From positions 1 to 38,180 of the IMG/VR virus record IMGVR_UViG_3300034170_000034: a stretch of 38,180 nt of DNA. One strand, 5' to 3'. Positions within the stretch are counted from its first letter, which is position 1, and every line of letters begins with the position of its first letter. The position numbers and the translations under genes are program-made. This stretch comes from a virus. Shown here piece by piece: positions 1 to 38,180 of this stretch. The notes under the pieces were generated by a model, which was not told the origin of the DNA, ran no database searches, and saw only the letters and a program-made list of their open reading frames with translations.

Positions 1-127
1 TGATCCTGGCTGCGCGCCTCGTTGTCCTCGACCATCCCGTCTAGCCAGCTCATTTGACGATCACCATGATGGGTTGTTGGGTATCCGGATCGATCTGTAC
101 CCGGCCGGCGTTCAACAGGTAATAGGA
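1..127. repeat. Terminal overlap copy 1, identical to 38054..38180
   Basis: Read directly: tgatcctggctgcgcgcc...caggtaatagga occurs at both ends of the window. Confidence 0.95.
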
Positions 128-2068
128 CCCTTCCTTGCCCGGCACCGGCATCATCGGCATGTCTTCCAACTGACTGACCGGGATCTTACTGGACTTGGCC
201 ATGCCCTCGATTTGCATGTCGACCGACTTATTGAAGTCATCATCAGTCATGCCGTAAGGCTTGATCACCTTGGCGCCGGCTCGCTCAGCAACACCGCCGG
301 TTGCCATATCGAACGCAGACGTGGAGGTCTTTTTGTCGAGGTCTTCGCCTTCGTCATACTTCAAGCCCTTCGCTGCAGCGGTGCCGGCGTACAGGGACTT
401 AAACGCCAGATAGGCCTGTTCACGCTGCGGGGTGCCTGGCAACAGGGATTCGCCTGCATGCTCGTCGAAGGCATCTCGAAAGAACTTGTCCTTTGGCAAC
501 GGCACCGATTTGTCGGTCAGCACCTTGGCCCCGGCCAGCAGCGTGCGAGGTACGTCAGTGCCGTCGGCCCCCTTGAGCCCACGGAACTGCGCCATGCCGG
601 CCAGCGTGGCAATAGGGTCATCGGCTACCAGTGGCTTGATGGCGGCAGCAAAGTCGGCGCCGGACGGCGATGACCCAGCGATTGCGCCGAACAGTTGCAG
701 CTTGGTGCTGTCGTCAGCCTGCTTGATCAGTGCGCTCAGCATCGTCGCCTCTTCTGGCTTCCACGGGTTGCGGTTGACCTCGGGGCCATAAGCCTTGCGC
801 ACGGAGTTCACCACGTCGAACCGGTCGGAGATCTGCTCGCCCAACTTCTGCTGGCCTTCTTGCGTAGTGATGCCGGAAACATCCAGCGCCGCCACGTCGG
901 AGCCGGTTCGCATCGCGTTGAAGCTCAGCGGGTTTTCACGCATCAGCTTGATGTTGTTGTCCACGGCAGTCTGCAGGCGGTTCAGGTTGGCTTGCTGGGT
1001 GACGCTCCCACCATTCGCCTGCATCTGCTGGCGCTGCTGATCAATGAACTGCTGGGCGACCGCTGGGGGCTGCCTCAGGAGGCCTTGCACCTGATTCATT
1101 TCCTGTATGCGCTGGCCGTACTCGCCAGCAACAGAGGTGCCGGAGGTCAACGATTTCCACCGCTGCTGGTCTGCTGGCGTTGGCGGAACTCCGCTGGCAG
1201 CCTGCTGATCCATCTGGCTCAAAGCGCGCTCGGCCTTCATTTCCCGCATTTCAGCCTGACGCTGCTGGTGTTCCTTCACCTGGAAGATGCGACCGCTCAC
1301 GGTGTTGAGCAGTTGATTGCGTTTCTCAGGGTCCAGCTTCTTGGCGTAGAAGCCATCCTCGGCGGTCAGATCGTGTTCAACCTGCTGCAGGCTGCCCAGG
1401 TTTTCACGCGACCCGATCACGCGCTGAGTGGCGTGCGTGGTCCAGTTACCGTCCTTGAATTCCTGTTTCTTACTTTTCCAGGCCTCGCCGAATGCCAAGT
1501 GCCCGGCGGTGTCGATGTCCTCGGCATCCATGCGAGCATTGATCTGATCGACGTTCGCACCGGGCATGGCGGCATCTTTGCCAAGCATATCCATGCGCGA
1601 GGTCAGATCGCTTTGCGCCGAGAGGATGCGGCCTTTGGCAACAGAGGCATTTACCGAATCGAGGCCGCCGATCTGCATACGCTTGAGGGAGTTACCAACC
1701 TCCCCCTGCTGGGCCTGATCGAGGCCAGGCAATTGCAGCGGGTCGAGCTTGGACACCGCCGTGTTATAGGCTTCCGGCGCCTTGTCATAGGACAGCTTGC
1801 CCACACGGATCTTTTCGTCAAGGTCCGTGGCAATGGTCTTGATCTGCGATTCACGATCGATCAGCGCGTTGCTGGCCTTCACACGGGCCAGCGCCTGATC
1901 CTCTTTGTTGATGCCGTCCAACACGCCAAGCGCAGCGTTCTGCACGGTTCCGGCCACCTGCTGCGCTGCCTGGGCCTGGCCGCGTGGGTCCGTGGTGATG
2001 ACGCGATTCTGCGCAACCTCTGGCGCGACCTGGACTTGTGCGAAGTTACCCAACGGGATCTGTGCCAT
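50..2068 (-). CDS. Internal virion (core/ejection) protein, T7 gp15-position analogue, 672 aa
   Basis: Large Q/A-rich, coiled-coil-like protein. It lies in the virion block after the gp14-like gene. Its start overlaps the upstream stop (TGATG). Its stop overlaps the start of the next gene across the circular junction (ATGA at 50-53). Confidence 0.6.
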   Translation of the reverse strand: MAQIPLGNFAQVQVAPEVAQNRVITTDPRGQAQAAQQVAGTVQNAALGVLDGINKEDQALARVKASNALIDRESQIKTIATDLDEKIRVGKLSYDKAPEAYNTAVSKLDPLQLPGLDQAQQGEVGNSLKRMQIGGLDSVNASVAKGRILSAQSDLTSRMDMLGKDAAMPGANVDQINARMDAEDIDTAGHLAFGEAWKSKKQEFKDGNWTTHATQRVIGSRENLGSLQQVEHDLTAEDGFYAKKLDPEKRNQLLNTVSGRIFQVKEHQQRQAEMREMKAERALSQMDQQAASGVPPTPADQQRWKSLTSGTSVAGEYGQRIQEMNQVQGLLRQPPAVAQQFIDQQRQQMQANGGSVTQQANLNRLQTAVDNNIKLMRENPLSFNAMRTGSDVAALDVSGITTQEGQQKLGEQISDRFDVVNSVRKAYGPEVNRNPWKPEEATMLSALIKQADDSTKLQLFGAIAGSSPSGADFAAAIKPLVADDPIATLAGMAQFRGLKGADGTDVPRTLLAGAKVLTDKSVPLPKDKFFRDAFDEHAGESLLPGTPQREQAYLAFKSLYAGTAAAKGLKYDEGEDLDKKTSTSAFDMATGGVAERAGAKVIKPYGMTDDDFNKSVDMQIEGMAKSSKIPVSQLEDMPMMPVPGKEGSYYLLNAGRVQIDPDTQQPIMVIVK

Positions 2069-2586
2069 CAGTTGGACCCTCCTGCTGTTGGGACGGTGCC
2101 ATTCTTACCAGCAGCGGACGCCTTCCAGGCCATGCCCGCCTGGGCGCCAGCGGATAGGACAGTTCCGATGGATTGCGAGTTGGCATTACTGCGCGCCTGG
2201 TTGCCGGCCAGCGTGTAGTTGCTGGCGTCAGCATATCCACGGGCCTTCTGGTTTTGCCCGTTGAAGATGGTCAGCGCCGCGTCTTCTTCAGCATTGCCGA
2301 TGATCTGCTCGTTGATATTGATCGCGGTCCCGGCGCCCGTCTCAACGCCGGAAGCTGCCAGGGATGCGTTGGCCTCACTGGCTTGATTGCGGGCCAGGCG
2401 GCGGACACGGTCGGCCTGTACCACGGCAGAGCTGGCGGCGTTGTCGGCGTCATTCTGGGCCTGCTCCGACTGAGCATCAGAATTGAGCTGGGACTGCTTT
2501 CCCGATTGCTGGGTGCTGTACACCGAATACACGGTCGCCGCTGCCATTGCCGCATAAGCGGCCATCCCCAATGCTCCTACTGCCAT
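2068..2586 (-). CDS. Small internal virion protein with hydrophobic N-terminus (gp14-position analogue), 172 aa
   Basis: The N-terminus MAVGALGMAAYAAMAAATVYSVY looks like a TM segment and the rest is Q/N/A-rich. It is tightly packed between the GNAT gene and the 672-aa gene. Confidence 0.5.
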   Translation of the reverse strand: MAVGALGMAAYAAMAAATVYSVYSTQQSGKQSQLNSDAQSEQAQNDADNAASSAVVQADRVRRLARNQASEANASLAASGVETGAGTAININEQIIGNAEEDAALTIFNGQNQKARGYADASNYTLAGNQARSNANSQSIGTVLSAGAQAGMAWKASAAGKNGTVPTAGGSN

Positions 2587-2587
2587 G

Positions 2588-3031
2588 TCAGATCTCCATC
2601 ATCAAAAGCGGGCCGATGTTGCGCAGACCCTGAGACTCGTAAAGCCGGGTGGTTCCTTCGACGCTCACTCCGGTACCAATGCCCATGTAGATTTGTTTCG
2701 CCCCTTTGAGCTTTGCCCATTCCTTGAATGCTTGGATCAGGCGCAGGGCGATCACGCCATTGCGCTTGGAGGGCTCGACGAACAGCGAATAGTCGTAGGC
2801 GATCAGGTCATTGCTGAACCACTGATCCGTCACAGCGCCCGCCATGCCGCCAACCACCTCACCGCGAACCTCAGCAACGAACACAACGCCATGCCCATTG
2901 ATCAGCTCATGCAGGAAGACGGCCGACTTGTCCGGGCAAAAGCTCATGGTTGAATAGCTGGTGGTGGCGTGTAGCAGCGTTCCCAGCTCGATCAGCCGGG
3001 GAACGTCGGAGTGCTTGGCGGGCCTGATCAT
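2588..3031 (-). CDS. GNAT-family N-acetyltransferase, 147 aa
   Basis: GNAT-like layout: MIRPAKHSDVPRLIEL start, FVAEVRGEVVGG strand, and LFVEPSKRNGVIALRLIQ in the acetyl-CoA-site region. A GAGG SD lies 6 nt upstream. Confidence 0.7.
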   Translation of the reverse strand: MIRPAKHSDVPRLIELGTLLHATTSYSTMSFCPDKSAVFLHELINGHGVVFVAEVRGEVVGGMAGAVTDQWFSNDLIAYDYSLFVEPSKRNGVIALRLIQAFKEWAKLKGAKQIYMGIGTGVSVEGTTRLYESQGLRNIGPLLMMEI

Positions 3032-3040
3032 GGGGATACC

Positions 3041-5203
3041 TCAGTCATTGATCGTTATTTTCTTGATGACGTTGAGCAGGTGGAACGGCAGCGGCTGGTC
3101 CTGCATGATTTCGAGCGAGGCCTCGCCGCGATCCCATCCCAGATTCTCTATGCGCTTGACGCCTATGAATGACTCAGGGGGCTGGTCGAGGACGCCCTCG
3201 CCGAGATTGCGGAAGCTGATTGTCTGAGCCATGCCCTTGCCCTTCACCTTGCAGCCAATGGTGTCAAGGAATCGAAGCGTCACTTCACCGATGCGCATGC
3301 TGTTGCCCTGGGAGCTACCAGTGTTGCCAGAGGCCTCAGGGGTCAGCGTCTTGATCCTGGTCTTGAAGTTCAGACCAATCGATGTGGCGAACGCCGTGCG
3401 CGGGATGGTTACCTGCCCACCGGTAACGAGCTGCTGCTGCATCACAACGCCGTCCGCAACGATGTCGACCATCTTCCCCTCAAGGTGCGCCAGGCCGCCC
3501 CAGACCGTAGCACCGTCAACACTGGTGGCGTTTACCCCGGAGTCGACGCGCACGCCACTGGTGAAGCGCTCGATGTAGCGAACGTTGACGCCACCGATTT
3601 TGCGGCGAACCACGGTCCACACCTGATCGCCTGTGCCGGTAGGGATGGCGGCGACCGACTCATAGCCCCCGTCCGTGGTCTGCCGTGCCCAGCCGATTAC
3701 GTCTTGGTCGCGGTCCACGGTCATGGTGGCTATGACGCCATCAGCGCGAACCATGAACAGGATCGACTCAGGCTCTTGCTGATAGGCCATGTCGATGACG
3801 CCGGACTTGGTCGCATGCTCAGACAGCACGGACATATCAGGCGAGCCGAATGTGTCGGAGTCGTACTTGTAGGCCATGGCGCGCAGCTTGCGGCCGGCGC
3901 GCTGGACGAAATACAGCTCGTTGCCGATACGCACCGGGCGCACGCGGTTGCAGCCGTACACCGATGGGTTCTTGGCACGGACGTTGGTCGGGGTGATTGC
4001 CTTTTCGACACCGCCACTCACGGTGAACTCGCCGCCATAGGTCAGCGGGATCAGGGCATTGATCTGCCCGATGTGTAGGATTGGGTTGATCTGGTCAGAC
4101 GACAGGTTGTACGAGATTGCATCATCATCCTTGGTGCCCAGTTCGAAGTTCAGGTACTCCCCGGTACGCGACTCCCAGATGGTCTGCGGGAAGTTCGGCG
4201 ATCCGCCCAGGGCCAGGCGCTGTTCGTACAGTGTGCCAGCGCCAGGGTAGCCGTCGATGTCGTTCCACACTGAGGCCTCAAGCGACCAGGCGTTGGCCGG
4301 CGATGCAACTGCAGATGTCGGGGCCGAACGAATGATCCCAGAAACCACTGTAGTGCTCGTGTAGGTAGCGATCTCTAAGAGCCCGCTGTTGATCTTGACG
4401 AACTTACCTACATCACTAGCGCGCCAGCCAGCAGCCCCCAGCGTCATGCTAACCGATGCCCCGACCGGGGTTGCTGCGCTCAGGGTGTTGGTGGTCTGCG
4501 GCGATCCCTTCAAGGACCAAGTAGGCCGGGTGATTGCGCTGAATGCGTTGGTCACCTCAACGGTGGCCACGGTGGCGCTGGTCACGGCGGTGATCTTGGC
4601 AACGCCACCGCCCGACCAGATCTCACGCCCAACGTCGGCAGCCAGGAACGCAGATTCAGCAGCGGTAACGGTACGCCCGGCGCCCACCGCCGGGTTGTCG
4701 ATGGTGAACGTGGTCAAGAAGTCGATGCCCTTCTCGTCGAAAGGCTTGGTCACGAACGGGGCCGGTGCCAGGCTCCATTCGGTATTGGTGATACGGCGCA
4801 GGCGGTAGACGGGCACCGTGTTGCAGAAGATGAACATGGTGTCGGCACCCTGGACGTAATCCAGGCGATCGAGGATCGTATGCGCGTAAGGGCTGACCAG
4901 TTCAATACCGCTGTAGGTGCCGTCGGCGAAGTGGATGCGCACGTACAGGTCGCCCATCTCAACCATGTACGCCTGGGCGGCGTTGAACACATACGGGACA
5001 AGCCGGCAGTTATTATCCGGGTACTTGGCGGGCGAGCACAGCAGCGTGCCGTCACGGCGAACAGCTCCACCGTGGATCACAGGCCAAGCGTTCTCGATGA
5101 TCTCGGCGCCGTTCTGGTATCGAGCGATGTCGACACGGCCCAGCATGCGCGGGGAAACCTCACCGGCCGTGAAGTTGGTTTGATTCAGCGTCAGGCGGGG
5201 CAT
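3041..5203 (-). CDS. Tail tubular protein B (T7 gp12-like), 720 aa
   Basis: Its size and position directly after the gp11-like gene fit gp12. The N-terminus MPRLTLNQTNFTAGEVSPRMLGR resembles podovirus nozzle proteins as I remember them. Confidence 0.7.
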   Translation of the reverse strand: MPRLTLNQTNFTAGEVSPRMLGRVDIARYQNGAEIIENAWPVIHGGAVRRDGTLLCSPAKYPDNNCRLVPYVFNAAQAYMVEMGDLYVRIHFADGTYSGIELVSPYAHTILDRLDYVQGADTMFIFCNTVPVYRLRRITNTEWSLAPAPFVTKPFDEKGIDFLTTFTIDNPAVGAGRTVTAAESAFLAADVGREIWSGGGVAKITAVTSATVATVEVTNAFSAITRPTWSLKGSPQTTNTLSAATPVGASVSMTLGAAGWRASDVGKFVKINSGLLEIATYTSTTVVSGIIRSAPTSAVASPANAWSLEASVWNDIDGYPGAGTLYEQRLALGGSPNFPQTIWESRTGEYLNFELGTKDDDAISYNLSSDQINPILHIGQINALIPLTYGGEFTVSGGVEKAITPTNVRAKNPSVYGCNRVRPVRIGNELYFVQRAGRKLRAMAYKYDSDTFGSPDMSVLSEHATKSGVIDMAYQQEPESILFMVRADGVIATMTVDRDQDVIGWARQTTDGGYESVAAIPTGTGDQVWTVVRRKIGGVNVRYIERFTSGVRVDSGVNATSVDGATVWGGLAHLEGKMVDIVADGVVMQQQLVTGGQVTIPRTAFATSIGLNFKTRIKTLTPEASGNTGSSQGNSMRIGEVTLRFLDTIGCKVKGKGMAQTISFRNLGEGVLDQPPESFIGVKRIENLGWDRGEASLEIMQDQPLPFHLLNVIKKITIND

Positions 5204-5790
5204 TACCAGTAACTCCCGAAGCGAGCGGCGTACAGGCGTTCATCGCCCAGGGTCTGCGGCGGATCTTCCTGGCCATCCACGGCGCGGGCTCTGCGAAGGG
5301 ATGTTTCGAGCTTCTGCTCCATGGTCTGCTGCATGGCGGCCGATTGAGTGATCGGGTACGCCATTGCGGCGGCCATGGCCAACGTCACCAGCTTCACCAG
5401 GTGCGCGTCCCACGTGTTCTCTACCTCGTTGCGGAATACATAGCGCAGCTCCAGCACGGTGGTATTGGCCTGGATACTGCGACCCTCAACCAGATATTCG
5501 ATCTGCTGACCGATACTGCCTACCTCCAGCACACGCGAGAAGTCTGCCGGCAGCTCAAAGGCATAGTCGTAACCGAACGCCGGCGCAACAGCGTCAGGGG
5601 CCAGTACCGCTCGCTTGATGCAGCAGTTCCACGGGTGGGCGCGCAGCATGTCGTCACGAACAGTTGGGTAAAGGTTGGAGCACAGCTTCGCCCGGTCGAG
5701 GTTCGCCTCGTCGGCAAAGTCGTTGATAGTCTGCGAGCCCAGCATCAGCAGCGCGTTGGAGCAGATCGAAACACCGGTTGCCATCGTCAT
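5203..5790 (-). CDS. Tail tubular protein A (T7 gp11-like), about 195 aa
   Basis: The ORF-track ORF 5203..5964 is trimmed to the ATG at 5790, which is preceded by GGAGG with a 6-nt spacer. Size and position match gp11. The 1-nt overlap TAATG couples it to the next gene. Confidence 0.65.
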   Translation of the reverse strand: MTMATGVSICSNALLMLGSQTINDFADEANLDRAKLCSNLYPTVRDDMLRAHPWNCCIKRAVLAPDAVAPAFGYDYAFELPADFSRVLEVGSIGQQIEYLVEGRSIQANTTVLELRYVFRNEVENTWDAHLVKLVTLAMAAAMAYPITQSAAMQQTMEQKLETSLRRARAVDGQEDPPQTLGDERLYAARFGSYW

Positions 5791-5803
5791 CCCCAACCTC
5801 CGG

Positions 5804-5832
5804 ATAAAAAGACCGGGGCACTCGGCCCCGGT
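5804..5832 (-). terminator. Rho-independent terminator after the capsid/decoration genes (T7 Tphi-like position)
   Basis: Minus strand reads ACCGGGGC-cgagt-GCCCCGGT followed by CTTTTTAT: an 8-bp GC stem plus a T-run. Confidence 0.65.
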
Positions 5833-5863
5833 AAATGTTTGCCATCCATGGCGGCCCGTGAAA

Positions 5864-6325
5864 TCAGTTCTGACCGGCGTAGACAGCGACCAGGGTAAGG
5901 ACTTGACCCGCCAGCAGCGTTGCACCAGCAACAACGGAACGCAGCTCGCTGGTGTCGGTGGCATCGCCAGGCTTGACCACAGTCACCTCTGCCAGCGCGC
6001 CACTAGCGAACTGTGCTTCAGCGAGCAGCTTTGCGGCGGATGCGGCAGACGATGCGGCCATGTATCGAGCCGGAGTAACTGGATCGCCCAGGTTAATGGT
6101 CGAGGAAGCAGTGCCAGCAGAGCAGTAGATGGCGGTGCCAGGCATCAGGCGCGCACCGAAGGGCAGATAGCCCCACGAGATCACGTCCGCGATGGCCTGA
6201 CCGCCCGCTGGCACGGTATAGGTGCTGATGAATGCCTGGAGATCGCCACCTTGAAGGTTCGGCTTGACCAGAGTTTGCGGATACGCCACTCGGGCTGCCG
6301 CGAGACTTGCGAGAACGGTTGCCAT
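5864..6325 (-). CDS. Hypothetical virion protein directly after the major capsid gene; possible capsid decoration/cement protein, 153 aa
   Basis: AGGAG SD. The protein is A/G/T-rich and beta-like. The function call rests on position only. Confidence 0.45.
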   Translation of the reverse strand: MATVLASLAAARVAYPQTLVKPNLQGGDLQAFISTYTVPAGGQAIADVISWGYLPFGARLMPGTAIYCSAGTASSTINLGDPVTPARYMAASSAASAAKLLAEAQFASGALAEVTVVKPGDATDTSELRSVVAGATLLAGQVLTLVAVYAGQN

Positions 6326-6370
6326 GTTTAAAGCTCCTGAATCAATGAGTTGTGTTGTGAAGCGCCTGCC

Positions 6371-7234
6371 TTAGGACTCAAGGCAAGCAATCTCCACGAC
6401 TTTCTCTTCTTCGACCCGGACGGCGCCGATCGACATTTTTGCGTAAATGCGGACGTTGAAACCCTTGCTGGCGTCTTCGCCAACCTTGGTCATGATGTCC
6501 GCGCCCTTGCCCAGGGTTACGCCGGACTTGGCGTAGGCGTACAGGAAGCGCGAGGTGCCGATCTTTGGGCAGCGCTCGGTGGGGATCCAGTTGAAGCCCA
6601 TCCACTTGCCGCGCACGCTGCCTTCGCGCAGGAACTGGCCCGACAGGTAGTCGGAACTGGTCAGCGTGGTGTCAGCCAGGATCTGTGCGGCCGCAGCAGC
6701 GTTGTAGAGCATGTACAGCTCTTCGCCCGCTTCCTCGTCCGCCTCGTTGGTACGGAACAGGGTCTTGGCCTGGATGATCTTGGCCTTGGTCAAGTTCGTG
6801 CCACCCACCGCAATTTTCTGCGCTGCAGGCAGGATGATGTTGCTGGTGGTGGAGCGGGAGGTGCTGCCCAGGGAAGCGATGATCACGTCATCCTTGGCGC
6901 GGTTCAGCGATGCAATCATTGCTTTGACGTAGTCCGACGTCGGGTCAACCAACATGCGGATCTTGTCCTGGTCGTCGACCATGTCGCCGTCTTCCCAGTC
7001 GTACAGGTCGACATAGCGGGTCGAGTGCGGTTGATCGTTGATCGGGGTATCGCCGTGGCGCTGGGTGCGACGGGTCGCGGTGCGCTGGCCCAGACGGTTG
7101 ATCGACTTGGACATGCCAATGATGTTCGGCTCTTGAGCAACGGTGGTCTCAAGACGCGACGTGGACTGTTGGGCAACGTGGCGGAAGTTGTCAGCGAACT
7201 GCTGAACAAACGCCTCGGTGATTTGCTGGGACAT
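6371..7234 (-). CDS. Major capsid protein, 287 aa
   Basis: Trimmed to the ATG at 7234 (MSQQITEAF), with GGAG about 9 nt upstream. It follows the scaffold gene, and its size and composition are typical of HK97-fold podovirus capsids. Confidence 0.75.
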   Translation of the reverse strand: MSQQITEAFVQQFADNFRHVAQQSTSRLETTVAQEPNIIGMSKSINRLGQRTATRRTQRHGDTPINDQPHSTRYVDLYDWEDGDMVDDQDKIRMLVDPTSDYVKAMIASLNRAKDDVIIASLGSTSRSTTSNIILPAAQKIAVGGTNLTKAKIIQAKTLFRTNEADEEAGEELYMLYNAAAAAQILADTTLTSSDYLSGQFLREGSVRGKWMGFNWIPTERCPKIGTSRFLYAYAKSGVTLGKGADIMTKVGEDASKGFNVRIYAKMSIGAVRVEEEKVVEIACLES

Positions 7235-7350
7235 AAGATGCACTCCAATGCAGATAAGGGATTGCCTGCCGGTTGTCCGCATCGCGGGCCGGTATTACCT
7301 GGCGTGCATCGGCTTTGCTGCGCCTCGGGGCTTTCCGGGTATCTGCGTGC

Positions 7351-7387
7351 CATCGCAGGCCGGCCCATTGCTGGGATGCCTGCGATG
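7351..7387 (-). other. Perfect 10-bp hairpin in the scaffold-capsid spacer
   Basis: catcgcaggc (7351-7360) pairs with gcctgcgatg (7378-7387) across a 17-nt loop. There is no U-tract. Confidence 0.6.
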
Positions 7388-7402
7388 TTTGTGCATGGGG
7401 GG

Positions 7403-7422
7403 TGTCGGTTTCCCGACTATTT
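7403..7422 (-). promoter_or_regulatory. Late-operon motif copy 1
   Basis: Minus strand AAATAGTCGGGAAACCGACA. It begins 11 nt after the scaffold stop. Confidence 0.8.
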
Positions 7423-7433
7423 GAAGCGGGGAG

Positions 7434-8285
7434 TTAGAAGCGGGTCGTCGGCTTGTTGTACTTCTGGTCGTACATGCCATCGAGTTGGGCCTTGATACCG
7501 GCGCGCTTCGGATCATGTGCGGGCAATGCCTCAAGCTGGGCACGCAACTCGGCAGCCTTGACGTTGAAGTCCGCCTCGCTGACCTGCACGCCACCGTTGA
7601 TGGCGCTGTCTTCCTTGAGCTCCTTGCCGATGTTGGCGGTGAACGCGATGAAGTCCGGGTCATTCCCATACTTGGCCTGGAGCGCGGCGAAGTTGCCCGG
7701 CTTTCCCGGCTCGCTGGCGAAGGCCTCAGCAGCACGGTATGAGGCGCGAACGTTCTGGGTAATGGCCTGTTCATCACCCCACACAGCCTTGAGCGCGGCG
7801 GTGCAGTCCTGGGTGCTGAGTTGCACACCACCCTCGACCAGGCCGGGTGCCGCCTTCATGTACTCGCCGATCACGTACTGCACCTGATCATTGGTCAGGC
7901 CCTTGGCGTGCGCGCCCTTGAGGAACGACTGTGTACCCTCGTCGGCCTTGAATTCATCCCAGTCGAAACCCTCGACGCCCTCCAGCTTGACCGCGTATTC
8001 ATCGGCGGTCTTGGGTGGCACGTCGCCGGAACCCAGGCGGGTTTCGAGGTGTTTGTACGACTCGGCCAGCTTGCGGCTGGACTGATCCAAGTCGAGCGAG
8101 CCGTCTTCCTTGTTGACACGGTACTTCTCGGGGATGAAGTCGGTGGTGTTGGCGCCGCTGTCAAGCACAGTGCTAGTGGCTGCCGTGTTGGACGTAGTGG
8201 CCGCAGCTGTGGTTGCGCCAGGCTCGCCATCGGTGGTTTCAGCCATGAAAACGTGGCCCAGTCGGCCATGGATAAACATGTTCAT
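7434..8285 (-). CDS. Scaffolding (capsid assembly) protein, 283 aa
   Basis: Acidic, A/E/K-rich helical protein between portal and capsid, as for T7 gp9. An alternative start is the ATG at 8246. Confidence 0.65.
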   Translation of the reverse strand: MNMFIHGRLGHVFMAETTDGEPGATTAAATTSNTAATSTVLDSGANTTDFIPEKYRVNKEDGSLDLDQSSRKLAESYKHLETRLGSGDVPPKTADEYAVKLEGVEGFDWDEFKADEGTQSFLKGAHAKGLTNDQVQYVIGEYMKAAPGLVEGGVQLSTQDCTAALKAVWGDEQAITQNVRASYRAAEAFASEPGKPGNFAALQAKYGNDPDFIAFTANIGKELKEDSAINGGVQVSEADFNVKAAELRAQLEALPAHDPKRAGIKAQLDGMYDQKYNKPTTRF

Positions 8286-8455
8286 TTGTCACCGCCTTGG
8301 ACTGCAGCAAGGTCCTTGAGGCGCTGCGCAATTGACTTGCTCGCCTCTTTCAGTGCGTCGCTCGCTTCGATAGTGGTGGCGTCCCTGGTCGCCTCGTTGA
8401 TTGGGCGTAGCAGGTCAGCCAAGCCCTTTGCATATTCGATATCGATATAGTCCAC
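8282..8455 (-). CDS. Small hypothetical protein, 57 aa, GTG start (below the ORF-track cutoff)
   Basis: AGAGGA SD lies 6 nt upstream of the GTG at 8455. The stop overlaps the scaffold ATG (ATGA). Translates as VDYIDIEYAKGLADLLRPINEATRD... Confidence 0.4.
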   Translation of the reverse strand: MDYIDIEYAKGLADLLRPINEATRDATTIEASDALKEASKSIAQRLKDLAAVQGGDK

Positions 8456-8457
8456 GG

Positions 8458-8703
8458 TTATTCCTCTTGGTCGTTTGGATCGGCTTGGACGCCGTTGGCG
8501 CGGTTGATACGGTTAACAACGTGGTCCAGGACTTCACGGGCCCCGGCTTGCTTGTAGGTGGTGAGGATGGCGTCGATGCCGCCGACGGTGCAGGCGTTCT
8601 TGGCGAAGCGCTGCAGTAGCAGCTCAAAGCACATGGCGCCCTCGTGGTGGTCCTCGAACACACGCTTGAACATCGCGTCGACCTGCTCGGGGGTCATGCT
8701 CAT
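8458..8703 (-). CDS. Hypothetical protein, 81 aa
   Basis: ATGA overlap with the portal stop, and GC3-biased. Confidence 0.6.
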   Translation of the reverse strand: MSMTPEQVDAMFKRVFEDHHEGAMCFELLLQRFAKNACTVGGIDAILTTYKQAGAREVLDHVVNRINRANGVQADPNDQEE

Positions 8704-10295
8704 GCTGCGGCTCCATGTTGTTTCAGTGCAGCGTCACTGGCCTGCTGCGCCATCATTTGCTGCTGCGCCTGCTGTTGCTGTTCCTGCTGAGCCTGTGCGC
8801 GGTCCTGGCGGATCTTGTCCCGATCGGCAGAGCTGCGGATGATCGAGCCAGGCACGCCCAAGGCCTCACCCTTGAAGCGCTGCGCTTCGTCCATGTCGAT
8901 GTTGTCCATCACTGTGGGGTCAGCCTGAGCAACGATCAGCGCGCCCTGGATGAACGTATCGATAGCCGTCACCTCCTCCAGCTTCTGGGATCGGGCCAGC
9001 GGCGACAGGTAGCGCACGGTGAAGTTGCGACCGGCCAGTGATTCAGGCGCGACACCCAGCACGCCAGCGCGGTAAGCGATGCCGAAGCAACGCTCGATCA
9101 TCGGTTGCAGGTACTCGGTTTGCAGCCGGCCATACACCGGGCCAAGCAACTGGCGGATCAGGTTCACCCGCACATGCACCTCTGTGGCAGTCATCGCCGG
9201 GCCGTCCTGGGCCTGGAGCTGGTCGGCCATCAGGATCTTGCGGATAGAGCCCTGCAGGCGCTGGATCTTGGTCTCGGCGTACTGGAAGTTGGAGCCGCTT
9301 TGCAACGGCTTCATGCTGTCCACGCTGTTGGCCACGATGATCTTGCGCGGCCCGACCTTGACGGTGCGCGGGTTCAGCACGCCGTCATCCTCAGCAATCC
9401 ACATGCCAGCGATGGCCAGGTCACCGGCCGCCAGGTCCATGCGGCACAGTTCGTTCAGGGTGCGCGCGTCAGGCAAGGCGTCGAACACCGGGCCCACCGC
9501 GTACACGCTGTCTGGAATCATCATCCAGCGCGGCACGACGACGGGCATTTCGTGGTAGCCCGACTCGCTGACCAGCTTCTTGGCCGCCACCTCGACCTTG
9601 CATGACGCCACCGGCATGTTCTTCGCCAGCTTGGCGTTGACCATATGAGTGGTGCGCGGGTAGATCGCGTGAACGAACTTGACCGGCTCCTGCGGCTTGT
9701 CCTTGGCCAGCTTGCGCGTGCCGTCGCTCAGGTTCTCTTCTCCGAACTCGTTTACTGCCTGCTCGGCGGTGAGCGTGTATTCCCGGTACACGGTGTCGAT
9801 CTTGCCGCCAGCCTTGGACGCTGAGGCGTACACGCTCGCAATAGGCCACAGATCGAACGTGAAGCCGCCCTTCTCCATGTCCTGATCGATGTACAGGGCA
9901 AACCATCCAGCGCACACGACGTCAATCAACCCCTCAAAGGCGGCCGCGTCGAAGTTGGATGCGTGGATGTTCTGCCAAAGGATGTCGGCCGAGTCATCCA
10001 GCCAGCGGCGCTCGTCCTCGCTTTCCTGGCCAACGTCCATGCCGAACCACAGCGAGTTGGCCGGGGTCAGGCCCGACATGATCCCGGACGACAGAATCCG
10101 TGCCGCGTCCGTGGTGGTGCCATCGATCATCCTGGCTTTGCGCATCTGCGCCTCCAGGGCTGTGATCTGCTCCGTACAGAACCCACTCCCACGGATCGGA
10201 TAGCTGTGGTCGAAGCAATCGCGCCAGACCGTCTCGTGCGGTGAGCGGAGTGACTTCAAGGTGCTCAGCGTTTTGGCGATCTGGTCTGCGTTCAT
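8700..10295 (-). CDS. Portal (head-tail connector) protein, T7 gp8-like, 531 aa
   Basis: Its size and its position upstream of scaffold and capsid fit a portal. The Q-rich C-terminal tail (QAQQEQQQQAQQQMMAQQ) resembles T7 gp8. Confidence 0.8.
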   Translation of the reverse strand: MNADQIAKTLSTLKSLRSPHETVWRDCFDHSYPIRGSGFCTEQITALEAQMRKARMIDGTTTDAARILSSGIMSGLTPANSLWFGMDVGQESEDERRWLDDSADILWQNIHASNFDAAAFEGLIDVVCAGWFALYIDQDMEKGGFTFDLWPIASVYASASKAGGKIDTVYREYTLTAEQAVNEFGEENLSDGTRKLAKDKPQEPVKFVHAIYPRTTHMVNAKLAKNMPVASCKVEVAAKKLVSESGYHEMPVVVPRWMMIPDSVYAVGPVFDALPDARTLNELCRMDLAAGDLAIAGMWIAEDDGVLNPRTVKVGPRKIIVANSVDSMKPLQSGSNFQYAETKIQRLQGSIRKILMADQLQAQDGPAMTATEVHVRVNLIRQLLGPVYGRLQTEYLQPMIERCFGIAYRAGVLGVAPESLAGRNFTVRYLSPLARSQKLEEVTAIDTFIQGALIVAQADPTVMDNIDMDEAQRFKGEALGVPGSIIRSSADRDKIRQDRAQAQQEQQQQAQQQMMAQQASDAALKQHGAAA

Positions 10296-10495
10296 GCGCC
10301 GAGTGTCCTTTTCCCTTGATCAAGTACTGACCCAGCAGCGCCACCGGTGGAGAGCAGGCTGCTCTCGGCCTTGCGCTTCTTGCGGGTGGCGGTCTCTTCG
10401 TTGGCCTTCTGGGCGGCTAGGTCGGCGGCCTTCTGTGCCGTGACGGCTGGATCTTCGGTCTGAACTACCGCTGGCTTGCTTGGCTTGCTCCCCAT
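10292..10495 (-). CDS. Small basic hypothetical protein, 67 aa
   Basis: AAGGAG SD and an ATGA overlap with the portal start. Confidence 0.55.
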   Translation of the reverse strand: MGSKPSKPAVVQTEDPAVTAQKAADLAAQKANEETATRKKRKAESSLLSTGGAAGSVLDQGKRTLGA

Positions 10496-10499
10496 GGTG

Positions 10500-10874
10500 T
10501 TACTCCTTCACTGGTGGAACAGGGCAGAGCCAGCCTTCGCTGGTCAGCACGGGCTGCTTGATCGTGGTTGCGTCGATGGCGGAAGACTTGGCCTTGGTCG
10601 CAGCCTTTGCCTCGGGCTGTTGCTCGGCCTGCTTCACGAACGGCTCACCGCCGGCAATCAGGCGCTCAGCCTCGGCCTCAGCCTGTTCCTTTGCGCCTTC
10701 ACCGGTAGCGATGTAGTCGCTGAACCAGTCGTCAGCAGCAGTCGACCAGATCTTCCAGCGGCCACCGCCGTTGTGTTTGGCAACGAACAGGGCTGGTGCT
10801 GGGGTTTCAGGGGCTGGCGCGGTATTGGCGTTCAAGTCGCCGGGTGTCTGCGGGGTGAACTCTGGTGCGGGCAT
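10500..10874 (-). CDS. Hypothetical protein, 124 aa
   Basis: First ORF after late motif copy 2; GC3-biased. Confidence 0.55.
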   Translation of the reverse strand: MPAPEFTPQTPGDLNANTAPAPETPAPALFVAKHNGGGRWKIWSTAADDWFSDYIATGEGAKEQAEAEAERLIAGGEPFVKQAEQQPEAKAATKAKSSAIDATTIKQPVLTSEGWLCPVPPVKE

Positions 10875-10878
10875 TGGT

Positions 10879-10912
10879 CTGGCCTCGGTGGTTGTTGATC
10901 AACGAGGGCCAG
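10879..10912 (-). other. Hairpin enclosing the SD of the 124-aa gene
   Basis: Minus strand CTGGCCCTCG-ttgatcaacaaccac-CGAGGCCAG, with one bulge, ending 4 nt before the ATG at 10874. Confidence 0.55.
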
Positions 10913-10928
10913 AATCAATGGAGAGGGC

Positions 10929-10948
10929 TGTCGGGTTCCCGACTATTT
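10929..10948 (-). promoter_or_regulatory. Late-operon motif copy 2
   Basis: Minus strand AAATAGTCGGGAACCCGACA. The TAG inside the motif is the Rz stop codon. Confidence 0.8.
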
Positions 10949-11386
10949 CGCTGGTGTGCGCTTGCAGGTGAGTGCATACGCCTGAAGGCCAATCACTTGA
11001 GCGGTGACTTTGGCGTTGGCTGCAACGAGGTCGGCATAATCCTGTCGAGCATCTGCTGCAAGTTCGGGGGCGGCTGCATCAGGGCTGCCGGCGGGCTGGG
11101 GATTGGCTGGCACACAGGCGGCGCGGACGTACACGCGCTTAACGCCAGCGCCGAGATCAGCAACAAGCTGCGGCTTGGATTGTTCAGCATTGTGGATTGC
11201 CTCTTGGTACTGGGCGTCGATGGAATCGCGGACGGTTAGGTCCTGCTCGTATGCTGCTGCCTGGCCCTGGAGCGTGCCCACTAGCTCGTTGGCTGTATCC
11301 AGGCTGGTGCTGACATGATCAAGACGCCACAACGCCAGCAGCAGGCCAATGGCGAGCGCGGCGCAGATGCCAAGGATGATCTTCAT
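10943..11386 (-). CDS. Rz: i-spanin (Rz-like), 147 aa
   Basis: N-terminal TM segment (MKIILGICAALAIGLLLALW), a coiled-coil, and a KRVYVRAAC motif. It is last in the lysis cassette and contains an embedded lipoprotein ORF. Confidence 0.8.
   Translation of the reverse strand: MKIILGICAALAIGLLLALWRLDHVSTSLDTANELVGTLQGQAAAYEQDLTVRDSIDAQYQEAIHNAEQSKPQLVADLGAGVKRVYVRAACVPANPQPAGSPDAAAPELAADARQDYADLVAANAKVTAQVIGLQAYALTCKRTPAK
10993..11190 (-). CDS. Rz1: o-spanin (Rz1-like lipoprotein) embedded in Rz in another frame, 65 aa
   Basis: LLLISALALSAC lipobox-like signal followed by a proline-rich mature part. Confidence 0.75.
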   Translation of the reverse strand: MLNNPSRSLLLISALALSACTSAPPVCQPIPSPPAALMQPPPNLQQMLDRIMPTSLQPTPKSPLK

Positions 11387-11805
11387 GCCAGCGCCATCCG
11401 CACGCCTTCATCGATCTCGCCCTTGATGTACGGGTTGTATCCGTTCTCGTGCCGGATGATCGCGGTCACCATGGGGGTAAGCATGGCCGGACTGCGTAGG
11501 TCGATGTTCGCGTAGGAGGTCACACTCATGGCCTGGGCCACCGCTTCGGCGTAAGCCCTGGTGTTGTTCTCGGTGGCAGGCGCCCAGCGGCCAATGATCT
11601 GGGCCACAGTCTTGAGCCCATGCTTGGCCTGGTAGGTCAGCAGCAGCTTGGCCAGGGCACGGATGCCGTTCTCGGGAGAGTCGAACCGGGCAAACCGTTT
11701 CTCAAGCACCGGGTTGGGCGGTAGCTGACCGCGCCACTTGTTCGCCGGCACGTAGTCGATGTTGCCGGGGTTGTTGTTGCGGATGCCACGGGATTGAGCG
11801 GACAT
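11383..11805 (-). CDS. Endolysin (lysozyme-like peptidoglycan hydrolase), 140 aa
   Basis: Lies between the holins and Rz. Carries the GIRNNNPGNI motif that I associate with a family of small phage muralytic enzymes. ATGA overlap with Rz. Confidence 0.7.
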   Translation of the reverse strand: MSAQSRGIRNNNPGNIDYVPANKWRGQLPPNPVLEKRFARFDSPENGIRALAKLLLTYQAKHGLKTVAQIIGRWAPATENNTRAYAEAVAQAMSVTSYANIDLRSPAMLTPMVTAIIRHENGYNPYIKGEIDEGVRMALA

Positions 11806-11819
11806 GGTTGGGTCTCAGG

Positions 11820-12047
11820 CTATTGGCCGGCTGGAGGTTCTTGATTGCGGAGCTTCGATTGCTGAACAACCCTGGCAATGGCCACACCAACGCTGAGCAC
11901 CATGTTGACGATGGCGAACACCAGTGGGTCGACTGCACCCTGGAACACCGACCATGCGGCTGCGGCTGCGTTGAGGACGGCACACGCGATAGCCAACTGA
12001 ACGCTGGTCATGCGCCAGAACTTGCGCCACTCGGGTATGAGCTTCAT
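11820..12047 (-). CDS. Holin/antiholin-like membrane protein, 75 aa
   Basis: Two hydrophobic segments and a charged C-terminus, inside the lysis cassette. Confidence 0.6.
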   Translation of the reverse strand: MKLIPEWRKFWRMTSVQLAIACAVLNAAAAAWSVFQGAVDPLVFAIVNMVLSVGVAIARVVQQSKLRNQEPPAGQ

Positions 12048-12343
12048 GGGCGTAACTGATCGCGCAATGCTCGACGGCGATCAGCGCTCTCTCTAAGCCG
12101 CTCTGCACTCTCGGCATGCTCACGGCGATCCCTGCGCACCTGGAAGTAAAGATTGGTCAGCAGGCCCAGCACCGCAATGACAACGCCAGACACGCCAATC
12201 CAATTCACCTGGGAGAAGAAACCAACAAGGCCCACCGCGCCGCCCGTGAGCATCCCTTTGCTGGCGACTGACGCGCCAACGACCTCTACGATGCTCTCGG
12301 GTGCTGGGTTGGCCATACTGCTACTCCTATCTGGAGCCTTCAT
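12044..12343 (-). CDS. Holin-like membrane protein, 99 aa
   Basis: Hydrophobic core (GGAVGLVGFFSQVNWIGVSGVVIAVLGLL) and a highly charged C-terminus. GGAGG SD. First gene after the terminator. Confidence 0.6.
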   Translation of the reverse strand: MKAPDRSSSMANPAPESIVEVVGASVASKGMLTGGAVGLVGFFSQVNWIGVSGVVIAVLGLLTNLYFQVRRDRREHAESAERLRESADRRRALRDQLRP

Positions 12344-12360
12344 GGGTGGCCTCCAGGGTC

Positions 12361-12391
12361 AAAAAAAAGCCCAGCGCGTGGTGGCTGGGCT
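12361..12391 (-). terminator. Strong rho-independent terminator between the early nin-like genes and the lysis cassette (tR'-like position)
   Basis: Minus strand AGCCCAGC-caccacgc-GCTGGGCT followed by TTTTTTTT. Confidence 0.8.
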
Positions 12392-12421
12392 GCGATGACG
12401 GTAAGAGTCGTCTGGGTCAGG

Positions 12422-12441
12422 TGTCGGAATCCCGACTATTT
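12422..12441 (-). promoter_or_regulatory. Late-operon motif copy 3
   Basis: Minus strand AAATAGTCGGGATTCCGACA. Its TAG is the stop of the 133-aa gene, and the terminator stem begins 30 nt downstream (12391). Confidence 0.8.
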
Positions 12442-12837
12442 CCGACCTCCACACCAGAACTCGTACAGTTCCGTAGTCATCTTACTGATGTAGACGCCGT
12501 CATCCTGGTCAGTGTTATAGCCTTTCTGGTGCGCTAGAGCCTCAAACGCGTCCCTGCTTCCGCGATACCCATCCACAAGAGTTGGCAGCGCATCAACATC
12601 GTTACCAATAACGTATACGGCACCCCTGAAACCCATGCCGCTGTGCATCGGCTCACGCCTGTAAATCACCTCTTCAACCGTAATGCACTCCGGCACACCT
12701 GGACCTTCGTAGCGCGTGGCACGGGTTTTTGGCAGCACGGCACAACGGATACTCGGCACACCCTCTAGGACTGACATGCGCACGCCATCCTTCGGGCCAC
12801 CAATCAGCAAAACGTTTTCATATTTCATACGAGCCAT
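12436..12837 (-). CDS. Hypothetical protein in the lambda Q position, 133 aa
   Basis: Trimmed to the ATG at 12837 (MARMKYENVLLIGGPKDG). I recognise no Q-like zinc motif. The function is unknown. Confidence 0.55.
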   Translation of the reverse strand: MARMKYENVLLIGGPKDGVRMSVLEGVPSIRCAVLPKTRATRYEGPGVPECITVEEVIYRREPMHSGMGFRGAVYVIGNDVDALPTLVDGYRGSRDAFEALAHQKGYNTDQDDGVYISKMTTELYEFWCGGRK

Positions 12838-12844
12838 CCCATGT

Positions 12845-13105
12845 TTAGGCCTTCGAATGATAAGCCCACCAGTCACCAATCGCGACCATGGGCAATGATT
12901 TACGGTCCCGGCCTGTAGCCTGAACCCAGAACTGAACAAGACGCTCGCCCTCGGTGTATCGAGGTTCAGCGCCCTGCTTCCAACCAATCAGTGTCGACCG
13001 AGGCACCTTGATCACCTCCGCCGCCGACTGGATCGAATACCCAGCACGCAGAATCCCGTTGATGACCTGGAACCAGTCAACGCGCACCTCGGCCTGGGCG
13101 AGCAT
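12845..13105 (-). CDS. Small HTH DNA-binding protein (NinH-position), 86 aa
   Basis: GYSIQSAAEVIKVPRSTLIGWKQG reads as a helix-turn-helix. Confidence 0.55.
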   Translation of the reverse strand: MLAQAEVRVDWFQVINGILRAGYSIQSAAEVIKVPRSTLIGWKQGAEPRYTEGERLVQFWVQATGRDRKSLPMVAIGDWWAYHSKA

Positions 13106-13107
13106 GG

Positions 13108-13443
13108 TCAGGCGCTCACTGCACGCGACACAGCGTCAGCAATGGCGCTACGCGGGTAGCATGACAACTTCCCCCGGCAACGGCTGTCGCCGCACGCACA
13201 AAAGCGAATATCGAACCAACTGTCGCGGCCCTCGGGCGGAGTGAGTAACTCCCAGAAGCCTGTAATCACTGGCGCGGCTCCACGGCCATATGTTTCGGTA
13301 GTGGCCGACTCTTTGAACAACATCCGCCCATATGCGCGACCATATGTGACGAGCTCTGTCCACAGTTCCTCCCACTCGGCACGTATTTGAGCCATTTCCA
13401 GCTCATCCCGGATGCGCAACTGCTCCATCGTCGGGACTTTCAT
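13108..13443 (-). CDS. Hypothetical protein, 111 aa
   Basis: ATGA overlap with the NinG stop, and GC3 bias. Confidence 0.55.
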   Translation of the reverse strand: MKVPTMEQLRIRDELEMAQIRAEWEELWTELVTYGRAYGRMLFKESATTETYGRGAAPVITGFWELLTPPEGRDSWFDIRFCACGDSRCRGKLSCYPRSAIADAVSRAVSA

Positions 13444-14069
13444 GCAGCACCTCCAAACGCGTGCGCGCGCGAGGCACAGTTGGTATCAGCACCCTTCCCC
13501 ACCAATTCCTTCAACATGGCCCTGTACCTCGCTTTGATCTGCTTCAAGTCGTCGATGGTGTAGCGCTGTGGTTCGTGTGGGCCTTCCAGCCATGCAAGCT
13601 TTTCGGCCCCGATCTTCTGCAAAAGACGTGGGCGGTAACCGAGGATGTTCCCGGACTTGCCCATGTTGCAGTTGCGGTTGCACTGGCGATGCACGTTCAG
13701 TGGTTCGAAGCGCAGCTCTGGGCATGAGCCGACTGTGCGGTAGTGCCCGGCGCAGTACTGGACATCGGCCGTGGTTCCGCACGATATGCATGGTTGCCCG
13801 GCGTCCCTTGCTCTCACGTAGGCGTTGAAAGCCTTCTGTGCCTCGTCCATGTACTGGGGTTTGGTCTTAACGCGCTCCTTGGCCGCTCTCAGCTCCTTCC
13901 TGCCTACATCAGCGAGAGCCTTGCGGGCTTTGTTTTGATTCACGTCCTTGATGGCGAGACCACATGGGTAGCTGCATACGGCTTGACCCAGGCGCTGAGC
14001 GACGAACTTCTCGCCGCATGCTGGGTTCTTGCAGGTCTTCGGGCGGGGCTGTTTGGCTGGGAGGCTCAT
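13440..14069 (-). CDS. ninG: NinG/Rap-family recombination endonuclease, 209 aa
   Basis: CKNPACGEKF...CSYPC zinc cluster, CAGHYRTVGSCPELRF, and NVHRQCNRNCNMGKSGN...YR, as in lambda NinG. Confidence 0.8.
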   Translation of the reverse strand: MSLPAKQPRPKTCKNPACGEKFVAQRLGQAVCSYPCGLAIKDVNQNKARKALADVGRKELRAAKERVKTKPQYMDEAQKAFNAYVRARDAGQPCISCGTTADVQYCAGHYRTVGSCPELRFEPLNVHRQCNRNCNMGKSGNILGYRPRLLQKIGAEKLAWLEGPHEPQRYTIDDLKQIKARYRAMLKELVGKGADTNCASRAHAFGGAA

Positions 14070-14506
14070 GCAGCCTTCCTTTCGCCGTAGATGGCGTACA
14101 TCAGGTCATCAGGATGCGGGAGCAAGAGCTGCAGGTGTTCGGCGCAGTAGGCGTCCAGGCGCTCCAAGTACTCGGTCATCTCAGCGATGGTGAACTTACG
14201 AGTCTTGGCCCGCCCCACGCGGTATTGGGTGCCGTCTGGCAGACGAACAGGATGCACCTCGGCGGGCCACAGCTTCGAAACCAGGATCTCGTGCCACTCT
14301 TCTGAGCTGGCGAGCTGGCCGAAGGAATCGCGCAGGTGCGACTGGATCAGGCCGTTCCACATCCACAGCAGCTTGTTCTGTGCGTCACTGCGCTTGCTGC
14401 GGATCTCGACGATGGTCAGCTTGCGCGGCTTGGACAGGTCCAGGGCTGTCAGGTAGCCGATCAGCCGTGTGCGATCAGATTCGTTGCGGAGCATGAGGTC
14501 AGTCAT
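14066..14506 (-). CDS. ninB: NinB/Orf-family recombination mediator, 146 aa
   Basis: Trimmed to the ATG at 14506. Carries the KRSDAQNKLLWMW motif, and its length equals that of lambda NinB. Confidence 0.75.
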   Translation of the reverse strand: MTDLMLRNESDRTRLIGYLTALDLSKPRKLTIVEIRSKRSDAQNKLLWMWNGLIQSHLRDSFGQLASSEEWHEILVSKLWPAEVHPVRLPDGTQYRVGRAKTRKFTIAEMTEYLERLDAYCAEHLQLLLPHPDDLMYAIYGERKAA

Positions 14507-14682
14507 GGCTTCGAACTCCACGTTTGCCACATAGCGATTGCCATAATCACCGTGAACGGCCATACCAAAACGAGGAGCGCGAGCCCGAAGTACTCCCACA
14601 CCTCACGCTTTACTTTCAGGGCCAAATCAACCCCAAGCGCCCATCCAAGAACGAATACAGCGAAAAGCGCGTAGGCGATCAT
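14503..14682 (-). CDS. Small two-TM membrane protein, 59 aa (below the ORF-track cutoff)
   Basis: ATGA overlaps at both ends. Translates as MIAYALFAVFVLGWALGVDLALKVKREVWEYFGLALLVLVWPFTVIMAIAMWQTWSSKP. Confidence 0.55.
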   Translation of the reverse strand: MIAYALFAVFVLGWALGVDLALKVKREVWEYFGLALLVLVWPFTVIMAIAMWQTWSSKP

Positions 14683-15392
14683 GTCCGTTGCTCCGTGGGT
14701 TTCTTGCCGAACTTTGCCATCAGCAACGCGCGGGCTGACTGCCCATCAGTCGGGATGCCTTGCTGGATGATTCGTTCTTGGGTTTTTTGGTCTGCCAGTT
14801 CGTTGGCCAATTCGAAGGCGGTCTTCTGGCTGTCGTGGCCGATGCCGGTCAGGATCTTGCCGTCGAGCGGCTGGCCTTCCTGGGCGCGGCGGATCACGAT
14901 CGCGTAGTTGTGATCGAAGCGCTGGCGCAACCCCTTGTCTTCCTGCTTGGCGCTGCGCAAGTCGAAGATCCCGGTCTCGTTGGCAGCGATGCGCACACCG
15001 TCGTGGCTGTAGACGCCCATCAGGGCTTCCATCCAGGCTGCTGGAGCATTTGGCATGCCGAAGTCTTCAGGGCTTGGCACGCACATGGCGATGAATTCAC
15101 CAACGCTTGGCGCAAATGGCTTCTTGAGCTTGCGGCACTTCTGGATACCGAACTCGATCTGCTCCAGGGTGCGGATGCCGACGTCGGCAAATTCCTTGAT
15201 CCATTCGGCCTTGGCGGAGTCGAGCGCTTCGGTGGATGGCCAGGCCTGGCGCCATGCTGGGAAGATCCCACGCAGCCGGCGGAACAGGTCGTTTACCACC
15301 TCGGCGGTTTCGTGAGTGACGTGCACCGGCTCAGATTGAATCGCTGGCGGCAGGTTGCCGATGGTTGCGAGAAGCTGGCTGACCTGCTTCAT
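14679..15392 (-). CDS. P: Replication protein P homologue (helicase loader), 237 aa
   Basis: VNDLFRRLRGIFPAW...AEWIKEFADVGIRTLEQIEFGIQKCRKLKKPFAPSVGEFIAMC aligns by eye with lambda P INGVFSQLLATFPAS...RRQWVLAFRENGITTMEQV...RPFLPSPGQFVAWC. Confidence 0.8.
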   Translation of the reverse strand: MKQVSQLLATIGNLPPAIQSEPVHVTHETAEVVNDLFRRLRGIFPAWRQAWPSTEALDSAKAEWIKEFADVGIRTLEQIEFGIQKCRKLKKPFAPSVGEFIAMCVPSPEDFGMPNAPAAWMEALMGVYSHDGVRIAANETGIFDLRSAKQEDKGLRQRFDHNYAIVIRRAQEGQPLDGKILTGIGHDSQKTAFELANELADQKTQERIIQQGIPTDGQSARALLMAKFGKKPTEQRT

Positions 15393-16093
15393 GGGCGCAC
15401 CATCAGGTTATTTGCCCAGTCGGTGCTGTCGAAGTCCGGCTCGTTGCGGTTTGGCAGGCGGTGGACGTTGCTGGTGGTCTTGTCCGGGAAGATCCCGGTC
15501 CAGCCGTTGGAAATTGAGTTGACCAGCACCTGGTCCGGGGTGGCGTGCCCTTCCAGCGCCTTGGCCTGCTGCTCGCAGCTCTTGGCGGTCAGTGGCTTGT
15601 GGATCTCACGGCGGTGTTGGCACCAATCGGCCCAGACTTGGGCGGACACGTTGGCTGGCTTGGCAGTGAGCGGATCGAACTTGCATGGCTTCGGCTTCAC
15701 CGGTGCGGGAGCGGGAGCGACATGCTTTTGATCTTGTTCTGTATCTGTATCTGTATCTGGGGGCGTTACTGTAACGTTACATGACTGTTTCTTCTTTGCA
15801 CGATGGGCTGCAACCCGCGCCCTGCTTGAGTCGGATACGAATTGGCGACGGTCCCAAGAGGTAGGCATGCAGTCCTCATCAATGAGGCCTTTGCTCAAGA
15901 AAAGCGCCTTTGTGGTGGCCCACTCTTCGTTACTGATACGCAGCTGAAACGCTATCTCCGTTTCATGTAACGTTACACCGTCGTTACTGCAACGAAGGCA
16001 GAGCAGCATGACGAAGCGGCGCTGATCAGCCTCGCTCATCATCTGGACTTTCGGGTCAGTGGCGAACTCGCCATACATCCGGAACCAATCCAC
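15389..16093 (-). CDS. Replication initiator-like protein (DUF1376/YdaU-type N-terminus, O-position), 234 aa
   Basis: MDWFRMYGEFATDPKV start. Lies upstream of P and overlaps it. Confidence 0.6.
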   Translation of the reverse strand: MDWFRMYGEFATDPKVQMMSEADQRRFVMLLCLRCSNDGVTLHETEIAFQLRISNEEWATTKALFLSKGLIDEDCMPTSWDRRQFVSDSSRARVAAHRAKKKQSCNVTVTPPDTDTDTEQDQKHVAPAPAPVKPKPCKFDPLTAKPANVSAQVWADWCQHRREIHKPLTAKSCEQQAKALEGHATPDQVLVNSISNGWTGIFPDKTTSNVHRLPNRNEPDFDSTDWANNLMVRP

Positions 16094-16095
16094 GG

Positions 16096-16404
16096 CTATT
16101 CCTCCTGCAACTGATCAACGTTCTGGATCAGATCCATGTACCGCTTGGCCTGGTGCAGAAGGGTTTCAATATCCCGCTTGTCGAAGCACTGCATGGCCTT
16201 CGGCACGACCTTCAAGTCGAGTACGGCCAGGATCTGGCAGAACTGCTCAAACCGTTCCGGCTTCATGCGGCTGATCGTTGCTTCGTCAACACCGACTGCA
16301 TGCGCCACAGGAGCATTGCCGACCGATGCAAGCTGCTGCATGAGAACGGCGTAGTTCTTGCGGGCCCTTACGGTCTGTTCTTGGCTTAATGGGCTCGTCG
16401 ACAT
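16096..16404 (-). CDS. cII: CII-like transcriptional activator, 102 aa
   Basis: AHAVGVDEATISRMKPERFEQFCQILAVLDLKVV compares closely with lambda CII AEAVGVDKSQISRWKRDWIPKFSMLLAVLEWGVV. Confidence 0.85.
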   Translation of the reverse strand: MSTSPLSQEQTVRARKNYAVLMQQLASVGNAPVAHAVGVDEATISRMKPERFEQFCQILAVLDLKVVPKAMQCFDKRDIETLLHQAKRYMDLIQNVDQLQEE

Positions 16405-16406
16405 GA

Positions 16407-16598
16407 TCAGGCCGCCGACTTGGAGGCCCGATCAGCCTGTTGGTGCAGGCTCTCGATTGCCTTGCCGAGCTGGTAGCTGACCATTGCGCCATTGGCTGCA
16501 CGCGAGATAGTTGGCTGTGTGGTACCGCACTTTTCAGCAACCGCTGTCTGCGACAGACCGAGCTTGAATAGTCGATTCAACATCTCTTGAATTGTCAT
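16407..16598 (-). CDS. cro: Cro-like HTH repressor, 63 aa
   Basis: Trimmed to the ATG at 16598. HTH reads LSQTAVAEKCGTTQPTISRAANG. Divergent from cI. Confidence 0.7.
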   Translation of the reverse strand: MTIQEMLNRLFKLGLSQTAVAEKCGTTQPTISRAANGAMVSYQLGKAIESLHQQADRASKSAA

Positions 16599-16629
16599 GT
16601 TGGGAATCCTATGAGGTTTTGCATAACAA

Positions 16630-16658
16630 ATCATACGAATCTGCATGGCGCAATGCAA
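16630..16658 (-). promoter_or_regulatory. PR-like promoter for the cro operon
   Basis: Minus strand TTGCAT, a 17-nt spacer, then TATGAT. The operator overlaps the -10. Confidence 0.6.
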
Positions 16659-16682
16659 TAGAATTCTCATAATGCATTTACG

Positions 16683-16688
16683 TATACT
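16683..16688 (+). promoter_or_regulatory. PRM-like -10 (TATACT) giving a near-leaderless cI mRNA
   Basis: TATACT ends 9 nt before the cI ATG. There is no usable SD and only a poor -35. Confidence 0.4.
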
Positions 16689-16697
16689 GGTGGACTG

Positions 16698-17354
16698 ATG
16701 GATACCGCTGAGCGCTTGCGCGCAAAAATGATCGAACTGGGCTTGAATGAGAGCCAACTCGGCAGACGGTCCGGCGTTCCCCAGCCGACGATAAACCGGA
16801 TACTTTCCGGTGAAAGTTCAAGCCCCAGAAGACCTACGGTCGAGAAGATCGCCAGGGCGTTACGGGTTTCGCCCGACTGGCTTATGTTCGGCACTGGAGA
16901 AGATAAGTTCGACGCCAACGTAGAGCTGGCTACAGGGCCAACGCGGTACTATGAGTACCCGGAGATAAGCTGGGTACAGGCAGGGGTGGCAGCAGAGGCA
17001 ATGGATCTGTTCAATGTCGGAGATTTTGAGGCGACGCACCCGTCTGATGCATGGGCGGGGCCGAATGGCTTTTGGTTGAAAGTGAAAGGACCTTCAATGA
17101 CTTCGGTCAACGGTATGAGTTTCAGCGAAGGAATGCTGATCCTAGTAGCACCTGGAGGTGACGTTGAAAATGGCCAGTACGTTGTGGCAAAACTGATCGA
17201 TACAAATGAGGCAACATTCAAGCAATTCATTTGGGATTCGGGCAAAGCCTACCTAAAGCCACTCAACCCAGCGTTTTCAACGGTTGAGGTGAACGAGACA
17301 TGGTTGGTGGTTGGGCGTGTGGTTGATGCCAAATGGCCTAGATCGGCGCTGTAG
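16698..17354 (+). CDS. cI: CI-like repressor (XRE HTH plus S24 LexA-type autopeptidase), 218 aa
   Basis: HTH ESQLGRRSGVPQPTINRILSG. The C-terminal domain has GPSM (Ser) and VVAKL (Lys). Confidence 0.9.
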   Translation: MDTAERLRAKMIELGLNESQLGRRSGVPQPTINRILSGESSSPRRPTVEKIARALRVSPDWLMFGTGEDKFDANVELATGPTRYYEYPEISWVQAGVAAEAMDLFNVGDFEATHPSDAWAGPNGFWLKVKGPSMTSVNGMSFSEGMLILVAPGGDVENGQYVVAKLIDTNEATFKQFIWDSGKAYLKPLNPAFSTVEVNETWLVVGRVVDAKWPRSAL

Positions 17355-17380
17355 CGCTATAAATAAATGGAGTTAGCTGC

Positions 17381-17881
17381 ATGCGTTGGCGCCACATAAT
17401 TTTGGGCTTGGTGTTTTCCCCGATGCTCTGCATCGCGAATGAAGGTGATGGCCGGCTGGTAAGGAGTGGGAATGCATACTCCGGCGCCAAGTCGGTTTCC
17501 TGGTCACCCAGCAAGCCGGCGGCCGAATCTTTTGAGTTCCGCGTTAGTGCGTTCTACCCAAAAGGCCAGGAGAATCCGTACTCCTATAAGGTTGAGCTCT
17601 CAACCGAGGCCAACTACTGGCAGTACCTAAAATGCGAGGGATCGGACAGGATTACAGCGGTTTCCGAGGATGGGCAGAGCGTCGTAACCATTGAGCTGCA
17701 GTACTCAAACAGCTTTGAAGATGGGCGCAGCAGGGAAACATTCAGCGCCACGGCCCCATTGCGGAGCATCAAAGCCCTGGAGAAGTCGAGAGCGATTATG
17801 TTTTCCATATGCGGCACCAGCGGGAATATCACGCGCGATGCATCAGAAGGTGCGGCCCAGGTGCTTAAAGCCGCGCTTTAG
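17381..17881 (+). CDS. Secreted moron protein of unknown function, 166 aa
   Basis: Signal peptide MRWRHIILGLVFSPMLCIA. GGAG SD. Visibly lower GC. Lies downstream of cI and upstream of a terminator. Confidence 0.65.
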   Translation: MRWRHIILGLVFSPMLCIANEGDGRLVRSGNAYSGAKSVSWSPSKPAAESFEFRVSAFYPKGQENPYSYKVELSTEANYWQYLKCEGSDRITAVSEDGQSVVTIELQYSNSFEDGRSRETFSATAPLRSIKALEKSRAIMFSICGTSGNITRDASEGAAQVLKAAL

Positions 17882-17900
17882 CCGATATTTGTAAGCGAAC

Positions 17901-17926
17901 AAACCCGCCGCTGGTGGGTTTTTTTA
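17901..17926 (+). terminator. Rho-independent terminator ending the cI-moron unit
   Basis: AAACCCGC-cgctg-GTGGGTTT followed by TTTTT. Confidence 0.7.
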
Positions 17927-17943
17927 CGTCCTTTGAAAATATT

Positions 17944-17982
17944 ATGCAAATTCGTATTGACGGCTGTTATGAGGATTCGTAT
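17944..17982. promoter_or_regulatory. OL-like operators (17944..17957 and 17969..17982)
   Basis: ATGCAAATTCGTAT and ATGAGGATTCGTAT belong to the same family as the OR sites. They cover the -35 and -10 of the promoter below. Confidence 0.6.
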
Positions 17983-17985
17983 AGT
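17957..17985 (+). promoter_or_regulatory. PL-like early promoter for the plus-strand operon
   Basis: TTGACG, a 17-nt spacer, then TATAGT. Confidence 0.7.
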
Positions 17986-18201
17986 TCATCCATCGCAGCG
18001 ACAAACAGCCACTGCGAAGGCAGCGATGAACCGGCCTCAACGGTTCAGAGGGTTGGCAACTGACCCGGGTGTGCAGCGTAAAGCACCAGAAGCAGTTATC
18101 CGGCGGACAGGGTTCGCGGTCGGAGTTAAGGAAATACCCACAGATTTCCTCGATGCGCTTTGAAACAGGCGCATCCGGAAAATCAACCGTGGAGATACAC
18201 C

Positions 18202-18294
18202 ATGCCAAGACTTACCTGGGCCTCCTGGCTCTTTGTGATCGTGCTTGTAGGCGTGTTCCTAGCCTGCTGCTGGGGCATTGCACAGAGCGCTTGA
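18202..18294 (+). CDS. 30-aa hydrophobic peptide (below the ORF-track cutoff)
   Basis: GGAG SD with a 7-nt spacer. Translates as MPRLTWASWLFVIVLVGVFLACCWGIAQSA. Confidence 0.5.
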   Translation: MPRLTWASWLFVIVLVGVFLACCWGIAQSA

Positions 18295-18351
18295 ACGAAC
18301 AACCAGCGCCACGACAGCCTGTCGTTAACTGCCCGATCCTCTCTATGAGAG

Positions 18352-18489
18352 CGCATCGGGGTGTGATTTGGAGTTTGCCTCGGCGGATCAGGGGCGCCCT
18401 GCGTGCGGGGTGGTGTCGACTAGGTAGCGCTGCCGAAATCGACGTAATTCTTTTGGGTTCGAATCCCTACCAAATCACACCCCGATGCG
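18352..18489 (+). ncRNA. Structured element A: 20-bp perfect closing stem around about 98 nt with three internal hairpins, one T-arm-like
   Basis: cgcatcggggtgtgatttgg (18352-18371) pairs with ccaaatcacaccccgatgcg (18470-18489). Internal hairpins are CAGGG-gcg-CCCTG, GTCGA...TCGAC, and GGG-TTCGAAT-CCC (18455-18467). The strand is assumed from operon direction. Confidence 0.5.
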
Positions 18490-18676
18490 GATGACCACTA
18501 CACACCGCGCAAAGCGGCCTCCTGCATCACACCTCTGACGAACCACCCCGGCCTGACGCCAGTAGCGTGACCGGGTACAGATGGCTCCCTGCTGATTCAG
18601 GTAGCCATCTGGCTTCACAAATGCCTCTAGACCCCCTGGAGGTATTTGGAAGCCCTATCCCATCCGGAGTAACACC

Positions 18677-18874
18677 ATGAACGCCAAGAAATGCAAAACC
18701 ATCCGCCAGCTGCTGAAATCAGAAGGCGTTGATGTGAAAGAAACCGCCTACGTCGGTACTTCGGCCCGCGATAAGTTCGGCCGCGATCGGATCAGAAATC
18801 TCGATGTTGCGCCATGCCAGCTCAAGTCTTGCGGCCGCCTCGCATACAAGCAGGCCAAACGCGCTGCGCCCTAA
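18677..18874 (+). CDS. Basic hypothetical protein, 65 aa
   Basis: GGAG SD with a 7-nt spacer. Lies between the two structured elements. Confidence 0.6.
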   Translation: MNAKKCKTIRQLLKSEGVDVKETAYVGTSARDKFGRDRIRNLDVAPCQLKSCGRLAYKQAKRAAP

Positions 18875-18946
18875 CCCTCTCCTTGCACGTCAGCCAGACG
18901 AAAATTGGCCCGATCCTTTCCTTGGGGAGACTCGTATAGGGAGAGG

Positions 18947-19067
18947 CTGTATCGGAGTGTGATCTGAGGCTAAGCCTCGAGCAGCGGATGTGCCAACCGG
19001 TCGCCTATAGGGCCACCCCTTCCGCCCAATGCCGGTTGAGCCCCGGACAGATCACACCCCGATGCAG
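18947..19067 (+). ncRNA. Structured element B, paralogue of A
   Basis: ctgtatcggagtgtgatctg (18947-18966) pairs with cagatcacaccccgatgcag (19048-19067), 18/20. It shares with A the arm sequences, the internal GCCTCG..GCGGAT, and an upstream GCCCGATCCT box (18908-18917 versus 18331-18340). Confidence 0.5.
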
Positions 19068-19086
19068 AAGTTGACCGCCACCATAT

Positions 19087-19140
19087 AAAGGCTCTATTCC
19101 GGGCCTTTTAAGCAAAATTACCCCGATTAAGGGGTATTTG
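19087..19140 (+). terminator. Two weak hairpin-plus-T candidates after element B
   Basis: AAAGGC-N10-GCCTTT followed by TA, and TACCCC-gattaa-GGGGTA followed by TTTG. Confidence 0.3.
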
Positions 19141-19250
19141 ACCGCCAACCTCCCCGCCTCTACCCGTCAGCACTCACCCCGCGCCCATCGGCAACCAGCG
19201 GGAGGCATGAGTGTTGACGAATACAGGTGAACCAACAATCGGAGTTGACC

Positions 19251-19709
19251 ATGAAACAGCAAACGAACCGTATCCGTATGGCGGACCAAATCTTCGACGC
19301 AAGCCTGCTCAGCGGCAATTTTCTCGGCGGCTTCAATTCCCGAGTGCACGGTGTTGAGCGCAACGCCACGGCTGATGGCTCGGCGCGCTTTGAGCGTGGT
19401 CAGGGCTGTGACAAAGCCGACGACATGATCCGAGCGGGCCAGATCTACTTCATCCACCCCTTCCCGCATGGCCAGTGCAAGCAGACCGGCTTCGTCTACG
19501 GCGGCACCTGGGCCTGCAACACCTGCCGCACTGACGGATTCCAGAAGCCTTGGTGGGCCATCCGCGTGATGAAGGATGGCAGTGCGTGGTGCGTGGTAGG
19601 CGAAGGGTTTGAAGATCTGCAGTCGTCGGCCAACTATGCATTCGGCGATACACGCGAAGAAGCACTCAACGCCTACGCCGAACTCATGAATCAGGCGGTA
19701 GCTGCCTAA
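19251..19709 (+). CDS. Hypothetical protein, 152 aa
   Basis: GGAG SD 6 nt upstream of the ATG at 19251. Strong GC3 bias. The antisense 195-aa ORF is rejected. Confidence 0.6.
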   Translation: MKQQTNRIRMADQIFDASLLSGNFLGGFNSRVHGVERNATADGSARFERGQGCDKADDMIRAGQIYFIHPFPHGQCKQTGFVYGGTWACNTCRTDGFQKPWWAIRVMKDGSAWCVVGEGFEDLQSSANYAFGDTREEALNAYAELMNQAVAA

Positions 19710-19730
19710 CCCCAAACACTGGAGGTCGCC

Positions 19731-20009
19731 ATGCATAACTGTACTGAAACTCAAGCGGTGTGCCGAGGATGCGGCCTCAAGTTGCGCGGCTCGCCTTCAT
19801 GGAAAGCCGGACTTGCCTACCACCCAGAACCTGGCGGAATCGTCCATCGCTGCCACTACGGCGGCTGGGTCTGCTCCAGGCGTTGCGATGTTCGTGCCTG
19901 TGTTGAGCTGGAAGGAACCATGCCTGGTTGCGGTTCGGTGAACAGCTATCAGCGGTTGTCGCCTTACGCAAAAGAGAGCATTGAGCGCCACTGGCCGGAG
20001 GCAGCATGA
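19731..20009 (+). CDS. Cys-rich (zinc-binding?) hypothetical protein, 92 aa
   Basis: GGAGG SD, plus CRGCG and several further Cys/His. Confidence 0.55.
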   Translation: MHNCTETQAVCRGCGLKLRGSPSWKAGLAYHPEPGGIVHRCHYGGWVCSRRCDVRACVELEGTMPGCGSVNSYQRLSPYAKESIERHWPEAA

Positions 20010-20248
20010 GCGATTGGATCAAGGTAAGCGACAAACTTCCTGAGCTGGACACGCCTGTTTGGCTGCGCATGCCCGAGAACATCATGATCGTCGGCGAGCG
20101 CGGCTCCAGCACAGACGGATGGATGTGGGCGGCTTGCTACGGGTTCTATTTCAATGCCATCGGCGAGTGGGACGCAAACGAAAGCGATGCCAGTGATGAA
20201 TACGAGCCAACCCACTGGCAACCACTCCCCGCCCCACCAACCGAATAA
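20006..20248 (+). CDS. DUF551-like protein, 80 aa
   Basis: MSDWIKVSDKLPE...PTHWQPLPAPP pattern. ATGA coupling. Confidence 0.6.
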   Translation: MSDWIKVSDKLPELDTPVWLRMPENIMIVGERGSSTDGWMWAACYGFYFNAIGEWDANESDASDEYEPTHWQPLPAPPTE

Positions 20249-20267
20249 CGCCACCCTGGAGGCGACC

Positions 20268-20558
20268 ATGGAATACGAAATAGTTGTTGAGGGGTTTGTC
20301 CTCCAGGTGGAGGTGACCGTACTCGCAGATGATCCGCCGCGCCCGAACAGCTGGGATAGCGACTGGGACGCCCAGGGCGACCGGGAGCTGGAATTCAAGC
20401 TGTTGTCCGCCAAGTGCTACGACGATGACGGCGTTCCGATGGACGTACCGAGCTGGCAACTGCCGGTCCTGGCCCATCAGTACTACACGCCAATCAATAT
20501 CGCGCTGTGGGTAGAGATAGACGCCCTCAAGCGCCGGGAACGGAGGTGCGCAGCATGA
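20268..20558 (+). CDS. Hypothetical protein, 96 aa
   Basis: GGAGG SD before the ATG at 20268. Confidence 0.55.
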   Translation: MEYEIVVEGFVLQVEVTVLADDPPRPNSWDSDWDAQGDRELEFKLLSAKCYDDDGVPMDVPSWQLPVLAHQYYTPINIALWVEIDALKRRERRCAA

Positions 20559-20785
20559 GCACTGTCGAGCATCAGGTTGCCCAGCACGATTTAGCTGTCG
20601 GCATGCTTGAAGGGTACATCGCCCGGGTGATTGATCCGGATTGCAGCCCCGTCGCGGTCAAGGCATCAGCCAGCACCGCCCTACTGATCTTCCGCACCCT
20701 TGGCGTTATCGACGCCGCCGAGGACATCCACTACACCGAGCGCCTGCACCGTATCTACGAGCGCCGGCAAGGACGGGAAGCATGA
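20555..20785 (+). CDS. Hypothetical protein, 76 aa
   Basis: GGAGG SD and ATGA overlap. Confidence 0.5.
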   Translation: MSTVEHQVAQHDLAVGMLEGYIARVIDPDCSPVAVKASASTALLIFRTLGVIDAAEDIHYTERLHRIYERRQGREA

Positions 20786-20919
20786 CCATCATCGCCGGAT
20801 CATTCAAAGGTATCGCCGAAGCCCTGAGAAATCAGGGTTTCTTGTTTCTGGTAGACGTGAAATGGATCGAGCAGCCTTGCAAGTGTGCGGGCCGCTGGAC
20901 TTGCAAGGTGAGCGTATGA
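20782..20919 (+). CDS. Hypothetical protein, 45 aa
   Basis: ATGA overlaps at both ends. Confidence 0.4.
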   Translation: MTIIAGSFKGIAEALRNQGFLFLVDVKWIEQPCKCAGRWTCKVSV

Positions 20920-21155
20920 ATGACGTATTCCGCAGGTTCGTTGATGGTGATTGGCCTGAAGAGATCATTCACCTGAAAGGGAAAACGCTGATCCGCAAAA
21001 AGGATGGCACTCAATACCGCATAGCCCGCCATTCCGGCGAGTCGTTCGGCGGCAAGCCATGCGCATACCTTGAGCCTGTCGGCTGTTCATGGGGGTCGCG
21101 CAGTCACTGGAAGACCTACATCAAGATCCTTTCAGAAATGCGGGTGGCTCCATGA
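20916..21155 (+). CDS. Hypothetical protein, 79 aa
   Basis: ATGA overlap and GC3 bias. Confidence 0.5.
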   Translation: MNDVFRRFVDGDWPEEIIHLKGKTLIRKKDGTQYRIARHSGESFGGKPCAYLEPVGCSWGSRSHWKTYIKILSEMRVAP

Positions 21156-21268
21156 CCTCCTACCAAAGAGCCAAGCGCTACTGCTTCTGGCGCGGGTCTG
21201 CCATAGCACTCGCATTCTTTACTTTCGTGATGTTGCTCGGCGCGCTCGCTGATCGAATCACTCAATAG
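21152..21268 (+). CDS. Small single-TM protein, 38 aa (below the ORF-track cutoff)
   Basis: ATGA overlap. Translates as MTSYQRAKRYCFWRGSAIALAFFTFVMLLGALADRITQ. Confidence 0.4.
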   Translation: MTSYQRAKRYCFWRGSAIALAFFTFVMLLGALADRITQ

Positions 21269-21277
21269 GTGACAACA

Positions 21278-21613
21278 ATGAATAAGCACACACCCGGTCC
21301 GTGGGTAGTAATCAATTCAACAGGCGTTTTTTCTGCTCTTGGTTCTGATAGCGGCGATGGAACAAAAGCCGACCCAACCGATGGCTGGAACATCTGCGAT
21401 TGCTCAGTTGGAGTAACCGCAGTCGACGGTGATTATGTGGAGCTTGGCTTTGCAGTTCAAAAGGCCAACGCCAAGCTGATCGCTATGTCTCCCCAGCTTC
21501 TTTTGGCCCTGATAGATGCCGCAACAATATTTCGCGGCCTGGTTGATGCCGTCCCGTCTCTGCGTGAACGCGTCGAGGCATACGACAACCTGATAAACAA
21601 AGCCACTCAATAA
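21278..21613 (+). CDS. Hypothetical protein, 111 aa, lower GC
   Basis: AGGTGA SD 5 nt upstream of the ATG at 21278. Carries an HTPGPW motif. Confidence 0.55.
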   Translation: MNKHTPGPWVVINSTGVFSALGSDSGDGTKADPTDGWNICDCSVGVTAVDGDYVELGFAVQKANAKLIAMSPQLLLALIDAATIFRGLVDAVPSLRERVEAYDNLINKATQ

Positions 21614-21656
21614 CCCCCTTCACAGCGCCCCTCTCCGGTGGCGCGGAGAGATAGTC

Positions 21657-22391
21657 ATGTCCAATACCCGGATTTGGGATCAGGTCGATGTAACCGATCC
21701 AAGTGCAACCAAGAACTTCACCGGCATGGGCGGCTTCAAAGGCACCGCCATCAAGCCTACCTACCTGATGCACAAGGCAACCGAAGTGTTCGGCCCTTGC
21801 GGCGAGGGCTGGGGCTGGGTTGTGCTGGAAGATCGCTTCGACGAGGGCGGCCCACTCCAGGCTCCCACCAAGGAATGGCCGGAAGCACCGCGCATCAACG
21901 CCAAGCTGCACACGCTGAAAATTGAACTTTGGTATTTGGGTAAGGATGGGCAGAAATGCACGATCCAGCACTACGGCCACACGCCGTTCGTGTACTTCCA
22001 GCAGGGAAAAATCATGACCGACTGGGAGGCGGCCAAGAAATCACTCACCGACGCCATTGGTAAGTGCCTGCAACCCCTCGGCTTCGCGGCTGACATCCAC
22101 ATGGGCCTGTTCGACGACACCGCATATGTCGACGCGGTGCGCGACGAGGTCGCCATTACCAAGGCTGAAGACCGGGTTGCCGAAGAAGATCGGCAGAAGC
22201 AAGAGCGGCTGGACTACATCAAATCCGTGGTCGAGAACATGCGCGGCGCCCAGTCGGCTCACGAGGTCAAGAAGATCCATGACCACGCGGTACGCATCCT
22301 GGGAGCGCGTAAGGACACCAGCGCGGTTCAGCGCATCAACAAAGAGCTGACCGACCTTTCACCTAAATTTGATCAGGAGTCAGCAGCATGA
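21657..22391 (+). CDS. Putative single-strand annealing protein (Rad52-like), 244 aa
   Basis: GGFKGTAIKPTYLMHKATEVFGPCGEGWGW resembles the conserved core of Rad52/Sak-type phage recombinases as I recall it. It is adjacent to a Gp157-like gene. Confidence 0.5.
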   Translation: MSNTRIWDQVDVTDPSATKNFTGMGGFKGTAIKPTYLMHKATEVFGPCGEGWGWVVLEDRFDEGGPLQAPTKEWPEAPRINAKLHTLKIELWYLGKDGQKCTIQHYGHTPFVYFQQGKIMTDWEAAKKSLTDAIGKCLQPLGFAADIHMGLFDDTAYVDAVRDEVAITKAEDRVAEEDRQKQERLDYIKSVVENMRGAQSAHEVKKIHDHAVRILGARKDTSAVQRINKELTDLSPKFDQESAA

Positions 22392-22885
22392 CCGCGCTCT
22401 ACACCATCACCGAGCAATTCAAGGAACTGGCCGCGCTGGCCGAGACCGCCGACGAAGACCTGGCCGTCGCTCTGCGCGACACCATGGAAGGCATCGAAGG
22501 CGAGTTTCAGGAGAAGGGCAAGGCCATCGCCATGATCACCCTGAACATCGACGGCGACCTTGAGGCGATCCAGTCACAGATCGACCGACTCACCGAGCGC
22601 AAGCGGATCATCACGAACCGCAAGGAAAGCCTCAAGGAATACCTGCGCACGAACATGGATGCGGCCGGTATCACCAAGATCACCCACCCGCTGTTCACCA
22701 TCGCCTGCGGCAAGGGTAAGCCCATCGTGGTCATCGACGATGAAAAGGCCATCCCTGACGATTTCGTCAACGTCAAAGTAACCAGCGCACCGGACAAGGC
22801 TGCCATCGCCAAGGCTTTGAAGGATGGCCAGGAAGTCCCCGGCGCCCACTCTGAGATCGGCAAAAGCTCGATCAGCATCAAGTGA
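22388..22885 (+). CDS. Siphovirus Gp157-family protein, 165 aa
   Basis: Layout typical of the family: an acidic helical N-terminus, DTMEGIEGEF, a coiled coil, and KEYL...GITKI. Confidence 0.6.
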   Translation: MTALYTITEQFKELAALAETADEDLAVALRDTMEGIEGEFQEKGKAIAMITLNIDGDLEAIQSQIDRLTERKRIITNRKESLKEYLRTNMDAAGITKITHPLFTIACGKGKPIVVIDDEKAIPDDFVNVKVTSAPDKAAIAKALKDGQEVPGAHSEIGKSSISIK

Positions 22886-22892
22886 GGTCAGC

Positions 22893-23528
22893 ATGATCAG
22901 CAACCACCTTGGCATGGTCGAGGCTCTTCGGCCAGCATCGAACGAACTGGCTCACAACATTGAGGCCTTCTTGAGTAAAGGAGGGACTATCCAGGTACTG
23001 GAAGTGGTTGTTAAGCCTCCGCCTGCCAGGCATCACCCAGAACCGAAGCCAAGAAAGGAAAAGGCCCGAGTGTGCATCGCGGAGCCAGTCAAGTTCCTGG
23101 ACAAAATGGCGCTCCGGGACATCGAGCGCGATGAAAGGAAGGTCATGCGCGAGAAAGCCAAAGCGGATGAACTGGAGTACATCAGGGGGCTGGCCGAGAC
23201 CATGACCTATACCCAGGCCATCCTGAGAACCGGCATGCACATACGGTCATTGCAGCGGCTTGCACAGCTTGGTGGATTCAAATTCCAGCCGGCAGATACG
23301 CGAGGCAAAAAGGATCTTCGGTTTGTCGATGAAGAGCGCGACGCCAGAAACGCCACGCTGATCCGTGAACTTTTGGCGCGAGGCTTCAGCAGGAACCAGG
23401 CGCGCGAAAGCATCCAGACCAACCGGAAAAACTTCGAACGATTACTGGACAAGTTCGATATCGACTATCCAGAGGCAACCAAAGGCCCAGCGCCTGCATT
23501 CTTCGCGAAATCAGCCAAGCAGGCCTGA
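22893..23528 (+). CDS. Hypothetical protein, 211 aa
   Basis: Trimmed to the ATG at 22893, with a GAGG SD. Confidence 0.55.
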   Translation: MISNHLGMVEALRPASNELAHNIEAFLSKGGTIQVLEVVVKPPPARHHPEPKPRKEKARVCIAEPVKFLDKMALRDIERDERKVMREKAKADELEYIRGLAETMTYTQAILRTGMHIRSLQRLAQLGGFKFQPADTRGKKDLRFVDEERDARNATLIRELLARGFSRNQARESIQTNRKNFERLLDKFDIDYPEATKGPAPAFFAKSAKQA

Positions 23529-23530
23529 TC

Positions 23531-23842
23531 ATGGCAGCCCAACCGAAAGAACGATCGGCAAAGACTGCGGCGAGGAGAAAGACTCGCGGCGAGGAAGAAT
23601 TGCGACTCCACACCATGGCCGGCACCCGCCAGGCCTTGGCTGACCTGATGGCCTGGCACGGCATCGAGGAACAGGGCGAGGCCATGACGCTGATGATTCA
23701 CCACCTGCACGGCCTTGGCCCGGCGGGATCGGCTCAGTTTCTCGCACCGCCGCGACACGAATACGTGATCCCTGAAAACGTGTCGGCAAAACTTCAACTC
23801 GCCTACGCCCGAGAATCGCTGCGCATCTGCCACGACGAATAA
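23531..23842 (+). CDS. Hypothetical protein, 103 aa
   Basis: Starts 2 nt after the previous stop; GC3 bias. Confidence 0.55.
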   Translation: MAAQPKERSAKTAARRKTRGEEELRLHTMAGTRQALADLMAWHGIEEQGEAMTLMIHHLHGLGPAGSAQFLAPPRHEYVIPENVSAKLQLAYARESLRICHDE

Positions 23843-23900
23843 CCCACCCTACTCGCTGCATCCGGTAACGCGGAGGGCGGCGCCTGACTGGAAATCAACT

Positions 23901-24101
23901 ATGAGCCTTATCCGAATACGGCGGATCGACCTGTCTCGCACCAGAATCCGCAAGCGGCGCCTGAGCGCAATCAAGACCAGCTACAGGCTTGAGGGCGGGC
24001 CAATCACGCGAGCATGGCTGTGCACTCCGGGAACTCTGGTGTTCCGCCTGGGCGACTGGTGCGGCTTCTACAACGAAAAAAACGAATGGGTGGCCATATG
24101 A
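23901..24101 (+). CDS. Hypothetical basic protein, 66 aa
   Basis: ORF coupled to the next gene by ATGA. Confidence 0.45.
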   Translation: MSLIRIRRIDLSRTRIRKRRLSAIKTSYRLEGGPITRAWLCTPGTLVFRLGDWCGFYNEKNEWVAI

Positions 24102-24289
24102 CCCCGCATGAATTCATCGAGAAGAACGTGCACGACGAACTCCGAAAGCTGAAGTATTCCGAGTCAATCGCCTTCAGCGTGGCCCGAGACTCAGTCGACT
24201 ACTACAAGCAGCGCAGCATCTTCAGCAAGAGCGTCGTTCTTGATGTGCTGGCCTGGTCGAAGAAGCGCGCCAAAGAACTATCGCGCTAG
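24098..24289 (+). CDS. Hypothetical protein, 63 aa
   Basis: ATGA overlap. Confidence 0.5.
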   Translation: MTPHEFIEKNVHDELRKLKYSESIAFSVARDSVDYYKQRSIFSKSVVLDVLAWSKKRAKELSR

Positions 24290-24308
24290 CCAGCGCCTGG
24301 AGACCCCC

Positions 24309-24434
24309 ATGATCCGCCAATACCGATTCAGCGAGCTAATGGCTCGACTGACCAATGAAGAGTGGACGGTCATTCAAGATGACCGAGGCAATTTTGTGTT
24401 TATGCCGGTTGCCTACAGAGGGCGTCGGTTGTGA
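24309..24434 (+). CDS. Hypothetical protein, 41 aa
   Basis: GGAG SD before the ATG at 24309. Confidence 0.4.
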   Translation: MIRQYRFSELMARLTNEEWTVIQDDRGNFVFMPVAYRGRRL

Positions 24435-24458
24435 TTTCTGATTATTTGGAGGTGGGTC

Positions 24459-24749
24459 ATGAGTGAAGTGAAGCGGTATGTGCATAAGCCTGAAAAGATG
24501 CAGAAGGTAAGCAGGTTCTATGGCCCAAACAGTGAACGCCAATACACCCTGGCCAAAGACTTCGACCGGGTAACCGCCGAGCGTGACGCCCTACAGGTGC
24601 TACTGACCGCAGCGGATGAGCGGGCGGATGTGCTGGAGGGGTTGTTGCGCCGAGCAGGCGTTTTGATCCATGACTTTCAGGGTCCGATTTCTTTGCGCCT
24701 TGATATCGACGCCGCACTAAATCCGGCAGAGGTAATCAGCCATGGTTAG
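24459..24749 (+). CDS. Hypothetical protein, 96 aa
   Basis: GGAGG SD. Confidence 0.55.
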   Translation: MSEVKRYVHKPEKMQKVSRFYGPNSERQYTLAKDFDRVTAERDALQVLLTAADERADVLEGLLRRAGVLIHDFQGPISLRLDIDAALNPAEVISHG

Positions 24750-24852
24750 TTGGATCATTGAACAGCTCGCAGGCTTCTGGTGGACGTGCATCACAATCCT
24801 TTTCGTATGCACATGGCTGGACATCCCAATCCACGTGAACCTAACGCCATGA
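24742..24852 (+). CDS. Small hydrophobic protein, 36 aa (below the ORF-track cutoff)
   Basis: 8-nt overlap with the upstream gene. Translates as MVSWIIEQLAGFWWTCITILFVCTWLDIPIHVNLTP. Confidence 0.3.
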   Translation: MVSWIIEQLAGFWWTCITILFVCTWLDIPIHVNLTP

Positions 24853-24916
24853 CCCAACTCCCCGCCTACTGCTGGTGCCTGCTGGCACTGGCACAACTGA
24901 TTTGCTGAGGTGATTT

Positions 24917-25126
24917 ATGAGTCATTGGATAAAGTGCTCTGACCAACTGCCGGAGGTCGGCGTCGAGTGTCTTTTGCGCATACCGGTTTGCGGGCATTGG
25001 AATGTTGAGGGCGGGAAATATATGGGCGATGGTCGCTGGCGTGGCGCGTGGTGCGCCACTCACGGGGAAGGAAAATCCTACAAAGTTTTCCAGTGGGCTG
25101 AAATTCCGCAGGAGCCCAAGCCATGA
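24917..25126 (+). CDS. DUF551-like protein, 69 aa
   Basis: MSHWIKCSDQLPE start, a paralogue-like match to 20006..20248. Confidence 0.6.
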   Translation: MSHWIKCSDQLPEVGVECLLRIPVCGHWNVEGGKYMGDGRWRGAWCATHGEGKSYKVFQWAEIPQEPKP

Positions 25127-25503
25127 CCACCAACCAACCGATTGACGGCGTGCGGCCTCTGCCGTGCCCATTCTGTGGTGATATGCCAGTTAAGAGGCGC
25201 GCTTCAGGTGATGAGAGAGACGGTTATGCAGACCGCGTTTCTTATGTTTGCCAGGGGTGCGGGTGTAGCCGTGGGGCCTGCGGGGATAGCGGCAAAGGTG
25301 GTTATGCCGATAACTCCAAGGTAGAGGAGAAAGCACTATTGAGCTGGAATGCCCGAACAAAGTTGGCCGAGCAGCCCGCGCCGGTAGCGGTGGCGCTGCC
25401 TGAGCGCCGTGAGCCTACCCAGGACAATCCGTACTTGAGCGATGCTGATCACGAGTGGAATGCCTACCGCGACGAGCTGAAACGCCTCAACCCCTCTCTG
25501 TAA
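25123..25503 (+). CDS. Lar-family restriction alleviation protein, 126 aa
   Basis: LPCPFCG zinc-ribbon start, a second CQGCGC pair, and ALLSWNART, as in the Lar family. Confidence 0.6.
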   Translation: MTTNQPIDGVRPLPCPFCGDMPVKRRASGDERDGYADRVSYVCQGCGCSRGACGDSGKGGYADNSKVEEKALLSWNARTKLAEQPAPVAVALPERREPTQDNPYLSDADHEWNAYRDELKRLNPSL

Positions 25504-25548
25504 CCCCTCCCCCTTCAAAGTCAGCCGCTATAGCGGCAAGGAACCCCT

Positions 25549-26043
25549 ATGCTCGATGCAAACATCCACCACTCACTGAACACGCTCACTGCAAGCCAAC
25601 TGGCGAAGCTGCTGGTGATGCATCACGGAATCCACGCTTTCGGATACAAGTACGACAGCCTGCGAGATGCACCGAATGGCCTCGTTACGCTTGAAGATTT
25701 GGCGTCTATGTCCGGTGAGGAGCTGGACCGACTTTACAATGAGAGCTCGCACGATGATGCGGTGAACGAAGTGCGTTACAGCGCAGTGGACGCCCCCGGA
25801 GTTCCGTCTTGGTGCCACTACAGTTGGAAGCGCAACTACGAGGTCGATGTGAAGGCCTTCATCCTGCCCGATGGCCGTGCTCTCGCCTTTTGTGAGATGA
25901 GCGGCGGCGGCAAACACGGCGAGCCAGACGCTTACCCCTGGGTTGAAGAGGCCAAATTAATCAAGGTCTCCGGCGTCGAAGAGCGCGTCATCAAGACTTA
26001 CAAGTTCGAGGATATTCCAGAAGCCCCAGAGGTGACGCCATGA
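25549..26043 (+). CDS. Hypothetical protein, 164 aa
   Basis: Long GC3-biased ORF. Confidence 0.6.
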   Translation: MLDANIHHSLNTLTASQLAKLLVMHHGIHAFGYKYDSLRDAPNGLVTLEDLASMSGEELDRLYNESSHDDAVNEVRYSAVDAPGVPSWCHYSWKRNYEVDVKAFILPDGRALAFCEMSGGGKHGEPDAYPWVEEAKLIKVSGVEERVIKTYKFEDIPEAPEVTP

Positions 26044-26092
26044 TCGCCACCCTCTGGTTCGCTTACGTCTTCATCTACAAGGGGTCGAGGCC

Positions 26093-26290
26093 ATGAAGCT
26101 GATCTACTGGATCAACCGCAGGCTTCCATTCTCATGGCTGCCAATCGCTCGCATCAATACCGGAAATGAAACCTGCACCTTGCGCAAAGACGGCTGGGTG
26201 ATCATCTCGGACGGCAAGAGTACCGACGCCCTCCCCATCACATTCTGCGCCCCGGCAATCATCGAAGCATTCAACGCCGAATTCGCCTAA
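26093..26290 (+). CDS. Hypothetical protein, 65 aa
   Basis: ORF in the operon direction. Confidence 0.45.
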   Translation: MKLIYWINRRLPFSWLPIARINTGNETCTLRKDGWVIISDGKSTDALPITFCAPAIIEAFNAEFA

Positions 26291-26334
26291 CCCCAATCCC
26301 CCTACATGCCTGCCGGTGAGCGGCGGGCGGAGCT

Positions 26335-26991
26335 ATGCACATGCCAAACCATATCACCAACAAAGTCGACGCCCCGAAAGAAGTCCTCGCCTCCCTTCTG
26401 AATGCCGAAGGCAAGATCGACTTCAACACCGTCATCCCCTTCCTCGGTAAGTTTGATTGGTCTGGGATCGACGGCCTAGCCGAGACTTGCGCAGAAGCCA
26501 TCACCGGCACGCCACTGAATGATCACCCTCTTATCGCCTCGCTCCAGCGTGACAGCAGGAGCAAAACCAGCATTGCCGGGTGCAGCGATGAGCAATTCGA
26601 ACAGTTCGTGCAGATGCTGCGAAACAAGCGGGCTACCGGACACTTCCACACCTTGGACTTCGCGCGGGATAAGTGGGGCACCAAGTGGAACGCCTATAGC
26701 CAACTGGTTGATTTAGATCAGGGCGTCTTCCAATTTGATACCGCTTGGTCATGCCCGGAGCCGGTGTTCAAGGCTCTCTCCGCCCTTCATCCCGAAGCTG
26801 AAATAACCGTTCGGTTCGCTGATGAAGACATCGGTAGCAACTGCGGAACCCTGGCTTTCAAAGCTGGCGAGATCATCCGATCGGACATCGCGCCCAGCTG
26901 GAATCAGATGACCACGGCAGAGCGGGACAAATGGAAAGCTTTCGCGCTCGATCTGACCGGACGTACCGCTGACGACGAAGACGACGAATAA
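26335..26991 (+). CDS. DUF1281-like (ferredoxin-like fold) protein, 218 aa
   Basis: DKWGTKWNAY, FDTAWSCPEPVFKALS, and an acidic tail. Confidence 0.5.
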   Translation: MHMPNHITNKVDAPKEVLASLLNAEGKIDFNTVIPFLGKFDWSGIDGLAETCAEAITGTPLNDHPLIASLQRDSRSKTSIAGCSDEQFEQFVQMLRNKRATGHFHTLDFARDKWGTKWNAYSQLVDLDQGVFQFDTAWSCPEPVFKALSALHPEAEITVRFADEDIGSNCGTLAFKAGEIIRSDIAPSWNQMTTAERDKWKAFALDLTGRTADDEDDE

Positions 26992-27028
26992 CCACCTTCT
27001 GCCGCCCAGCGCGGCAAGGAGCTTTGTC

Positions 27029-27223
27029 ATGTCTCGCATTGAAGAAATCGAAGGCTGGCACCTGGCTGATGAGTTGATCAAGGCCGGACGCCAGATTGAC
27101 CCGATCCTTGGCGGCGTTGAGCGCGTTATCGAGAACATTGAGCGCACGGCGGCGGAACGGCCGGAGAGCTACCGGGTGGGCATCCAAAAGCGCATCGAGG
27201 TTGAACGCCATGGCCACTGCTGA
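27029..27223 (+). CDS. Hypothetical protein, 64 aa
   Basis: ORF in the operon direction. Confidence 0.5.
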   Translation: MSRIEEIEGWHLADELIKAGRQIDPILGGVERVIENIERTAAERPESYRVGIQKRIEVERHGHC

Positions 27224-27389
27224 GCTGCACGGCAGGAACATCACCCCGTTTGAGCAGGGCTTCCTGGCCTTCATCAAGGGCATCGGCCCCAAAGACAACC
27301 CATTCGACGGGGAAAAATCACCCGTCTCTAACCATCGCTGGGCAGCCGGCTGGAACAAAGCACAGCGTGAAGCTGGGAGGAAGGCATGA
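27210..27389 (+). CDS. Rmf/CrpP-like small protein, 59 aa
   Basis: GFLAFIKGIGPKDNPF...HRWAAGWNKA resembles the Rmf-type G..A..G...NP...W..GW motif. Confidence 0.4.
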   Translation: MATAELHGRNITPFEQGFLAFIKGIGPKDNPFDGEKSPVSNHRWAAGWNKAQREAGRKA

Positions 27390-27538
27390 CCACGCACCGA
27401 ATCCAAGACAATACCGGCCGCTGGCACCGGGTCAGCAAGTCGACATCAACCCGAGGGAGCTACGTCAGCTTCTACCGTGGCGAGCCAAGCCGGCTTTGGA
27501 GGCCGGGTCAATTCAAGGCTGTGGAGGTCTCGCGATGA
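27386..27538 (+). CDS. Hypothetical basic protein, 50 aa (below the ORF-track cutoff)
   Basis: ATGA overlaps at both ends. Confidence 0.4.
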   Translation: MTTHRIQDNTGRWHRVSKSTSTRGSYVSFYRGEPSRLWRPGQFKAVEVSR

Positions 27539-27804
27539 GCACTGAGAAAATGCGACACGATTTCGAACAGTTCATCATCCGGCGCGATGGCTCAATCTGG
27601 GTGACCGTTATGGGCGATCAGCGCTCATACAACGAACCTATTGAGCGCGACTTCTATGTCTGGTGCGAATCTCGCTCAGCCATTGAGATACAGCTGCCTA
27701 AGATTCGCGATTTCTATGGCTCTAGCAGCGAATGCGAAGAGGGCTATGAGGTTTGGGAAGTACAGGAAGCCATCGAATCAATCGGCCTGAAGGTGAAGCC
27801 ATGA
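27535..27804 (+). CDS. Hypothetical protein, 89 aa
   Basis: ATGA overlaps at both ends. Confidence 0.55.
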   Translation: MSTEKMRHDFEQFIIRRDGSIWVTVMGDQRSYNEPIERDFYVWCESRSAIEIQLPKIRDFYGSSSECEEGYEVWEVQEAIESIGLKVKP

Positions 27805-28052
27805 ATATTGAACAGCAAATTATCCACGTCCCGGAACTGGCAAAGCTGCTGGGCCGGTCGGAATCGTCGATTCGCAGCGCACATCAGGCGGGAGCATACT
27901 GGCTGCCGCCATTCTTCAAGCAGGGCAGCCGGATTTGCTGGCGGGTAAGCACGGTGCTGCGGTTCCTGAAGGAGTGCGAGGAAGGGATGCATGCGCCGAA
28001 GCGGCCGGGCCGGAAGCGTCAGACGCCGCCGACGCTCGCCCGTGTTGGTTAA
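27801..28052 (+). CDS. xis: Excisionase / AlpA-type HTH protein, 83 aa
   Basis: IHVPELAKLLGRSESSIRSAHQAG HTH. It is last in the early-left operon and convergent with int, sharing TTAA stops. Confidence 0.7.
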   Translation: MNIEQQIIHVPELAKLLGRSESSIRSAHQAGAYWLPPFFKQGSRICWRVSTVLRFLKECEEGMHAPKRPGRKRQTPPTLARVG

Positions 28053-29026
28053 CCGAGCTTGTCGGCCAAGGTGTCGGGGCACAAGTGTGTGTAGCGGCGG
28101 AGCATCCCCATGGTTTTGTGCCCAGTCACAGAAGCTGCTTCCATGATCGACAGCCCCTTCTCAAACAGCCGCGACGTTCCTTCATGCCGCAGGTCATGGA
28201 AGTGCAGGTCTTTCACCTCGGCGGCCCTGCAGGCACGCAGGAAATATTGGCTGACTGAGTGTGGGGCCAGGGAGAACACCTGGCCATCAATGCGTGCTGG
28301 CAGCGAATCAAGCAGCGCGCGGGCGCGGATCGACAGCGGCACCAGCCGGCGACTGCCGTTCTTGGTGTCCTCCAGCAGCGCATGCTTGCCTTTGATATCG
28401 ACTCGGCGCAGCGTCAGCAGTTCGCCCCGGCGCATTGCCGTCTCGACAGCTATCTCGATGATCACCGGCATTTCCGCATGGATTGCACCTGCAGCTTTGA
28501 TCACTGCCTTCAGCTCGCCGGCACTCGGCCGGCGGTCACGCTCCCGGCTACCCTTCGGCATCCGCAGCTTTGCCACCGGGTTGCTCAGCCCCTCAATCCC
28601 CCAGTCCTTGATCGCCACGGTGTACAAGTGGCTGATCAGTGCCAGCGACAGCCGTATGGTGTTGGTCGATGATCCAGCAGCCAGGCGCGCATCGCGGTAC
28701 TCGGCCAAGTCAGATGACCGCAGTTCGGCCAGCGACTTACCGCCATACCTCCCCTCGGACCACGTCTTGATCCGGGTCAGCTCCTGGCGAGCCCCCTTCT
28801 TCAGCGCAGATACTTCCCGTGCATAGCGCTCAAAGGCCTTCGCGACCGTCGTGGCTTCCGCCTCACGGGTGTCGACGAAGCGCTTGCGCGACATATCCCC
28901 CTCGATTTCAGAAGCCCACCGCTGCGCCTCCGCCTTCGTGTCGAACGAAGCGGAAAGTGCCGGGTATCCCTTTTTGCGGATCTTGGTCCGCCATGTCCCA
29001 TTGGGACGCTGTTCGATAGTCGCCAT
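28049..29026 (-). CDS. int: Tyrosine integrase, 325 aa
   Basis: C-terminal HDLRHEGTSRL...GHKTMGMLRRYTH (H-x-x-R ... Y). Trimmed to the ATG at 29026 (MATIEQRPNGTWR). Confidence 0.9.
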   Translation of the reverse strand: MATIEQRPNGTWRTKIRKKGYPALSASFDTKAEAQRWASEIEGDMSRKRFVDTREAEATTVAKAFERYAREVSALKKGARQELTRIKTWSEGRYGGKSLAELRSSDLAEYRDARLAAGSSTNTIRLSLALISHLYTVAIKDWGIEGLSNPVAKLRMPKGSRERDRRPSAGELKAVIKAAGAIHAEMPVIIEIAVETAMRRGELLTLRRVDIKGKHALLEDTKNGSRRLVPLSIRARALLDSLPARIDGQVFSLAPHSVSQYFLRACRAAEVKDLHFHDLRHEGTSRLFEKGLSIMEAASVTGHKTMGMLRRYTHLCPDTLADKLG

Positions 29027-29050
29027 GCTGCGGATTTTGCCGGTCAGCCC

Positions 29051-29090
29051 TGGGACATGCAAACAGTGTCGCTGTCCCAGAATTGTCCCA
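29051..29090. repeat. Candidate integrase arm-type sites, int-proximal arm
   Basis: TGGGACA (29051-29057), then tandem TGTCCCAgaatTGTCCCA (29073-29090). Confidence 0.55.
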
Positions 29091-29120
29091 ATCGCCCCGC
29101 CGAACAAAATCCGCAGGCAT

Positions 29121-29153
29121 AAAAAAAACCCCGCAAGCTCAATGGCTGCGGGG
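29121..29153 (-). terminator. Strong terminator directly downstream of the tRNA-like fragment
   Basis: Minus strand CCCCGCA-N11-TGCGGGG followed by TTTTTTTT. Confidence 0.75.
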
Positions 29154-29163
29154 CTTTCAAGAG

Positions 29164-29212
29164 TGGAGGCCGAGGTCGGAATCGAACCGGCGTAGGCGGA
29201 TTTGCAATCCGT
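29164..29212 (-). other. attP core candidate: 3' 49 nt of a tRNA-Cys(GCA)-like sequence; not a complete tRNA
   Basis: Minus strand ACGGATTGCAAATCCGCCTACGCCGGTTCGATTCCGACCTCGGCCTCCA. It has an anticodon loop TTGCAAA, a T-loop, discriminator U plus CCA, and close similarity to the 3' half of E. coli tRNA-Cys. No matching 5' acceptor strand lies upstream. Confidence 0.7.
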
Positions 29213-29271
29213 TAGAGGCCCCCTATTTCATTGGGCCTCTACGATCAAGTAACTGTATTCATTAGGCTTTT

Positions 29272-29299
29272 GTAAAACATGCTGTGTATTCATACAGCA
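29272..29299 (-). terminator. Terminator candidate ending the late operon after the tail fibre
   Basis: Minus strand TGCTGT-atgaatac-ACAGCA followed by TGTTTTAC. Confidence 0.5.
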
Positions 29300-29304
29300 G
29301 TATA

Positions 29305-29334
29305 TGGGACATCCAGTGTCCCAGGATTGTCCCA
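29305..29334. repeat. Candidate integrase arm-type sites, tail-fibre-proximal arm
   Basis: TGGGACA (29305-29311), then TGTCCCAggatTGTCCCA (29317-29334). The arrangement matches the other arm. Confidence 0.55.
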
Positions 29335-29390
29335 CCCTCCCCCGGCGTCCTGCCGACCGAACACAATCCACACTCAGCACGGCATGATAA

Positions 29391-31634
29391 TCAAACAGAT
29401 CCTTGCCCAGTGATAGCCCAGGCCGAGCCGCTGTAGGTAGCCTCTGCCCAGGTGCCCGCCAATATATTTGTAAGGCCCCCAACGGATACGCCACCCCCAG
29501 TGGCTGAGGCTAATCGTACAACGCGCACGACATCCCCCGCACGAGGGCTGGACACGAAGTTAACTGCGCGCACAGCGGTCAGGACGGCAGCGTATATAGC
29601 GGTAAACTTAGGGCTACGCACTGAAGTGATGGTGGTGTCTCCCGGATATGAGGTAGGAGCTATGATAGCGCCGTCAACTTTTACTGTGTTACCGCCCTTA
29701 ATAGACAAATCAGCATACCCAGCAGTTAAGTTTAGCAAAGAGACGTCTGACTTATCGACTGCGTTACCGCCAGAGTCAGTAACCACAACCTGATTAGTTG
29801 CCCCTGTAAAGCTAACAGAATGCACTAGGGTGAAATTCTCAGTTGTTCCGAAATCCCCGCCTCCCATGGTGGTGCCACCAATTTGAAGCACGGTGTCAAC
29901 CGTCAAGACTCGGCCAGTAATTCTAGCCCCGCCGTCCTTCGCGGCCAAAATCATCGAAACTATTACCGATGAATTGAAAGCATGTTTTACCAGACTTGCT
30001 TTAGGCAGTGTATTTACCACCTCAATATCAAGGTTTGTCCCGACACTGCGAAGGTTAACGAAGGACTGTTGACAGTTCTCGATGCGCACGCTACCAGTGA
30101 TTCCGGTATAAGCCTTCGGAGTATGCGCAACCGTTGCTGCGGCGCCACCGATAGCGACCCCACGGTAGCAATTTCGGATCGACAAATCGAGGCGTATCCC
30201 GGTAAGTGGTAGCGCGACCTGATCATCCAGAGCAAAATCACAGCCAAAACCCTGCGTGGCGCCGTCGACACTCCCGATCAACCGAACATTTTTGTACGGG
30301 TTCGTATTGCCCGTCCCAGGCTGTACGCTGAATCCTTGACCACCATCAATTGATCCATCTGCCTTGTAGATACCGGGCATATCATGGATATCCAATTCAA
30401 AAACGCAGTCTACTGCGCCGAATACAAGCGATAGTGCATTGCTGCCCGATCCGGACGACCCTGAAAGAGTGGCAGTAACTTTGGGGAATCCTATAACACC
30501 GAAATTTTTAATACCACAGCACTGCATAACATCAGCGCCAAGTGCAGAACTAGTCTTAAAAGTAACGCTTGGGCACGAGTAGATTCGAACGCCCTGGTAG
30601 TCCTTTAGTGCCTGCGCCGCAATACGTGCACCGGACCAGCTCCAGTTGTTTACGCCATAATCATAGATAGCCGGCCATTGCGTTTGATCAGGCCCAGGGC
30701 CATACCAAGCGCTTACTTTGTTCGCGTAGCAATAGGCCTCAATAGCCGCATCCTGAACAATGCATGAAACACCAGCCGCCAACGGCAGGCCATAAAATTC
30801 GGAGCACACTCGACCATCTTCATTAAGGTCACTGAACCAAGTGCCTCCAGTAGCAGCGAACTTCATGCCAGCATCGTCGGCAGATGCGCCAGTGACCCAA
30901 GTCAGGAATCGTCTGCCTTTCTTGTCGCTAGCCAGGTAGTTTTTGAGAAATGCACGGTCACCATTAAAGCGTCCAGGCGTTGCGCGAAGCTCAGCTACGG
31001 TATTGATTTGGAGCGGCTGACGGCCAAGGAGCGCAGACCCAAGGTAGGGGTTAGCGATATTGGACAAGTCCTGAACAGTCCGAACGTCGTTGTATGGACC
31101 CACATAAATGACATTGGCTGCGTTATTAACTGGACCCTGACCTGTTAACAGGACTTCGGCTACAAGGTCTTTAACGTCCTTCCAATTGGTAGCGGCGTTG
31201 TCGACCTCATTCGCAGAGGCCAAATTTATGATCCCGTTGCCCTTGGCCCGGTAGAACCCGTTGCCGTCTACGTCAAAAAAACCGAGAGACAGGGAGCGGG
31301 TGCTGTAGCGCAGTAGCTGTTTGAGTGCCTGCCAGATCCGATCAAAGTCACGGTTGACCGTACTCGAAAGGAAGTCACCATTCTCCTGGTAGTCATTCAG
31401 GCGCTGGAACGGAACGTTGAGTTGTAGCAGCAGGGTGCCGGATGGCGCTGAAGAGAAGGTGATTGTGCTTTGCGGCAGGCCAACGCCGGTCAATGTGAAT
31501 CCGGACGTGACCTCAAGGTCGTTCAGGTAAACCTTGAGGTCGCTGGAAGCAAGCAGAAGGAACGGAATTGTAAAAACGGTTGTGACGCCGTTAGCGGCAT
31601 AGCGCTTCTCGGTTGGACCTTCTGGAACTGCCAT
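29391..31634 (-). CDS. Tail fibre/tailspike with a T7 gp17-like N-terminal adaptor and a probable beta-helix body, 747 aa
   Basis: Trimmed to the ATG at 31634, with AGGGGG 6 nt upstream. The N-terminus YAANGVTTVFTIPFLLLASSDLKVYLND follows the gp17 N-terminal pattern. The body is G/S/T/N/V-rich and repetitive, and the gene has lower GC than its neighbours. Confidence 0.75.
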   Translation of the reverse strand: MAVPEGPTEKRYAANGVTTVFTIPFLLLASSDLKVYLNDLEVTSGFTLTGVGLPQSTITFSSAPSGTLLLQLNVPFQRLNDYQENGDFLSSTVNRDFDRIWQALKQLLRYSTRSLSLGFFDVDGNGFYRAKGNGIINLASANEVDNAATNWKDVKDLVAEVLLTGQGPVNNAANVIYVGPYNDVRTVQDLSNIANPYLGSALLGRQPLQINTVAELRATPGRFNGDRAFLKNYLASDKKGRRFLTWVTGASADDAGMKFAATGGTWFSDLNEDGRVCSEFYGLPLAAGVSCIVQDAAIEAYCYANKVSAWYGPGPDQTQWPAIYDYGVNNWSWSGARIAAQALKDYQGVRIYSCPSVTFKTSSALGADVMQCCGIKNFGVIGFPKVTATLSGSSGSGSNALSLVFGAVDCVFELDIHDMPGIYKADGSIDGGQGFSVQPGTGNTNPYKNVRLIGSVDGATQGFGCDFALDDQVALPLTGIRLDLSIRNCYRGVAIGGAAATVAHTPKAYTGITGSVRIENCQQSFVNLRSVGTNLDIEVVNTLPKASLVKHAFNSSVIVSMILAAKDGGARITGRVLTVDTVLQIGGTTMGGGDFGTTENFTLVHSVSFTGATNQVVVTDSGGNAVDKSDVSLLNLTAGYADLSIKGGNTVKVDGAIIAPTSYPGDTTITSVRSPKFTAIYAAVLTAVRAVNFVSSPRAGDVVRVVRLASATGGGVSVGGLTNILAGTWAEATYSGSAWAITGQGSV

Positions 31635-31659
31635 GGTTTGCCCCCTGGTGGTGGGCGGG

Positions 31660-33273
31660 CTAGTAGTCCACTTGAACCTCATGAACGCCCGCATCTGGAC
31701 GCCAATTGTCTCGACGGGTCTCTGTCGGTTTCCCGACTATTCGGCCAATTCGGACTGGGGTTTGGGCGATAGCGCCGGCACCGGAGTCGATGTAGTCGTC
31801 CTCCTGGTTGTTCACTGCCGGGTTGAAGTCGCGCATCTGGTCCCAGATTGTGTTGAGCACATCGACGTGCGCCCACAGGAAGCGGGCCGACAATGGGGAT
31901 TCGAAGGCGTCGAGGATGCGTTTCTGCTTGTTGATAGTGGAGTGCTCTTCCCCTACCCCGCACCCGGTGCCCTTGAGCGCCTGCTTTAGGAGGGTTGGCG
32001 CGAAACCTCCGGGGCCGTTGGTCTCGATGACCACGCGGGGGATCTGATGCTTTACCACCAGCTCTCGGATCTGGTGTACCTGGCCGCCAATGATCTGATC
32101 CTTTGGGCCGAACTCCGCGATTTCCCCGGTCAGGCCCACGGCCAGGTGCCAATAGAGCTGCCCGCGCGCGTCGGTGAGCATGAGCGAGAAGGCCGATGCA
32201 TCCGACTTGATCTTGCCCAGGGAGCAGTCCCAGTACGCTACGGCGCCGACGATCTGCGTCGAGCCAAGGTACATAGCTGCCGCGTCGTTGGCGTAACGCA
32301 TGACCGGCTGCGCGTCGTAGGGAATGATGCGTTCAGGGTCCAAGCGAACCTCCGTGACGGGTTTCGAGTGGAGCTGATACTGCGAATCCCATTCGTTGAT
32401 GGTGCGGGTTTTTTTGCGGCGCTTCTCCAGTTCCAGCAGGTCGAACCGATCCACCCAGGCTATGCCGGCGTAGCAGTCGATCAGCGTACCGGGCGGGGAA
32501 AAGAAGGCGATACCAGTCTTGGTGAGCTGGTAATCCTTGCCCAGCACCAGGGCGCGGGCATGCTTGCCGATTCCGGAGAACACGAATTCAGGAACGAACG
32601 GCACGTCGTAGGCAATGAGCCTGGCATCCTCGATTCGATGCTCGCGGGCGAACATGCGGATGGTCAGGCAGTCGGCTCCCAGGGCTTCCTGCTCGTCGTA
32701 CAGGCTGTCATGGGTGTGCGGCGTGCCAACGAACAGCAGGCGTGCGCCGGGCACCATGATGTGGATCTGCTCGCCCAGGCGGTATCGCAGCTTCTCGCGC
32801 GCCTCGGGCGTGGCGATGTTCTTGGGCACCTCAACGTCATCGTTCTGGCACTCGTCGGCGCGCGAACTAGTGATGTTCGACATGATGCCGGAGGCCTGCA
32901 TGGACGGGTTTCGTTCATCCACGGCGCCAGGTACCCACCAGAACGCGGTGTCACCCTTCATCTTGCGATGGGCATCCATGGTCAGCGGGTGCCGCATCAG
33001 GATCGCCTTGGTGTCCCGGCTGGTCTTGTAGGCCGTGGGGTCGGTGTCACCCTGGTGCAGGATTCGATAAGTCGGGTTCAGGTAGAACCGCCAGGCGTTG
33101 TACAGCGCCAGGATGGTGGACTTGCCGAACCCACGGAAACAGCGAAGCACCGCGTGGTCACCGCGATGCTCAAGCCAGTGGCAGGCCCGGATATGGATGT
33201 CCGGCACCTCCCACTTCATGCGCTTTGCCCATATAAGGAAGAACGCCAGAAACGATATGTACTTAGTGGACAT
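31660..33273 (-). CDS. terL: Terminase large subunit, 537 aa
   Basis: Walker-A-like RGFGKST. The N-terminus (WAKRMKWEVPDIHIRACHWLE) resembles T7-group maturase B. It follows a small-subunit candidate. Confidence 0.8.
   Translation of the reverse strand: MSTKYISFLAFFLIWAKRMKWEVPDIHIRACHWLEHRGDHAVLRCFRGFGKSTILALYNAWRFYLNPTYRILHQGDTDPTAYKTSRDTKAILMRHPLTMDAHRKMKGDTAFWWVPGAVDERNPSMQASGIMSNITSSRADECQNDDVEVPKNIATPEAREKLRYRLGEQIHIMVPGARLLFVGTPHTHDSLYDEQEALGADCLTIRMFAREHRIEDARLIAYDVPFVPEFVFSGIGKHARALVLGKDYQLTKTGIAFFSPPGTLIDCYAGIAWVDRFDLLELEKRRKKTRTINEWDSQYQLHSKPVTEVRLDPERIIPYDAQPVMRYANDAAAMYLGSTQIVGAVAYWDCSLGKIKSDASAFSLMLTDARGQLYWHLAVGLTGEIAEFGPKDQIIGGQVHQIRELVVKHQIPRVVIETNGPGGFAPTLLKQALKGTGCGVGEEHSTINKQKRILDAFESPLSARFLWAHVDVLNTIWDQMRDFNPAVNNQEDDYIDSGAGAIAQTPVRIGRIVGKPTETRRDNWRPDAGVHEVQVDY
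31723..31742 (-). promoter_or_regulatory. Late-operon motif copy 4, inside the terL 3' end
   Basis: Minus strand GAATAGTCGGGAAACCGACA, read in frame as R-I-V-G-K-P-T. Confidence 0.75.
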
Positions 33274-33595
33274 GCACGCCCGCCTGTGCGCGCTCCAGCA
33301 GCGCCACGGCTTCGCGTTCAGCCTGAGCCTGCACCTTGTCTAAATCGTCCTCGGTGCTGTCCTTGGGCAGCGTCCCACCCTGAATGTGGCCGGTGATGCT
33401 GATCACCTTGACCAGCAGCGTCATGGTGGCGGCGGCGTTCTTCTTGCACCAATGCCGGTCACCTCGTTCATCGCGGGTCAATTGGTCCAGCATCTTTCCG
33501 GTGCCGGGCCAGTTTTCTGGGTTCGCCTCATCAAGCACTACGTCGGCCAGGCCTTCGGAGAGGGACTTCAATCGTTCAATCTGGTCTGGTCGCAT
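33263..33595 (-). CDS. terS: Terminase small subunit candidate, 110 aa
   Basis: Only the in-frame tail of ORF 33263..34033, from the ATG at 33595 (ATGA overlap with the 846-aa gene). It overlaps the terL start. The function call rests on position. Confidence 0.5.
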   Translation of the reverse strand: MRPDQIERLKSLSEGLADVVLDEANPENWPGTGKMLDQLTRDERGDRHWCKKNAAATMTLLVKVISITGHIQGGTLPKDSTEDDLDKVQAQAEREAVALLERAQAGVHVH

Positions 33596-36135
33596 CACTT
33601 CGCTCCTACTGCGGCGCCAAGGTTCGGGCCGCGATCTGGTGTCGAGTCGCCCGGTTCCCACCAGTACGACTGCTTGAATTCCTTGTGGGCCCGCTGTTTC
33701 ATCCGGCGCAGGTAGCCCGGCGAGAAGTAATCCTGCAGTTGGTTGAAGATCAGGTGATCGGTAGCGGCCTTGGTGTACCAGAGGTTGGCCCCGGGTAAAT
33801 GGCTCTTGGCCAGGCGCACCAGCTTGCCGCCGGTTTGGTTGACCTCGCCGTCGGCGGCGTTGTCTTTGAGCTTGAAGATCGATTCCAGGTCGCCAGCAAT
33901 CGGCCCGCCAAGCGCCGCCAGCGGGGAGCTGCCGCCCTGCGATGTGTCGGAGAACAGGAAGTCGCCGTATAGCCCAATAGCACCGCCCTTGAGGAACGAG
34001 GCCAAGCCAAAGCGCAGGCCAGGCACACCCCACTTCTTGTCGTCGGTGATGTCCTTTGGATCGCGGCCGGCGGCAATCTCGCCCAACTGAATGGCCATGC
34101 CACCCAGCACAGTGGTGGATGCGACCAGGGCAGCCAGATACCCAGCCTTGCCCCAGCCTTCTTGGGCCATGCCGCGCGCGCCGTGACGCATCATCATGCC
34201 GATGGAGAAGCTCTTGAACTGCCAGAACGAGCGCGTCAACTCGCCCTTCCAGGTTCCACGCTCAATGCCGCCGTGCATCATGGCTTTCTCGCGGGAGCCC
34301 GGCTCAATGATTGCCATATTGGTTTCATCCAGCACGGTGCCAAGCAGCTTGGTAGCGGCCTGATCCTTGAGGCGCTGCGGGGTTGTTTTGAGCTGCTGCG
34401 CCATTGTCACCAGGTCAGCGTCGGGAATACGGTAGATGCTGTTCGCCGTCAGCACAGTGTCGCCCACACCACGCCAATCTTCGGGCTCAGCCATGCGCCA
34501 GACGGACCAGTCCGTGTCTGTGACGCCCTGGCCCGCCAGGCGCTTGGCATCCGCTGGGTCCATGGCCGCGAGGGAATCATGTCGACGGGTCATGTCGCCA
34601 ATGGTGTCCAGCATGGTCGCGCCGAACGCGCGCTGGGAACCGGCGGTCAAGGCATTGAGCCCGGACGCCTGCATGATTTTGCTGGCGGCGGTCTGCGAAA
34701 ACTTGGCGATACGCCCCGCCACCTGCTCATTGGTGCCCAGGCCATCAGCCCCGAACCGGTTCAGGCTGCCGATCAGTTGGTTCAGGCCCAGGCCAGCGCG
34801 CTGAGCAATACGGCGGTCTGCGGCACTGGCCGGGTTGAGCATGCGCAGTTCGTTGGCAAACACCTTCATCACCGGCATACCGTTCATGGATGCGGTGAGG
34901 CCCAGTGTTCCCTGGTCGGTGACCGACGTCAGAACAGCGGAGCCCAGGCGACTGGCGACGTTGAGCGCCCGATAGGTATCAAACCCATTGGCCAGGGCGG
35001 CAGACACCGGCGGTTCACGCGTGCCAGCGACCTCTTCAAACAGGTGCTCAATTTTGCGGCGCTGCTTGGCGGTTTTCACTGCGTCCGTTGGCCGGGCCAT
35101 GTCGGTCGCTTTCTGCCCGGCGTCCATGAAATAGCGCATTTGGTTGCTCGGGTTTGGCCCAAGGGTTTCAACCAGGGCGATGTCCCGCGATGCGCGATCG
35201 ATATGGCCAATCAACAATTCCAGCAGGTTGCGGTCGCCGTAGGCCTTCTGGGCCGCGATGAAGCTCTCTGCGTCCTTGTAGTGGATCTGGCGGGACTCAC
35301 TGCCACGGTTGGCGCGCATGCCGTTGCCGGCGGCCTGGCCTGGCTCCAGCTTGTTCGTTCCGCCGGTGGCCAGGGTGACCCACGCGTGATTGAGGAAGTC
35401 GGTCAACTCCGTGTCATTCATCGGCGTGCCGTCTTCCTTGAGGTACTTGCCACGGTTCGCCCATTGCACGTGATCTGCGACCCACTTGGCCTGATCCTTG
35501 GCCACCTTCACCTGGGAGTGATCGCGCGGCATGGACCAGTCATCCAAGAACCCGACGTCACCACCGGCGCGATTGAATCGCTGGCGCAACTGTTCGGCCG
35601 TGTCCTTGAACTGCTTGGCGGCGGTCTTGGCCACGGCGCTGCCTGAGTCTTCACCGTGCAGCTCGCGCACCAGGGCCAGGTTTCCGGTTTCATCCTGGAA
35701 CAGGCCCATGAACTTACCCTTGGTCTGGTCGATCACGTCCAGCATGCGGCTGATGGAGTCGTCGCGGATCGCCCGGGTGGATGACTCAATCGACAGAATC
35801 CCGCTCTTGCCGTCACTGGAGAACGCCAGCATCCGGTCGAGCCCTTCAAGCGGATGCTCCGGGAAGCGCTTCATGTAGCTGTCGATGCGGTCGTGGGCCA
35901 GGATGGTCAGCGCCACGCGCTTTTTCTTGAGGTCGGCTTCGGCCACCAGATCCTTGGCGGACTTGGCGGCGGCTTCATTCAGTCGGTCGGCAGCGGTCTT
36001 GGATTGCCAGTCGGGATCGGTCTGCGCCAGTTGCTTCATGTTGCGGCGCACGCGGTCCTCGATCCCTTTGATTTCCGGCTGGTTGAGGGTTCGGCCGATA
36101 GCCTGGGTAACGGCCTTGATGCATTCGGGGCGCAT
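33595..36135 (-). CDS. Large internal virion/ejection protein (gp16-region analogue), 846 aa
   Basis: Large virion-block protein with G/A-rich hydrophobic C-terminal segments. No RNAP or transglycosylase motifs were recognised. Confidence 0.5.
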   Translation of the reverse strand: MRPECIKAVTQAIGRTLNQPEIKGIEDRVRRNMKQLAQTDPDWQSKTAADRLNEAAAKSAKDLVAEADLKKKRVALTILAHDRIDSYMKRFPEHPLEGLDRMLAFSSDGKSGILSIESSTRAIRDDSISRMLDVIDQTKGKFMGLFQDETGNLALVRELHGEDSGSAVAKTAAKQFKDTAEQLRQRFNRAGGDVGFLDDWSMPRDHSQVKVAKDQAKWVADHVQWANRGKYLKEDGTPMNDTELTDFLNHAWVTLATGGTNKLEPGQAAGNGMRANRGSESRQIHYKDAESFIAAQKAYGDRNLLELLIGHIDRASRDIALVETLGPNPSNQMRYFMDAGQKATDMARPTDAVKTAKQRRKIEHLFEEVAGTREPPVSAALANGFDTYRALNVASRLGSAVLTSVTDQGTLGLTASMNGMPVMKVFANELRMLNPASAADRRIAQRAGLGLNQLIGSLNRFGADGLGTNEQVAGRIAKFSQTAASKIMQASGLNALTAGSQRAFGATMLDTIGDMTRRHDSLAAMDPADAKRLAGQGVTDTDWSVWRMAEPEDWRGVGDTVLTANSIYRIPDADLVTMAQQLKTTPQRLKDQAATKLLGTVLDETNMAIIEPGSREKAMMHGGIERGTWKGELTRSFWQFKSFSIGMMMRHGARGMAQEGWGKAGYLAALVASTTVLGGMAIQLGEIAAGRDPKDITDDKKWGVPGLRFGLASFLKGGAIGLYGDFLFSDTSQGGSSPLAALGGPIAGDLESIFKLKDNAADGEVNQTGGKLVRLAKSHLPGANLWYTKAATDHLIFNQLQDYFSPGYLRRMKQRAHKEFKQSYWWEPGDSTPDRGPNLGAAVGAK

Positions 36136-36136
36136 G

Positions 36137-36166
36137 GGCTTGCTCCTGGTTGAATGGGAGCAAGCC
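36137..36166 (-). other. Perfect 10-bp hairpin sequestering the SD of the 846-aa gene
   Basis: Minus strand GGCTTGCTCC-cattcaacca-GGAGCAAGCC, then C, then ATG. Confidence 0.6.
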
Positions 36167-36180
36167 TATGGTTCGGTGGC

Positions 36181-36200
36181 AGACGGTTTCCCGACTATTT
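36181..36200 (-). promoter_or_regulatory. Late-operon motif copy 5
   Basis: Minus strand AAATAGTCGGGAAACCGTCT. The upstream TAA stop (36199-36201) overlaps the motif's first two A residues (TAAATAG). Confidence 0.75.
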
Positions 36201-38106
36201 AGAGACCGCGCTGCAGGAAGCAAGCGGCGGCGGCGGCAAAGCCCTTGGCGTCCTGGGTGGCCCGGGCGATATCAGCGTCAGCGCTGGCCAGCAGTTCGCG
36301 CGCCGACACGGTGATGGGGTTGCCGTCGGCATCCATGGCGCCGGTAGCAATGCGCATATCCTCGACGCGGGCCAGGATCTCGTCGGCGACCTGTACCACC
36401 GGATCAGCAGTTCCAGACTCGCCGGCTGGCTTGGCGGCGTCACTTTCAACTGTGGCATTTTTTGCCATAGTTGGTTTACCACCTGGTGGTGATTCCACCT
36501 TGGGCGCGGCTGCATCGGTCTTGGGTATCGCTTTCGGTTCTGGAATATCCAGCGCCTTGGGCTGCAGCGTCGGGTCGGCACGCTCAATATCGTCAAGGAT
36601 GCGGGTGATTTCCTGGCGGGCGATCTGCGCCATGGTCAACTTGGTGTTGGCCTCGGCCACGCCGGATGCCAATGGCTTTTTGTCAAACCCCTTCACGATG
36701 GTGTCGGCGCGCTGGGCAATGCGGTCTTGGAAACGCTGCGGGACTTCGCCACGGTCCAGGGTGTTCAGGTCAGCACGGGCTTGCTCGGCGCTGCGGTTAC
36801 CGCCCAAGGCTTCGTTCAGCGAGGACTGACGGTCGGATAGGTCAAGGCGTTCTGCCTCGATGGCCTGGCGCGCTGATTGTTCTGCCTGCTTACGGCCCTG
36901 GCCCTGCTGCTGGAACTCTTTGGCCCGCGCCTTGAACGAGTCGTCCAGTGCGGCCAGGCTCTGCGCGACGGTCGACAGTTCGGCCTTCACGTCCTTCACG
37001 TTGGGCAAGATGCCGGCGGCTTCCTGCTCCAGCTCGACGCGCAGCTTTGGCTCCAGGTCCTGACGGGCAGTGGCCAGGGCAACGTCCTTGCTCGGTGCCA
37101 TCTTGGGGGATGAGTCAGTTTCGCGCAGGAACTGGGCCGAGTGGATGCTATCTGGCAGCACTACAGGCTCGCCGCGCTGCAACTGATCGATGACGGTACG
37201 GACCGCATCTTGGTGGGCCATGGCTGACTTTGGATCGATGGGCGCCCCGGGTGCGGTTTCCACATCGGCATGCTGGTTGGTGCGCTCAGTCAATGCCGCG
37301 TCGACCTGGGCGGATGTTGGGCGGCGGAAGTTAGCACGCCCGATGCCGAAGAACGCCAGCCCCATGATGGCGTCTGTTGCGAGCGCTGTGCCGTCCATGA
37401 CTTTGTACTGGGCTGCCTGGCTGTGATAGCCATTGCTCTCCAGCAGCGAAGCGGTGGCGCCACGCCCAGCCATTCCCAGGCCAACGTTGGCGCCCACAGC
37501 GATTGAGACGTCACCAAGCAATGGCTTGACGAACTTCGCCGCCGGCAACACGGCGCCAATGCCCATGGTTGCGGCATCGATCAAGCCCTTTTGCGTGGCG
37601 GTGGATTCGTCCAGACCTTCAGCCATGCCTACCTGCTTTCTGGAGAACCCAGCAGGTGCGCCGGCAGCCACGGCAGCACCAGCAGGACCGGCAGCGATTG
37701 CGCCAATGACGGTACGCGGGAGAACTGCCGACGCCTCGCCGAGGATCTGGCCGACCATGCCAACCTCAGACGGATCAGGCCGCAAGCCCATCACAGACTT
37801 AGCGGTAGCCTCGCCGATGTCGCGGGCCTGGGCTTCCCGGAACTGCTGCTGATCAGCAAGCTGGCCGTTATCCGGCGCGTATGAAGAGCCGATAGCCAGG
37901 TCTGATTCAACGGCCAGGCTGCCAAGCTGCAGCGCTGTGGATTGAACAGTGCGCCCGCCCTCGATGGCGCCGCGCAGCAGGTTCGGCCCAATGGTACTGA
38001 GCGCGCCGGTAAACACGCCCGGGGCCAGCTTATCGGCCGTGCGGCCAAGTCGTTGATCCTGGCTGCGCGCCTCGTTGTCCTCGACCATCCCGTCTAGCCA
38101 GCTCAT
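36199..38106 (-). CDS. Internal virion/ejection protein with hydrophobic G/A-rich segments, 635 aa
   Basis: Membrane-like stretches such as IGAIAAGPAGAAVAAGAPAGF, plus a coiled-coil C-terminal half. Its start is coupled to the 672-aa gene across the circular junction. Confidence 0.5.
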   Translation of the reverse strand: MSWLDGMVEDNEARSQDQRLGRTADKLAPGVFTGALSTIGPNLLRGAIEGGRTVQSTALQLGSLAVESDLAIGSSYAPDNGQLADQQQFREAQARDIGEATAKSVMGLRPDPSEVGMVGQILGEASAVLPRTVIGAIAAGPAGAAVAAGAPAGFSRKQVGMAEGLDESTATQKGLIDAATMGIGAVLPAAKFVKPLLGDVSIAVGANVGLGMAGRGATASLLESNGYHSQAAQYKVMDGTALATDAIMGLAFFGIGRANFRRPTSAQVDAALTERTNQHADVETAPGAPIDPKSAMAHQDAVRTVIDQLQRGEPVVLPDSIHSAQFLRETDSSPKMAPSKDVALATARQDLEPKLRVELEQEAAGILPNVKDVKAELSTVAQSLAALDDSFKARAKEFQQQGQGRKQAEQSARQAIEAERLDLSDRQSSLNEALGGNRSAEQARADLNTLDRGEVPQRFQDRIAQRADTIVKGFDKKPLASGVAEANTKLTMAQIARQEITRILDDIERADPTLQPKALDIPEPKAIPKTDAAAPKVESPPGGKPTMAKNATVESDAAKPAGESGTADPVVQVADEILARVEDMRIATGAMDADGNPITVSARELLASADADIARATQDAKGFAAAAACFLQRGL

Positions 38107-38180
38107 TTGACGATCACCATGATGGGTTGTTGGGTATCCGGATCGATCTGTACCCGGCCGGCGTTCAACAGGTAATAGGA
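38054..38180. repeat. Terminal overlap copy 2, identical to 1..127
   Basis: Same 127 nt as the window start. It is most simply an assembler k-mer overlap of a circular or terminally redundant molecule. Confidence 0.95.

Follow-up and report, generated by a model that had tools for sequence, protein, structure and literature searches.

The five copies of a 20-nt motif in this viral DNA most likely form the upstream halves of late-gene promoters, one per copy, in a temperate Pseudomonas phage, as judged from sequence comparison. The DNA analyzed, termed the window, is the whole stretch of 38,180 nucleotides of IMG/VR record IMGVR_UViG_3300034170_000034. The conserved feature appears to be a DNA-level motif combined with a -10-like hexamer, and not primarily a hairpin. 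The switching factor is probably a small uncharacterized phage DNA-binding protein. It is considered reasonably likely that the motifs are the upstream recognition elements of family-specific late promoters activated via p86, a protein of 86 amino acids. The site architecture, its conservation, the synteny, and the linkage to p86 are directly supported, and we infer promoter activity, transcription starts, p86 binding, and activation. This type of control is familiar in phages; its parts here were previously undescribed.

On the minus strand of the window, AATAGTCGGGA is found five times (7421-7411, 10947-10937, 12440-12430, 31741-31731, and 36199-36189). The mean number of matches in shuffled sequences was 0.26, and none of 100 shuffles reached five, which bears out the original prediction that five copies in one orientation do not arise by chance. 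When the 16-mer TAGTCGGGAAACCGAC was searched with up to three mismatches on both strands of the window, the same five sites and no sixth were returned; the claimed absence of the motif from the early arms is also upheld. Copy 1 (AAATAGTCGGGAAACCGACA, 7403..7422, minus strand) is a putative promoter element 5' of the major capsid gene, and the scaffold stop codon is located 11 nt upstream of it. The TAG of copy 2 (AAATAGTCGGGAACCCGACA, 10929..10948, minus strand) is the Rz stop codon (10945-10943), and this copy is a putative promoter element for the genes of the 124-aa and 67-aa proteins, the portal, the 81-aa protein, and the scaffold. Copy 3 (AAATAGTCGGGATTCCGACA, 12422..12441, minus strand), whose TAG is the stop codon of a 133-aa ORF (12438-12436), is the upstream element of the putative first late promoter, positioned ahead of the genes for holin, endolysin, and Rz. 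The putative tailspike promoter element, copy 4 (GAATAGTCGGGAAACCGACA, 31723..31742, minus strand), is placed within the 3'-terminal 30 codons of the terminase large subunit (TerL) ORF (31660-33273) and encodes R-I-V-G-K-P-T. Copy 5 (AAATAGTCGGGAAACCGTCT, 36181..36200, minus strand), a putative promoter element of the 846-aa virion protein gene, overlaps the TAA (36201-36199) of the 635-aa ORF. The contacts with the Rz, 133-aa, 635-aa, and scaffold stop codons were confirmed by the ORF coordinates. The earlier description of the copies as sitting at gene 3' ends holds for copies 1, 2, 3, and 5, but not for copy 4, which is inside the TerL ORF.

With the T of the motif TAG numbered as position 0, the element AAATAGTCGGGA-(A/T)N-CCGAC covers -3 to +15, and a 13-nt spacer with no set sequence comes next. 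A hexamer nAnnnT is then located at +29 to +34, 13 nt past the motif, in five out of five window copies. These -10-like hexamers, all on the minus strand, are AAACAT for promoter 1 (7385..7390, predicted start near 7378), GATTCT for promoter 2 (10911..10916, near 10904), GACTCT for promoter 3 (12404..12409, near 12397, as deduced from the spacing and A+30/T+34), GACAAT for promoter 4 (31705..31710, near 31698), and TAGGCT for promoter 5 (36163..36168, near 36156). Of 81 non-redundant contexts, 98% have A at +30 and 98% have T at +34, and the information content of the 13-nt spacer and of the sequence upstream of the motif was about 0. Both bases were found in 135 of 139 sites with two or fewer mismatches, and a shift by one position reduced this number to between 0 and 4. 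G was present at +36, two bases past the hexamer, in 74% of the sites. In sigma-70 open complexes, sigma reads the non-template A-11 and T-7 and the base two positions past the hexamer. The window hexamers are weak, with G and not T as the first base in most copies, and no sigma-70 consensus promoter was found in window positions 1-17000, against 4.1 expected. The earlier statement that no good sigma-70 promoter lies near any copy is correct for the consensus, but nAnnnT 13 nt downstream of every copy was missed.

When the hexamer is read as a sigma-70-type -10 element (A-11, T-7), transcription would start near +41. The motif would then span about -44 to -25, the usual place of the -35 hexamer, which is absent; we propose that the host RNA polymerase would therefore need a motif-bound factor. 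This factor would be the Xre-like p86, made from the delayed-early operon and encoded in the lambdoid Q position. The proposed late transcription units would be the lysis genes, the portal and scaffold module, the capsid through the internal virion proteins, the 846-aa protein through the terminase, and the tailspike. A site for an activator, as in the C-dependent late promoters of Mu, was among the roles suggested originally, and it is the role favored by the evidence.

The same arrangement of motif, 13-nt spacer, and hexamer is spread among related viruses and recurs at hundreds of prophage sites. The 17-mer ATAGTCGGGAAACCGAC matched more than 118 viral contig stretches, and many of the contigs are about 37 kb with several copies. 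Clusters of the 17-mer are found in prophages of Pseudomonas, Ectopseudomonas, and Stenotrophomonas genomes; at the single matches in unrelated taxa, the downstream hexamer is mostly absent. As had been proposed for a check in relatives, the copies stay at matching gene boundaries: they stand ahead of the genes for the holin, major capsid, 846-aa virion protein, and tailspike, and ahead of the portal module. The p86/p133-then-holin position of copy 3 is reused in relatives. The Rz-to-p124 position of copy 2 is common to 18 related sites, the scaffold-to-capsid position of copy 1 to 34, the p635-to-p846 position of copy 5 to 18, and the TerL-to-spike position of copy 4 to 45. The distant Yersinia phage YeP4 (50% GC) has six sites on the late-gene strand, and all six show A+30 and T+34. 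Its -10 hexamers, such as TAAAAT and TAATTT, are better than those of the window, and its site at 34938 has the same TerL-embedded tailspike position as copy 4. Larger prophages carry single perfect copies of the motif and hexamer before a 61-aa gene adjoining xis/int.

The 86-aa helix-turn-helix protein, named originally as one of several candidate factors, has become the best candidate for the motif-binding activator of the five promoters on the basis of sequence and linkage. Its gene is located at 12845..13105 on the minus strand. The p86 model (pLDDT 88) shows an Xre/Cro-type HTH, and no family match was found for p86 in Pfam and NCBIfam. Restriction-modification (RM) controller (C) proteins are among its best structural matches, with a TM of about 0.5 and E > 0.05; the conserved C-terminal segment DWWAYHSK of p86 is extra relative to them. 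The HTH and the TL(I/L)GWKQGAEP segment are nearly invariant among homologues, which appears to match the near-invariant motif core. In the DNA around motif sites, p86 homologues were found in 19 loci, the 111-aa protein in 1, and the 133-aa protein in 5, and each of the p86 homologues is upstream of the first motif copy. A p86-centred sample of 80 loci was collected by p86 protein similarity. In 69 of these loci, p86 is placed shortly ahead of the first motif copy, and forward-strand sites are present downstream (120 sites in total), versus 3 reverse-strand sites in total, and the motif TAG is the p86 stop codon in 14 loci. The early regions of the window and YeP4 are otherwise unrelated, and p86 is the only non-structural protein common to both.

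Terminators and hairpins, all on the minus strand, are also found near the sites. An intrinsic terminator, AGCCCAGC...GCTGGGCT followed by T8 (12368..12391), is located before the holin gene and starts about 6 nt past the predicted start of promoter 3; relatives also have a terminator 3' of the holin-type motif copy. A pure activator model allows this only as attenuation or as a stop signal of the early operon. The hairpin at 10878..10913 (z = -4.4), which was compared among relatives, starts within the promoter 2 -10 hexamer, and the Shine-Dalgarno GAGG of the 124-aa gene falls in its 3' arm. The hairpin CATCGCAGGC...GCCTGCGATG (7351..7387, z = -4.6) overlaps both the predicted start of promoter 1 and its -10 hexamer, and it is kept in 21 relatives with a few two-sided changes in the inner stem. 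The 3' arm of the hairpin GGCTTGCTCC...GGAGCAAGCC (36137..36166, z = -6.5) holds the Shine-Dalgarno GGAG, the 5' arm is upstream of the predicted start of promoter 5, and arm-length variants in relatives are matched on both arms. A stable hairpin starts within the -10 hexamer in 4 of 5 copies, and the activator-promoter model does not need one. Another intrinsic terminator (5812..5832) is located 3' of the 153-aa gene, between the capsid and tail tubular genes; it has no motif copy behind it and is conserved in about 20 relatives.

Readings in which the motif acts in RNA, or serves another polymerase, were weighed against these data. As described originally, the motif can fold into a 5-bp stem capped by a GAAA loop (folding energy -8.7 kcal/mol), and all copies are sense-oriented and hug gene ends. 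These features would suit a boxB/nut-like hairpin for an N-type antiterminator, or a processing or stability site on a long late transcript. However, the stem is mismatched in copy 5, and the compensatory changes sought in relatives did not appear: G5 is replaced by A, C15 by A, and A14 by T or C in YeP4 and other lineages, all uncompensated. Loop positions +9 and +10 are variable and the loop is not kept as GNRA, while the flanking unpaired AAATA is conserved. One copy is within a coding sequence, the hexamer at fixed spacing would be left with no role, and an Rfam search at all motif copies gave no family match; the RNA-level element suggested originally is now very improbable. Promoters for a phage-encoded RNA polymerase, whether T7-like single-subunit, N4-like with hairpin promoters, or of an unrecognized type, would resemble this strongly conserved, strand-specific element of about 20 bp, and the virion module resembles that of T7 (tail tubular A and B, internal virion proteins). 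Yet no RNA polymerase was detected among the scanned window ORFs. The scanned coding-strand ORFs of at least 500 aa match PHROGs virion or packaging families (portal, tail tubular B, internal virion proteins, phrog_684, terminase, and tailspike); only for the 635-aa protein are the matched PHROG families without an assigned function. Pfam was also scanned with the three proteins of least defined function (635, 672, and 846 aa) and gave no match. The A-11/T-7 pattern points to a sigma-70-family enzyme, and a phage polymerase is extremely improbable.

Two further explanations keep the DNA-level site and change how it is used, and both are judged unlikely. The sites could be real promoters read by a factor other than p86, such as a host activator, a host alternative sigma, or another phage protein. 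The 2-15 kb examined around the orphan perfect copies with hexamer in prophages yielded no p86 gene; two complete Pseudomonas genomes have no exact 17-mer other than the orphan, and none of the orphan-copy contigs is among the 80 p86 loci. The factor could therefore differ from p86, or p86 could act in trans; the p86-motif co-occurrence could also have arisen by common descent of a single module and not through function. However, the motif is found only in prophage DNA, on one strand ahead of late genes, and a host factor alone is disfavored because late timing would not result. To our knowledge, the motif spacing and -10 bases do not fit the sigma-E/AlgU, sigma-28, sigma-32, or sigma-54 consensus. 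None of the scanned window proteins resembled a sigma factor or an RNA polymerase, and the sharing of p86 by the two motif-using phages also argues against this explanation. Slightly less likely is a Q-like or AlpA-like antiterminator loading site, at which motif-bound p86 would engage polymerase held at nAnnnT, as an open complex or at a sigma-dependent pause, so that it resists later terminators as well as the one preceding the holin gene. The p86 gene, between ninG and the holin gene, is at the Q position of the related phage YA3, and the strong terminator (12391-12368) after the first copy is an arrangement kept in relatives. AlpA of P. aeruginosa sets a precedent: it binds a short promoter element (GGGACG), requires the polymerase to make a sigma-dependent pause at a -10-like sequence, and gives read-through of the terminator before the lysis genes (PMC7969949, PMC9371919). 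One loading site would be enough, however, and five or six copies are present per genome. The near-zero upstream and spacer information leaves no separate -35/-10 promoter upstream of the hexamer, and AATAGT, a possible -10 within the motif, is not retained in YeP4. The conserved terminator that follows the capsid genes has no promoter behind it and argues against Q-like antitermination, because late transcription that ignored terminators would leave it without a use. p86 has only 86 aa, Q21 and AlpA are absent from its sequence and fold matches, and p111 and p133 do not resemble the YA3 Q protein.

The p86-activated promoter reading can be compared with known systems. As in lambda Q (pR'-tR') and P. 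aeruginosa AlpA (PalpB-tB), the regulator gene is directly upstream of the lysis-gene promoter, the (here putative) DNA site of the regulator is in the promoter, and an intrinsic terminator lies between the promoter and the holin-type gene. Unlike in those systems, the promoters here have no -35/-10 pair of their own and no second, pause-inducing -10-like element, five sites are present per genome, the late operon has a conserved internal terminator, and p86 resembles neither protein in sequence or fold. RM controller proteins and their C-boxes share the small Xre-type HTH, the partly palindromic site beside or over the -35, and activation, but the fold similarity is weak (E > 0.05), DWWAYHSK is added in p86, and the biological setting is different. 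In P2, 186, and P4 (Ogr, B, Delta) and P1 (Lpa), multiple late operons with a conserved, partly symmetric element and a -10 are likewise activated by one small phage protein, putatively p86 here; the site position differs, since the zinc-finger activators of the Ogr type bind near -55, and p86 has no zinc-finger motif or Pfam match. T4 differs in that no MotA or AsiA homologue was found here, the phage here is temperate, and the element, of about 19 bp, is a partial palindrome; however, the MotA box near -30 of T4 middle promoters is a phage element that replaces the -35 hexamer at almost the same position and is combined with a normal A-11/T-7 -10 element. With Mu, the site sequence is unrelated, the site here, of predicted function, seems to lie over the -35 position (centred at about -32), and the Xre-like p86 matches no Pfam model, that of Mor/C included. 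Even so, the Mu late promoters (Plys, PI, PP, and Pmom, activated by C) and the middle promoter (Mor) have the same upstream site at a fixed distance from the -10 and no usable -35 hexamer, serve several late units, and depend on a small phage HTH protein made earlier, which activates all of them with the host sigma-70 polymerase, as p86 is proposed to do here.

The 11-mer AATAGTCGGGA occurs five times in the window, always on the minus strand, as originally predicted (copy 1, 7422..7403; copy 2, 10948..10929; copy 3, 12441..12422; copy 4, 31742..31723; copy 5, 36200..36181). Five matches were reached by none of 100 dinucleotide-preserving shuffles. When both strands were searched with the 16-mer TAGTCGGGAAACCGAC at up to three mismatches, the same five sites were returned and nothing else. 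This indicates a well-delimited element that does not occur in the early regions, in agreement with the earlier reading that the early arms carry no copy. No Rfam family was assigned at any motif copy, and the tRNA scan returned nothing at the motif sites.

According to PHROG scans, the window represents a temperate podophage whose regulation is lambda-like and whose virion module is T7/epsilon15-like. The early part of the minus strand runs from cro-like and cII-like genes through O, P, NinB and NinG to a 111-aa protein (p111), an 86-aa helix-turn-helix (HTH) protein (p86, 12845-13105) and a 133-aa protein (p133). The 133-aa gene is followed by copy 3, a terminator, two holins, endolysin and Rz, and then by copy 2. 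Past copy 2 lie the genes for 124-aa and 67-aa proteins, portal, an 81-aa protein and scaffold/protease, then copy 1; past copy 1 come major capsid protein, a 153-aa protein, a terminator, tail tubular A and B, an acetyltransferase and internal virion proteins of 172, 672 and 635 aa, then copy 5. An 846-aa virion protein, a 109-aa protein, the terminase large subunit with copy 4 within its 3' end, tailspike and integrase complete the order. The late operon exits the left end of the window and resumes at the right, which gives the window the appearance of a circularly permuted genome. The stop-codon relationships described earlier hold for four copies. Copy 4 differs: it falls within the 3'-terminal 30 codons of the ORF for the terminase large subunit and encodes R-I-V-G-K-P-T.

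No close relative was found among isolated phages, and DNA similarity was confined to short early-region matches. Virion proteins place the phage nearest to Pseudomonas phages YA3 and MPK9 (61% identity), Yersinia phages YeP4-6 (54%) and the epsilon15/phiV10 group. Among Pseudomonas isolates YA3 is the closest by this measure; it was set aside as a comparator because it has Q and a gap-free late operon and the motif system was not seen in it. The terminase genes stand first in YA3 and at the far end of the late operon in the window. The 109-aa gene (33263-33592, minus strand), which follows the 846-aa gene and precedes that of the terminase large subunit, matches phrog_9277 (function unknown) and may encode the small terminase subunit; in YeP4, a motif site stands before its homologue (33060-33410). 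The tail tubular A ORF as listed (5203-5964, minus strand) probably extends too far in the 5' direction; its PHROG match begins at residue 61, and the 5812-5832 terminator lies inside the ORF.

Viral contigs were scanned with the 17-mer ATAGTCGGGAAACCGAC, which matched at least 118 stretches, many of them on contigs of ~37 kb with several copies each. The 17-mer replaced a looser pattern, AATAGTCGGGANNNCCG (14 specified bases), which had returned almost only single chance matches inside coding DNA. A sample of 81 non-redundant motif contexts was then aligned and numbered from the T of TAG, taken as 0. Positions before -4 carry no information, a conserved AAA occupies -3 to -1, and information is almost zero again from +17 to +28. 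Next comes another conserved block, with A at +30 (98%), C or A at +33, T at +34 (98%) and G at +36 (74%), and no conservation is found at +37 to +49. A +30 and T +34 are both present in 135 of the 139 sites with up to two mismatches, at a fixed spacing of 13 nt. When the frame is offset by one position, both bases are found in 0 to 4 of the 139 sites, and the sites with three or four mismatches have both in a chance-like 2 of 47. All five window copies fit the nAnnnT hexamer at +29 to +34 (AAACAT, GATTCT, GACTCT, GACAAT and TAGGCT), and it is present at the fixed spacing in 6/6 YeP4 copies.

In open complexes of the sigma-70 family, sigma captures the non-template A-11, T-7 and the base two positions past the -10 hexamer. 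The conserved A +30, T +34 and G +36 fit this pattern, which would set the transcription start near +41 and the motif at about -44 to -25, over the place of a -35 element. On inspection, the DNA 16 to 18 bp upstream of the hexamer offers no reasonable -35 match, and a consensus scan for sigma-70-type promoters in 1-17000 found 0 against 4.1 expected. The original reading that no good sigma-70 promoter stands near the copies was correct for the consensus, but it passed over the nAnnnT element at fixed spacing in all five copies. A shared element at a fixed 13 nt from a -10 hexamer, with no -35 hexamer, is the arrangement of an activator-dependent late promoter. It supports the earlier suggestion of a binding site for a small late activator as with C of Mu. 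The motif sites are likely to be promoter elements. If this is correct, TAGTCGGGAWNCCGAC-N13-nAnnnT provides an annotation signature for late transcription units in these prophages.

The motif had been read as a hairpin, GTCGG-N4-CCGAC. The stem-loop does fold in isolation (-8.7 kcal/mol), more weakly in copy 5, but the stem changes in relatives are uncompensated, so the hairpin is not the selected feature. The six sites of YeP4 read TGGTCAGGATTCCGAC, TAGTCGGGAAACCGAA (twice), TGGTCGGGAAACCGAA, GAGCCGGGAAACCGAT and TAGTCAGGAAACCGAA; G5 is changed to A and C15 to A without compensation on the opposite arm. Other lineages have ...CCGCA or AAGGTCGG..., and changes on one arm of the stem occur in copy 5 of the window, in YeP4 and in these lineages. 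In the loop, A, T and C all occur at +9 and +10, and the GNRA-like sequence is not kept. In a sample gathered by protein similarity and not by motif (46 non-redundant sites, up to four mismatches allowed), G2, T3, C4, G6, G7, A8, C11, C12 and G13 are invariant and the central +9 and +10 vary freely. Invariant arms around a free centre are, at the level of sequence, the pattern expected of a protein reading two half-sites on duplex DNA, not of an RNA stem. The proposed boxB/nut-like RNA element does not agree with the one-arm changes and the variable loop. Lambda N/nut antitermination was rejected on the same grounds, as the RNA hairpin with compensated stem and GNRA-like loop is not found; moreover, lambda nut sites, which include boxA and act with an arginine-rich N protein, lie shortly downstream of early promoters, whereas the sites here stand before late genes only. 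No N-like family was found among the small window ORFs scanned. The copy preceding the holins (window 12422-12441; YeP4 locus L240:1914; many related loci) has T at +9 and/or +10, with GATT or GATC replacing GAAA. This variant may be specific to the promoter class, tuning strength or timing.

The copies were found at the same gene boundaries in related prophages, a check proposed earlier; the compensatory stem changes to be looked for in that check were not seen. The terminase-to-tailspike junction is represented by 45 related sites, the scaffold-to-capsid junction by 34, the junctions of Rz with the 124-aa gene and of the 635-aa with the 846-aa gene by 18 each, and the junction of p86 or p133 with holin by about a dozen. 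The terminase-embedded copy is also present in YeP4 (L240:34920-35017; window 31660-31760), where V-G-K-P is encoded by the same codons, GTC GGG AAA CCG. These codons are identical although YeP4 and the window differ in GC content (50% versus 59%) and by about 31% in protein sequence, which indicates a constraint at the nucleotide level. In both phages, the putative tailspike promoter appears to sit inside the codons for the C terminus of the terminase large subunit. The probable start of the tailspike ORF is 31634, not the upstream in-frame ATG at 31694.

A very stable hairpin follows four of the five window copies (z = -4.4 to -6.5). Three of these hairpins, at 7351-7387, 10878-10913 and 36137-36166 on the minus strand, start inside the -10-like hexamer, and the commonest start of the main helix in 117 non-redundant contexts is at +31 to +36, also inside it. 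After copies 2 and 5, the Shine-Dalgarno sequence falls in the 3' arm of the hairpin, and the predicted start is downstream of the 5' arm. The ribosome site would then be masked only in read-through RNA, and translation might depend on initiation at the motif promoter. Consensus folding of the downstream hairpins was clean for the capsid class only, with little covariation, and two classes were disrupted by indels.

The candidate for the factor acting at these sites is p86. In the DNA around motif sites, homologues were found at 19 loci for p86, at 1 for the 111-aa protein and at 5 for the 133-aa protein, and the p86 homologue lies upstream of the first motif copy in each of the 19. Viral contigs were also searched by p86 protein similarity, with sites counted when the motif had up to four mismatches together with A +30 and T +34. 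Forward-strand sites downstream of the gene were found at 69 of 80 loci; they total 120, against 3 reverse-strand sites overall. In 14 loci the p86 gene ends at the TAG of the motif, and five further loci carry GATAGTCGGGAA(T/C)CCGCA with a 12-nt spacer. When every window ORF was compared with YeP4, the virion and packaging proteins plus p86 were in common and nothing else; the replication, immunity and lysis genes are unrelated between the two phages.

The p86 homologues number 90, all unnamed and none with a Pfam domain. For p86, p111 and p133, no Pfam family was found at E <= 0.01, including no HTH model for p86, and no relevant NCBIfam family at E <= 1. The sole NCBIfam entry was a 12-bit match of p86 to an IS3 transposase family, far under that family's 160-bit cut-off. 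Profile searches found no homology of the three proteins to Mor/C, Ogr/Delta, Lpa or MotA. The AlphaFold model of p86, a confident one (pLDDT 88), is a small helical HTH domain. Its best PDB matches are of Xre/Cro type (HipB, restriction-modification controller proteins, SinR and P22 c2; TM about 0.5, E >=0.05), and its BFVD matches are mostly HTH_XRE phage proteins. From Pseudomonas to Yersinia there is almost no variation in the HTH or in the TL(I/L)GWKQGAEP segment after it, parallel to the invariant core of the motif; the recognition helix is nearly invariant, which leaves little variation to set against the motif variants. Given that the sites are promoter elements, p86 is fairly likely to be the factor acting at them, judging from linkage, phylogenetic profile and predicted fold. 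The joint proposal, late promoters with p86 as their factor, is moderately probable.

Several observations were made at the edges of the p86 family. A divergent homologue, P0088, lies on a 4.7-kb contig without phage context and without the motif. At L353, L354, L357 and L359 (past position 4231), homologues of 61-66% identity lie on contigs of ~52% GC, where the gene is followed not by the motif but by short GTCAC repeats, which may represent a different target site or a different context. Just upstream of the YeP4 p86 homologue (L240:17182-17511), AGACAACCT-type iterons are repeated on both strands and are probably a replication origin.

Single perfect copies of motif and hexamer were also found in larger Pseudomonas prophages, before a 61-aa gene beside xis/int (L127, L132, L155, L185, L192, L194, L208, L209, L228, L248, L249, L266, L296 and L300; for example L228:8153 and L192:12213). 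Several of these orphan loci lie at the ends of prophage contigs of 45-62 kb. The gene encodes MRAFAEAIIAIAPV...RNRFLRECDRWTNRL... and lies just upstream of integrase in the three loci inspected (L185, L192 and L228); its product belongs to no PHROG family and matches nothing in isolated phages. Two complete Pseudomonas genomes contain the orphan as their sole exact 17-mer, and no p86 gene was found in the 2-15 kb of DNA examined per locus. Other single perfect copies, in other prophage contigs (L219:3418, L217:1806, L169 on the minus strand, and L261), precede a 171-aa protein matching phrog_129 (transcriptional regulator) or hydrophobic-looking small ORFs. Either the orphan copies weaken the assignment of p86, or other elements may carry promoters that respond in trans. 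With p86 as the factor, the orphans would be switches that fire only on induction or infection by a p86-type phage, which would suggest a satellite, exclusion or defence function. Capture of a podophage late-activator promoter by unrelated mobile elements is regarded as improbable.

Antitermination of the Q/AlpA type, loaded close to the promoter, would be another way to read the motif sites. The p86 gene lies upstream of copy 3 and a terminator (12391-12368) lies after it, with the same layout in relatives. This order of regulator gene, late promoter, terminator and holin is reminiscent of lambda Q/pR'/tR' and P. aeruginosa AlpA/PalpB/tB. However, the single conserved nAnnnT comes with neither a -35/-10 pair of its own nor a second -10-like element, and each genome has five or six sites in place of a single loading site. 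A variant with AATAGT in the motif as the -10 and nAnnnT as a sigma-dependent pause was rejected, as AATAGT is not kept in YeP4 and A +30 and T +34 are. The small p86 is also unlike Q21 or AlpA. It had no relevant PDB sequence match to Q-lambda, Q21, Q82 or AlpA, and Q21 and AlpA are absent from its top 50 Foldseek PDB matches, which are Xre-type HTH proteins; the YA3 Q protein has no similarity to p111 or p133. A strong intrinsic terminator (5812-5832, minus strand) between the 153-aa gene and tail tubular A is kept in about 20 relatives, with no motif or promoter behind it. Such a conserved mid-operon terminator makes little sense if late transcription is terminator-proof, which argues indirectly against antitermination; it is probably an attenuator that sets the ratio of capsid to tail proteins. 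With activator-dependent promoters, the terminator behind the first promoter would end the early operon and attenuate lysis-gene expression.

Promoters for a phage RNA polymerase (T7-like or N4-like) were rejected, as no RNA polymerase family was found among the large ORFs scanned, consistent with the original prediction. These ORFs match virion or packaging PHROGs, except the 635-aa protein, which has PHROG matches of unknown function; a highly divergent polymerase could escape such a sequence search. Set against the host sigma-E/AlgU, sigma-28, sigma-32 and sigma-54 consensus sequences, either the spacing or key bases appear not to fit.

If the activator reading is correct, a late-gene switch is defined for widespread temperate epsilon15-like podophages of Pseudomonas, Stenotrophomonas and Yersinia, and a function is assigned to a protein family now annotated only as hypothetical. 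The 35-bp promoter and the 86-aa protein would form a compact two-part switch and a possible orthogonal tool in Pseudomonas, and the orphan copies would raise the question of whether one mobile element listens to the late activator of another. The finding is solid and useful for annotation, possibly as a tool, and its principle is familiar. Nothing relevant to the motif sequence or to a late promoter of such phages was found in the literature searched. The control logic is that of known systems: Mu (C), P2 (Ogr), P1 (Lpa) and T4 likewise combine a small activator with multiple -35-less promoters, and the position of the site resembles that of the MotA box, near -30, in T4 middle promoters.

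Follow-up and report, generated by a model that had tools for sequence, protein, structure and literature searches.

The window, that is, the whole stretch of DNA analysed (38,180 nucleotides; IMG/VR virus record IMGVR_UViG_3300034170_000034), has identical ends, with bases 1-127 repeated at 38054-38180, and it therefore corresponds to one complete genome of ~38,053 bp with self-overlapping ends. This is the genome of a temperate podophage, in which a lambda-like early region is combined with a T7-like structural module. The early and lysogeny genes include those of a cI-like repressor, an integrase and homologues of NinB and NinG; the lysis genes are two holin-like genes, an endolysin and an Rz-like spanin; the structural genes encode a T7-type portal (PF12236), a scaffold-like protein, the major capsid protein and the tail tubular proteins A and B, and they are complemented by genes for large virion proteins, the terminase large subunit and the tail fibre. 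All late genes are on the minus strand, and annotation of the gene content detected no phage RNA polymerase gene in the window.

Regarding its relatives, INPHARED held no close cultured one, and the only match at the DNA level was to the endolysin; the capsid protein is ~39% identical to the capsids of HTVC010P-type pelagiphages and of the Yersinia phages YeP4-6. Among public sequencing runs, none contained more than ~20% of the sampled words from this phage, and the RNA runs among those listed were wastewater metagenome samples, mostly kept as contigs and one as raw reads. Finally, a search of the whole window against Rfam returned no family at threshold.

The region considered here is the junction between the early right operon and the lysis cassette, where, on the minus strand, the genes of two small proteins (p86 and p133) are followed by a copy of a 20-bp motif, a hexamer resembling a -10 element, an intrinsic terminator (t_lys) and the first holin gene (Table 1). 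The terminator consists of the arm AGCCCAGC (12391..12384), the loop CACCACGC and the arm GCTGGGCT (12375..12368), followed by a run of eight T (12368..12361); six of the eight base pairs of the stem are G-C. Beyond the early right operon, a scan of the minus strand from ~16700 down to 12361 gave t_lys as the only strong terminator-like site, and therefore it would be the element that stops early transcription from reaching the holin gene. The first-pass annotation had already described this succession, with the 133-aa gene ending inside the motif and the 8-bp stem with its T8 tail, the GGAGG and the holin ATG coming after it, and our analysis confirmed it; the 17 nt that it placed between the T-run and the Shine-Dalgarno sequence are right as the distance from the T-run to the ATG, and wrong as the distance to the Shine-Dalgarno sequence itself.

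Table 1. Position of the features discussed in the text and, for the motif sites, number of contexts found in related phages
Feature	Position	Strand	Remarks	Contexts in relatives
p86, 86-aa HTH protein	12845..13105	-	conserved gene at the Q position in relatives	
p133, 133-aa protein	12837..12436	-	TAG at 12438..12436; lies between p86 and the predicted late promoter	
Motif copy 3, AAATAGTCGGGATTCCGACA	12441..12422	-	holds the TAG stop of the 133-aa gene; ahead of the lysis cassette; site between p86 or p133 and the lysis cassette	~37
-10-like hexamer GACTCT	12409..12404	-	13 nt past CCGAC of motif copy 3	
Predicted transcription start C-A	12397..12396	-	+26/+27 from the end of the motif core; sigma-70 geometry	
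Terminator t_lys	12391..12361	-	8-bp stem, 8-nt loop, T8; consensus scan and RNA folding	
Shine-Dalgarno GGAGG of the holin gene	12354..12350	-		
Lysis cassette	10943..12343	-	holin, second holin-like gene, endolysin, Rz-like spanin	
Holin	12044-12343	-	ATG at 12343	
Second holin-like gene	11820-12047	-		
Endolysin	11383-11805	-		
Rz-like spanin	10943-11386	-		
Motif copy 2	10948..10929	-	hexamer GATTCT 10916..10911; ahead of the 124-aa gene and portal block; site between Rz and the 124-aa gene	37
Motif copy 1	7422..7403	-	hexamer AAACAT 7390..7385; site between the scaffold and major capsid genes	57
Second late-region intrinsic terminator	5832..5803	-	after the capsid and 153-aa genes, before tail tubular A	
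Motif copy 5	36200..36181	-	hexamer TAGGCT 36168..36163; ahead of the 846-aa virion protein gene; site between the 635-aa and 846-aa genes	17
Motif copy 4	31742..31723	-	hexamer GACAAT 31710..31705; site ahead of the tail fibre gene	30+

The repeated motif and its downstream hexamer

The motif, AAATAGTCGGGAAACCGACA, is present in five copies in the window, against 0.02 matches expected by chance when up to three mismatches are allowed; all copies are on the minus strand, that of the late genes, and each stands ahead of a late gene block. Copy 2 includes the stop codon of Rz, and copy 4 sits in the terminase large subunit gene, at its 3' end. In IMG/VR, a pattern scan found the motif in at least 119 stretches, and 168 distinct sequence contexts were taken from them; these loci came from an exact pattern search, so that the invariance of the motif core among them is partly a matter of ascertainment. 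The positions of the motif are syntenic across the relatives, with the same five sites, each before a late gene block. As for its composition, the motif includes the dyad GTCGG-N4-CCGAC, which can be drawn as a hairpin and in which the four central bases vary (AAA, AAC, ATT, AAT or ATC after the G); over the 168 contexts, the central AAA is the most variable part of the motif. Our search of the literature found no account of this sequence, or of late activators in phages of this kind.

Alignment of the five copies of the window revealed, always equally far downstream of the motif, an A and a T with a separation of four bases. This pattern extends to the related phages: a hexamer nAnnnT lies exactly 13 nt downstream of the motif in the 168 distinct contexts, with A at position +15 after CCGAC in 168/168 and T at position +19 in 168/168, both positions being outside the motif search pattern. 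The flanking positions vary freely, and 26 different hexamers occur, with the consensus GAnnMT. The A and the T of nAnnnT correspond to the two bases that vary least in sigma-70 -10 elements; if the hexamer serves as such, the motif would extend from about -45 to -27, in place of the -35 element and where a class II activator site would be. The geometry of sigma-70 promoters would then set the transcription start at +26/+27, a prediction that fits the C found at +26 in 73% of the contexts and the purine found at +27 in 55%.

The first-pass annotation had reported no sigma70-like -35/-10 pair at 12392-12480, and with this our consensus scan agrees, having found none from 9000 to 17900, that interval included. 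The further claim, that there is no late promoter, is contradicted: the motif and the invariant nAnnnT, at a constant spacing, are built like an activator-dependent promoter, and the same motif and hexamer recur before four late blocks that have no terminator. Multiple copies with a shared upstream element, a weak -10 and no -35 are typical of activator-dependent phage late promoters such as those of Mu and P2, and all of these traits are present here; upstream of the motif, no conserved sequence occurs across the contexts. Most likely, the late promoters of the phage have this repeated 20-base motif as their core, and its designation in the first-pass annotation as the obvious cis-acting candidate is supported.

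Other assignments of these elements were examined and rejected. A sigma-54 or ECF-type reading of the motif was discarded given that the expected -12/-24 or CGT signatures are absent, and the -10 region of the 168 contexts has no ECF-type CGT or TCnnA signature. CCGACA, taken as a -35 element, would leave a spacer of 12 nt only; a promoter for a phage RNA polymerase was rejected because no such gene is encoded; a start within the 5' arm of the terminator is impossible, since such a start would be at least 17 nt from the hexamer; finally, AATAGT within the motif as a -10 is disfavoured by the copies of the motif in YeP5.

Regarding the level at which the motif operates, base pairs were counted in an alignment of 30 distinct sequences of the lysis copy, comparing the dyad with the terminator helix. 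Of the five pairs of the dyad helix, four are invariant and the fifth departs only by loss of pairing, with 0 compensatory changes in the 30 sequences; the terminator helix in the same alignment has 3 covarying pairs, one of which, for instance, reads C-G in 18 and A-U in 10 of the sequences. The pairing is broken too in further forms of the motif, such as CCGTC and GTCAGG. Because the dyad lacks compensatory changes while the terminator stem covaries, the motif is read as DNA: in these comparisons it behaves as a duplex-DNA sequence, and the terminator behaves as a true RNA hairpin.

p86 as candidate regulator

The protein at the Q position was taken to be the 133-aa one in the first-pass annotation, and the distribution of the two genes points to its neighbour instead. 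The gene of p133 was found in 7 related loci only, against 34 for that of p86, which often abuts the motif; moreover, in all loci that cover the junction of early and late genes p86 comes ahead of the first motif, with its TAG stop inside the motif in several of them and with a variable extra gene, such as p133, in between elsewhere. p133 had no Pfam or NCBIfam hit, and its only PHROG hit was to a family of unknown function; this protein is best described as an accessory insert, and not as Q-like.

p86 matches no Pfam or NCBIfam family at threshold, and the members of its family score weakly against generic HTH models; its PHROG hit is to an HTH family named 'transcriptional repressor', and those homologues that bear a name are all called 'hypothetical protein'. 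The family is large, with 264 clusters at 50% identity (E <= 1e-10). The AlphaFold model of p86 is confident (pLDDT 88), and its nearest folds are Xre-type HTH domains, including the small controller C proteins of restriction-modification (R-M) systems, all of them weak matches (Foldseek E 0.05-0.5, TM ~0.5); in addition, the family has the conserved terminal motifs DWFxVI and DWWAYH, at the N- and C-terminus. PDB sequence searches with p133 or p86 gave no Q-family protein of the lambda, 82 or 21 type, which bears out for both proteins the earlier statement that no Q homologue can be recognised. Q21, lambda Q and AlpA were absent from the PDB sequence searches with p86 and from its top 50 Foldseek matches, and p86 had no Pfam hit to the Mor/C or Ogr families.

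The association of p86 with the motif was also found when starting from the protein alone, as homologues retrieved in this way are accompanied by the motif and an in-register hexamer in prophages of Pseudomonas, Ectopseudomonas and Stenotrophomonas. The Yersinia phages YeP4-6 encode a p86 homologue that is 45% identical, and YeP5 has four copies of the motif on the late strand, with the hexamers CACACT, TAGCCT, TAAAAT and GACCAT at +14..+19; the four sites are before the gene for the small terminase subunit, the lysis genes, a 124-aa-like gene and the capsid gene (with a terminator upstream). Apart from the virion, packaging and acetyltransferase module, the window phage has a single protein in common with YeP5, and this is p86. 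The most diverged homologues of p86 (L132, L135, L136, L138 and L143) are in what look like decayed prophages, on which a de novo motif search was uninformative. The late promoters are probably switched on by a small, uncharacterised phage DNA-binding protein, for which p86 is the best candidate, and we infer that it binds the motif and activates the host polymerase there.

Terminators and the proposed control of the lysis genes

A hairpin followed by a T-run within 110 nt downstream of the motif occurs in 24 (strict rule) or 31 (looser rule) of 164 distinct contexts, and all the contexts with this feature precede a lysis cassette. The first lysis gene behind the motif and the terminator is of at least three unrelated types (MKAPxRS holin, LNATQD and MAEPSS), and when the first motif is followed by the 124-aa or the portal gene there is no terminator (L077, L098, L115, L131, L133, L011 and L049); in L025, a lysis cassette relocated between the 635-aa and 846-aa virion genes keeps the motif, the hexamer and the terminator. 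The hairpin of the relatives begins 30-39 nt after CCGAC, which corresponds to 3-12 nt after the predicted start; in the window, t_lys begins ~5 nt past it. No alternative RNA fold able to disable the terminator in late transcripts was found, and the MFE structure keeps the terminator. The terminator gate directly ahead of the lysis genes, proposed in the first-pass annotation, is conserved in ~31 distinct cases, and the putative promoter, the terminator and the holin gene form a conserved unit.

The second terminator of the late region precedes the gene of tail tubular protein A, whose true ATG is at 5789. It is kept in 37/42 distinct relatives, with several stem sequences that are all fully paired; no motif occurs downstream of it, so the tail genes depend on read-through. 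Its conservation argues that the late polymerase would still be sensitive to terminators, and that this phage family may use leaky terminators to set expression levels.

According to the mechanism that we propose, a late promoter would consist of the 20-bp motif and of nAnnnT 13 nt downstream, and the host sigma-70 polymerase would use it only with a phage factor on the motif; this factor would be p86, which comes from the end of the early right operon and whose action would resemble that of a class II activator. The five promoters would serve the lysis genes, the block from the 124-aa gene through the scaffold, the capsid gene onwards, the block from the 846-aa virion protein through the terminase, and the tail fibre. 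Motif copy 3 would be the lysis promoter, with t_lys 5 nt past its predicted start, and the terminator may have two roles: it would end the early operon, keeping early transcription off the holin and the endolysin, and it would let only the read-through fraction of the late transcripts express the lysis genes, with the effect that lysis is throttled and delayed. To the reading as a whole, with p86 activating the five late promoters and t_lys both insulating and throttling the lysis genes, we assign about an even chance.

A second set of hairpins touches on the position of the start. In the classes of sites ahead of the 124-aa gene, the 846-aa protein and the capsid gene, the 5' arm of a hairpin lies between the hexamer and the predicted start; in the first two classes the 3' arm covers the Shine-Dalgarno sequence, and the pairing is kept through sequence changes, as in GTCCTCG/CGAGGAC of L131 and in an unrelated 11-bp helix of L068. 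The hairpin of the 846-aa-protein class has a matched C/G insertion in its two arms. In this class, matched indels in the arms shift the register of the alignment. With a start at +27, the hairpins over the Shine-Dalgarno sequence would form only in transcripts reading through from upstream, which is fold-back inhibition, a phenomenon described for IS10; this would agree with a plan common to the late blocks, each of them being protected from transcription that arrives from upstream. The conserved hairpins could instead mean that the true start is further upstream, and in that case they would always form.

The presence of a strong T8 terminator within ~5 nt of an activator-dependent promoter is unusual outside antitermination systems. 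Moreover, at the lysis loci the terminator invariably comes after the motif, and in no case does it replace the motif on the upstream side; a Q-like gate would have this appearance, which counts against the activator reading. In such a gate, akin to those of Q and AlpA, p86 (with or without another phage factor) would load at the promoter motif, transfer to the RNA polymerase and confer resistance to terminators, and the lysis genes, along with all those beyond the capsid terminator, would be expressed only after p86 has accumulated. The order of promoter-like element, terminator and holin, kept in ~31 distinct relatives and moving with the lysis cassette, agrees with it, as do L082, which keeps the terminator downstream of the motif despite another terminator upstream, and the tail genes, which are behind a conserved terminator without a promoter motif of their own; there is also a precedent in Pseudomonas, where AlpA at PalpB bypasses tB before a holin gene (PMC7969949, PMC9371919). 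What speaks against it is that p86 has 86 aa, a plain Xre-type HTH fold and no similarity to Q21, lambda Q or AlpA in the PDB sequence searches or among its top fold matches; that inspection by eye of the first ~12 nt past the predicted start, where CATCG(C/A) is conserved, found no -10-like pause element of the kind that Q and AlpA need (PMC9371919); that four of the five motif copies have no terminator to overcome; that there would be no point in keeping the capsid terminator if terminators had no effect on any late polymerase; and that there is no sigma-70 -35/-10 pair for constitutive initiation. We consider this gate unlikely, and the same holds for its corollary, that p86 may be the founding example of a minimal (~86 aa) DNA-loaded factor, one that would make the late promoter and a terminator-resistant RNA polymerase.

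The remaining explanations place the signal, or the factor that reads it, elsewhere. In the model of the first-pass annotation there is no late promoter, late expression comes by read-through from the PR-like promoter, and the motif would be a nut/put-like RNA that suppresses the terminator; this is extremely improbable, even though the motif admits a boxB-like drawing, a 5-bp stem closed by a GAAA loop, is upstream of the terminator on the same transcript, and has no consensus promoter close to it. An RNA-level role of the stem is contradicted by the 0 compensatory changes of the dyad, against 3 covarying pairs in the terminator, with variants that break pairs (T-T, A-C); the loops (GAAA, GAAC, GATT, GAAT and GATC) are mostly not GNRA, no terminator comes after four of the five copies, the Rfam search gave no hit, and the invariant A and T 13 nt downstream are left unexplained. 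Furthermore, six IMG/VR relatives and the Yersinia phage YeP5 have a terminator directly upstream of the capsid-gene copy of the motif, and a terminator ending just upstream of a motif copy is a layout for re-initiation, incompatible with an RNA antitermination signal. Read-through from PR is unlikely as the main late route also because the late blocks carry their own copies of the motif. A start inside the motif, with AATAGT as the real -10 and the downstream nAnnnT as a sigma-dependent pause element like that of lambdoid PR', has a slim chance: AATAGT agrees with TATAAT in 4/6 positions, the A at 2 and the T at 6 among them, and the hairpins that begin right after the downstream hexamer would always be transcribed, but in YeP5 two of the four copies have TTTAGT and TTTGGT, losing the essential A, while nAnnnT is kept in 4/4; the sequence upstream of AATAGT has no conserved -35 element or activator site, and a pause element at +20..+25 would stand at a greater distance from the start than those of lambda, 82 and 21, or that of PalpB at -1..+5 (PMC9371919). 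It is very improbable, finally, that a host factor or an alternative host sigma reads the motif and that p86 has another job. This would suit the loose resemblance of GGGAAAC, at about -35, to ECF-type -35 elements, and the binding of p86 to the motif is our inference; against it, the motif travels with p86 across Pseudomonas, Stenotrophomonas and Yersinia, in genomes very unlike in composition, p86 is the only non-structural protein common to these phages, the -10 region is devoid of the ECF-type CGT or TCnnA signature, and the central AAA is the part of the motif that varies most.

Relation to known systems and significance

The locus resembles the PR'-qut-tR' region of lambda in two respects: the early right operon ends with the regulator gene, and a cis DNA element at the late promoter precedes an intrinsic terminator and the holin gene, in this order. 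The differences are that the window phage lacks a Q homologue, a consensus -35/-10 pair and, as judged from the predicted start, a recognisable pause element, that it has five putative promoter copies instead of one, and that its conserved internal terminator suggests a late polymerase that is not terminator-proof.

The system of Pseudomonas aeruginosa formed by AlpA and PalpB-tB-alpBCDE is similar in its phage origin and in having a DNA element at the promoter, a terminator, a holin and an HTH regulator. AlpA binds GGGACG between the -35 and -10 of PalpB and bypasses the terminator tB before the holin gene (PMC7969949, PMC9371919); for this it needs a -10-like pause element at -1..+5 of PalpB (PMC9371919). 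Its residues are numbered to at least 142, and its N-terminal ring, in a Q21-like fold, enters the RNA exit channel (PMC9371919). In contrast, the motif AAATAGTCGGGAAACCGACA of the window comes without a -35 element, and p86, with its 86 aa, is about half the size of AlpA or Q.

The proposed late promoters resemble those of other temperate phages in their architecture. In Mu (C, Mor) and in P2, P4 and 186 (Ogr, Delta, B), late promoters share a partly dyad-symmetric element, a weak -10 and no -35, and depend on a small phage DNA-binding activator made earlier in infection; the putative promoters of the window likewise share a conserved upstream element, a weak -10 and the lack of a -35. p86, however, is unrelated in sequence to Mor/C or to the zinc-finger Ogr, and both the sequence of the motif and its predicted position (about -45 to -27) differ; at most, p86 may work like Mor/C or Ogr, without being a member of either family. 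As for the terminator, the systems of Mu and of P2, P4 and 186 are not known for one directly behind the lysis promoter.

The R-M controller C proteins are activators whose binding site, a dyad, adjoins the -35 region or overlaps with it. C.AhdI and C.Esp1396I are small Xre-type HTH proteins of 75-85 aa and are among the nearest folds of p86, yet the match is weak (E ~0.15, TM ~0.5), p86 has DWFxVI and DWWAYH in addition, and there is no sequence relationship.

Regarding the layout of the transcription units, class III of T7 has the phi10 promoter, the capsid gene 10, the leaky terminator Tphi and the tail tubular genes 11/12. The window phage has the same order of portal, scaffold, putative promoter, capsid, terminator and tail tube A/B, with a further putative promoter before the tail fibre; the capsid-gene copy of the motif presumably stands at the position of phi10, and the terminator at 5832..5803 at that of Tphi. 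Unlike T7, the window phage has no RNA polymerase of its own, and its promoters are apparently read by the host polymerase with a phage HTH factor.

In conclusion, late promoters that depend on a small phage DNA-binding protein are of a known kind, and what would be new here is their combination with a conserved promoter-proximal terminator at the lysis genes. The outcome of this work is a proposed 40-bp promoter architecture, with a candidate regulator from a protein family that carries no annotation. If p86 were an antiterminator, it would define a new mechanistic class; if the Q-like gate is true, it would be a functional analogue of Q and AlpA built on a plain Xre-type HTH, across a large family of temperate T7-like podophages. 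This family is common, with at least 119 IMG/VR stretches that have the motif, prophages in many species of Pseudomonas and in Stenotrophomonas, and the Yersinia phages YeP4-6; it keeps the T7 layout of transcription units without a phage RNA polymerase, and we found no description in the literature of how its late genes are switched on. The promoter and its regulator could serve as a tight orthogonal expression switch in Pseudomonas, and the module of promoter, terminator and holin would be a compact natural device by which the lysis genes are first silent and then throttled.

Genome ends and gene content

The two ends of the window share an exact overlap of 127 nt (1-127 = 38054-38180), and the window represents a single, complete phage genome of ∼38,053 bp; the overlap reflects either a circular assembly or direct terminal repeats. 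Regarding gene starts, the mechanical calls for two genes, those of the tail fibre and of tail tubular protein A, probably lie too far upstream. For the tail fibre the likeliest start is ATG 31634 (minus strand; MAVPEG), with GGGGG ahead of it, and for tail tubular protein A it is ATG 5789 (minus strand), preceded by GGAGG and located downstream of the terminator listed in the table. A GNAT-family acetyltransferase gene (2588-3031, minus strand) sits amid the virion and internal-protein genes, and Yersinia phage YeP5 has a homologue at the same place.

Features of the late region and of the YeP5 comparison
Feature	Position	Strand	Remark
Strong intrinsic terminator	5803-5832	minus	separates the 153-aa gene from tail tubular protein A
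Capsid gene 5' UTR	7283-7384	minus	long leader, highly conserved
Hairpin before 124-aa gene	10881-10910	minus	3' arm holds the gene's Shine-Dalgarno sequence
133-aa gene (p133)	12436-12837	minus	between p86 (86-aa HTH protein) and the late promoter
Hairpin before 846-aa gene	36139-36166	minus	3' arm holds the gene's Shine-Dalgarno sequence
YeP5 lysis-gene motif copy	L145 (MK733263.1) 1940-2016		near-consensus -10, TAAAAT

Overlap of the proposed promoters with upstream genes

Coding sequence and the proposed promoters, whose core is the 20-bp motif, overlap at the 3' ends of genes: the stop codons of Rz, p133, and the 635-aa gene lie within the copies at 10929-10948, 12422-12441, and 36181-36200, respectively, either as the TAG in AAATAG or as a TAA immediately before it, and motif copy 4 falls entirely within the terminase gene. 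In the case of p133, the TAG of the motif doubles as the stop codon. This gene is an accessory, moron-like insert; most relatives do not have it, and some carry other, unrelated genes in its slot.

RNA structures ahead of late genes

As for the two Shine-Dalgarno hairpins, the 5' arm of each follows the -10-like hexamer and precedes the predicted transcription start, and relatives preserve the pairing with different sequences (L131, L068, and cases of matched indels); they look like devices for the fold-back inhibition of read-through transcripts. The capsid leader contains the segments CGCAGGC, GCCTGCG, and CGCAG, whose possible pairings exclude one another; all three change jointly in the related stretch L094 (CACAGGC, GCCTGTG, and CACAG); this pattern suggests alternative structures that would be set by the position of the transcript start.

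The terminator before tail tubular protein A consists of ACCGGGGCC-GAGTG-CCCCGGT followed by CTTTTT, and occupies the place of Tphi in T7. Of 42 relatives, 37 have kept it; the stem occurs in several sequence versions, all fully paired, and no motif copy follows the terminator.

Finally, at the lysis-gene motif copy of YeP5 the next element is a hairpin of the fold-back type instead of a T-run terminator, and therefore the terminator gate, namely the intrinsic terminator between motif copy 3 and the holin gene, seems particular to the Pseudomonas-type relatives.

Follow-up and report, generated by a model that had tools for sequence, protein, structure and literature searches.

The window analyzed here is the whole of a 38,180-nt stretch of viral DNA (IMG/VR record IMGVR_UViG_3300034170_000034). 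Downstream of its cI-like S24 repressor gene (16698-17354) and of a terminator at 17901-17921 lies a PL-like sigma-70 promoter, which would transcribe two structured elements, designated A and B (Table 1). The placing of both elements on the transcript of this promoter, proposed in a first-pass annotation of the same sequence, was confirmed: the promoter was found, both elements follow it on the + strand, and no + strand terminator was called by the scanner between the promoter and B. The two hairpin-plus-T structures that had been reported after B are readable in the sequence, but they are weak and received no + strand call from the scanner; they may represent the end of the immediate-early segment. 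In PseuP_224, a strong terminator occupies the matching position.

Table 1. Coordinates of the promoter, the two elements and their flanking features in the window.
Feature	Position	Strand	Basis or remark
PL-like sigma-70 promoter, TTGACG-17-TATAGT	17957-17985	+	Promoter scan; context, outside the scaffold
Hairpin 1, site 1, CGACA-GCC-UGUCG	18312-18324	+	Predicted fold and covariation
Site-1 box GCCCGAUCC	18331-18339	+	Complementary to outer 5' arm (AUCGGG); latent alternative partner
Hairpin 2, site 1, CUCUC-UAU-GAGAG	18339-18351	+	Covariation between site variants
Element A	18352-18489	+	
5' arm of A closing stem	18352-18371	+	Outer 8 nt CGCAUCGG conserved, inner 12 nt variable
A cargo, type 2, 98 nt	18372-18469	+	Multi-branched; T-loop sequence GGGUUCGAAUCCC abuts 3' arm
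3' arm of A closing stem	18470-18489	+	Repeat search, stem alignment
Site-1 3' flank	18490-18528	+	Hairpin CCGC-GCAAA-GCGG (18505-18517), then CUGCAUC (18522-18528)
Site-2 5' flank	18888-18946	+	Hairpin 1', box, hairpin 2'; predicted fold
Hairpin 1', CGUC-AGCCA-GACG	18888-18900	+	Site 2
Site-2 box GCCCGAUCC	18908-18916	+	Site 2
Hairpin 2', CCUUUCC...GGAGAGG, 17-nt loop	18915-18946	+	Site 2
Element B	18947-19067	+	
5' arm of B closing stem, site-2 form CUGUAUCGG...	18947-18966	+	Repeat search, site-2 comparison
B cargo, type 1, 81 nt	18967-19047	+	Cloverleaf-like four-way layout
3' arm of B closing stem	19048-19067	+	Repeat search
Two weak hairpin-plus-T structures past B	19087-19109, 19120-19141	+	Direct reading

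No short-range inverted repeats in the window are stronger than those of elements A and B: in a search for repeats ≥15 nt long with both arms inside 400 nt, only these two pairs reached 20 nt at ≥90% complementarity. By direct reading and repeat search, the 20-nt arms of A are 100% complementary and separated by 98 nt, and those of B are 90% complementary, forming 18 Watson-Crick pairs, one G-U and one A-C; the perfect 20-bp stem of A and the 18/20 pairing of B, including its G-U, had thus been described correctly. The same applies to the GCCCGATCC box before each element (at 18331 and 18908) and, on re-reading, to the GCCTCG..GCGGAT sequence common to both. The box-to-box and 3'-arm-to-3'-arm spacings are both 577, and CCCGAT/ATCGGG occurs three times. 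Folding z-scores were -5.4 for A and -5.1 for B, and none of 200 shuffles folded equally well.

The interiors required more revision. A hairpin CAGGG-gcg-CCCUG had been drawn in A, whereas the variants show CCCUG pairing downstream with CGGGG, as supported by a change from CCC/GGG to CUC/GAG in one variant. The suggested T-arm of A contains the T-loop sequence (within GGGTTCGAATCCC, 18455-18467), but its stem is short, consisting of just GGG/CCC plus a U-A pair past a U-U mismatch. RNAalifold did not recover the T arm from the A-type variants, which is uninformative because the T arm is nearly invariant. In B, a terminal hairpin, CCGG-UUGAGCC-CCGG, abuts the 3' arm. The interior of B, formerly considered to have diverged from that of A, is instead a different cargo type in a second site; the relationship between A and B itself holds, in that both are instances of one conserved scaffold.

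The module was detected in more than 120 IMG/VR viral contigs, at one match per contig. Among the matches listed in 185,579 species genomes it occupied 39 places, all in Pseudomonas (P. fluorescens lineage), with 1-4 per genome, and this distribution led us to reject a MITE or REPIN. A prophage carries one or two copies, and the rest of the host genome carries none. The elements are left unannotated in all of the deposited phage records, and no description was found in the literature, either by word search or by the arm sequences themselves. In GenBank phages, neither the A cargo nor the B cargo turned up outside these stems.

Comparison of the loci revealed a module of fixed order: hairpin 1, a CCCGAU box, hairpin 2, a stem of 19-24 bp, the enclosed cargo, and a 3' flank ending in CUGCAUC. 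The outer 8 bp of the stem (CGCAUCGG/CCGAUGCG) are conserved, and the inner 11 or more bp are fully covarying. The arms read CGCATCGG/CCGATGCG and are perfectly paired, the 5' arm being CGCAUCGGGGUGUGAU... In total, 1782 of 1862 pair cells of the closing helix were Watson-Crick (95.7%), with 32 inner-stem variants and 2-4 Watson-Crick pair types at each of helix pairs 9-19; in mismatch-free elements the helix was nearly always 19-24 bp. The conservation observed in the 5' flank is inflated by the gathering of loci through exact-match searches, but CGCATCGG was present in 80 of 94 loci when these were gathered without bias from the 3' side.

The flanks are likewise maintained as structures. The stem of hairpin 1 covaries (CGACA/UGUCG, CGUCA/UGACG, AGCCA/UGGCU, CGUGA/UCACG) while its loop is constant across loci, and hairpin 2 occurs with stems CUCUC/GAGAG, CCUGG/CCAGG, CCUC/GAGG, CUCCAU/AUGGAG and CCUUUCC/GGAGAGG. 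The box is kept as CCCGA(U) in all site variants. On the 3' side, CCTGCATCA is conserved in most loci although the hairpin that it encloses differs; the outer end of the 3' arm bears GAUGCGG, to which CUGCAUC is complementary, and the CUGCAUC partner is missing at B and at many site-2 copies. In predicted folds with the arms separated, box:5'-arm and 3'-arm:CUGCAUC helices formed in three flank variants, and the box:5'-arm helix was predicted once the 3' arm was absent. The same 75-nt site-2 flank was found in 21 loci, in at least 12 of which an A-C mismatch (GGAGUG/CACCCC) recurs; the imperfect stem of B is the norm at site 2, rather than decay.

The cargos, 44-175 nt in length, fall into at least 29 unrelated types among the 148 elements listed (140 of them unique); the lower limit across all elements is about 35 nt, in a 73-nt element. 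Type 1, that of B, is the commonest (33 listed elements, nearly all at site 1); type 2, that of A, occurs in 18 listed elements, and the Orimi01/Orisa phages have an identical cargo. Site 2, the home of B, is paralogous to site 1 and accepts the same repertoire; a given cargo can be found at either site and beside differing flanks. No common motif is shared across types. The cargos are strongly structured, the type-1 helices being kept through G-U changes, and covariation inside the types is modest because each type is shallow. Parts resembling tRNA were observed in only about 5 of 29 types. A and types 11, 18 and 20 have a T-loop sequence directly next to the 3' arm, and types 18 and 20 also have a canonical D arm and so carry both arms expected of a YrlA-type tRNA-like domain; A has the T-loop only, and 24 of the 29 types have neither. 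An anticodon-arm-like loop, CUCGUAA, is kept while its stem covaries. An Rsm/CsrA sponge was rejected, since the GGA of GCGGAUG is paired in the type-1 consensus fold and other types lack GGA.

The members of each cargo type all share one orientation, and no type matches the reverse complement of another. The tRNA-like D and T arms are canonical on the + strand only. In the type-1 cargo helices, 71 cells were G-U versus 11 unpaired, and read from the - strand these G-U pairs would become A-C; in the closing stem, 36 were G-U versus 16 A-C. A contrary signal comes from the recurrent site-2 A-C mismatch, which becomes G-U on the - strand. The G-U pairs and tRNA-like parts favour the + strand.

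In terms of known families, Rfam 15, searched at both the gathering threshold and permissive ones, gave only chance-level matches for the window and for the loci of 17 cargo types, none of them on the elements; neither A nor B matches any family, in line with the first-pass annotation, which had assigned none. No tRNA gene was found in the window by ARAGORN, and no Rfam tRNA match (RF00005) was obtained at E up to 10. The Rfam library includes CRISPR repeat families, and Racr, a CRISPR-repeat mimic, was set aside as the search of cargo types gave no such match. A retron msr-msd was discarded as well: no large ORF is conserved within 3.5 kb, and Pfam and PHROGs identified no reverse transcriptase by the window elements. 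The VIPR vrRNA consists of 9-16 tandem YNNGG repeats followed by a conserved tail (bioRxiv 10.64898/2026.04.26.720920); the cargos are without pentanucleotide periodicity, and this assignment was also rejected.

The position of the module in the operon is regular. It starts exactly at the stop codon of variable upstream genes and follows a same-strand cI gene at a distance of about 1.8 kb in at least 39 loci. A promoter inside the scaffold 5' flank was dismissed because the hexamer spacing is wrong and the scanner finds PL alone, and a boxA/boxB reading of that flank because the boxA-like letters sit within the covarying stem of hairpin 1. Nor is a coding role indicated, as the ATG in the hairpin 2 loop opens no conserved ORF and most frames stop after 6-8 codons. 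Clustering of ORFs within ±3.5 kb of 114 loci yielded no conserved neighbour protein; the lack of both a conserved ORF and a conserved neighbour points to a host factor reading the scaffold. The 65-aa gene linked to site 2 was considered as a partner and rejected, being a rare hypothetical protein without family.

Our preferred explanation, held tentatively and at slightly under an even chance, is that lambdoid prophages of the Pseudomonas fluorescens group carry an RNA-level module on their immediate-early PL transcript, here present twice as A and B, and that the stalk of this module would be cut, probably by RNase III, to release the cargo. The two-turn helix would act as a double-strand-specific processing stalk, with host RNase III as the most likely cutter; the cut would free the cargo as a compact, stable RNA and split the PL transcript. 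The 5'-arm stub could then pair with the upstream box, stacked on hairpin 2, to give the upstream RNA a 3'-terminal hairpin, and the 3'-arm stub could pair with the downstream CUGCAUC to give the downstream RNA a 5'-terminal hairpin. Such end-capping after the cut would explain the conservation of the outer 8 bp, the box and CUGCAUC together with the freedom of the inner stem. The cargo would constitute the functional payload, acting in trans early in infection. Its most plausible role, suggested by the tRNA-like arms present in A and in a few further types, is that of a protein-binding decoy or mimic; decoy and anti-defence roles are both speculative.

Helices of about 20 bp are substrates of RNase III, and the stalk expected of it, about 20 bp or more of near-perfect double-stranded RNA on the transcript, corresponds to the helices of 19-24 bp observed here in nearly all mismatch-free elements, which are overwhelmingly Watson-Crick and covarying. 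The lambda PL operon carries RNase III sites in the N leader, cIII and sib, and the early mRNAs of T7 retain cut hairpins as stabilizing 3' ends. With these hairpins, as with those of T7 (R0.3-R1.3) and the pre-16S/23S rRNA stems, the scaffold shares an approximately two-turn helix around a structured RNA or between cistrons, a strong early polycistronic transcript, and ends that can remain hairpinned after cutting. The scaffold differs in that it encloses a hypervariable, exchangeable RNA, that its outer 8 bp and their flank partners are conserved in sequence, and that cleavage is a prediction. As RNase III does not depend on a specific sequence, conservation of the outer 8 bp and of the box may reflect another, sequence-specific reader. 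In some types the T-arm beside the 3' strand would make RNase P the more fitting enzyme, and the stems could be kept partly as recombination linkers. The general idea of the earlier annotation, that structured, possibly processed RNAs lie on the early-left transcript, survives. The scaffold does not look like a tRNA gene, a transposon or a member of a known RNA family, but like a hitherto undescribed slot into which different non-coding RNAs can be exchanged.

A broader proposal, which we consider rather unlikely, is that the module does for RNA what the accessory or anti-defence hot spots of phages do for protein genes. The conserved, cargo-agnostic scaffold would express and process any structured RNA inserted into it, and would carry 29 or more alleles, several mimicking a T arm, a D arm or a Thr-type anticodon loop, as decoys or inhibitors of host defence, of RNA-targeting proteins or of rival phages; their diversity would be maintained by frequency-dependent selection, and they would be shuffled between the two sites by recombination in the shared stems. 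Accessory hot spots such as acr-aca of the Pseudomonas Mu-like phages, and RNA anti-CRISPRs, similarly combine a fixed slot, conserved borders, unrelated alleles and early expression. In contrast to these, the payload of the scaffold is structured RNA rather than protein genes, and no CRISPR-repeat similarity was detected via Rfam.

The processing-stalk reading has to be weighed against several others. The module could be purely a cis-acting processing or stability element, its stem, box and flanks setting the stability or translation of neighbouring PL-operon messages like the RNase III site of the lambda N leader, and its cargo being recombination-borne filler without a function of its own. 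Conservation limited to the scaffold, the lack of a motif common to the cargos, the coincidence of the module start with upstream stop codons and the placing of the latent end-capping helices in the flanks, not the cargo, are all in keeping with this; we nevertheless regard it as unlikely, for none of the 140 unique listed elements has a short loop (the cargo being at least ~35 nt), the cargos are strongly structured with helices maintained by G-U changes, tRNA-like arms, or else a hairpin that stacks on the 3' arm, are present in several independent types, and the CUCGUAA loop is constant above a covarying stem. It is improbable that, like bacterial YrlA/Y RNAs or the stable tRNA-like RNAs of T4, the elements are tRNA mimics cut by RNase P and perhaps CCA-ended, with the long stem as an extended acceptor. 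RNase P measures a 12-bp acceptor/T stack, which a 20-bp acceptor extension far exceeds. The T-loops next to the 3' arm, the canonical D arms and one odd tRNA-like call by ARAGORN within the L116 cargo speak for such mimicry, but the T-arm motif occurs in just 16 of the 140 unique listed elements, and A, B and the 17 cargo types gave no Rfam match to tRNA or YrlA at permissive E-values. YrlA itself binds Ro through the motif GNCGAA(N0-1)G near its 5' end (Chen et al. 2014, PMC4201824). It resembles cargo types 18 and 20, and partly A, in its long end-to-end stem and its D/T-arm module without an anticodon arm; here, however, the motif is absent from the 5' arm, no Ro60/TROVE gene was found among the neighbours (ORF clustering of 114 loci within 3.5 kb, and a Pfam scan of the window neighbours), and most cargos are not tRNA-like. 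Of the tRNA-mimic or Y-RNA-like role first suggested, then, the T-loop in A stands; the Y-RNA motif and the Ro60 neighbour are absent.

The remaining proposals, all raised in some form at the outset, fare less well. A processive antiterminator like HK022 putL/putR, modifying RNA polymerase in cis so that transcription passes the terminators after B, appears very improbable. It would fit a cis RNA element early in the PL transcript, the immediate-early position upstream of terminator-like hairpins in the window and in PseuP_224, and the conserved flanks. The put RNAs, however, need a conserved two-stem structure of about 70 nt and occur in both early operons, whereas the interior here is hypervariable and the window has its two copies in the PL operon and no copy in the rightward (PR) operon; a T-run occurs within 200 nt downstream in only 7 of the 148 listed elements, and the conserved leader at 17990-18130 and a recurrent GAUGAAU-hairpin motif are better nut/put candidates. 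We find it highly doubtful that the elements are immunity or antisense RNAs like P1 c4 or P4 CI, the cargo setting heteroimmune specificity by pairing with its own transcripts. P1 c4 and P4 CI are small cloverleaf-like RNAs excised from the leader of an immunity-region operon, with allelic variation that sets specificity. The location in the immunity region and the cloverleaf-like layout fit this, and the many cargo alleles in related phages would be expected of a specificity determinant. Yet in tests based on exact matches of ≥10 nt, the 2-2.5 kb flanks of a cargo were no more complementary to that cargo than to cargos of other types, and for those of A and B no run of complementarity exceeded the shuffle expectation on either strand of the 38-kb window; no target sites were found in cis or across the window, and the cargos are unrelated in sequence and size, not point variants of one RNA. 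Equally doubtful is a DNA-level element, whether an attC-like recombination site or cassette boundary, a segment capable of inversion, or a miniature transposon bounded by terminal inverted repeats. In its favour, the arms form perfect inverted repeats, exchange stops sharply at the stems, one cargo is seen at two sites, and CCCGAT/ATCGGG recurs; as in integron attC sites, outer pairing is conserved and inner pairing less so, the variable centre has very different lengths, and the element follows a gene. Against this, the R''/R' core (RYYYAAC/GTTRRRY) and any R/L box consensus are absent, the perfect stems have no extrahelical bases, and no integron integrase or other conserved recombinase lies near. 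No cargo was inverted among the 148 listed elements, which speaks against the suggested inversion or deletion through the four arms, and each prophage holds one or two copies, with no others in the host genomes. The G-U-specific maintenance of helices and the orientation of the tRNA-like parts point to RNA, hairpins 1 and 2 covary although outside any repeat, and the flanks beyond the palindrome are conserved.

If the processing-stalk reading is true, temperate Pseudomonas phages hold a dedicated slot in their first transcript for exchangeable, excisable structured RNAs, adding to the phage accessory and counter-defence pool an RNA layer that is invisible to protein-based annotation. The cargo catalogue, with at least 29 types, some of them tRNA-like, would then be a set of candidate RNA decoys against tRNA-targeting and other defence systems, and the scaffold could be used as a natural design for freeing structured RNAs from longer transcripts. 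On the ordinary reading, the analysis would still document a processing element of several conserved helices that a large group of prophages has in its PL operon.

The two long-stem elements of the window, A and B, possess all of the sequence features that the first-pass annotation had ascribed to them, as confirmed by direct reading and by a repeat search. They are the top two short-range inverted repeats of the entire 38-kb window, and both are far more stable than shuffled sequences (z = -5.4 for A and -5.1 for B). The box GCCCGATCC stands ahead of both elements, which are spaced 577 nt apart, whether measured from box to box or from 3' arm to 3' arm. Within A, GGGTTCGAATCCC occupies positions 18455-18467. 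A strong hairpin, CAGAUGGCUCCCUG / CAGGUAGCCAUCUG (18578-18611), lies between A and an ORF of 65 aa, and a GAUG/CAUC core is common to this hairpin, the scaffold arms and other stems of the region.

Elements, scaffold parts (5' to 3') and neighbouring genes of the window
Feature	Position	Strand	Description
A, closing-stem arms	18352-18371 / 18470-18489	+	perfect 20 bp; 98 nt enclosed
B, closing-stem arms	18947-18966 / 19048-19067	+	18 Watson-Crick pairs, one U-G, one A-C
Hairpin 1			CGACA-GCC-UGUCG; 5'-most scaffold part
AACUG, then box CCCGAU			between hairpins 1 and 2
Hairpin 2			CUCUC-UAU-GAGAG; 3' of box, ahead of closing stem
Closing stem and cargo			5' strand, cargo, 3' strand, in this order after hairpin 2
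3' flank			small variable hairpin, then CCUGCAUCA
cII-like gene		-	immunity region
HTH-containing ORF	16407-16757	-	upstream of cII-like gene
cI-like repressor	16698-17354	+	HTH/S24
166-aa gene, then terminator	17901-17921 (terminator)		between cI-like repressor and PL promoter
PL promoter	17957-17985		TTGACG-17-TATAGT; directed into ~1.25 kb with A and B
65-aa ORF	18677-18874		basic

Comparison with other phages and prophages distinguishes a scaffold (the two hairpins, the box, the closing stem and the 3' flank) from the enclosed interior, or cargo. In Orimi01, A recurs nearly unchanged, directly behind a related leader. PseuP_224 carries the 5' flank and perfect stem of A, yet the interior of B. 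Aurca01 shares this 5' flank and the outer stem, and combines them with a different interior and an entirely different, fully compensated inner stem. An exact 24-mer of A's 5' flank was found once each in more than 120 IMG/VR contigs, a count that, like those of the other exact-word scans, holds among the matches listed and includes contigs that may be partly redundant. A 21-mer search of 185,579 species genomes yielded 39 places, all in Pseudomonas of the fluorescens lineage. Since it occurs once per contig and one to four times per genome, the scaffold is a low-copy prophage feature rather than a dispersed repeat.

In 98 unique elements, 1782 of the 1862 pair cells of the closing stem are Watson-Crick, the others comprising 36 G-U, 16 A-C and 28 other cells, and mismatch-free elements have 19-24 contiguous pairs. 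The outer 8 bp are constant (CGCAUCGG/CCGAUGCG), and the inner part occurs in 32 variants, with two to four Watson-Crick pair types at each of pairs 9-19. The stem of hairpin 1 covaries around a constant loop, and that of hairpin 2 covaries by site variant (CUCUC/GAGAG, CCUGG/CCAGG, CCUC/GAGG, CUCCAU/AUGGAG and CCUUUCC/GGAGAGG). Because gathering loci by an exact 5'-flank word makes this flank look more conserved than it is, loci were collected anew starting from the 3' flank; of 94 stems, 80 still had CGCATCGG as the 5' arm, and the main form of hairpin 2 remained the commonest. Six loci (L182, L185, L190, L199, L202 and L204) have the 3' flank GACGAAACUGCGGCC... without a scaffold stem, in place of which (A/G)UGAGUGGGC-NNNN-GGAUGCG precedes the flank; these loci may represent a vacant site or else an alternative module.

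Clustering of 148 elements (125 unique; total length 82-213 nt) produced 29 cargo types, at an arbitrary cut-off, with no detectable similarity between types; a broader search extended the set to 140 unique elements, 73-306 nt long. The cargo of A belongs to type 2 (18 elements) and that of B to type 1, the commonest (33 elements), such that the two are unrelated, and not divergent versions of one RNA as had been supposed. Identity within types is 90-100%, and cargos thus differ by replacement rather than by drift. A given cargo is combined with differing hairpin-1 and 3'-flank variants, and in no collected element is it replaced by a short loop.

The cargos are all strongly structured, many with a terminal hairpin adjoining the 3' arm, and about five types contain tRNA-like parts. 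Canonical T loops occur in A's cargo and in types 11, 18 and 20, and canonical D arms in types 18 and 20. Locus L116 has a 192-nt cargo (11392-11584) in which ARAGORN reports a tRNA-???; this tRNA-like unit is nearly complete, its D and T arms being canonical and its anticodon loop aberrant. In type 5 cargos (L048, L049, L051, L076 and others), a hairpin resembling an anticodon arm keeps its 7-nt loop, CUCGUAA, which corresponds to CUUGUAA in the site-2 copy of L180, and the stem is compensated (CCUGA/UCAGG versus CUCCA/UGGGG). Both CGU and UGU are threonine anticodons. The T-arm motif is present in only 16 of the 140 unique elements, and tRNA mimicry is therefore a trait of some cargos and not of the whole family.

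Downstream of the scaffold, GAUGAAU followed by a hairpin was observed in 34 loci (L023, L047, L051 and others), 0 or +48 nt past the 3' arm, in the forms GCCCG-GGCUGA-CGGGC, GCGCA-GGCUGA-UGCGC and GCCAA-GACUGA-UUGGC. It also opens several cargos as the first hairpin, and a second hairpin, CCGG-RGAUCAGCN-CCGG, is found both inside and outside cargos. With covarying stems and a kept loop, these hairpins are boxB-like. In Aurca01 (L003), a cysteine-rich ORF of 48 aa begins inside the second scaffold copy (~2950-3120) and exits across the 3' arm; since the related copy in L159 has only a truncated form of it, this ORF is probably no conserved gene.

The flank ahead of B, which runs from the 65-aa gene's stop codon by way of hairpin 1' and the box to hairpin 2' with its long loop, was found in 21 loci and defines a second site, paralogous to that of A (site 1). 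All 21 conserve this stop codon and the next 75 nt, indicating that the 65-aa gene and site 2 travel together; relatives of the protein form only 7 clusters in 5.8 billion, none of them named. Site-2 stems read CUG(C/U)AUCGG/CCGAUGCAG and frequently share the A-C mismatch of B, which is therefore a normal site-2 copy rather than a decayed one. At least ten cargo types occupy site 2, among them that of A (in L171), that of Aurca01 (in L176) and the 82-nt type, such that both sites use one cargo pool. Site 1 lies within 1.3 kb upstream of site 2 in four of the 21 loci, including the window.

The neighbourhood is a lambdoid immunity region, in which the HTH-containing ORF was read by eye as cro-like. 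The ~1.25 kb following PL contains only two small ORFs. One of these (30 aa, 18202-18294; MPRLTWASWLFVIVLVGVFLACCWGIAQSA) is strongly hydrophobic, found no family match in searches, and looks like a small membrane peptide or type I toxin; its Shine-Dalgarno context, GGAGATACACCATG, closely resembles that of the 65-aa ORF, GGAGTAACACCATG. Direct repeats TTATGCAAATTCGTAT and TTATGAGGATTCGTAT (17942-17957 and 17967-17982) straddle PL and are likely operators; a similar sequence, GACTCGTATAG, is located in the loop of hairpin 2' (18929-18939). The gene ending where the conserved 5' flank starts varies by phage (a 177-aa HNH-like protein, or unrelated proteins of 267 and 180 aa), and the interval from PL to the scaffold is thus an accessory-gene hot spot. 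A perfect 15-nt inverted repeat, TGTAACGTTACATGA / TCATGTAACGTTACA (15770-15784 / 15963-15977, 178 nt apart), lies inside a 234-aa - strand ORF (15389-16093) at the position of a replication gene and may be origin-related.

Several observations point to action of the elements as RNA on the + strand, i.e., the strand transcribed from PL. None of the 148 elements has an inverted cargo, and this fixed orientation argues against orientation-blind function and against the inversion that the first-pass annotation had envisaged. D and T arms have canonical form on the + strand only. Type-1 cargo helices, 98.3% paired overall, contain 71 G-U cells versus 11 unpaired, and these G-U cells would read as A-C mismatches on the - strand; the 36 G-U versus 16 A-C cells of the closing stem also favour the + strand. 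The elements also contain no conserved ORF. As counter-evidence, the recurrent A-C of site-2 stems is G-U on the - strand, and the folds of the two strands are about equally good.

Comparison of neighbouring ORFs revealed no phage protein that travels with the scaffold, and its reader is therefore probably a host factor. A conserved two-turn helix on a strong early transcript is a classic RNase III substrate, and such sites occur in the lambda PL operon, between the early cistrons of T7 and in the flanks of cellular rRNA. Host RNase III would cut the closing stem, after which the upstream message would close with a 3' hairpin, the downstream message would open with a 5' hairpin, and the cargo would be freed on a short stem. 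Complementarity links the CCCGAU box with AUCGGG in the 5' arm, and CUGCAUC of the 3' flank with the terminal GAUGCGG of the 3' arm. In silico folding with the arms kept apart predicts exactly these two helices; the box helix stacks on hairpin 2, and the CUGCAUC helix surrounds the small variable hairpin of the 3' flank in each of three flank variants. Box and CUGCAUC would thus fit a cut-and-refold design, in which the outer 8 bp are fixed, and the inner stem free, because each outer base pair has two partners. On its 3' side, B has weak terminator-like hairpins and no CUGCAUC, and end-capping is inapplicable there. The box:arm helix might just as well assist co-transcriptional folding by keeping the 5' arm occupied until its 3' counterpart has been transcribed. 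As for the cargo, the main rival explanation is that the scaffold is solely a cis processing element and the cargo filler; that the locus is an RNA accessory or anti-defence slot is a tentative proposal, which we consider rather unlikely.

The first-pass annotation had assigned no RNA family, and an Rfam search covering the window and 17 cargo types likewise yielded no match. Contrary to the earlier Y-RNA-like suggestion, the elements have neither the GNCGAA motif nor the Ro60 neighbour that YrlA requires (PMC4201824), and the cargos are not the YNNGG repeats of which VIPR vrRNAs consist (bioRxiv 10.64898/2026.04.26.720920). The suggested put-type antiterminator clashes with the variable interior, and the rightward early operon (PR) of the window has no copy. 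The leader directly after PL (17990-18130), with conserved counterparts in PseuP_224, Orimi01, DVM-2008 and a faecal phage contig, is a stronger candidate than A or B for a site of nut or put type; its hairpin at ~18028-18046 (GAACCG-GCCUCAA-CGGUUC) differs from that of Orimi01 (GAAUCA-GCCUGAA-UGAUUC) by two compensatory pairs. A role like that of c4 or CI, also proposed earlier, expects complementary targets; complementarity of cargos to their own flanks equalled the cross-type control, and no complementary runs above shuffle expectation occurred in the window (exact matches only). Retrons, attC sites and MITEs each fail on one defining feature. In kind, the arrangement comes closest to phage RNase III hairpins and to stable tRNA-like RNAs.

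Searches of the literature by topic words and by arm sequences found no description, and none of the GenBank phage records matching the elements annotates a feature beneath them. The combination of scaffold and exchangeable cargo is new to Rfam and to the literature searched. Such cargo diversity within an invariant stem would surprise specialists, and the list of cargos is directly testable.
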